IMG/VR virus record: IMGVR_UViG_3300034045_000073
Span: 1-24,268 of that record
From: a virus
Lineage: Duplodnaviria; Caudoviricetes
Direction: 5' to 3' (one strand)
DNA length: 24,268 nucleotides
Shown here: positions 1 through 24,268 of the stretch, one piece after another
How the letters are laid out: each line of letters opens with the position of its first letter
How positions within the stretch are numbered: position 1 is the stretch's first letter
Program-made: the position numbers and the translations under genes
The notes under the pieces: model-generated
Databases searched by the model: none
What the model was told of the DNA's origin: nothing
What the model saw: only the letters and a program-made list of their open reading frames with translations

Positions 1-1
1 A

Positions 2-3000
2 GCAAGTGATGGTGTCATTGAGTGGGCAGCTAATAATGAAATACGCTCTACTACTGCATCCACTACAATCACGCCCCCTTTAGATAGTAGCCTAACTGAC
101 GCTGATAGTTATATTATTCGTGTAGTTTGTACTAAAACTGCGTATGGTGGAGATAATGTTACTATCTTCTCCCATTCCTTAGCTAAATTTAATTCCAGAA
201 TAAACTGTACCCTAGGAAACTACAATAATACGTTGTCTTTTGGTCTAATAAATCAAGGTTCGTGGGAAGATATAGCAATACCTCTTAATTTGTATGAAAC
301 CTACGAAGCTACTATGGTGTATGACTCTGTTACAAAGGTAGCTAAACTCTATAATCATGGAATCTACTTATCTGAGAAAACGTTGACCAATGGGTTTTAT
401 GTAAATTCTGGGCAGACTGGTATGAATTTTAGCATACCAGCAGAAAGCACTAAATCATTCACTAACTTAATGGTACTAACAAAAACTGGCTCATTCACTC
501 AAGCCGAAATAGATACAATCGTCAAAGACCCATACTCGCTATTTAAAACTAAACAGAAGAAACAAGCTGAGTATGGTTTGGTGGGCAACGGGGGGGCTAA
601 CATCACTCACCCCGTTGTAACCTTACCAGTTAATTCTGATTTCACTATTGAAGTTAAAATTAAAAGAAATTCTGTAAGTACAAGTCACACAGGAGTGTTA
701 GGTGGAGGGAGTAGCAGTAACTATATTTTTCTACAGGATGGTGCAAATTTAAGAGTCAAGCTTGGGGGGGCAGACAGTACTTTAGTTGATGCGATTATTG
801 ACACTGATTGGCATATAATACTAGTAACAAAAGCAGGTACAAATTTAGTTACCAAGCTTGATGGTGTTGAAGTTTTAAATGAAATAGATGCAAACGCCTA
901 TGATGTAACGTTATGGAGTATTTTGTCAAATGATAATTTGTACAAAGCTAATATTTCCATCGCGTACTATAAAATAATAGCAGACACTCAAACCAACTCT
1001 CGCTTTTGGGAATTTAATCAAACTTTTGGTGATACTGTTATTGACCACTACAACGGTGCAATAGCAACGCTAGTTGGCTTTAGTGCAGACTCAGGTTATG
1101 TTCGCGGTGCAGATGGATTGATTGAGGGGTATCGGTTAGCAGGGAGGTTATCTGGAATAACAATTCTTACACCAACACAAGCGGGTGATGTATTAGAGAT
1201 TGACTTTGGCTCAGAGATTGATTATTCACAATCGTTAGGTGGATATCCGAGCACTGCTAGCACAGTGTTAGATGCTAGATGGGGCGCTACTGGCTATATG
1301 CTAGTTACAAGAGATGGTGATGTTAGTGCGTATGCGGGATTCACCGATTTAAAAATAGATGGAGAATTAACTCCCTACACAGGAAATTACACGACAAATG
1401 GATTAGGAAATCTCACAGGAAAGACTTTAAGTATAACTCCACCAGCAGGCGCTACGCTAACTGTAGGTAATAGATACAGTCTATCTGAAGCTGTACTATT
1501 TATGATTAAAGGTATGCGATTATTACGCGGAGGTGAAGTAGTTAGCGATTGGGATTGTACAACAGGCGATGAAACTAAATTCCCCGACACTATCGGCAAT
1601 AACCATGCGGTAATTAATAATGCAAGTACAGATAAGTGGCAAGAGATTGTGCCTGTACAAGTGTTTACTGTTGGTGCAGGTAAAGATTACCCATTAGTGT
1701 CAACAGCAATGCGAGCACTAGACAACCCAACCTCTGCGCAAACAAGAAACTTAATTGTGTCTGGAGTATTAGTTGAAAATACCGAGCAATATCCTAATAA
1801 TACGAATGCTGTAGAGCTAAATTGGAACATTACAAGTAATGAAACAATAATTGCAAATTATCCAACTATCGAGGGGCTAAAGTTGTCAATGTTTGGCTCA
1901 AATACTGATATCAATGTGAGTCGAGTTAAACTTGTTCAAAGTAATATAGTGGTAACAAGCGGACAAGGTACAGGGTTTAATTTAACGTATGATCATTGTG
2001 ATATTGACGGACAGTTTACAACGAATCATCTTCTCGCGTCAACTTCTCGTTGGGAAAATGGTTTACCAAAAATAAGAAATAGCACTGTTCGTAATTATAA
2101 AGTCTCTGTAAACAACGGCGCGGCACAATTAGACGATTGCATTATCATTGATTGTGCGGGTACTTATTCCAGTTTTGGCAACATAAATGATGGAGCAATA
2201 GCAACCAATTGTTTGTCACTATTAACCACTAACCAATATAATTATGGTGTTACTACCCCACCTTGTTTTAAGGGTACAATAGGCTCTAACAATATATCGT
2301 CTGACACATCAGCAACAACGCTTGGCATAGGCACACAAGACACAGCACTCAATACTTACTTCACAGACCCAGCCAACGGTGATTACACCATTAACTCCGA
2401 TGGTCAAACAGCACTAGCAGGGCAAGGATGGAATGGTACAGATATTGTAAGCTGGGCGTATGCTGTAGCAAGTGGTGGCTTACTCTCAATAACATCAGAC
2501 CTTGAATTACAAAACCAAATATTAGGTTCTGTTTTTAATAGTATTGAACTACAAAATCAAATACTTGCACCGCTTACCAAAGACATTGAATTACAAACAC
2601 GAATTTTTAATGCTGTGTTTAGTGATGTTGAGTTGCAAACGTATGTCCTAGGTGTTGCCCAGCAGACTTTAGACTTACGGACTCAGGTACTTTCAAGTTT
2701 AACTAATGATGTGAGTTTACAAACTCAAATTCTAGGTTCTCTTAGTAACGACTTAGATTTGCGAACAAGCATCTTAGGTAGTGTTTCGCAAGATTTAATC
2801 TTGCAAACTAAGGTGTTATCCGCGATATTAACCGTATATCGAGATTTAGAACTTAGAAATCAAATACTAGGTTCAGTATCTCAGTTTGCTGAATTACGGA
2901 CGCAAATTCTTGGTGTTATAGCAGGAGATTTAGAGTTAAGAACTCAACTACTCGATTCGTTAACTCAAGACGCTGAACTAAGGACTCAGATACTTAGCTT

Positions 3001-3331
3001 TGTATCTACCGATTTGATGTTTAGCACTCAAATCTTTAGTTTTGTAAATCAGACGGTTGAGCTAGAAACGTCTATCTTTGGCACAACTGAGCAGAGTCTA
3101 GAGTTACAGACTCAGATACTTGATGTGGTTAGTGCTGATGTAGAGTTGAGAACTCAAATATTTGATACAACATTTAGTGATTTAACTATTTCAGTGTTTG
3201 TTGATGGTGTACCAGCACCAGCATTCAAGAAAATGCCTTTTGCCTTTGAAGTAAACTCAACAAGTTACTCAGGGGAGTTACAAACAGGGTCTTTTGGCTT
3301 TATACTAGGCGATAAATCTAACGGGTATTAA
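2..3331 (+). CDS. Large virion structural / fibre-like protein, 5'-truncated: LamG/concanavalin-like domains, probable beta-helix segment, C-terminal 14-aa repeats
   Basis: The frame of the 233..3331 ORF stays open back to base 2, so the true start lies outside the window. LamG-like text (SDFTIEVKIKR...DTDWHIILVTKAGTNLVTKLDG), G/T/S/N-rich composition, and position upstream of the lysis genes. Confidence 0.7.
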   Translation, partial: ASDGVIEWAANNEIRSTTASTTITPPLDSSLTDADSYIIRVVCTKTAYGGDNVTIFSHSLAKFNSRINCTLGNYNNTLSFGLINQGSWEDIAIPLNLYETYEATMVYDSVTKVAKLYNHGIYLSEKTLTNGFYVNSGQTGMNFSIPAESTKSFTNLMVLTKTGSFTQAEIDTIVKDPYSLFKTKQKKQAEYGLVGNGGANITHPVVTLPVNSDFTIEVKIKRNSVSTSHTGVLGGGSSSNYIFLQDGANLRVKLGGADSTLVDAIIDTDWHIILVTKAGTNLVTKLDGVEVLNEIDANAYDVTLWSILSNDNLYKANISIAYYKIIADTQTNSRFWEFNQTFGDTVIDHYNGAIATLVGFSADSGYVRGADGLIEGYRLAGRLSGITILTPTQAGDVLEIDFGSEIDYSQSLGGYPSTASTVLDARWGATGYMLVTRDGDVSAYAGFTDLKIDGELTPYTGNYTTNGLGNLTGKTLSITPPAGATLTVGNRYSLSEAVLFMIKGMRLLRGGEVVSDWDCTTGDETKFPDTIGNNHAVINNASTDKWQEIVPVQVFTVGAGKDYPLVSTAMRALDNPTSAQTRNLIVSGVLVENTEQYPNNTNAVELNWNITSNETIIANYPTIEGLKLSMFGSNTDINVSRVKLVQSNIVVTSGQGTGFNLTYDHCDIDGQFTTNHLLASTSRWENGLPKIRNSTVRNYKVSVNNGAAQLDDCIIIDCAGTYSSFGNINDGAIATNCLSLLTTNQYNYGVTTPPCFKGTIGSNNISSDTSATTLGIGTQDTALNTYFTDPANGDYTINSDGQTALAGQGWNGTDIVSWAYAVASGGLLSITSDLELQNQILGSVFNSIELQNQILAPLTKDIELQTRIFNAVFSDVELQTYVLGVAQQTLDLRTQVLSSLTNDVSLQTQILGSLSNDLDLRTSILGSVSQDLILQTKVLSAILTVYRDLELRNQILGSVSQFAELRTQILGVIAGDLELRTQLLDSLTQDAELRTQILSFVSTDLMFSTQIFSFVNQTVELETSIFGTTEQSLELQTQILDVVSADVELRTQIFDTTFSDLTISVFVDGVPAPAFKKMPFAFEVNSTSYSGELQTGSFGFILGDKSNGY
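2489..3169 (+). repeat. 16 tandem 14-aa protein repeats (consensus about VxxDLELxTQILGS), arranged 8+8 around a 3-aa insert
   Basis: Read directly from the translation: ITSDLELQNQILGS, VFNSIELQNQILAP ... VSADVELRTQIFDT, with ILT inserted after unit 8. Confidence 0.9.
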
Positions 3332-3360
3332 TTTACGTATTTTAAAATTGGGGATCGACG

Positions 3361-3852
3361 ATGGCAACAGCAATACAACCGACTGATATTAAATTTTATG
3401 AGTCAACAGGCAATTTAGGTGGTGCAATTACAGCAACAGAAATTGTTACCGCAACTATGAATAATATGTTTCGCAACATTACGTCAGCAGAGGCAGCAAC
3501 AGGTATCACACTTTTTGGTGTGCTTTATGTGAAACAAACCTCAACCTATAACGGTTCAGCGACCAAAGTCTGGATTCAATCTAACACACCTAGTCCAGCT
3601 ACAGCCCTTACTATTGGTTTAGGTTCTGCTGGTGTTAACAGTACAGAACCCTCAATAGGCTCTGACACTACACCGCCCACTGGCATTACCTTTGTAACTG
3701 CTATTGATGAAGCTAACTCACTTACTGCACCTGATTTAGCAGCGGGAGACTACATAGCTATTCATGTTAAATATGTTGTTGACCCTGCGGCACCAGCTAT
3801 CAACTTAGACAATATGGTTCTACGTGTGAAAATGGACTCACCAAGTCTTTAA
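3361..3852 (+). CDS. Phage structural protein, 163 aa, beta-rich
   Basis: Clean ORF with GGGG SD and the ATCGACG-ATG motif; T/A/G-rich; follows the fibre gene. Confidence 0.6.
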   Translation: MATAIQPTDIKFYESTGNLGGAITATEIVTATMNNMFRNITSAEAATGITLFGVLYVKQTSTYNGSATKVWIQSNTPSPATALTIGLGSAGVNSTEPSIGSDTTPPTGITFVTAIDEANSLTAPDLAAGDYIAIHVKYVVDPAAPAINLDNMVLRVKMDSPSL

Positions 3853-3868
3853 GTAATAGGAGTTTAAT

Positions 3869-4210
3869 ATGGTGTCTCCAGTAGGGATTATTAAGAAAAC
3901 CCTTAAAGTGGCTTTGGGTCGTAACGACCCAAAAACACTCACTGTCATTCAGGACGGGCTCCCAGTTGATTTTATTGCTAGTGGTGTTACAAAGCTTGGG
4001 ATTCTAATTAATGGTGTTGAGTATTTTTCAACTGATGGCTATATGACCTATGATGCTAATGGTGTTATTACGTTTAAACTGGGGAGTATTCCTAGCATGA
4101 CTAAAGGTAAATACCCTGTTAGGTTGTTTTCATATACAGCGCAAACCCCTTTGGGGCAGCCAATATATACTGAGAAAACAGATTTTAGACTAGCCGTTGA
4201 ATTTTATTAA
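3869..4210 (+). CDS. Small phage structural/accessory protein, 113 aa, Ig-like pattern
   Basis: AGGAG SD upstream; alternating beta-strand pattern and GKYPVRL motif; followed by a terminator. Confidence 0.55.
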   Translation: MVSPVGIIKKTLKVALGRNDPKTLTVIQDGLPVDFIASGVTKLGILINGVEYFSTDGYMTYDANGVITFKLGSIPSMTKGKYPVRLFSYTAQTPLGQPIYTEKTDFRLAVEFY

Positions 4211-4236
4211 AAAAGCGCTACTTAGTAGCGCTTTTT
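4210..4236. terminator. Bidirectional rho-independent terminator
   Basis: AAAAAGCGCTAC-TTA-GTAGCGCTTTTT perfect inverted repeat with A and T tails, immediately after the stop codon. Confidence 0.85.
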
Positions 4237-4356
4237 ATTGTCTTTGTAACTCTACTCGAAGTCACCACTAAGTCTTCACAATAATCCCTGTGGTAATATA
4301 ACTACTACAATAAACTCACCCAGAAGTCATAAACCATTATGAATTCAGACATTTTG

Positions 4357-4386
4357 GTGACAAATAAGTAGCACTCTATGTATACT
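4357..4386 (+). promoter_or_regulatory. Putative sigma70-type promoter for the membrane-protein/lysis operon
   Basis: GTGACA-18 nt-TATACT in the intergenic gap after the terminator, 65 nt before the 4452 start. Confidence 0.4.
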
Positions 4387-4451
4387 CAAAGGTAATTTAT
4401 GAAGTTGTGTTTTTATGTTGAAACACAAAGAAATCTCATTAGGAATCGACG

Positions 4452-5012
4452 ATGGCTGACCACAAAACAGACCGAGAAATACTTGAAAGTATTGAAAAAA
4501 TACTTAGCCAAGCTTTAGAGTCAAAACCTCATTATCGGTGTCATGCTGAAAAGCCACAAGCTATAAATATTGCTGAGGTGCTTAGTAATCTAAACGCCTA
4601 TCACGCTCAGCATGGTCAGCCGCTTGAGTCCCACCTACATCAGTCTCATCATGGGCTTAATACCCCTATAGGGTTGAATACTCTCGACGTTAACCGAGAC
4701 TCAAAATTATCCGTTACCATAAAAGACGTGATTGTTCTTGTTGGTGTTAGTATCGCTGCCACCTTGTTCTATGCAAGCTTCAACTCAAGACTCTCTAATT
4801 TAGAAGAAGCCAATGCTCACGCAGAGGCTAAGGTTTCTCAGGTAGTTGAAAATCAAATTACCCAGTTGCGGGTAAACAACGACAACAAAATTTACAAACT
4901 CCGTGATGATATAGAAAAAAAATTAACTCAAGTCAATGATAAGGCTGGTACTACATGGCAAATGCTGAGAACAACTCAAAAAGATGTAGAACTTTTAAAA
5001 AAATCTCGTTAA
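4452..5012 (+). CDS. Single-pass membrane protein with His-rich N-terminal part and C-terminal coiled coil
   Basis: TM segment VIVLVGVSIAATLFYASF; heptad-like tail (RLSNLEEANAHAEAK...KDVELLKK); HAQHGQPLESHLHQSHHG; AGGA SD plus start motif. Confidence 0.7.
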   Translation: MADHKTDREILESIEKILSQALESKPHYRCHAEKPQAINIAEVLSNLNAYHAQHGQPLESHLHQSHHGLNTPIGLNTLDVNRDSKLSVTIKDVIVLVGVSIAATLFYASFNSRLSNLEEANAHAEAKVSQVVENQITQLRVNNDNKIYKLRDDIEKKLTQVNDKAGTTWQMLRTTQKDVELLKKSR

Positions 5013-5419
5013 TTGTTCTCTTTTTTGTTCTCAGCTTATGGTTGTCAGTTTGTCTAGCTGACCCTGTTGTGAACAAGAAAAACCCGACTAAATTTGTCAC
5101 ACGCGCAGAGCTCGAAGACTTGTTTATGGGGAGAACACCTTATTGGGATAATGGTGAAAAAGTTATTCTTGTGTTATTGCCATTAAGGTCAATATCGACA
5201 CAGGAACTCTTAAATGAATTGAATATACCTATGTATATTTATAAACGTAAATTGGCGCGGCTATCAAAAGATTCTTTTGGAGAACTACCAATTTACGTTG
5301 ATGATACCTATGATATGTTGTTGGTAGTTGGCTCTGAGCCTAGAGCCTTGAGCTTCGTCAGAAGCAATACCATTATCTTAGAAACTGATGATATTAAACT
5401 TTTACAGGTGACCCCATGA
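4955..5419 (+). CDS. Exported single-lobe periplasmic-binding-protein-like protein (family often annotated phosphate ABC transporter substrate-binding protein)
   Basis: Signal peptide (KKISLIVLFFVLSLWLSVCLA|D), then VVNKKNP...RAELEDLFMGRTPYWDNG and MLLVVGSEPRALSFV, matching the family pattern V(N/H)PxN...LxxIFxGxxxxWxdG...VxxxPgAigYv. Confidence 0.7.
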   Translation: MANAENNSKRCRTFKKISLIVLFFVLSLWLSVCLADPVVNKKNPTKFVTRAELEDLFMGRTPYWDNGEKVILVLLPLRSISTQELLNELNIPMYIYKRKLARLSKDSFGELPIYVDDTYDMLLVVGSEPRALSFVRSNTIILETDDIKLLQVTP

Positions 5420-6648
5420 AAAGACTACCAAGTAGGATAATTTTTATTTGGATGTGTCTATTAATTGCAGCAAGTTTCAGTGTTTTTTCTAGTAGATATA
5501 CACAAGTAACTGATAACACTAGTGCTCGTATAACCATTTTTGGTGGGGTGACACACATTGACTCCGAGCATGAAAGCTTATTTAAATCTCCAATGTCTGA
5601 ATTGGGTGTGAATCTATTAAAAAACTATCCCTCTGGGCTCAGTTTCAAGGCTCAGACAAGTTTACGCCCAGCCCTACAAAATAAGGTAGGTCTTGATTGG
5701 TTTTATCTAAATTATGAGTTCAGCAAAAACTTTAGTTTTGATGTTGGGTTGCTTGATGCCAATATGGGGTTGCAAGGCTCTGGGATTCAAAATCCTTACG
5801 CTAGATATTCAGTAATTCCAATTCAAAGCACCATGTTTACGACGACACTCGGAGTAGCTTCATTAATGACTGGTGTACGAGCTAGTTACAAGCGGTATAT
5901 TTCGGCACTCGCTACTAACTTATCACTATCAGCTACTTACGGTGAGCCACGTTTTTCTCCCTCTGAATCTGAAAGTATTTTATCAGCATTACTAAAAGAG
6001 ACTTGGATTGAGGGTTATCCAACCTATGACAGTAAGTGGCAAGTTGAGCTTAAAGCAAAAACTAGGCGTTGGGATTTATCCTTAACAATTGATGATATTG
6101 GCTATACCTTTGATTCATATAATTTAGAGCAGAAACACTTTAGACAAATGGTTGCTAGTGTGCGCAGGGCGAGTATACGAACTGAGTTTCTAGCTGAGCT
6201 TTATCTTGGCAACGCCAACCCACTGCGTAGTTCGGATTTTAACAAAGCACCTATACCTGAGGATGCCCCTGAGCAGCCACCTTTTGCTAAAGGTGGTATT
6301 AGTGGTTTCAACGTTTATGTTAGTCAGTTACTTATGGATAGAGTAACTATGTATGGGGGGATTTCCTTATTCTATTTCGATACGGAATCACCACATGGTG
6401 ACTACTGGGAATCGGTTCGTCCAGAGGGTGAAATATACCAATATCCTAAGGAATTCAGGTATAATGAAGACTTGATGCTTGGTTTTCGTTACGACTTTAC
6501 AGATGACCAAGCACTTACATTTGAGATACACAGAAGTAAAGGTGTTCTAGCTAATCGCTACAATTATTTTTCTGACCCACAAGCAAAATCTAATATCGAT
6601 GATACTACGTGGTATGTGTATGCACTCAACTGGTCATTTATGTTTTGA
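5416..6648 (+). CDS. Outer-membrane beta-barrel (porin-like) protein
   Basis: Signal peptide, amphipathic strands (ELGVN, LDWFYLNYEF, MLGFRYDF, LTFEIH) and a C-terminal beta-signal YALNWSFMF; ATGA overlap with the upstream gene. Confidence 0.75.
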   Translation: MKRLPSRIIFIWMCLLIAASFSVFSSRYTQVTDNTSARITIFGGVTHIDSEHESLFKSPMSELGVNLLKNYPSGLSFKAQTSLRPALQNKVGLDWFYLNYEFSKNFSFDVGLLDANMGLQGSGIQNPYARYSVIPIQSTMFTTTLGVASLMTGVRASYKRYISALATNLSLSATYGEPRFSPSESESILSALLKETWIEGYPTYDSKWQVELKAKTRRWDLSLTIDDIGYTFDSYNLEQKHFRQMVASVRRASIRTEFLAELYLGNANPLRSSDFNKAPIPEDAPEQPPFAKGGISGFNVYVSQLLMDRVTMYGGISLFYFDTESPHGDYWESVRPEGEIYQYPKEFRYNEDLMLGFRYDFTDDQALTFEIHRSKGVLANRYNYFSDPQAKSNIDDTTWYVYALNWSFMF

Positions 6649-6665
6649 GTATTGAGGTTTTCAAC

Positions 6666-7223
6666 ATGTTAAATTTAGGCAAAAAAGTTTCTAAGATGTT
6701 AGAGCAATTACTATTAATTGAGGGTGGTTATAGCAACCAAGCTTATGACTTAGGCTCTGAAACTACGTTTGGAATAACCAAAGCCATAGCTGTTAAACAT
6801 GGTTACACAGGAGAAATGCGTGACTTACCTCTTGGTGTTGCTAAACAAATATATCTAACTGATTATTGGGTTAAACCAAAACTCGATAAACTTGCAGAAC
6901 TGAGCTTCCCTATTGCCGCAGAATTATTTGATACGGGGGTAAACATGGGTGTTTCAACCAGTATTAAGATGTTACAGCGATTACTCAACGCCATGAACGT
7001 GCAAGAGAATCTCTTTCCTGATTTAGTTGTTGATGGTGTGTTGGGGAGTAAGAGCCTGAATGCCTTAGATGCTTACTTGGGTTATAGGACTGGTACAGGC
7101 GAAAAAGTCTTGTTAAAAGGTTTGAATTGTTTGCAAGGTACAAGGTATATTGAACTTGCAGAGAAAAGAAAACAAAACGAACAATTCGTTTATGGCTGGC
7201 TTTTGAAGCGAGTCAATATTTAA
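6666..7223 (+). CDS. Endolysin, glycoside hydrolase family 108 with C-terminal peptidoglycan-binding domain
   Basis: EGGYSN...D.GSETTFGIT catalytic motif, FDTGVNMG, LVVDGVLG, FVYGWLLKRV. Start moved from 6609 to ATG 6666, which has a GAGG SD. Confidence 0.9.
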   Translation: MLNLGKKVSKMLEQLLLIEGGYSNQAYDLGSETTFGITKAIAVKHGYTGEMRDLPLGVAKQIYLTDYWVKPKLDKLAELSFPIAAELFDTGVNMGVSTSIKMLQRLLNAMNVQENLFPDLVVDGVLGSKSLNALDAYLGYRTGTGEKVLLKGLNCLQGTRYIELAEKRKQNEQFVYGWLLKRVNI

Positions 7224-7242
7224 TAAAATTAGGTTATCGACG

Positions 7243-7761
7243 ATGGCAGACTGGAAACAAATCATTGGGGCTGTAGCCCCAGCTTTAGCAACCACCGCTG
7301 GAACACCCCTTATTGGTTCCGCAGTTCAATTCCTTGTTGATAATTTTCTTACTGATGACGAACGCGATTCTAAGTTACCTGATGAAGTTAAGTTATCAAA
7401 AGTCATGGCTAACTTATCCCCTGAACGTATGGCTCAGTTGAAACAGCTTGATAATGATTACAACGTTAAGATGCAAGCACTTGATATAGATGTTTTTAAA
7501 CTAGAGGTTCAAGATAGAAGTAATGCTAGACTCCAAAACAAAGATTCTAAAATGCCAGCAATCCTGTGTTTGGGTTTGTCAGCATTTGTAGGATTAATTA
7601 TTGCCGCGCTTCTTTTTGTACATATCCCCGATGATTCAAAAACCATTCTAGAACTACTATTAGGTATTATTATTCGAGAATGGGCTGGTTCTATGCACTA
7701 TTGGTATGGAACAACTAGAGAAAATAGCGATAGAAATAGAGCCACGTTAACCAAATTATAG
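7243..7761 (+). CDS. Holin-like membrane protein
   Basis: Follows the endolysin; N-terminal IGAVAPALATTAGTP motif, two C-terminal hydrophobic segments and YWYGTT (compare FxFGSS in phage holin-like proteins). Confidence 0.65.
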   Translation: MADWKQIIGAVAPALATTAGTPLIGSAVQFLVDNFLTDDERDSKLPDEVKLSKVMANLSPERMAQLKQLDNDYNVKMQALDIDVFKLEVQDRSNARLQNKDSKMPAILCLGLSAFVGLIIAALLFVHIPDDSKTILELLLGIIIREWAGSMHYWYGTTRENSDRNRATLTKL

Positions 7762-7785
7762 CTCCCTGCCACTCCTGTGGTTTTT

Positions 7786-7811
7786 GCCCCGTACCCACGG
7801 GGCTTTTTTTT
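7786..7811 (+). terminator. Rho-independent terminator ending the late/lysis transcript
   Basis: GCCCCGT-ACCC-ACGGGGC followed by T8. Confidence 0.9.
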
Positions 7812-7854
7812 ACTGGTCTGATGTGTTATTTTGATTTTTCGGTTGCATACTAAC

Positions 7855-8114
7855 TGTATTCAAATTGTATTCTTTTTGTATGCTTTTTTACTGAATTGTC
7901 CCCAAATTGTATTCTTTTTTAGGCACTATTCAGGCACTAACTAGGACAGTTATCCCCATAACTGATTGATTTATGAAAGCTATAAAGCCCCTCAGAGATG
8001 ACTCTGGATTAAGAGTCTTGTTATATCAAGGCAAGCAGGTTTTCTTCTAAGTTAGTGTTTTTTCTGAGTTTTTAAAGCTCTCGAAAATTCAATGTATTCT
8101 TTTTGTATTCTTTT
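7855..8114. mobile_element. Phage attachment site attP
   Basis: Non-coding DNA at the 3' end of int. 11-bp direct repeats TGTATTC(TTTT/AAAT) at 7855, 7866, 7877, (7897), 7908 and at 8093, 8104. AGGCACTA repeats at 7921 and 7932. IHF consensus at 7959-7971. GACTCT-6-AGAGTC inverted repeat at 8000-8017. Confidence 0.75.
7959..7971 (-). promoter_or_regulatory. IHF binding site
   Basis: Minus strand AATCAATCAGTTA is a perfect match to WATCAANNNNTTR and lies inside attP. Confidence 0.7.
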
Positions 8115-8116
8115 GA

Positions 8117-9277
8117 CTACAAAAATGAATCCTCGTCCTCGTTTTTGCCGTGGGTAATTTCATATTCCTCGATGTAATATCCATAATGTTCATAAAGCAT
8201 TTTTGGCGAAGTATGCCCCATTAATTTTGTTAGCTTCCAAAGATTAATACCTTGAGAAATTAATCGTGACGCGAACGTGTGTCTTGTTTGGTATGGGTAG
8301 CGATATTCAACATTGGCTCGTTTAAGGCAATTCTTCCAAAAAGATTCTCTAAAGGTTGCAAAGATGATTGGTCGTTTATCACGATTTATAAAAACATATT
8401 TATCTGGTAGTGAACCAGAAATCATTACTTGGTTTTCTAATGCTAAACGACAAGCATCTGAAATAGGGATTCGTCTAGCACCACTGGCTGTTTTGGTTTT
8501 CTTGTCTTCACCTAAAACCCTAGCCCCTCGAATATGAATTGTGCTTTTTGTTATATCCGACCAGAGAAGCCCACAAGCTTCTGAACTTCTAACACCCGTT
8601 TCAAATAGAAAACTAATCAGGTTGTAGTATTTCATATTAGTTGAAGCGGAATTTAAGATAGCTTCTTGTTCTTGTTTACTAAATGGTTTTACGTCTTCGT
8701 TTATTAAATTTCTATCAACTTTATCAGCCTTTCTTAGGTAGTTTCCTAAACTAACAACTCGTGCTGGATTCTGAACTATAATTCCATCTAAGACGGCTTC
8801 ATCTAGGGCTAAAGAAAGCACTGAAAATCTACCACGCAATGTAGCAGTTGTTAGGTGACTGTTTGTTGATATGTAAGTTTGAATATGGCTTGTTGTTAAC
8901 TGTTTTACAGGGAGTGTTTTCCAGTGTTTGAACGAGTTAATTTTACTTTGGTGGGGGAGCAATGTTGATTTAGCTAAACCTCGCTTTCTAGCATTTTCAT
9001 AGAATTTATCTAGGTAATAGCCAACGGTGGGTGATTTAGGCGTGTTGCCAAAAATAAGTGTCTTTTTACTATCTGGGAAATACTCCGCATAGCTAAAGAT
9101 ATTTTCGTATATCTTACGTTGTATCTCAGCTAAGCGGTTGGCTGTATATTTAATCTGAGCTTTGGTCGGGTTAATGATTCTCGTGGATTCGTAGCATTTT
9201 ACACCACGATAACTAAAACGAATCCACAAGGTTTCACCTCTTAAATATAATCCTCTTGGGAGTTTTCCAGCGCCCAT
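8117..9277 (-). CDS. int: Tyrosine integrase with N-terminal arm-binding domain (DUF3596-like)
   Basis: N-terminal LPRGLYLRGETLWIRFSYRGVKCYES; catalytic ETGVRSSE, KTKT, YQTRHTFAS, LMGH, LYEHY. Confidence 0.95.
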   Translation of the reverse strand: MGAGKLPRGLYLRGETLWIRFSYRGVKCYESTRIINPTKAQIKYTANRLAEIQRKIYENIFSYAEYFPDSKKTLIFGNTPKSPTVGYYLDKFYENARKRGLAKSTLLPHQSKINSFKHWKTLPVKQLTTSHIQTYISTNSHLTTATLRGRFSVLSLALDEAVLDGIIVQNPARVVSLGNYLRKADKVDRNLINEDVKPFSKQEQEAILNSASTNMKYYNLISFLFETGVRSSEACGLLWSDITKSTIHIRGARVLGEDKKTKTASGARRIPISDACRLALENQVMISGSLPDKYVFINRDKRPIIFATFRESFWKNCLKRANVEYRYPYQTRHTFASRLISQGINLWKLTKLMGHTSPKMLYEHYGYYIEEYEITHGKNEDEDSFL

Positions 9278-9525
9278 TTACTTACAGCCTCTAAATTGAT
9301 CCACAAACGTTTACCACCATTAGGTACACTTGCATGAACACCATGTACCCAAACTCCTTTAGCTAAACGTTTTTTTACTGCCCCCTCTGTTTCTAAAAAC
9401 GTCTGACAGTAAACTGGCAATGGTAACGCTTTAATTGACCCAGCTAAGGCTAGCATTGGTGATGTTAATAATAAGTTGGCGGCTGCATTATCAACCGCAG
9501 TTAACTCTTGGTTTTCATTTGTCAT
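9241..9525 (-). CDS. xis: Excisionase
   Basis: Small ORF overlapping the int start; ETEGAVKKRLAKGVWVHGVH...RLWINLEAVSKW pattern of phage excisionases. Confidence 0.75.
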   Translation of the reverse strand: MTNENQELTAVDNAAANLLLTSPMLALAGSIKALPLPVYCQTFLETEGAVKKRLAKGVWVHGVHASVPNGGKRLWINLEAVSKWALENSQEDYI

Positions 9526-9540
9526 CGTCGATTCCTAATT

Positions 9541-9762
9541 TTACTCACGTTCTCTTATATAATAGTTTCTCTCTCCTTTAGGGCAGCGCTTATTAAAAGC
9601 TTTTAATATACACTTTTTGACTTGGGGAGAGTGTCCTTTGGCACAAATACGTTTACCACATTTGCCACAGGTGATTTTTGTTCGCTTGATACTGTTACCT
9701 TGTTCATCAGCTTCGTTTAACAACTCAACTGTACATTGAACCATGTAGCTTTTTAATACCAT
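9541..9762 (-). CDS. Small Cys-rich (putative Zn-binding) phage protein
   Basis: CGKC...C...C...RCPKGERNYY; AGGA SD plus start motif. Confidence 0.7.
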   Translation of the reverse strand: MVLKSYMVQCTVELLNEADEQGNSIKRTKITCGKCGKRICAKGHSPQVKKCILKAFNKRCPKGERNYYIRERE

Positions 9763-9782
9763 CGTCGATTCCTAATTGTTAT

Positions 9783-11807
9783 TTAAATCTCTACGCGACT
9801 TTCAGCCTCTAACTCCTTGTGTGAAGCTTGAAGTACTTGACCAACTTGAGGTGTTATTTTTTGGATACAACCCCAAGTATAATTAGCTCTTTCTTCATCC
9901 ATAGCGGAGTCTATTTCATCTAACATCATAACAGGAAGTACCTTATGAGTTAAAATTCTACCCAAACCAATACGTAAAGCTAAATTAGCTATATCTTTGC
10001 TTGAACCATTTAAGGTTCTTAATGGTTGACTGTCTACGGTAACTTCAAAGTCTGGTTGTATTTCTACGCGTTGATTTAAACCACCCGTCATTTCATACAT
10101 CAAGTAACTAGCTACTTTATTTAGTGACGGAATTAAGAAGTTTTGAACTTTATCTTTAACCTCTTTAACTGCGGCTCTAGCCTTTAAGTGTTCATCGTAA
10201 AAGGCTTTTTGTTTATCAATCACACGCTGATGCTCAGCAAAACTTTTTACTTGTTGAGTGTAAATATCAAGTTCTCGGTCATACACACGCCACTGCGATA
10301 ATTGTTGATTTAGCTCAGAACGACGATTATTAAGCGCTGTTTGTATATCGGCACCATAATCTTCAATTAATCTTTTCAAGGTTTCTTGAGCTTCATTATA
10401 TGTAGTAAGGTCTTCCATATAATGTTCTTTGGCGTCTAAGTATCTTGCTGTAGCAATATGGTATTGCTGCATTAATTGTTCCCGTTGACTATCTAGCGTA
10501 GCACAGTTAACTTCCCAAGCTTTTACTTGAGCAACATAACGATTTTCTGCCTTAGTAACCAACTCAGTGTAACGGGCTAGATCTTGTTTATATTGCTGTA
10601 ACTTAACACGTAAGTCGCTCAATTCGTTAAATCTACGTTTGTTCTCAACTAGGTTTAATTCTCGAATCTGTTCATCTAAGGTTAAATATTCAGCATTTAA
10701 GTTAAGCTGTTTTTCAATGGCTAACCATTCTTGAACTGTTAGCTTTGGTGCTTTCTTAGGTAACTTCATTGCTCGTAAGGTATCTATTTCATCATGCTCC
10801 AAATGAAAACCTTTTTTGCAATGTGGGCAGTTAATCAACTCACCAGATTCTAATCGGTCTAGTTTCTGGCGCAAGGCATAGTTATCCCACGCAGCCACTA
10901 TTGCTTCCTGTGTTTTGTAGTCGTTAGGAAGTTTTACCTCAGGTTGATATTTATTTTGAGCATTTACCCAGTTATTAAATAGCGGGGCATTTTGCTGTAA
11001 ATTTAGCGCTAAAGTTTTGAAAAAGGTTTCAAAATCTCCCTCAACCCAATCAGGAATTGCTGGGGGTTTTGGGGCTTCTTGAACAAGCTCAGCTTTTTCA
11101 GGTTTCTCAGGGAGCAAAATCTCTGTAGGCTTTATTGGTGCTACAGGTTCAACGGGTAGCCTAATGGCTGTTGCTTTAGCTAGTTTTTCAGCTTCAACAT
11201 CTAAACCTTTTAAGGCAAGTGTTATCTTAGACTCGCTTGCTAGTTCTGGTTTTAAAGGTTCTTTAGGAGCTTGTATCAAAGATTCTTGTTGTTCAATAGC
11301 TGCTTTTTGTTCTCTAAGTGTTATTTTCAAACTATCCATTAAGCTGTCCATTTGTGTTAACCCAGCTACAGAATCAATCATAGCCTTGCGCTCGGTTGGA
11401 CGCATATTAGCTAAAGCTTGAATATCACCTTGGGCACACCAATGAGCAATTTTGAAGACATCAAAATTATAACCTAAAGTTCTAATGACCCATGTGTTTA
11501 CTGGTTTAGCCCCTGAAACAATCTGTTCGTCATTAAGAAATACTGCGGCTTTAGTTTTGGTGCGTTTAATGTTGTAGATTTTATCCTTTATAGCTACTAC
11601 TAGTTCGAGTTCAATACTTTTGTAGTCAGTTGCTACTCCGCGCAAGGCACTAGCCCCAAACAGGGCATAAGCTATCATCTCAAAAGTCATTGATTTACCT
11701 TTACCGTTCTTTCCTGTGATAAGGGTAGAACCAGCTTCAAAATTAAGCTCTTGGCTTAGCGTTTTTAGGTTGGCAAAAGTAATATCATATTGTAAATAAG
11801 AAATCAT
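9783..11807 (-). CDS. sbcC: SbcC/Rad50-like recombination ATPase
   Basis: Walker A GKNGKGKS, Q-loop AQGDI, zinc hook CPHC, signature LNGSSKD, Walker B MMLDEID, H-loop SHK, long coiled coils. Confidence 0.9.
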   Translation of the reverse strand: MISYLQYDITFANLKTLSQELNFEAGSTLITGKNGKGKSMTFEMIAYALFGASALRGVATDYKSIELELVVAIKDKIYNIKRTKTKAAVFLNDEQIVSGAKPVNTWVIRTLGYNFDVFKIAHWCAQGDIQALANMRPTERKAMIDSVAGLTQMDSLMDSLKITLREQKAAIEQQESLIQAPKEPLKPELASESKITLALKGLDVEAEKLAKATAIRLPVEPVAPIKPTEILLPEKPEKAELVQEAPKPPAIPDWVEGDFETFFKTLALNLQQNAPLFNNWVNAQNKYQPEVKLPNDYKTQEAIVAAWDNYALRQKLDRLESGELINCPHCKKGFHLEHDEIDTLRAMKLPKKAPKLTVQEWLAIEKQLNLNAEYLTLDEQIRELNLVENKRRFNELSDLRVKLQQYKQDLARYTELVTKAENRYVAQVKAWEVNCATLDSQREQLMQQYHIATARYLDAKEHYMEDLTTYNEAQETLKRLIEDYGADIQTALNNRRSELNQQLSQWRVYDRELDIYTQQVKSFAEHQRVIDKQKAFYDEHLKARAAVKEVKDKVQNFLIPSLNKVASYLMYEMTGGLNQRVEIQPDFEVTVDSQPLRTLNGSSKDIANLALRIGLGRILTHKVLPVMMLDEIDSAMDEERANYTWGCIQKITPQVGQVLQASHKELEAESRVEI

Positions 11808-12823
11808 TATTCAGTGGCTCCCTGAGTGGTTTCCCAAAGGTTTGAGGTAAGTTCTTGGCTTACACCATTTTCAGTCAATGTTTGAAAGAAAATGCTCTTT
11901 AGGTCAAAACCATCAATGTCTATGTTAAGGTCTACTTGTTGTTGTTCTGTTTTTATTTTACCGACCGTAAGAGATAAACAATCTACTTCGGTATCAAACA
12001 CATCACCTTGAGTTAACATTACGCGTAAGTTCTTCAAATGGTAAGTATCGGGTTTTTTATCTAGTTGGTCTAGAACTTGGTCTTTTGTTCTAGTCACATA
12101 CCATAGTTCTTCTGAGTCTTCTGAATGGGAATATGGTTGCAGACTACCTGTGATGATAACAGGCGTTTTGAACTCTGACTCAAACTCTGTTTTATTATGA
12201 TAGTGACCTGAAACTATAAGTTTGGCGTCTTTTAATAATTCATAAGGGATCATGTTTGTGTTTGACTCCCCAGAAATTAAACCAAAGTCTTTAATGTCCC
12301 AATGTCCTACCGCTATATAGTCTTGTTTCTTTTCTTTGGTTAGATGCAAACCACAGTCTACGATTTCTTCGGCTGTTTTGTAAGGATGCCAAGGGCAAAT
12401 TAGAACCTCAGTATCATCAACAGTAAACCACTCAGGAAATTCACTAACTACTGAGACATTTGGGATTCCACGACATAACTGCTCAAACAATTCAAATGAA
12501 GACACTAATTCAGTGTCTCTTGAGGCATCGTGATTCCCACGCAAAACTACGTATTTAATATTTGGATTACGCTCAGCAGCTTCTTTATAACTGAAAAAGG
12601 CAAATAAGATTATTTCTTCTGGGACTCTAAATTTATCAAATAAATCCCCAACACAAATATGTAACTTTGTGCCTGATTTTGGTTTGAGCAACTGATTTCT
12701 GAATTCGTTGTGAACAAAGTTTTCGCGTTCACCACGTCGAATTGGGGGCACACCTGAGGTGAATTTTCTTCCTAAATGAGGATCACCCATAAATGAGATG
12801 TTTGCGTTTTCTAATATTGTCAT
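11807..12823 (-). CDS. sbcD: SbcD/Mre11-like metallophosphoesterase nuclease
   Basis: GDPHLG, VGDLFD, RGNHD, GHW and SGHYH motifs; stop/start overlap with the SbcC gene. Confidence 0.9.
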   Translation of the reverse strand: MTILENANISFMGDPHLGRKFTSGVPPIRRGERENFVHNEFRNQLLKPKSGTKLHICVGDLFDKFRVPEEIILFAFFSYKEAAERNPNIKYVVLRGNHDASRDTELVSSFELFEQLCRGIPNVSVVSEFPEWFTVDDTEVLICPWHPYKTAEEIVDCGLHLTKEKKQDYIAVGHWDIKDFGLISGESNTNMIPYELLKDAKLIVSGHYHNKTEFESEFKTPVIITGSLQPYSHSEDSEELWYVTRTKDQVLDQLDKKPDTYHLKNLRVMLTQGDVFDTEVDCLSLTVGKIKTEQQQVDLNIDIDGFDLKSIFFQTLTENGVSQELTSNLWETTQGATE

Positions 12824-12831
12824 CGTCGTTC

Positions 12832-13275
12832 CTAGTTTTTAGTTTTAGTGCTGGTTTGTCTTGGTTCCCAGTAGTATTTTAACAAATCTTTTTCTAATAA
12901 AGATTTTTTTTCTGCCCGTAGTATAGCCTGTGCAGGGACTTTATACCAGCGGTCAGAAGTTAGAAAATGAATAAAAAAGAAATATTCCCCTGAGGCTTTT
13001 GAAACTTTGGTTGCTGAACGCCATTGAGAAGCCTTTATATTCGAGAAGTTGAAGCGACTGCCACTAGCAATGCTTTTTACTTCTGCATAAAAAGTTCGCC
13101 CTAAAATAGTGATTATATAGTCTGATGGTTTTGCAGCGACTATCTTCCGAGTTCTTCCTGAAGCTTTAAAATTAGCATCTGCATAGTCTTCAAACCTATA
13201 AACATCTGCAAAAGTTGGTAGTCTCCCCCAATAAGCTTCAAAGATGTTCTCACTGTTCTTGCCATTATTTTTCAT
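12832..13275 (-). CDS. PD-(D/E)XK nuclease, probable Holliday junction resolvase (RecU-like)
   Basis: GKNSENIFE...PSDYI...FYAEVKS...SQW; lies in the recombination cluster. Confidence 0.7.
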   Translation of the reverse strand: MKNNGKNSENIFEAYWGRLPTFADVYRFEDYADANFKASGRTRKIVAAKPSDYIITILGRTFYAEVKSIASGSRFNFSNIKASQWRSATKVSKASGEYFFFIHFLTSDRWYKVPAQAILRAEKKSLLEKDLLKYYWEPRQTSTKTKN

Positions 13276-13295
13276 CGTCGATTTCCTGATATTGC

Positions 13296-13715
13296 TTAGT
13301 TATTTCTTGGTGTTCGCTTTTTAAACACAAGGTTTTTATTTTTGTTACTTCGATTTCTCTTTGTTCTGCGAACCTCAGCCATGTAGCTGGCATGATGTTT
13401 ATGCAGTTGCTCTAAAGCATAACGAGACTGTTCAGCAGTTACCTCACCATCAACCTTTCCCCAGAGGTTCTTTCGTAGGGCTCCAGTTCTAATAGTCTTT
13501 AGATATTTAATGCTGTGTGTGTGGAATTTTAGTGCCTCAAACAAGGTTCTAGAGCTAATTACTTTTGGAGATAAAATAGCTCTTATTTGTTTAAATATGT
13601 TTACACTTAAAGGTGAAACCCATTTGACTTTGTATGTGCTGTGATTATCACAATAATCACGAATCCAAAGCCACGCCTCGTAAGGCGTGTCAAAGGTTAT
13701 TTGTTCTTTTTTCAT
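13296..13715 (-). CDS. ProQ/FinO-domain RNA-binding protein
   Basis: PLSVNIFKQI...SRTLFEALKFHTHSIKYL...GALRKNLWGKVDGEVTAEQSRYALEQL aligns by eye with the FinO-domain consensus PLKIGI...LRxALxxYTxSxRYL...GAxRxDLxGxxxGxVxxE; basic tail. Confidence 0.8.
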   Translation of the reverse strand: MKKEQITFDTPYEAWLWIRDYCDNHSTYKVKWVSPLSVNIFKQIRAILSPKVISSRTLFEALKFHTHSIKYLKTIRTGALRKNLWGKVDGEVTAEQSRYALEQLHKHHASYMAEVRRTKRNRSNKNKNLVFKKRTPRNN

Positions 13716-13728
13716 AAGTTATCCAACG

Positions 13729-16700
13729 TTAGGCAGCGGCTCTATAAATACCCTCATAGATTCTTAATAATGCTGCATCAACTCTCTGCCTGTAGCTAGG
13801 CTCAAGAGCTTCAAAAAACGAGTTGTACTCACTATAAGTACCACCGTTAACTAGTGAGAAGACATAGCTTCTCAAATTATCTGGAATACGCACAAGCGGT
13901 GTGAATATTCTAGACTTTGAGTTCTTTTGGGCGCGTTTTATGTCTGATACCATAATTTCAAAGCTTGATAATGATATAGAAGCCAAACGTTTACGTACAC
14001 CATTAACTTGAGAAAAAATTCTAGAACCTGTTTCCCAAGTCAAGCCCAACCATTTTAAACTCTTACTTATTTCTTTCTTATAATCACGTTCATTAGCGAC
14101 TTCTTTTATTTCTGAGCCAAAGATAATTTTAATTTTATCTGCTTGTGAATACAAATACTCATAAGTTAAGTATAACTCATAATCAGTTAATGGTGTTTCG
14201 TCAAAACTCAGTCCTAAATCATCAACAGTTATATGTAAGTGTTCAAGTAACCCTAAAAGTAACTCTCGTCTGTCAAATAAAGCGCGTAGGTAAAAAGCGT
14301 GTCGTTTTTTATCTAAGCGAGATATTACATCAAGTAACGCTAAGTCGTCAGCGTTAGCACCAATAATTAAACTCGTAGCACGTCCTTTAAGTTTAGCTGA
14401 TGAAAGTGTGATTAAATCATTTAGTTCATCAGTCTCTTGTGGGAACCCGAACAAATCAGCCTGAGCTTTTTTAAAGTACTGTCTCTGTTCGTCAGCCGTT
14501 AACGTAAGCTTTGATTTAAGTTCTTCAAATTCTTTATCAGTAATTAGCGGAGTGTTAATTAGTGTCTCACGTTCAACTTGTTTTAATGTTTTTTTTAGGT
14601 TTTGTTCATAAACCTTTAACTCTTGGCACAATTGGGTTGGTGCTGAACTAGCGTCTTCTAATTCAAAACCCTCAACAGCAATCTGCTGAATAAAGTTAGG
14701 ATAAAAGGAGTTCTTTTCTAAGTTCTCACGGGCGGTCAATTCACCGTAATAAGTTGTCCACCCTTGGTCATTAAACGTTATAGCCCCAGTTTCCCAATTA
14801 AAAACTGCTAACGAAGTAAGGTGTTTATCAAGTATTCCTTTGTTTCCTAATACTTCTGTCTGAACAATCTTAATGGGGTCTAACTCAAGGTGAGTATTGT
14901 AATGTGTTATTACTAAGTTAAGGTCAGTGCAGTCTCTAACTCTAGCGAGATGCTGTAGACAGTCACTCGGTAAATTTTCAGCCCGTTTAGTGAAATAGGC
15001 AAAAACTTTCTGTAATTTCGGCTTACCATCTACTGAATCAATAGAAACCCCTGTGCCAAGTGAGGGGCTCGACATAAAAATATCAGTCTCTCTTAGTTCT
15101 GAGTTTATATTTTTAATAAAATATTGAACATCTTTAGTTTGGCTGTTATGGGCTGTAATTGTGATTACTCGTTTATCCCCAAAGTCAGTTATAAAATGTT
15201 CTTCTGATAGCTCAGGGTCACCGCCTAAAACTTCAACAGCTTGAGCTGCCATAAAAAGAATATTGTTCCTTGAGTTAGAAGCATAGAACACACCTGAATC
15301 TTTTATTGCTTCTCTAAAATCTAACACAAATGATAGCCTGTCAGGTTTATTAATATCTACGGCATCACGATAGATATTTAATTTCTTGCCTTTAGCTGGA
15401 AGATATTTATTTACTATCACGTGAAAATTTGGTTTCTCTGGAAACAGCGAGAACTCACCTTCAGCTAAAAAAACAATTATATCTTTAGACATATCAGCAT
15501 CCATTAGAATTACGTATTTAGCTGTTTGCAATAAGTGCCTTAACACCTTTAGACACAAAAATTTATGTTTAACTATTCCAGATTTTATCGTTCTTATTAG
15601 CTGTACAAATTCATCTATTACCACAAAGTCATAGACAAGTCCTGAAACCCGATGTAATGAGTTATAACAAACACCTAGTCTTGGTTCAGGGCGTATCAAG
15701 TGGGCTTTATCGTTATTAAATGTGTTGTAGCTGGTTAGGTTAAAATCCTTACATAGGGTGCTTACTAAAGAAATTCTATGACTTATGGCTAGTACACGCC
15801 CCTCACAAGCTTTTATTTTTCTAGCAATAGCTGTAGTTTTACCTGTCCCTTTTTCACCTTTCAATAAAGTTATACCTTTTTTTAGGGTTATTTCTGGGAA
15901 GTAACGTTCATTCAGTATTACTGGGTCTAAGGTCAATAATTCAATATCCGAGTGTTCAACTGTTCTGACACGAATAAACTCGTTATATGTATCATTTAAA
16001 TTAAAGGTTCTTCCACCCTCAACAAAAGAATTAATTACGGGCGCTTGTTCAGTTAGGTTGGCATAAAATTTAGCCCGACTAAAACCTTTATCAGGTCTAA
16101 ATGGGTCTAGTACACCAACACCATCAAATTCTGAACTTCGTTGTAATAATTCGGCTACGGTTATTTCTCGTCCGTCTTCAAAATAAATAATGTGCTCAGG
16201 GTGAAGTATATAGCGTGACATAGCTGATACTGTTCGCTGGGCTTCCTGTTCAGTTAACGGGTGTTTAGTAAAGTGATTTTTACTTACAAGTCTCGTTTCT
16301 AATTGTTGTTTTTTGGCTTGTACTCGCTCCATTACCGAGTCACTTTCTTTTAGCTGTGTTTGTAGAGACAGCAACTCAGCACTTTGTTTTGGTGTTAGCT
16401 TTTTAAAGGTTTTGGTATTTATTTCTTTAATATCTTTTTCAACATATTCAGCCATTGGCAGATTTTGATAAAAAGTTTCTGTTTCAGCAATATCAGCACC
16501 AGCTGCATAGATTAAGCGTTCTGGGGTGAATACCGCTAAATCGAGTATAGTTCTAGTTAATCTGTTGGCTGACGACCCAATTTTTATATAGCCTAAATTA
16601 GCTCTCCAACAACCTAATTCTAAATGTTTTGCGAAGGCTTCTAAGTTTTCACCAGCGTTGATTTGCATATAAATATGGAAACCCTCTGGCTCTCTTATTA

Positions 16701-17217
16701 CCTGACCACTTTTTTTATCATAAAGCGCTGTGGACGTTGAATAATCTCTAACATAGGAAACGTTGGATAAATTAGCTTCGGGTAGAGCTTTGTTCAATAA
16801 ATATAAAAAATCTTCTGGGTTATCTATCTTGTTTGGGTTTTGTGGGTCTGGGTCATAATCTAGCATGATTAGGCTAGAACCCTTTTGAATCATTGATAAT
16901 TTACTTCGTGTACCATAAATTCCTGAGTCATCTTCGTGAACAGGATAAGATAGTTTTCTAGCTTCAAACTCACTTCGAGTTAATACTTCGACTTTAGATG
17001 TTTTGCTATCCATCCAACCAGTAGCTAAACACTGGTTTTTATTTAAATTTTTAATGACTGATGGGAACTCAGCTAAAGTTGTAGTTCTATGCTCAGAAAA
17101 ACCTCTATATAAAGCTGGATTTGTTGATAGAATCTTCCCATTTTCGAGTTTTAATGTTTTAGTTAAATTACTGTTATGAGAGGTTACAACTGAATAAGCT
17201 AAAGGTTTGTTTGTCAT
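13729..17217 (-). CDS. Primase-helicase / replication initiator (AEP-like N-terminus plus SF2 helicase of UL9/CyRepA1 type)
   Basis: MLDYD and GFHIY primase-like motifs; GEKGTGKT, VVIDEFVQ, LMDAD, SPSLGTGVSID, QHLARVR. Start reassigned to 17217 (MTNKPL), where the TCGACG-ATG motif and an AGG SD lie. Confidence 0.8.
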   Translation of the reverse strand: MTNKPLAYSVVTSHNSNLTKTLKLENGKILSTNPALYRGFSEHRTTTLAEFPSVIKNLNKNQCLATGWMDSKTSKVEVLTRSEFEARKLSYPVHEDDSGIYGTRSKLSMIQKGSSLIMLDYDPDPQNPNKIDNPEDFLYLLNKALPEANLSNVSYVRDYSTSTALYDKKSGQVIREPEGFHIYMQINAGENLEAFAKHLELGCWRANLGYIKIGSSANRLTRTILDLAVFTPERLIYAAGADIAETETFYQNLPMAEYVEKDIKEINTKTFKKLTPKQSAELLSLQTQLKESDSVMERVQAKKQQLETRLVSKNHFTKHPLTEQEAQRTVSAMSRYILHPEHIIYFEDGREITVAELLQRSSEFDGVGVLDPFRPDKGFSRAKFYANLTEQAPVINSFVEGGRTFNLNDTYNEFIRVRTVEHSDIELLTLDPVILNERYFPEITLKKGITLLKGEKGTGKTTAIARKIKACEGRVLAISHRISLVSTLCKDFNLTSYNTFNNDKAHLIRPEPRLGVCYNSLHRVSGLVYDFVVIDEFVQLIRTIKSGIVKHKFLCLKVLRHLLQTAKYVILMDADMSKDIIVFLAEGEFSLFPEKPNFHVIVNKYLPAKGKKLNIYRDAVDINKPDRLSFVLDFREAIKDSGVFYASNSRNNILFMAAQAVEVLGGDPELSEEHFITDFGDKRVITITAHNSQTKDVQYFIKNINSELRETDIFMSSPSLGTGVSIDSVDGKPKLQKVFAYFTKRAENLPSDCLQHLARVRDCTDLNLVITHYNTHLELDPIKIVQTEVLGNKGILDKHLTSLAVFNWETGAITFNDQGWTTYYGELTARENLEKNSFYPNFIQQIAVEGFELEDASSAPTQLCQELKVYEQNLKKTLKQVERETLINTPLITDKEFEELKSKLTLTADEQRQYFKKAQADLFGFPQETDELNDLITLSSAKLKGRATSLIIGANADDLALLDVISRLDKKRHAFYLRALFDRRELLLGLLEHLHITVDDLGLSFDETPLTDYELYLTYEYLYSQADKIKIIFGSEIKEVANERDYKKEISKSLKWLGLTWETGSRIFSQVNGVRKRLASISLSSFEIMVSDIKRAQKNSKSRIFTPLVRIPDNLRSYVFSLVNGGTYSEYNSFFEALEPSYRQRVDAALLRIYEGIYRAAA

Positions 17218-17239
17218 CGTCGAATGCCTGTTTTTAAGG

Positions 17240-17257
17240 GGGTGCTTTGTAGCACCC
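17240..17257. promoter_or_regulatory. Short hairpin in the primase-helicase leader
   Basis: GGGTGCT-TTGT-AGCACCC inverted repeat. Confidence 0.5.
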
Positions 17258-17266
17258 ATAAATAGA

Positions 17267-17920
17267 TTATAGCTGTGTTAAATCAACAGGGGTATATCCC
17301 GCGGATTTTAAAATCTTTCCTTTTGGGTATATCTTTCCAGAAGCACAAACAGTGTGTTTTGCTGATGAACATATCCAAACACTACAATCATCACCATAAA
17401 GTTGGGTTTGTAACTTTTTGTCTAACGGGTCTAGATTTATGCTAACACCTAGTTTTTCGTACTGCTGCAAAGTTTGTTCATAATATTCTTTTGTTACAAC
17501 TTTACTTAGATTACTTTTGTGTACCAAAAACCAAGCATCTAGAATATTAAACTGTAAGTGCTGTGCCATTAAAACCAAAGTATTTAGTAAGTTATAAACA
17601 TCGGGTCTAGTCGTTTGTAAGTCTTCTAGATAAACTATGCCGCTATGAACCAAGTCACCAACAAGCACATAAATACTGTCCGTAATCGCATCTATTTTGT
17701 CGGCTCTGGTTTTGGCTGTAGCAAGCTCTATTAGTTCTTCTTTTAATAACTCCGCGTGAAGTTGTTCATCTTTATAACTAAGAATTTTTTGTTCGCAGGG
17801 TAGGTCAAATATTCGTCTGAAATCCAGAATATCTGAATAGAAGCGTAAGTACATAGAATCCGTTAGTGTTGGATAACTATTTGTCTCAGCCAAGATTCCT
17901 GTGTTTGTGTTGTTTGTCAT
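17267..17920 (-). CDS. MazG-like / all-alpha NTP pyrophosphohydrolase (DR2231/PRA-PH-like)
   Basis: LLKEELIEL...DAITDSIYV...VHKSNLSK...GKILKSAGYTPVDL. Confidence 0.8.
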   Translation of the reverse strand: MTNNTNTGILAETNSYPTLTDSMYLRFYSDILDFRRIFDLPCEQKILSYKDEQLHAELLKEELIELATAKTRADKIDAITDSIYVLVGDLVHSGIVYLEDLQTTRPDVYNLLNTLVLMAQHLQFNILDAWFLVHKSNLSKVVTKEYYEQTLQQYEKLGVSINLDPLDKKLQTQLYGDDCSVWICSSAKHTVCASGKIYPKGKILKSAGYTPVDLTQL

Positions 17921-18002
17921 CGTCGATCTCCAAGTTGTAGTTATATAATCCTCAGATTACAGAGGTAAATCAAGGGGGTGCTTTGTGTAGTTTGGGGTAG
18001 AA

Positions 18003-18215
18003 TTATTTATCTATATGATTGATAAATGAATTATCCTCAAAAATTTCTTGCTTTGAATTTGGAATACTGTTTCGGTAAGTTTCCATTTGCTTTGCAGATT
18101 CAAAAGCTTTGATAAAAGCTACAAAAACTGTTCCTACAAATATAATTAGGATAAAAACTATTAACCCAATAACTACCCAATTGGCATACATTAAATAAGT
18201 ATCTGATTCACTCAT
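18003..18215 (-). CDS. Small single-TM membrane protein
   Basis: Hydrophobic run WVVIGLIVFILIIFVGTVFVAFI; overlaps the end of the exonuclease gene. Confidence 0.6.
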   Translation of the reverse strand: MSESDTYLMYANWVVIGLIVFILIIFVGTVFVAFIKAFESAKQMETYRNSIPNSKQEIFEDNSFINHIDK

Positions 18216-18774
18216 TGTAAAGTCCTTGTTGTATTTTTCTAATCAATGCCCAAGTTAATCTTGCATCAACTCTAGCCCCGTGTAAGTCCCCCTCTGGCTC
18301 TAGCCCAAGGCTTTGTGCAGCGTCAGCCAACTTAAACCATTTACAACCACCCCTAAGATGGTCATAAACTTTTTTATACTGTGCAAACTCTAACATGGCG
18401 CAGTAAAAGCCCACACTAAAATGCCGACCATCATCACCAAGATTGTTAGCTATAGAGCTTTGCATTAATAATCTACCATCAAAGGCAGCGTTGTAGGCAA
18501 CAAGTAGCTTGTCCTTAAAGAGGGATGGCAACACATCGTTATAAACCTCTGCCCAAGAGGGGGCGTCTTTTATATCTTCGGCATAAATCCCGTGTACAAG
18601 TGAGGCTCCAAGTTCTATAGTGCCAACAGGTTTTATTCGCGTATCTAAAACCACATCCCCAGTTTTACCATCTACAACGGCTATTTCGCATATTTCAGCA
18701 TTATCACTAAGCCCTGTGGTTTCAGTATCAAAGACTAAGTAGTCTTGGTTAAGCAGACTTTTGAATGGTTGCAT
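18208..18774 (-). CDS. DEDDh 3'-5' exonuclease (DnaQ-like)
   Basis: FDTETTG, AYNAAFD, LHGARVDA. Confidence 0.9.
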   Translation of the reverse strand: MQPFKSLLNQDYLVFDTETTGLSDNAEICEIAVVDGKTGDVVLDTRIKPVGTIELGASLVHGIYAEDIKDAPSWAEVYNDVLPSLFKDKLLVAYNAAFDGRLLMQSSIANNLGDDGRHFSVGFYCAMLEFAQYKKVYDHLRGGCKWFKLADAAQSLGLEPEGDLHGARVDARLTWALIRKIQQGLYNE

Positions 18775-19540
18775 TAGCTAGTGCTCCTTTAAGGTATTGT
18801 TTATTGTTTATTATCGTTACGTTCTTTTTAAACCAATTAGTGCATGAATCGATAACTTTCTGCGTTGGTCTAAGCTGGCTTGGAATATCACTTAAACCAG
18901 CATCAGAGATACGGATTTCTGAACCAGTCCATGTGATTAACCAACCAACACCTAAAGGGTTCCAGTATTTTATAATTATTCCCTGTGTGGTGTTATTTTG
19001 ATATTTAACATCTACTTTTTCAGGGTGTAAATATAGAGTTTCTCCTGTGTCAGCAAATTTTCTTAAAGGTATAGCCTCTAATAGTTCAAGTTTGGACTGA
19101 TACTCTTTGAACTGTTCATGCTCTTTGTTGTAAGTGCTACTTAGGAGGTTGAAGTTTCTAATCTTCTCGTCGAGTTTGATTTTGGTTTCTTTTAATCGTC
19201 GTTTAAAGCCTTTTATGTCACCCTCAGCTTTAAGCGCCTTGAGTTCTTTTTCAGCTTTAACTCGTTTAGTTGTTTCTTCCAAAAGCTTTCTATTTTGTTG
19301 TTGTGGGTTCCCAGCAACACCATTCAGAGCCTCTTTTAAATTGTATTTAAGCTGTGATATTTCCAACCGCGCAGTAACTAATAAATCCTGCAACTTTTCA
19401 TAATCATCAACAAGCATATTGTATTCTTTTAGTTCATTATCCATTCTGAATATATATTGCTGGGTTAAGAGTCCTAAATCCATTTTGGCTATTGATTCTA
19501 GTAGGGTGTGTTGTGCTTGGTCTACCGTCGATTCATTCAT
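18749..19540 (-). CDS. Coiled-coil protein of unknown function
   Basis: 263-aa ORF with a long E/K/L heptad region and a small C-terminal alpha/beta domain. Confidence 0.7.
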   Translation of the reverse strand: MNESTVDQAQHTLLESIAKMDLGLLTQQYIFRMDNELKEYNMLVDDYEKLQDLLVTARLEISQLKYNLKEALNGVAGNPQQQNRKLLEETTKRVKAEKELKALKAEGDIKGFKRRLKETKIKLDEKIRNFNLLSSTYNKEHEQFKEYQSKLELLEAIPLRKFADTGETLYLHPEKVDVKYQNNTTQGIIIKYWNPLGVGWLITWTGSEIRISDAGLSDIPSQLRPTQKVIDSCTNWFKKNVTIINNKQYLKGALANATIQKSA

Positions 19541-19566
19541 AATAAGTCTCTAATCTAAGTTATTGG

Positions 19567-19586
19567 GCGAGGGTTGTTACCCTCGC
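19567..19586. promoter_or_regulatory. Intergenic stem-loop (possible terminator or mRNA-stability hairpin)
   Basis: GCGAGGGT-TGTT-ACCCTCGC; no U-tract on the transcribed (-) strand. Confidence 0.5.
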
Positions 19587-19630
19587 TAGTTATTTTACTA
19601 TTTAATTTTAGTTATTAGTAATTTTATTTA

Positions 19631-22483
19631 CTAAAGGCTCTTTGGTACTTGTTGTAAATAGTCCACAACATACTGCCTGTGTTTTTTATCTAACTTAGTC
19701 CCCGCGAGTTCTTCTGGTATATAACCCTCTAGCACAGGGGCTTCATCTAACTCAATCTGACCAAAAGGGGCTTTTACTGGGTGATAGGGTTCCAATGTTA
19801 ACCCAACTGAAACCGTACCATCTAGTTTTAACCATTTAACTAAGTCAGGGTGACTACACATAACTTCTAAAATTCTATTCCCAAAAGCTACAGCTTGTGT
19901 GTGGTGAACAGAAAAAACTAATTCATCGTGGATTGGCACTTTAAAGTAAGCATCCCATTGTGTGTCTGGAGAGCTTATTTCGTCTACAAGCTTTTTGATT
20001 GACCGCTTAGCAAGTGTAGCACAACCACCTTGAATTTTAGCGTTTACAACTTGGTTACCAGCCCTGCGTTGAATCTTTTTAGCCACGAATTGTCCAAATG
20101 TTGATACCGCAGGATGTTGGTAAGCATCAAACTTTGCAGTGAAAGTCATAAACCAATCTTGAGTAGCTTCATATCGAGTTCGTCTATGACCATCAAACAC
20201 CCAAACAAAACCAGCATCTCTGGCTTCGTCAATAGTAGTAAGACGCCAATGCTCCGCAACTTCGAAAGTATTTCGATAGTTCTCTGTACCGAGCCACATT
20301 TCATCAAGTGTCCAACCCAGTTTTTCTTGGACTGTCATCAAACTTCCTGAATACCAATATCCAAAGTTTGAGGGTTTACCCGCATCACCACGCCAGAATT
20401 TGTAAGCACTTTTAGCATCAAGTTCTTGGTGTGTTATAGGGTGCATAAAGACTCTCGGAAACTTAGCTTTTAACTCCGCTATCTGTTGTGCGTTGCTGGT
20501 AACGAGTTCTTTCAAGGTTTCATCCCCAAAGTCAGGGTAGTAAACCTGAATTGCTGAGGTTGCCGCGCCAAGATGTAGGTCTGTATATGGTAAGCTACCA
20601 TAGGCTTCAAAGAACATTGGATCATGGGATTCTTCACCAATCAAAACCAACTCAACTTGCGACCAATCCACTGAGACTAGAACATGGTCATCTTTTTCTG
20701 GCAAGAAAAAACCCCGAACGTATGTTGATTCGCCTCGTTTACTTAGTTGCATGGTGTTGGGGTTTTCACAAGACATACGTCTAGTGTTTAATGTTGACCT
20801 GATGATTGGGTACATCCGTTTTGTATCTGGGTCAGTCAAGTATAAATAAGGGTTTATATAGAGTTTGATTCTTGTGTCTATTTTTGTGAGCGTGTTTAAT
20901 AGCGAAATTATTTCTAGTACACTCTCTGAATCATAGTCATTAACTAATACTGAGCCTATGTTGTTTTGACTTTCAGCGTCTAAATTTCTAAAATCTTTAT
21001 TATATCTGCTGAGTTCTTTTACCCAAAGCTCTACAGACTTTCCAAGCTGTGCAGGGGATTCTCCAAGTAGCTTAGCAACATCAAGTAATTTTCCTCTAGC
21101 CTCAACATCTGTGCTTATCTCACCTTTATTATAAACAAAAGGCAAATCACACAAATCATGCAAAATGACTCTTTGAACCATGTAATGCTGTAAATTAGGT
21201 CTAGTTGCTTTAACTTTAGCAGTTACCGTGGCATCTTCTTGGGCTTCCCACTTTTCTGTTATAGCTCCATTGACTAGACGAGCAACCTCAAAATCACTCA
21301 AGCTATCGTTGTAAGCGTCAACAAAATCCACTATCTTAGCTCTAGCTTTCTCAAAACCTTTTAGGGTTTTACCTAGATACCATTTGGCTTGTTTAACTAC
21401 CAATCTAGGCGTTGGCTCTGGTTTAAAGCTCAGTTTTTTTAGTACCCTAGCTAAGGCTCTAAGCGTTTCAACGTAGCTTTCTCTCTCAACCAACTCTCGT
21501 TCATAGATTGCGGCTTCATTGACGCGCCAACCCGTTGCCCAACAATCTGACCAAATATAAGGCATAGGATTTTCTTGTTCAAAAAATACTTGTATTAAGT
21601 TGGGGTTGGTTTCTTGCATGAATTGACAAAGCCTATCAAACAGGCGAACACACCAGTAAGCGTCATCAGCACCATATTGAAGTACTTGTTCTGAGTCTAA
21701 AAGCCCCATGTGCGCTTTGCCAGCTAAGCAATCTTTGAATTCTTGTTGTTCATAATTGAAGAAAGACTTAACCGCTTTCTTTAACCCATAACCATAAGTC
21801 ATGCTTTTTACAAAACCATTATAGCTATGGTCTGCTATTGATTGTTTGGCAATAACTTGGGTGATTAGGTCTTGCTGCTCGGTTGTGAAATTATTATCCC
21901 ATGTACAGTTAGTGAAGTGTTTTTTGATGTTAGGTATAAGCTTTGAAATACCGCGCAAATCTGAGTTCTTAAAGGTTTGGATTGAGTATTCATCATCATT
22001 GTAGGCACTAACAGCCATTTGCATAGTATCTACATAATTCTTTCCTAAATCAAAGTTCCAAGTTTTTAAGCACATAGTACGCTCAAAACAATAATTATGT
22101 ATTACCCAAGTACAAGAGGATTTTATAATTTCTAAAGCTTGTAATACGACTGATAAATCAACTCTATTATGTTTGTCTTTATGTGCAACATTAACATAGT
22201 AATTCTCAGAATCTCCACGTACATAAATAGAAAAACCTGTAATGACTGTTCTGTTAGTATCAAACACGAGTTTCTTTGGTGATTTGTAAGCTTCACTCGT
22301 TGGGTCAATAACCATAAACTTATTCAACCCATCGTGACGTTTACTGTCTTCCGTCTCAATATCGAAACCAACAAGCGCTTTTGAACTTGCTGCATGATTT
22401 GCTACATCTAGTAATAGGTGTTGGTTTTGGTTGGTTATTAATTTTTGTAGAATACCTGTGTATTCATTTTCAATAGTTATCAT
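19631..22483 (-). CDS. polA: Family A DNA polymerase with 3'-5' exonuclease domain
   Basis: Exonuclease motifs FDIETED, HNYCFER, YGADDA; motif A VDWSQVEL, motif B GKPSNFGYWYSG, motif C IHDELV. Confidence 0.95.
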   Translation of the reverse strand: MITIENEYTGILQKLITNQNQHLLLDVANHAASSKALVGFDIETEDSKRHDGLNKFMVIDPTSEAYKSPKKLVFDTNRTVITGFSIYVRGDSENYYVNVAHKDKHNRVDLSVVLQALEIIKSSCTWVIHNYCFERTMCLKTWNFDLGKNYVDTMQMAVSAYNDDEYSIQTFKNSDLRGISKLIPNIKKHFTNCTWDNNFTTEQQDLITQVIAKQSIADHSYNGFVKSMTYGYGLKKAVKSFFNYEQQEFKDCLAGKAHMGLLDSEQVLQYGADDAYWCVRLFDRLCQFMQETNPNLIQVFFEQENPMPYIWSDCWATGWRVNEAAIYERELVERESYVETLRALARVLKKLSFKPEPTPRLVVKQAKWYLGKTLKGFEKARAKIVDFVDAYNDSLSDFEVARLVNGAITEKWEAQEDATVTAKVKATRPNLQHYMVQRVILHDLCDLPFVYNKGEISTDVEARGKLLDVAKLLGESPAQLGKSVELWVKELSRYNKDFRNLDAESQNNIGSVLVNDYDSESVLEIISLLNTLTKIDTRIKLYINPYLYLTDPDTKRMYPIIRSTLNTRRMSCENPNTMQLSKRGESTYVRGFFLPEKDDHVLVSVDWSQVELVLIGEESHDPMFFEAYGSLPYTDLHLGAATSAIQVYYPDFGDETLKELVTSNAQQIAELKAKFPRVFMHPITHQELDAKSAYKFWRGDAGKPSNFGYWYSGSLMTVQEKLGWTLDEMWLGTENYRNTFEVAEHWRLTTIDEARDAGFVWVFDGHRRTRYEATQDWFMTFTAKFDAYQHPAVSTFGQFVAKKIQRRAGNQVVNAKIQGGCATLAKRSIKKLVDEISSPDTQWDAYFKVPIHDELVFSVHHTQAVAFGNRILEVMCSHPDLVKWLKLDGTVSVGLTLEPYHPVKAPFGQIELDEAPVLEGYIPEELAGTKLDKKHRQYVVDYLQQVPKSL

Positions 22484-22511
22484 CGTCGATTCCAGTTATA
22501 AAAAATAGAGA

Positions 22512-22805
22512 TTAGCTCTGGTTGTTTTCTTTTCTAATTATATCTAGGGCTAACTTAGAATAACCCTGAATATCTTGGAAATTGTCATCATAAAGAGGAT
22601 TTCCATTAACGTGTCTACTGATTTTATGCAAAATCATTTCAATAGCTTCCTTTTGGTAGGCTGGGAGATTAACCCAGTTCGGATGTTTGGATACAGAAGC
22701 TTTTAAGGATTGTGATAGTTTTGAGTTTACTTTGAAACTGCCATAATTGGCTCCGCGTTCAGCTAGTATATCGTCGATTTTTGGCATTTTATTTATATTT
22801 CTCAT
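22512..22805 (-). CDS. Conserved small phage protein (DUF6378-like helical domain)
   Basis: ILAERGANYGSF...EAIEMILHKISR...DDNFQDIQGYSKL; the start could alternatively be ATG 22787. Confidence 0.7.
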   Translation of the reverse strand: MRNINKMPKIDDILAERGANYGSFKVNSKLSQSLKASVSKHPNWVNLPAYQKEAIEMILHKISRHVNGNPLYDDNFQDIQGYSKLALDIIRKENNQS

Positions 22806-22920
22806 GTTGGTGTAAATATTTATATTTTAGTATGAAAGCTAGAAAGTCCCTTTAGGTTTTCATTCGTTAGTTTTATATTTCAAGACTTTGACTATTCTGT
22901 ATTTCATCTAAAAATATGGA

Positions 22921-23130
22921 CTATTTCTTTTTATTTATAGTGTTAGGCGGTTTGTTGAATTCGTGTATGTGATCACCTATCCAGTTGTCCTTTTCTCGTT
23001 CGCTGTTGAATCTGATCACTGGCATTCTATCAAACATGGGTTTTTTGGTTATATCGAAATCATATTGGTTTTCAATTAACCACTCTACACACTCGCCCAT
23101 ATCCATTTTTAATAAATCTTCTATTTTCAT
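22921..23130 (-). CDS. Hypothetical protein, 69 aa
   Basis: AGGA SD; lies between the relic site at 22942 and attC-like site A. Confidence 0.65.
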   Translation of the reverse strand: MKIEDLLKMDMGECVEWLIENQYDFDITKKPMFDRMPVIRFNSEREKDNWIGDHIHEFNKPPNTINKKK

Positions 23131-23157
23131 TCGTTTATATTCCTGTGTTTATGGCAA

Positions 23158-23246
23158 ATATAACAACATAAATAAATGGGACGCAAAACAGTTTGTCGCC
23201 CCTCGTTAACTTTTGTACTGTGCGCCCTTTTTTATAAGGGTTAGAA
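23158..23246 (+). mobile_element. attC-like recombination site A (89 bp)
   Basis: R'' ATATAAC, spacer AACAT, L'' AAATAAAT, inner stem GGGaCGCA/TGCGCCC, T-rich L', R' GTTAGAA. Confidence 0.7.
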
Positions 23247-23435
23247 AGAATTAACTCCAAACCCTGCCGCTACTGCCATAAACATTCTGGCTTGACGTAA
23301 ATCCGCCTTACTACTTCTGTATTTGTCAGGATTTTCTATGCGGTCAATTCTTTCAGCTTCATTTGCTGCCTTACGTTTTTTTATTGTCTCGTTGTGAATA
23401 CGTGCAGCTTCTTTCTTTTTCGCACTATTTCCCAT
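23241..23435 (-). CDS. Basic hypothetical protein, 64 aa (cassette gene)
   Basis: AGGAG SD; its TAA stop is the complement of TTA in the R' box of site A. Confidence 0.7.
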   Translation of the reverse strand: MGNSAKKKEAARIHNETIKKRKAANEAERIDRIENPDKYRSSKADLRQARMFMAVAAGFGVNSF

Positions 23436-23460
23436 AACTATGCACTCCTGTTAATTAAAT

Positions 23461-23558
23461 TTCTAACAACTCGTTCAAGTACTCTCGCTCTGCTCGTCGG
23501 AAAATAACAGTTCGCTAGCTCACAAAACGTTATTTCCGCTTAACAGTAAAGGTTAGGC
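23461..23558 (+). mobile_element. attC-like recombination site B (98 bp)
   Basis: TTCTAAC-AACTC-GTTCAAGT ... CGGAAAATAAC/GTTATTTCCG stem ... GCTTAAC-AGTAAAG-GTTAGGC; close to canonical R''-L''-L'-R' architecture. Confidence 0.85.
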
Positions 23559-23560
23559 GG

Positions 23561-23764
23561 TTAATCCAGTTTCAACGTTTTGTGCAAGCTGTCAAAATCT
23601 GCCGCCCTGACATCTTTTACTATTTTATTTATTTGGCTATCTGGCAAACCAAGCTTATTTAGCGTTTGTTCAAAAGCTATTTGCAGTCTTGTTCGGTCAT
23701 TAGCAACCTTGCAAAGTTCTTCGCCAAACTTTTGCAGCATCCTAGCTTTATCACCAGTAGCCAT
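23561..23764 (-). CDS. Hypothetical helical protein, 67 aa (cassette gene downstream of acb2)
   Basis: Starts 3 nt after the acb2 stop and ends 2 nt from the R' box of site B. Confidence 0.65.
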   Translation of the reverse strand: MATGDKARMLQKFGEELCKVANDRTRLQIAFEQTLNKLGLPDSQINKIVKDVRAADFDSLHKTLKLD

Positions 23765-23767
23765 AAC

Positions 23768-23992
23768 TTAAAAACTCTCTGGTTGTGCTATAGCACGAAC
23801 AGCAGCCATAAAGCCTTTTTGTAAATCAGTTTTAGCTACTGAAACCCAGCGCTGATCTAGCTGTTTATTGCTCTGTAATTCTTCGATTAAAAATCCTACT
23901 TCTTCTGCTTTCGCTTTAACAGCGTTCATTGCGTTAATTTCGGCTTGACTTAAATCGCGATAGCCTTTAATTTTCTTGTGTTGATTATCCAT
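23768..23992 (-). CDS. acb2: Acb2-family anti-CBASS cyclic-oligonucleotide sponge, 74 aa
   Basis: MDNQHKKIKGYRDLSQ...K26...RWVSVAKTDLQKGFMAAVRAIAQPESF matches my recollection of Pseudomonas phage Acb2. Start set at ATG 23992 (AGAGG SD) because the longer ORF-track start runs through site C. Confidence 0.9.
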   Translation of the reverse strand: MDNQHKKIKGYRDLSQAEINAMNAVKAKAEEVGFLIEELQSNKQLDQRWVSVAKTDLQKGFMAAVRAIAQPESF

Positions 23993-24031
23993 TGTGTTTC
24001 CTCTTTCTTTGATTAAGTTGCCAAGCAAACC

Positions 24032-24125
24032 GCCTAACAACGCGTTTAAATTCACTCCCTTTGGTCGTCGGATTCGTTACAGTTGGTTCCCAACTTTCAC
24101 TCACCGCTTAACGCAAAGGTTATAT
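24032..24125 (+). mobile_element. attC-like recombination site C (94 bp)
   Basis: GCCTAAC-AACGC-GTTTAAAT ... GCTTAAC-GCAAAG-GTTATAT; shares the internal TCGTCGGA and CCGCTTAAC elements with site B. Confidence 0.8.
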
Positions 24126-24266
24126 TGCCTTTGTTGCTTTTTGTGCAATCTTCCATGCAGCGGTAAGCTTAGCCAATTCCCCACCTGTAATTTCTTGGTG
24201 GCTCTTGATGTCATTCAACGCTTTAGTTAGCTTTTCAATATGATTAGCCATACCTAAACATAAATA
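24120..24266 (-). CDS. 3' end of a hypothetical protein, probably truncated by the window edge
   Basis: Frame is open from the edge: YLCLGMANHIEKLTKALNDIKSHQEITGGELAKLTAAWKIAQKATKAI*; the stop lies in the R' box of site C. Not in the ORF track. Confidence 0.55.
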   Translation of the reverse strand, partial: YLCLGMANHIEKLTKALNDIKSHQEITGGELAKLTAAWKIAQKATKAI

Positions 24267-24268
24267 CT

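Follow-up and report, generated by a model that had tools for sequence, protein, structure and literature searches.

The CI RNA of phage P4 is a temperate-phage small RNA of the same kind as the c4 RNA of P1/P7 and the sar RNA of P22. In the part of a review that was available, c4 and sar are described as RNAs of 68–77 bases that pair at the ribosome-binding site of a single antirepressor message each, sequence differences in c4 determine heteroimmunity, and the phage RNAs covered act on one or few messages (PMC12197685). The accessible sections of a second source describe FinO-family proteins as partners of translation-blocking sRNAs: in FinO/FinP and FopA/Inc of plasmids a mobile element is restrained by its own FinO-domain protein and an antisense RNA, the FinP and Inc RNAs being cis-encoded with one target each, while RocC/RocR of Legionella pneumophila is a chromosomal pair acting in trans, in which a FinO-domain protein and a trans-encoded sRNA with a terminator hairpin repress the translation of several mRNAs, with four competence targets (PMC9977716). 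A third case is the SAS of cluster K mycobacteriophages, presented in the available text of two papers as a private motif that many genes carry at the ribosome-binding site, chiefly where an intergenic gap precedes them, and whose copies all face the same way apart from a single reversed one in four K1 phages; its role was unknown in 2011 and was still so called in 2024 (PMC3203893, PMC11373665).

The DNA analysed here, a window of 24,268 nucleotides from a virus of the Caudoviricetes, carries a start-codon motif that follows the SAS pattern in its single orientation, its preference for starts after intergenic gaps and its one reversed copy. However, the sequences are unrelated, and the start regions of the window carry another sequence than the 13-base SAS consensus as given in the accessible text (PMC3203893). 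The host phylum and the phage family also differ, and in the same text the SAS ends short of the start codon, whereas the present motif includes the ATG. The reversed copy appears to mark the gene of a candidate sRNA, which would resemble c4 and sar in its length and its pairing at the ribosome-binding site, RocC/RocR in being trans-encoded in a genome that also encodes a FinO-domain protein, and FinO/FinP in a predicted two-hairpin layout and in the self-restraint of a mobile element. In contrast to c4 and sar, as the review portrays them, the candidate has dozens of putative targets and no Rfam match; unlike the FinP and Inc RNAs of the accessible sections, it is encoded in trans, at a single intergenic locus rather than opposite a target, with targets genome-wide; and, compared with RocC/RocR as described there, the putative partnership is phage-borne and would address about 27–41 of the phage's own genes through a near-invariant private tag. 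No description of this start-codon tag or sRNA system was found in the literature.

The start-codon motif

The first-pass annotation had reported a palindromic motif fused to the start codon of ten genes on both strands, and the existence of this motif is confirmed. ATCGACGAT occurs in nine exact copies, eight of which end on the AT of a start codon. On the plus strand, they begin a 163-aa gene of unknown function (phrog_13135; copy 3354..3363, start 3361), the 186-aa gene that opens a cassette of three overlapping genes (4445..4454, start 4452) and a 172-aa membrane gene that follows the endolysin, holin-like by position and belonging to a family of unknown function (7236..7245, start 7243). 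On the minus strand, the exact copies mark the excisionase (9523..9532, start 9525), a 73-aa gene (9760..9769, start 9762), the Holliday junction resolvase (13273..13282, start 13275), the nucleotide pyrophosphohydrolase (17918..17927, start 17920) and the DNA polymerase (22481..22490, start 22483). Both one-mismatch copies reported on this strand are present as well, one at the start of the SbcD-like nuclease (12821..12830, start 12823), behind which the SbcC-like gene is coupled, and one at the primase/origin-binding helicase (17215..17224), the start of which is 17217 and not the upstream ATG at 17259. Three copies (4452, 9525, 9762) do share ATTAGGAATCGACGATG. The spacer between Shine-Dalgarno sequence and start had been called nearly invariant, which holds for the motif, the Shine-Dalgarno side being more variable than claimed.

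With at most one mismatch, the window holds 25 matches against 1.74 expected, a number not reached by any of 100 shuffles. CGACG stands ahead of 10 of 26 hand-listed starts and of none of the 645 other ATGs in the window, an enrichment at starts as opposed to an equal frequency elsewhere. Fusion to the start codon holds at the starts named above, but not for some further copies. The ninth exact copy (22770..22778, minus strand), within a 91-aa gene with a probable start at 22787, and a one-mismatch copy (19524..19532, minus strand), about 9 bases behind the start of a 263-aa gene, both lie roughly 10 bases inside their genes, behind the probable starts; with predicted duplexes of -19.1 and -18.7 kcal/mol, respectively, they are possible early-coding-region targets. 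Four copies on the record G002, likely the other half of the window's phage, are located 5–18 bases upstream of the real start, so that the ATG is part of the motif without always being the start codon.

The tag follows gene arrangement: it is found at 246 of 406 free-standing starts versus 36 of 305 coupled ones, genes that abut or overlap a neighbour mostly lacking it. Accordingly placed are the integrase, whose start (9277) lies untagged inside the end of the excisionase gene, and the last two cassette genes, which overlap their upstream neighbour; the reported absence of the motif from the cassette is correct for these two but not for the first gene. A scan of viral contigs for an exact 15-mer gave 51 stretches; L006, L027 and L041 are the only ones from this phage, the others looking like chance, and a screen of 50 kb each of JWF, Seuss and Mystique revealed no motif. 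A promoter for a phage RNA polymerase was considered and discarded, the 834-aa candidate polymerase on G002 being a D5/primase-type protein.

A candidate small RNA that changes with the motif

The motif had been proposed as a translational operator read by a phage protein or an sRNA, and for the latter a complementary candidate was located outside the window. The sole reversed motif copy on G002 sits between two tail genes, preceded by a promoter-like site and followed by a hairpin. This intergenic cassette occupies the same site in all 13 clade genomes examined and in 23 of 23 of the best tail loci, many of which are redundant, while the two outgroups inspected have no gap there. In 8 of 10 genomes, a promoter-like site of at least 9/12 lies 20–32 bases upstream of the seed; in this phage the match is 9/12, with two sites found versus 0.8 expected. 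The 3' hairpin displays two-sided changes in 7 of 10 pairs among nine sequences. A terminator scan found nothing at the hairpin of this phage because it has no U-run, although relatives possess the T-run. An RNA of 60–85 bases is likely transcribed from a host sigma-70 promoter. In Rfam, the candidate RNA of three relatives gave no match at E≤1 and that of G002 only seven weak ones, far below gathering scores, so neither the C4/CI antisense RNAs nor any other covariance model accounts for it. A second motif copy away from gene starts was also noticed, on the sense strand.

In each of the 13 clade genomes, the divergent types KB12-38/G010 and G012 among them, the seed of the reversed copy is complementary to the motif of the same genome, and the seed's complement within two mismatches recurs at 27–41 sites per genome, at the ribosome-binding regions of several mRNAs as in a RocC/RocR-type RNA. 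One column is instructive: where the RNA has A, none of 281 targets has C; in G007, where it has G, the targets are divided into 17 T and 15 C; and in this phage all 27 targets have C, with no T though G·U pairing would permit it. With G006 and G007 excluded, G·U-compatible changes amount to 42 of 941 versus 9 of 949 non-pairing transitions (P 1.4e-6; counts from one clade and not independent), and to 23 of 797 versus 8 of 841 when KB12-38 is also omitted. This preference is a sign of RNA pairing, and pairing of the candidate RNA with the tagged mRNAs is highly probable. Of 10 genomes, only 6 pair best with their own seed, the remaining four pairing slightly better with a seed that has the same core.

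The ProQ/FinO protein

Between the resolvase and the primase-helicase genes, the minus strand encodes a 139-aa protein (13296..13715), whose own start lacks the motif. It is a member of the FinO family by domain profile (Pfam PF04352, E=3.3e-14, 53.2 bits versus a cut-off of 27), by fold and by a conserved tyrosine and arginine. Profile hits comprise the structures of E. coli ProQ, RocC and FinO (E 2e-9 to 5e-6). In the structure model (pLDDT 87), the Foldseek matches listed at E≤0.001 were all FinO-domain proteins, with TM by query of 0.47–0.57. Y71 and R81, conserved without exception (8 of 8), align to a tyrosine and an arginine of E. coli ProQ; Y70 and R80 are binding residues of its RNA-binding pocket.

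ProQ is present in 12 of 13 clade records and in none of 37 outgroup records; an integrase is carried by 12 of the 13 and by 16 of the 37; near the polymerase of outgroup records no motif was seen. The system is therefore not needed for temperate life in this family, and since motif, RNA and ProQ are confined to one clade, their co-occurrence counts as one event. The ProQ gene forms part of the replication gene block, a position also compatible with a lytic-phase role. A dedicated promoter was rejected, as a 10/12 site exists at 13905–13876 but the region is poorer in such sites than shuffles (25 versus 41). A protein search with ProQ returned only itself among five candidates, and a genome-contig scan gave five loci at 36–39% identity.

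Proposed mechanism and competing readings

The reading preferred here, which is probably correct as judged from sequence comparison, is that the motif serves as the pairing site of a phage sRNA that represses the translation of the phage's own genes, with ProQ as chaperone, keeping the prophage silent. The sRNA would pair over the ribosome-binding site and AUG of about 27–41 genes and block translation of the tagged mRNAs, the ProQ/FinO protein being the candidate chaperone, and untagged genes that abut or overlap a tagged one would be silenced through translational coupling. Repression rather than activation is likely, use of the phage ProQ is favoured with less assurance, and a role in lysogeny or superinfection immunity, as opposed to lytic timing, is only slightly preferred. 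A private tag to which one candidate RNA corresponds stands on about one third to one half of the predicted genes; if the reading is true, this arrangement would constitute a genome-wide translational repressor made of RNA and would offer a role for a phage-borne FinO-domain protein. Because natural seed variants supply ready-made compensatory pairs and KB12-38 is available as an isolate, the system is directly testable.

The strongest competitor, though unlikely, accepts the pairing but assigns it to lytic growth: the RNA would derive from a late transcript and shut down or pace translation, or ProQ would strip it off its targets, lysogeny resting elsewhere. The sense orientation of the RNA gene within the tail operon, the ProQ gene following that of the primase-helicase, and the temperate outgroups lacking ProQ and a visible motif all agree with this. 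However, in 8 of 10 genomes the candidate RNA gene has a promoter-like site to itself, and the tag makes no distinction between excisionase, replication, head and tail genes, which a blanket block fits better than a timing device. Very improbable is a phage protein, a RegA-like repressor or ProQ itself, that binds the single-stranded mRNA tag, with the reversed copy incidental or a modulator. The tag is strand-specific and at starts, and in the accessible text PcnR, of the FinO family, binds directly to a leader, independently of its antisense RNA (PMC9977716), but the reversed copy tracks every tag change and the target changes are biased towards G·U-compatible ones.

No more credit is due to a double-stranded operator or promoter element for a dimeric phage protein, for instance a Cro-type HTH protein of the replication block, the palindromic site that the first-pass annotation had entertained. 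In its favour are the near-palindromic form of the motif in this phage and the A-rich stretches upstream of many copies, and also that G001 gives a weak HTH match (E 0.0055) and G003 encodes an HTH protein at the corresponding position. Nevertheless, most relatives have lost the dyad (ATTGACGAT, ATTAACAAA), and of 19 near-palindromic 9-mers 18 are oriented identically relative to their gene. With the dyad not conserved and the orientation not free, a palindromic DNA operator is not supported; such a site would also give no reason why a single reversed copy should stand between a promoter-like site and a hairpin. A start codon covered by a duplex cannot be read, and activation, in which the RNA would raise translation or stability of tagged mRNAs to prioritise phage messages, is barely credible, the tagging of the most needed genes (capsid, tail tube, polymerase) notwithstanding, given a predicted duplex over AUG and spacer.

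Within the repressor reading, seed differences may set heteroimmunity as c4 differences do. That the sense-strand copy away from starts is a decoy RNA relieving the block is a tentative suggestion, and more speculative still, and rather doubtful, is an all-RNA lysis-lysogeny switch. In such a switch the sRNA and its FinO chaperone would act as master repressor of an 80-kb phage without an S24-type cleavable repressor, and the sense-copy RNA, made near the early region, would be the antirepressor. Seed changes would create immunity groups along a path from A-U through G-U to G-C, with G007 caught half-way, G-seed phages silencing relatives yet escaping the relatives' RNA. The idea that the RNA replaces a lambda-type repressor was dropped: the S24 domain was found in 0 of 50 records, an absence that is uninformative because clade and outgroup are alike. 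SOS control was likewise set aside: a LexA-like box is not conserved, the 10 genomes yielding four weak sites in scattered places. The switch logic would also account for the SAS motifs of cluster K, to whose question the present system offers a testable answer. In Pixie no reversed SAS copy occurred in the 33 kb read; in Adephagia it occupies the loop of a strong hairpin.

The start-codon tag and the phages that carry it

The tag, ATCGACGAT, is present in nine exact copies in the window and, allowing one mismatch, in 25 against 1.74 expected, while CGACG precedes 10 of the 26 starts listed by hand and none of the 645 remaining ATGs, so that the motif reported at gene starts by the first-pass annotation is real. 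The tag-bearing genes include those of an excisionase, an SbcD-like nuclease, a resolvase, a primase-helicase, a pyrophosphohydrolase and the DNA polymerase; two further copies lie about 10 bases within genes. At 9886, 26610 and 28740 of G002, a second record that is likely from this phage, the tag's ATG begins a frame of 2–4 codons directly upstream of the true start (terminase, two tail genes).

The window DNA polymerase shares 52% identity with that of Pseudoalteromonas phage KB12-38, for which the available part of PMC10232697 gives taxonomy only, and 34–39% with those of JWF, Seuss and several Acinetobacter phages. Integrase and excisionase genes both lie within the window. Record G001 matches the window at 99.94% identity across 22.7 kb and contributes another 10 kb, and G002 (37 kb) carries head and tail genes and 15 copies of CGACGATG. 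These two non-overlapping records are likely pieces of one genome, since their open ends match adjacent stretches of a single gene in the relative G011. Of the 70 polymerase loci compared, that of this phage and 11 others show enrichment of the start motif, and it is these loci that match ProQ; neither was found within 10 kb in the remaining 58, a negative of limited power where loci are short. A quick 24-row tree places the 13 motif-bearing polymerases together on one side of a branch whose support is 100.

Profile matches, an alignment with solved structures and the predicted fold all identify the product of window 13296–13715 as a ProQ/FinO-domain protein. By surveying 50 records (13 of the motif-bearing clade and 37 outgroup records of at least 65 kb, shorter ones being dropped), ProQ was found in 12/13 clade and 0/37 outgroup records; the thirteenth clade record is G002, whose partner G001 carries it. 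KB12-38 is the sole ProQ match among 50,697 phage records. As tag and ProQ mark one clade, their co-occurrence counts as one event. Integrase occurs in 12/13 clade and 16/37 outgroup records, and no S24 repressor domain was detected in any of the 50, including the 16 outgroup records with integrase; their repressors may be of another type.

A candidate small-RNA gene and its predicted pairing with the tag

The complementary small RNA suggested by the first-pass annotation has a candidate outside the window, in a nineteenth, reversed copy at G002 26519, between the gene following the tape measure and a minor tail gene, with a 9/12 promoter-like site upstream and a hairpin downstream on its sense strand. 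This cassette occupies the same place in 13/13 clade genomes examined and occurs in 23/23 best tail loci, many being identical or near-identical records; two outgroups have no gap between the genes there. Its seed tracks each genome's motif (CATCGTCGAT in this phage, CATATTGTCAATCC in KB12-38, TATCGTCAATTTCC in G003, TTTGTTAATCCT in G012), and 8 of 10 genomes have a promoter-like site of at least 9/12 located 20–32 bases upstream of the seed. In the 3' hairpin, two-sided changes preserve pairing in 7 of 10 pairs (nine sequences). A T-run follows this hairpin in relatives; in this phage none follows, and a terminator scan returned nothing. Several cassettes are predicted to fold as hairpin, open seed and hairpin, with the seed partly paired in KB12-38, G012 and locus L177. 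Rfam gave no match for the candidate RNA.

Pairing was assessed on 340 near-start sites from 10 genomes (27–41 each), picked by plain mismatch count, not energy. At one column, no C occurs among 281 targets where the RNA has A; where it has G, this phage shows 27 C and G007 shows 17 T and 15 C, the latter looking like a seed change caught mid-way. At target sites, G·U-compatible changes exceed the corresponding non-pairing transitions (C>T 36/399 versus G>A 7/576; A>G 26/784 versus T>C 4/621), also without G007 and the near-duplicate G006 (42/941 versus 9/949) and without KB12-38 as well (23/797 versus 8/841), P values on these counts being overstated because the genomes are kin. The own seed gave the best mean duplex in 6/10 genomes; in the other four a seed with the same core was slightly better, and distant seeds were far worse. 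For the targets of this phage, mean duplex values were -18.5 with its own seed, -11.3 with that of KB12-38 and -9.2 with that of G012. The tag is found at 246 of 406 free-standing starts versus 36 of 305 starts at most 12 bases from an upstream stop, a rarity for which shortage of room may partly account.

Proposed mechanism, alternatives and known systems

The tag, the cassette, their co-variation, the wobble bias and the ProQ gene are the direct observations behind the mechanism, and the tag most likely serves as the target through which a phage small RNA affects translation genome-wide. The candidate RNA would be transcribed from a host promoter and would base-pair across the spacer and AUG; this pairing would block initiation at the genes that open coupled blocks. 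ProQ would hold the 3' hairpin in the manner of RocC and RocR (PMC9977716, available text). Such an RNA would probably keep the prophage and incoming kin silent, a role that fits a host-type promoter and targets spread alike over excisionase, replication, head and tail genes. The RNA may instead serve a lytic role, kept in play because its gene is in the tail operon and the ProQ gene in the replication block. The palindromic site for a dimeric DNA-binding protein, also put forward in the first-pass annotation, was rejected, as the motif types of the 13 motif-bearing genomes (ATTGACGAT, GGATTGAC and GGATTAACAAA) are mostly non-palindromic, KB12-38 having GGATTGAC a few bases upstream of many starts and no copy of CGACGATG, and 18 of 19 near-palindromic 9-mers in this phage share the orientation of their gene.

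Considering the small-RNA reading, RocC/RocR, FinO/FinP, P1 c4 and P22 sar (PMC9977716, PMC12197685, available text) are among the closest known systems, as are the start-associated sequences (SAS) of cluster K mycobacteriophages, whose reader is left open in the accessible parts of PMC3203893 and PMC11373665. At L256:30655–30720 (record 58654–58719), between genes 92 and 93, the one reversed SAS of Adephagia occupies the 10-base loop of a strong hairpin (z -6.1) preceded by a terminator-like hairpin; it is a candidate for an RNA antisense to the SAS motifs. In Pixie, no reversed SAS was found within 33 kb. No description of the present system was found in the literature covered, mainly the main text or abstracts of non-subscription papers; its novelty may also depend on Table S1 of PMC12197685 and Fig. 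S3 of PMC3203893.

Off-start copies and other elements

Off-start sense copies with longer complementarity are the top-ranked of all sites in KB12-38, G008 and G012 and stand second in G010, third in G003 and seventh in G006; no such copy is seen in G013, and G011 has short tandem ones only. Those at G002 (L060) 6490–6700 (-), G003 49343 (-), G008 39192 (+) and G011 ~39430–39550 (+) lie past a D5-type primase gene and ahead of the early region, a T-tailed hairpin following. The counterpart in this phage, near G002 6566, ranks 6th of 28, and its upstream 10/12 promoter-like site is at regional chance level. In KB12-38, G010 and G012, where the site is 50–110 bases upstream of an early gene, it may belong to a leader rather than to a decoy. 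A decoy RNA is proposed as a lead only.

Ahead of the first early gene, at G002 ~6250–6420 (-), short tandem repeats precede a conserved A/T-tract block, a candidate genome end or early promoter; the same arrangement stands at the equivalent place in G003, G006, G007, G008 and G011. Between tail and lysis genes, window 4452–6648 (+) holds three overlapping genes (186, 154 and 410 aa), the last two of which look exported; this trio gave no Pfam match, almost no PHROG match and nothing by tblastn in the nine relatives tested. At window 2480–3200, repeats of about 15 residues make up the end of a long 5'-open ORF. A 95-base hairpin-bearing element occurs in two copies, 86% identical, in the early region (window 23161–23253 and G001 9793–9884). 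Many tagged starts in the early region of KB12-38 (L001/L002) are preceded by another recurrent word, TTAAACTAAAACT, and by a short GC hairpin.

Follow-up and report, generated by a model that had tools for sequence, protein, structure and literature searches.

A phage DNA in which short sites resembling the attC sites of integrons alternate with small genes raises the question of whether the units between these sites are gene cassettes that moved as circles, or genes merely separated by hairpins. The DNA analysed, hereafter the window, is the whole 24,268-nucleotide stretch of the IMG/VR record IMGVR_UViG_3300034045_000073 (Caudoviricetes). A sequence-only reading had taken two units in this window to be real mobile cassettes, from the complementarity of their ends.

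The window encodes an integrase, an excisionase, a family A polymerase, an origin-binding helicase-primase and an endolysin. Two of these genes are needed below.

8117..9277, minus strand: Arm-type phage integrase, next to the excisionase; 17.8 bits against TIGR02249, for which the cut-off is 265.
19631..22483, minus strand: family A DNA polymerase, a backbone gene downstream of the array; 52% identical to that of phage KB12-38.

The best annotated relative is Pseudoalteromonas phage KB12-38, and the host is probably a marine gammaproteobacterium. The matches to the exonuclease and the polymerase lie about 70 bp apart in KB12-38, in a genome half that contains no scored site; here the gap between the two genes is 3.2 kb and contains nine small ORFs and five sites. 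Elsewhere in the window, positions 13296-13715 encode a ProQ/FinO-family protein (E 3e-14), which is also annotated in KB12-38, and positions 4955-6648 contain ORFs of 154 and 410 aa between the tail and lysis genes, without a Pfam match. By eye, we take the latter ORFs to resemble a secreted binding protein and an outer-membrane protein.

The row of sites continues beyond the window in L002, a near-identical viral contig (2 mismatches in 14,635 bases) that runs 8 kb past the right end of the window and contains two further sites, D and E, and ORFs U4 and U5. The record of this contig, G001, is 33 kb long and 41% complete, the estimated genome being 80 kb. The row in L002/G001 comprises five attC-type sites within 1.7 kb, with U4 being 310 bp long. 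The sites and units in the window are as follows.

23158..23246, plus strand: attC-type site A, 89 nt; crossover G23240|T23241; 85% identical to site E.
23241..23552, plus strand: putative cassette U1, 312 bp; 8-base end complement; includes the body of attC B.
23461..23558, plus strand: attC-type site B, 98 nt; crossover G23552|T23553.
23553..24119, plus strand: putative cassette U2, 567 bp; 11-base end complement; two genes and the body of attC C.
24032..24125, plus strand: attC-type site C, 94 nt; crossover G24119|T24120; conserved in contigs L007 and L029.
24120..24268, minus strand: putative cassette U3, cut by the end of the window; 390 bp in full, with a 93-aa ORF and an 8-base end complement.

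Sites A, B and C share one layout on the plus strand, which consists of R'', a 5-nt spacer, an 8-nt L'' with one extra base, a variable interior, a 7-nt L', a 6-7-nt spacer and R'. In site B, for example, R'' is TTCTAAC, the spacers are 5 and 7 nt, L'' and L' are 8 and 7 nt, and R' is GTTAGGC. The box features of attC (AAC/GTT cores, L''/L' boxes, extra base and spacers) are thus present in all three sites. A CALIN is defined by at least two attC sites within 4 kb on one strand without intI nearby, and the row has this form in a record that is 41% complete. The row is not a complete integron, as no intI is found in about 7.6 kb of flanking DNA to one side or in 21 kb to the other side.

The sites were scored with a scanner written for this purpose after A, B and C had been seen. 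At a score of 15.5 it detects only A, B and C in the window and none in four Markov shuffles, counts that are flattering because the scanner was tuned on these three sites. It had been widened to a 5-nt spacer after a stricter version missed all sites, including those of phage TJE1. When it is applied to published sites, both tested TJE1 sites and attC2 of phage H101 are recovered, and H101 attC1 and both P12002L sites are missed; no site is detected at a score of 14.5 in the first 40-50 kb of each of four further published CALIN phages. The scanner is specific yet insensitive. Rfam gives no match in the window. A degenerate pattern of sites A and E is found at 106 viral loci, nearly all by chance, with three scored sites among them.

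The ends of a canonical integron cassette are complementary to each other in the circular form. The 8-bp and 11-bp end complements that had been claimed were both recovered by script at the positions given: GTTAGAAA (23240-23247) is complementary to TTTCTAAC (23460-23467) in 8 bases, and GTTAGGCGGTT (23552-23562) to AACCGCCTAAC (24028-24038) in 11 bases. The crossover G residues at 23240, 23552 and 24119 give unit lengths of 312 and 567 bp, in agreement with the sizes proposed for U1 and U2. Likewise, R'' and R' within a present site pair only around the core, as had been noticed, with 4, 5 and 4 bases in A, B and C, respectively. U3 matches its own end in 8 bases, U4 in 5 and U0, the leftmost unit of the row, in 4, so that U1, U2 and U3 follow the circular-form rule and U0 and U4 do not.

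The joint probability that both runs arise by chance is about 4e-7 when the 4-base core is fixed and the base composition of the window is used, and about 2e-5 once the RYYYAAC/GTTRRRY consensus is allowed for. An empirical null set was constructed from 23 de-duplicated phage units (5 duplicate rows were dropped), which give 506 non-self end pairings. A run of at least 8 bases is found in 35 of these pairings and a run of at least 11 in one. The 11-bp match is clearly non-random. The 8-bp match taken alone is only modest, because 7% of the non-self pairings equal it. Over the whole set, a run of at least 7 bases is found in 16 of the 23 units, as compared with 2.8 under shuffled pairings, and the observed mean run is reached in none of 20,000 shuffles, so that the complementarity of the 23 units is far from chance.

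Folding of the sites as DNA in their in-array form is no better than that of shuffles (z of -0.1 to -1.4). Such poor folding is what one would expect of sites whose R box becomes complete only upon circularisation. The units were circularised in silico and folded, as the sequence-only reading had suggested. The probability of the recombinogenic bottom-strand fold, with the R and L boxes paired, increases from 0.0024 to 0.041 for B and from 6e-5 to 0.091 for C; it also increases from 0.0036 to 0.23 for D and is lowered for E. The in-array forms have pfold values of 6e-5 to 0.25. Natural attC sites occur across the range of these probabilities according to the accessible part of Loot 2017 (PMC5371416), and the bottom strand can thus fold in the manner of attC. 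No circle or excision junction is found among the contigs of the sequencing runs, and no RNA data set is listed among the runs that contain the sequence. We infer circular intermediates for U1 and U2.

A search for the same cassettes elsewhere, which had also been proposed, shows that U2 (567 bp) recurs in four other phage contexts, namely L004-L006 (one context), L007, L029 and L218. At the left edge, homology begins at G|TTAGGCGGTTAAT in all four contexts, and the upstream DNA, which consists of three different attC sites and one remnant, is different each time. At the right edge, attC C is kept up to its G|TT in L007 and L029 and is followed by different DNA. L004 retains the attC arms but has a shorter, different interior between them, and the site of L218 has decayed. 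Contig pieces from three runs (loose ends in X1, X5 and X6) have another attC body behind the U2 genes. Three long records have almost no other DNA in common with this phage: in blastn comparisons the cassette is all that G001 shares with G003 (578 bp, 93%) and G004 (588 bp, 85%), and with G002 it shares the cassette and one attC. The conserved edges of U2 in records that are otherwise unalike indicate that U2 moved between unrelated phages. Because site C, at the 5' end of the genes, travels with U2, the crossover is placed at the canonical G|TT of R'.

The outside support for U1 (312 bp) is weaker and concerns its left edge only. In runs X5, X7 and X8, contig pieces of 55 bp match from 23239 onwards and are preceded by different DNA, which by eye resembles another attC arm; these pieces come from three runs of two studies at low depth, have the same loose end and probably represent one phage. 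The claim that both units were real mobile cassettes is therefore borne out at both edges for U2 (in L007 and L029) and at the left edge only for U1. Integration of circles at G|TT is supported by the conserved boundaries of U2, and a consistent lack of these flanks in homologues elsewhere, or unrelated boundaries, which would have spoken against the units as cassettes, is not what this search returned. In plasmids, U2 gives five short matches, all inside acb2.

Cassette residence is the exception for the Acb2 and U3 gene families. Only 9 of 80 Acb2 loci are array loci with at least two scored sites, and a site at a score of 15.5 or more is found at none of 11 other loci of U3 homologues. Among 400 Gammaproteobacteria, the Acb2 family is detected in five genomes; in the site scoring, which covers those other than G255, a single inverted site is present at one locus (L238) and no site at four others. 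The site of L238 (genome G336), a reversed attC-type site at 1957-2065, is located two genes upstream of the acb2 homologue of this gammaproteobacterial genome.

The left end of the row is less regular.

22921..23130, minus strand: ORF U0, 69 aa, the leftmost unit of the row.
22942..22954, plus strand: possible left array boundary, G|TTAGGCGGTTTG, inside ORF U0.

The G|TT at 22942 pairs in 13 bases with R'' of C but in only 4 with R'' of A, and may be a primary insertion site or the end of a chimeric cassette. A 33-bp piece in run X5 has the 22942-22954 flank and then diverges. ORF U0 has no Pfam, PHROG or NCBIfam match, and only an identical copy is found in viral contigs. Sites A and E (23158-23253 in the window; 7652-7743 in L002) are 85% identical, share the same 13 bases past the crossover and are followed by different genes; the R'' flank of A is common to D. 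The likeness of A and E suggests that, besides site-specific events, a duplication or a homologous exchange took place. The U0 leader with R'' of A (23125-23168) is also found in runs X1, X6, X7 and X8, where it is followed by other attC bodies, and in two X8 contigs it is joined to a U3-like start. These varied continuations suggest that such ends form a family used by several cassettes.

The genes of U1 and U2 are as follows.

23241..23435, minus strand: ORF U1, 64 aa, basic and helical; AGGAG ribosome site upstream.
23561..23764, minus strand: ORF U2b, 67 aa, four predicted helices; starts 3 nt past the acb2 stop.
23768..23992, minus strand: acb2 homologue, 74 aa, PF24729; predicted anti-CBASS cyclic-nucleotide sponge.

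The acb2 homologue matches PF24729 with an E-value of 2e-21 (76.3 bits; cut-off 27) and aligns with the structure PDB 8h2j at an E-value of 1e-18. It retains equivalents of Y11, K26, R67 and T74, which are binding residues of PaMx33 Acb2 in the accessible text of PMC10312549. Acb2 is characterised as a hexamer that takes up cyclic di- and trinucleotides and blocks CBASS. Because these four residues are kept, the protein is predicted to soak up CBASS signals, and it would act against CBASS. As compared with PaMx33 Acb2 (8h2j; PMC10312549, accessible text), both helices align and the four residues are present, but the phage homologue is 19 residues shorter in the middle of the protein and is carried on a cassette with a 67-aa partner. 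In L029 and L218 acb2 diverges in its central part (68% protein identity in L029), with U2b being 91-96% identical and the cassette ends conserved; this pattern suggests allele swapping inside the cassette.

In each of the four other contexts of the cassette, too, U2b follows acb2. A fold search with U2b gives nothing at an E-value of 0.001 or less, and the Atlas gives no usable match; none of 352 pattern matches in GTDB genomes is confirmed, and three loci are found in metagenomes, two of which are not counted as new beside G002 and G004. The U1 protein has 13 homologues with identities of 65-100%, and its predicted structure has a pLDDT of 74 and a pTM of 0.39. In viral contigs only an identical copy of U1 is found, and U4 gives, besides its identical copy, only two weak partial matches. 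Neither the U1 protein nor the DNA of U3 and U4 has a match in annotated phages. An antirestriction-family gene (PF03230, E 7e-12) is located at 109-591 of L002, in the early region and outside the array.

All genes of the row are oriented opposite to the top strand of attC, with the ribosome site and start beside R''. The stops of U1-U5 are located at the crossover or at most 10 bases away; the stop codon of ORF U1 is the complement of the crossover TTA. The canonical polarity, with the ORF on the attC top strand and attC at its 3' end, is thus absent, and all five sites of this phage are inverted. Neither this polarity nor the Acb2 cargo had been noted in the sequence-only reading. Of the 27 scored sites in the five phage records G001-G005, 26 are inverted and one is without assignable polarity, but this sample was picked via Acb2 and gives no general frequency. 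All six further sites in L041/L042 are inverted; the six sites of the bacterial control loci L215/L216 are four canonical, one inverted and one unassignable. Inversion is not universal in phages, as all three sites of TJE1 are canonical and those of P12002L are mixed. In H101 (NC_029094, 75,500-78,400; L226), both sites that were tested with IntI1 are on the plus strand amid annotated minus-strand genes. Longer reversed arrays of small ORFs, which are candidates for anti-defence screens, are located at 10,900-14,800 of G003 (9 scored sites), at 32,000-34,200 of G004, at 2,800-4,800 of G005, adjoining a prophage integrase, and in L041/L042.

In ordinary integrons, bottom-strand selectivity sets the genes so that the promoter Pc reads them (Nivina 2016, PMC5027507, accessible text). 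Insertion of ordinary cassettes by the wrong strand was considered as the origin of the inverted layout and rejected, because it would turn gene and attC together. Since it does not give this layout, the cassettes were built reversed. A top-strand crossover, in which the attC at the 3' end of a gene would travel along, is hinted at by the likeness of A and E; it was rejected for U2, with which C travels. A likely reason for the polarity, at about even odds, is a seed site that lay this way, so that only inverted cassettes were transcribed and kept; a replication-strand effect of the kind described in Loot 2017 (PMC5371416, accessible text) is a possible alternative cause. Promoter-like matches number 11, as compared with 12.9 +/- 3.3 in shuffles, and no terminator-like match is found on the gene strand at the five sites. 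Because there is no excess of either signal and the genes are co-directed with the replication genes, they are likely expressed by read-through from a phage early promoter.

A dedicated recombinase was sought in the five phage records G001-G005. TIGR02249 scores over its cut-off in none of them and in both control bacterial genomes. G003 is 99% complete and contains 9 scored sites and no PF00589 match, so that the enzyme must act in trans for G003. G002 encodes a short, 211-aa catalytic-domain tyrosine recombinase at 3877-4512, about 31 kb from its array (26 bits). No close chromosomal relative of attC C is found, with one weak partial match in 400 Gammaproteobacteria, and a pattern search (two genomes) gives no close chromosomal relative of the sites either.

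Taken as a whole, U1 and U2 are probably gene cassettes in a phage row that has five attC-type sites and in which the genes run antisense to these sites. An integron integrase acting in trans, most likely that of the host, is likely to have excised them as circles and inserted them at G|TT. IntI would bind the folded bottom strands of two neighbouring sites, and the unit would leave as a circle, its R box completed by its own ends. A second phage in the cell would then receive this circle at the G|TT of one of its sites. The integrase would work in trans, host IntI being the simplest source, and the cassette genes, each with its own ribosome site, would be read through from the phage early promoter. 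A possible route for the founding cassette is insertion by IntI at a short GWT site that is not part of an integron, which can occur in either orientation (Loot et al., 10.1101/2022.09.11.507474, accessible text).

The cassettes may be real and the recombinase an IntI or IntI-like enzyme but phage-encoded, in the missing part of the genome or in co-infecting phages. The genome is estimated at 80 kb, of which the record covers 33 kb, and no close host attC family was found by pattern (two genomes) or in the 400 Gammaproteobacteria. This possibility is unlikely, as IntI is over the cut-off in none of the five records, the 99% complete G003 is without a tyrosine recombinase match, and the recombinase of G002 is about 31 kb off the array and scores only 26 bits; moreover, inverted H101 sites are recombined by a bacterial enzyme, IntI1 (Qi 2023, PMC9892861, accessible text).

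It is less likely still that the units are morons swapped by homologous or illegitimate recombination at short shared edges, with attC as the relic of one old capture. The 85% identity of A and E and their 13 shared bases past the crossover do look like a duplication, the attC interiors are swapped among the copies of U2, and such routes are raised in the accessible text of Qi 2023 (PMC9892861). However, the contexts have no more than a few bases, ending in G, in common to the left of the U2 crossover, which is too little for homologous exchange, and most of the different units (16 of 23) retain an end complement of their own. It is hardly credible that the early genes are separated by terminator or RNA-processing hairpins at these sites and that the complementarity is a matter of chance. 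The present-form sites fold no better than shuffles, a point in its favour, but a terminator-like match on the gene strand is found at none of the five sites, the complement is offset between neighbouring sites rather than within one, and the boundaries are conserved across unrelated phages. The assertion that these are not just terminator-like hairpins is supported.

If movement of U1 and U2 as cassettes is true, it provides a testable route for phage mosaicism in accessory early genes, by site-specific exchange and not by illegitimate recombination, and phages likely trade counter-defence genes by means of an integron enzyme borrowed from the host. The array ORFs without known function are candidates for anti-defence genes by position, as bacterial integron cassettes are for defence genes. 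That stops and ribosome sites lie so close to the reversed sites is relevant to the question of how cassettes are born. The cultured phage H101, with the same layout, makes the idea testable now. The reversed polarity may keep host cassettes silent in a phage array and phage cassettes silent at a host attI. A broader proposal, to which we give an even chance, is that marine phages maintain a cassette pool of their own with reversed polarity, which carries counter-defence genes, acb2 among them, and is shuffled among unrelated phages by the host integrase, the polarity keeping phage and host cassettes mutually silent, as an anti-defence mirror of the defence integron.

Phage CALINs and the activity of IntI1 on phage attC sites are already published (Qi et al. 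2023, PMC9892861). In the searched literature, mostly titles and the starts of abstracts with thin coverage of subscription papers, no paper on reversed phage cassettes or cassette-borne acb2 was found, and neither is described in the accessible parts of PMC8876359, PMC13676570, 10.1101/030866 and 10.1101/2024.07.02.601686. The row resembles the CALINs of Qi 2023 (PMC9892861, accessible text) in being a phage-borne attC cluster with small ORFs and without a nearby integrase, and the CALIN of the Pseudoalteromonas phage H101, whose record was re-read, has the same inverted layout. It differs in that the cargo reported there is methyltransferases and that no single cassette is traced there across unrelated phages; the accessible text makes no remark on antisense genes, although the figures or Dryad files may show polarity.

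As compared with canonical integron cassettes (PMC5027507; Cury et al. 2016, 10.1101/030866; accessible parts), the box anatomy, the G|TT crossover and the size of 310-570 bp are alike. In contrast, the phage genes are antisense to the attC top strand, with attC at their 5' end (compare PMC5027507, accessible text), and intI, attI and Pc are not found for the phage row. The layout also differs from that produced by wrong-strand insertion in Nivina 2016 (PMC5027507, accessible text), which turns gene and attC together. Insertion at attG and the resulting SALINs (Loot et al., 10.1101/2022.09.11.507474, accessible text) are similar as a route to seed a cassette at a short GWT, but are described there for bacterial chromosomes. 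The row is like the integron defence banks (Darracq et al., 10.1101/2024.07.02.601686; Kieffer et al., 10.1101/2024.07.02.601719; accessible parts) in that cassettes serve the arms race between phage and host, and unlike those of Darracq et al. (accessible part) in that the array is carried by the phage and its one identified cargo is a counter-defence gene.

Follow-up and report, generated by a model that had tools for sequence, protein, structure and literature searches.

Gene cassettes bounded by attC sites in inverted orientation in a tailed-phage genome fragment

What kind of genetic array is formed when attC sites lie in a row in a phage genome and the genes between them are all encoded on the opposite strand? 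This question is raised by one end of the window, i.e., the whole 24.3-kb stretch of DNA analyzed here, which is a tailed-phage fragment (30% complete). Its late genes are on the plus strand, and the genes for an integrase, an excisionase, an SbcCD-like protein, RecU, a helicase-primase, and PolA are on the minus strand. The PolA protein shares 52% identity with its counterpart in Pseudoalteromonas phage KB12-38, a likeness suggesting that the host is a marine gammaproteobacterium. A 33-kb contig (L001) with proteins identical to those of the window belongs to the same phage and runs beyond the window end. When viral contigs were searched with the polymerase and with two genes described below (orf64 and orf69), the only relatives recovered belonged to the same phage.

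A structure-based attC finder (score of at least 9.25) returned exactly three sites in the window, all on the plus strand: site 1 (positions 23158 to 23246, 89 bp), site 2 (23461 to 23558, 98 bp), and site 3 (24032 to 24125, 94 bp). Each has the attC anatomy R''(AAC)-spacer-L''...L'-spacer-R'(GTT) within 57 to 141 bp. Contig L001 adds two sites of the same polarity, giving a row of five, and the R and L boxes and the bulge positions are intact at all of them. With a scoring devised after the sites had been seen, Markov-resampled windows gave a mean of 0.067 matches (maximum of 1), and three same-strand matches within 1.1 kb were found in 0 of 60 such windows. The three sites of the window, and the five of L001, form a CALIN, i.e., at least two co-oriented attC sites without a neighboring intI. 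No match to the sites was found in Rfam, and site 3 had no real match among cultured phages; it is 89 to 97% alike to sites in four contigs (L005, L026, L099, and L139). In the last of these (positions 1 to 1945, from a Paraglaciecola MAG), the site is 89% like site 3 and lies inverted between genes that by eye resemble a methyltransferase and RtcB, in a phage-like region.

The initial annotation had assigned the attC top strand to the plus strand on the basis of an asymmetry of the L boxes (GTTCAAG/GCTTAAC). This exact pair is present at site 2 and absent from sites 1 and 3, and the assignment itself holds on other grounds. Constrained folds placed the extrahelical bases on the AAC arm, read on the plus strand, in 3 of 3 sites, and since such bases are the mark of the attC top strand (Nivina 2016, PMC5027507), the plus strand is the top strand of the array. 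Site 1 has bulges at 16/20/24, and sites 2 and 3 combine a bulge at 16 with an 18-nt side loop and one more bulge, as read from the sequence and the constrained fold. On the bottom strand, the base of bulge 16 is an A, not a G, at sites 1 and 3. Bottom-strand constrained folds had energies of -8.6, -6.7, and -7.0 kcal/mol and pfold values of 3e-2, 1e-2, and 7e-4 for sites 1, 2, and 3, respectively. The sites thus fold weakly compared with 38 bacterial-type sites (median pfold of 0.21), lying under most of these and over the low pfold values given in the literature for Vibrio, and their top-strand pfold was equal to or above the bottom-strand one. Unconstrained folding did not return the canonical hairpin, the free folds being noncanonical (z of -0.4 to -1.7). 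Low-pfold attC sites show reduced recombination, yet they are still recombined and mobilized, and the sites of the window may be active as well.

All the cassette genes lie on the minus strand, which is the attC bottom strand. The earlier claim that every ORF lies there stood for these genes and not for the shadow ORFs of 63 to 78 aa that are present on the plus strand, two of which were tested and had no PHROG match. The gene orf64 (23241 to 23435) forms a single-gene inverted cassette, with its stop codon (23241) inside R' of site 1 (23240 to 23246). The middle cassette holds two genes, acb2 (23768 to 23992) and, downstream of it, orf67 (23561 to 23764); its own attC is site 3, and its stop at 23561 is 3 nt past R' of site 2 (23552 to 23558). 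The next inverted cassette carries orf93 (93 aa), whose 3' part alone falls inside the window (24120 to 24268); it is complete in L001 (2595 to 2876), and its stop (24120) is inside R' of site 3 (24119 to 24125). The stops are therefore in or beside R', as had been described. Start codons with purine-rich leaders are 25, 27, and 39 nt from R'', the last being that of acb2. None of these is a canonical cassette, in which the ORF is on the top strand and ends at R'', since every ORF is on the bottom strand.

Beside site 1, with its start 27 nt from R'', is orf69 (22921 to 23130, minus strand). Its homologs have mainly the N-terminal half in common, and it is therefore probably a chimera. A lone R'-like core on the plus strand (22942 to 22950), of 9 nt identical to the R' flank of site 2, falls within the 3' end of orf69 and is possibly the left boundary of the array. 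The core is read by orf69 as Pro-Pro-Asn, which gives the gene the look of a chimeric boundary cassette. Homologs exist for orf64, orf67, and orf69, and none of the three could be assigned to a family. Pfam, PHROG, and NCBIfam had no match for orf64, whose 13 homologs, mostly conserved at the C terminus, are all on contigs of at most 2.5 kb. For orf67 there are 12 homologs, and it adjoins acb2 in L002 to L005, L026, and L373. The ESM Atlas had a usable match for neither orf67 nor orf64. A promoter scan stayed at chance with nothing standing out, and 3 terminators were found versus 2.1 expected. Among the sequencing runs listed, no RNA run carried the sequence, and shares were small, so that no habitat is assigned from them.

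The cargo of the middle cassette can be assigned to a family. The 74-aa product of acb2 matches PF24729 (E = 2e-21), and the closest structure is PDB 8H2J (E = 1e-18), which is the Acb2 of Pseudomonas phage PaMx33 (PMC12393519). The equivalents of the four ligand-binding residues Y11, K26, R67, and T74 (residues as given in PMC10312549) are kept. In contrast to the PaMx33 protein, that of the window is without some 19 central residues and is borne by a cassette. The gene is thus predicted from its sequence to encode an Acb2/Tad1-family nucleotide sponge, a putative CBASS blocker, with ligand binding likewise a prediction. Some Acb2 homologs inhibit Thoeris, not CBASS.

The matching of the cassette ends shows that the array is made of discrete units, as in bacterial arrays. 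Past AAC/GTT, the pairing of R' with the R'' of the following site extends over 5 and 8 bases, versus 1 to 2 with its own R''. In phage loci, R' pairs on average over 4.8 bases with the next R'' (n = 14) and over 2.1 with its own (n = 22); the corresponding means for bacterial arrays are 5.4 (n = 43) and 2.2 (n = 55). As a test of polarity, this complementarity was rejected, because the measure is symmetric.

The unit formed by acb2 and orf67 (81 to 95% identical) recurs in five contexts (L001, L002 to L004, L005, L026, and L373). The flanks tested were mostly unrelated, and three pairs of contexts that were compared had little else in common. The start-side attC is 96 to 99% shared among L001, L005, and L026, keeps both arms in L002, and differs in L373, where the automatic boundaries are imprecise. 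The stop-side attC is different in 10 of 10 pairs (37 to 60%). Hence, the start-side site travels with the genes in four of the five contexts and the stop-side site in none, which is the prediction of a bottom-strand crossover at R' given the plus-strand polarity. Accordingly placed breaks, at 23239 and 23547 to 23553, i.e., at R', were found in contigs from four runs. In short, acb2 and orf67 have what defines an integron cassette: they form a unit delimited by R' crossovers, its ends are complementary, and it occurs in several contexts. A search of 301 sampled bacterial genomes for the DNA of this cassette gave nothing beyond two short matches at chance level. Among 80 acb2 loci, 9 had an attC site nearby, all antisense, and 71 had none. 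More distant acb2 genes (56 to 58% identical; L040/L041 and L063) likewise adjoin inverted attC sites, suggesting repeated capture. In L002 (3441 to 3570), the attC site after orf67 has a ribosome site and an ATG in its loop, and the next gene starts inside the site and reads through R''.

Other breakpoints lie elsewhere. Some contigs break just past R'' (23167 to 23168, three runs, behind the orf69 leader) or at 24021, with different attC bodies there, and the bodies diverge directly after R'' in L373, in the X1 and X6 contigs, and behind the orf69 leader. A bottom-strand IntI alone does not explain body swaps right after R''. Site A of L001 (2160 to 2258) is a near copy of site 1 that includes some 13 nt from the 3' end of orf64 past the crossover. 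Together with the breaks on the R'' side, this copy makes a second, non-IntI route of exchange likely.

Which enzyme would move the cassettes? The tyrosine integrase of the window (8117 to 9525, minus strand) is of phage type, comes with an excisionase, and was ruled out as an IntI (TIGR02249, 17.8 bits versus a cutoff of 265). No IntI above the cutoff was found in the six phage records searched (G000 and G005 to G009), of which two are 99 to 100% complete, and one of these (G007, 99%) has no candidate recombinase for the cassettes. A complete integron (intI, attI, and Pc) is not present, since neither the window nor G005, both of them partial genomes, encodes an IntI. In G006, a phage that bears the acb2 cassette, a 211-aa tyrosine-recombinase-like ORF lies beside a pair that looks HicAB-like by eye (L368, 247 to 1740).

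The array works like an integron cassette array, while being neither a complete integron nor a row of canonical cassettes. Since the phage records searched are without IntI, a host enzyme is the likely mover, and we consider it probable that these are attC-bounded cassettes with bottom-strand genes in line with the replication genes, moved by a host IntI at R' and read from phage early promoters. A host integron integrase would excise and insert the cassettes at the normal R' crossover, transcription would come from the phage early promoters, and the retention of cassettes co-oriented with early transcription would fix the polarity. Short GWT sites also accept IntI insertion (10.1101/2022.09.11.507474), a route by which an array could begin on the antisense side of a stop codon, and the core at 22942 is perhaps a boundary of this kind. 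On this reading, phages likely maintain a stock of exchangeable gene cassettes of their own.

Rather unlikely, in our view, is a history in which the sites are eroded former IntI substrates and gene exchange relies mostly on homologous or illegitimate recombination at patches of attC origin, much like that reported for the PeSL motifs of T4-type phages. Erosion would fit phages without IntI whose sites fold weakly, and patch recombination would fit attC bodies swapped at R'', the orf64 end copied beside site A, and a chimeric orf69; yet the boxes and bulge positions remain intact at five sites, breakpoints cluster at R', and the polarity bias is left unexplained. Low-pfold cassettes are still mobilized, and a site of phage H101 that recombined (PMC9892861) has a computed pfold of 2.5e-5, which also argues against erosion. 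It is improbable that the layout serves a phage or host recombinase acting on the other strand or cleaving at R'', for which the cassettes would have a functionally normal orientation: the symmetry of end complementarity, the breaks just past R'', and the recombinase-like ORF of G006 leave room for such an enzyme, but the start-side attC is the one that co-travels, G007 has no candidate, and IntI1 prefers the bottom strand of inverted H101 sites. Chance hairpins or RNA-level signals (terminators or processing sites) resembling attC, in keeping with transcription of the bottom strand, weak free folds, and the lack of an Rfam match, are very improbable in view of the resampling, the full attC anatomy, the matching of cassette ends, and terminators that are not in excess.

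The retained reading, in which the polarity is a property of phage cassettes, calls for a comparison of viral and bacterial attC sites, and the survey of ORF orientation proposed in the initial annotation indeed revealed an inverted bias on the phage side. Viral and bacterial collections were both scanned with one strand-asymmetric pattern, and viral contigs alone with two more; these patterns cover few attC types, and the sites are not independent. One trial pattern was discarded because it missed the sites of the window. In a first pass, the 21 viral sites were inverted (13), both (5), or at edges (3), with 0 canonical, versus 15 inverted, 91 canonical, 40 both, 6 none, and 24 at edges among the 176 bacterial matches listed. 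A greedy longest-ORF strand call on the first viral set was ambiguous (9 antisense, 8 sense) and was dropped after PHROG matches proved to be antisense only (25 of 84 antisense versus 0 of 78 sense ORFs; the matches come from 15 of 19 loci, including two related to the acb2 cassette). In the second viral set, PHROG matches were found for 14 of 51 antisense ORFs and for 4 of 34 sense ones, all four of the latter in isolate-derived records.

A stricter classification used long-flanked loci only (80 of the 148 bacterial ones), and viral records were split by IMG identifier convention, which we take to separate isolate from metagenome origin. Metagenomic viral sites were mostly inverted (48 versus 9 canonical and 33 others, n = 90), those of isolate-genome-derived viral records less so (5 versus 13, with 3 others, n = 21), and those of bacterial genomes rarely, among the matches listed (4 versus 66, with 26 others, n = 96). 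The strict counts give a Fisher P of 6e-21, for sites that are not independent and a bacterial side taken among the matches listed. Once near-duplicates were collapsed, the ratios of inverted to canonical sites were 35:9, 5:13, and, among the bacterial matches listed, 4:30. The inverted class is phage biased and neither phage exclusive nor universal. Hence, the phage-specific cassette class first suggested survives as a bias (48:9 versus 4:66 among the bacterial matches listed) and fails as an exclusive trait, since phage TJE1 is canonical, P12002L is mixed, and 4 of 70 classified bacterial sites are inverted. The antisense neighbors of viral attC sites include many DNA methyltransferases, a Lar-like protein, and also core genes such as terminase, so that some sites bound no tidy cassette. 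The finder used on the window was also applied to intI loci of Colwellia and Paraglaciecola, where the top strand was directed away from intI, as in ordinary integrons, in 5 of the 6 loci with a site; the exception has a fragmentary intI, and two further intI loci had no site. Among the 17 sites of these intI loci and of related marine bacterial loci, none was inverted; 8 were canonical, and the other 9 were left unclassified.

Clusters of attC sites in phages are already known; Qi et al. 2023 (PMC9892861) described 17 phage CALINs and IntI1 activity for five sites. Like the window, these are attC clusters in phage genomes without IntI. When mapped on their records, the sites were inverted in H101 (4 of 4), canonical in TJE1 (3 of 3), and mixed in P12002L (one inverted, two canonical). 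The four CALIN sites of H101 (L250, 30919 to 32987) are all antisense to the annotated genes gp132 to gp136, a layout inverted like that of the window, and two of these inverted sites recombined with IntI1, the bottom strand being the better one (PMC9892861). The text consulted in that article, figures and Dryad file aside, presents the cassettes as co-directional and typical of bacterial arrays and leaves the polarity of genes versus attC unremarked; the cargo it names is methyltransferases, not Acb2 as in the window. Our literature search, with subscription journals mostly outside its scope, retrieved no account of inversion as a systematic feature or of Acb2 carried on a cassette, and the available text of PMC11551772 and PMC8876359 gives no figure for inverted cassettes in bacteria. 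The array of the window is a variant of these phage CALINs.

Other known systems share part of this organization. The sedentary chromosomal integrons of Colwellia and Paraglaciecola are alike in attC length and anatomy, in having one or two short genes per cassette, and in complementary ends. The phage array differs from them by genes on the opposite strand, stops at R' and not R'', the lack of intI, attI, and Pc, weaker hairpins, and phage-type cargo. Immune-conflict genes are also carried by the anti-phage defense cassettes of integrons (10.1101/2024.07.02.601686; 10.1101/2024.07.02.601719), to which the window adds the counter-defense side, in a phage and with reversed polarity. In T4-type phages, PeSL shuffling involves repeated intergenic elements between swappable early genes (PMC2839356, PMC4122927), as in the window. 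The titles of these articles present PeSLs as promoter-terminator motifs, whereas the sites of the window have attC anatomy and breakpoints at R'.

The polarity has predictable consequences. Host cassettes in a phage array would be antisense to phage transcription, and phage cassettes at a host attI would be antisense to Pc; from this placement in both directions, we predict two pools with a common enzyme, each silent in the array of the other. Integrons have recently been shown to be libraries of anti-phage defenses, and a phage pool of counter-defense cassettes built on the same chemistry of recombination would represent the opposing side of this arms race. Polarity would also be a simple marker to tell cassettes of phage origin from host arrays included in prophage calls, and the genes within inverted attC arrays are candidates for new anti-defense proteins. 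The genesis of cassettes has been described as largely unknown (PMC5371416), and polarity makes it testable. A broader and tentative proposal, to which we give somewhat less than even chances, is that of a mirror-image integron widespread in tailed phages: a private pool of accessory and counter-defense genes (Acb2, methyltransferases, and restriction alleviation), shuffled by host IntI, in which the reversed polarity would silence host defense cassettes in the phage and phage cassettes in the host, and with phage early regions maybe the place where genes first gain attC sites.

Outside the array, the window has some further features. It encodes a ProQ/FinO-family protein (PF04352; 13296 to 13715). 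Two ORFs of 154 and 410 aa adjoining the endolysin gene (4955 to 6648) have no Pfam match and by eye look exported or membrane bound and of bacterial type. Repeats of 42 nt are found within a tail-like gene (2497 to 3166), and short direct repeats located directly past the integrase gene (7852 to 8115) are possibly attP arm sites. Lastly, a conserved motif, (A/T)CGACGATG, is present at ten gene starts on both strands (3355, 4446, and 7237 on the plus strand; 9531, 9768, 12829, 13281, 17223, 17926, and 22489 on the minus strand) and is possibly a phage-specific signal for translation or transcription.
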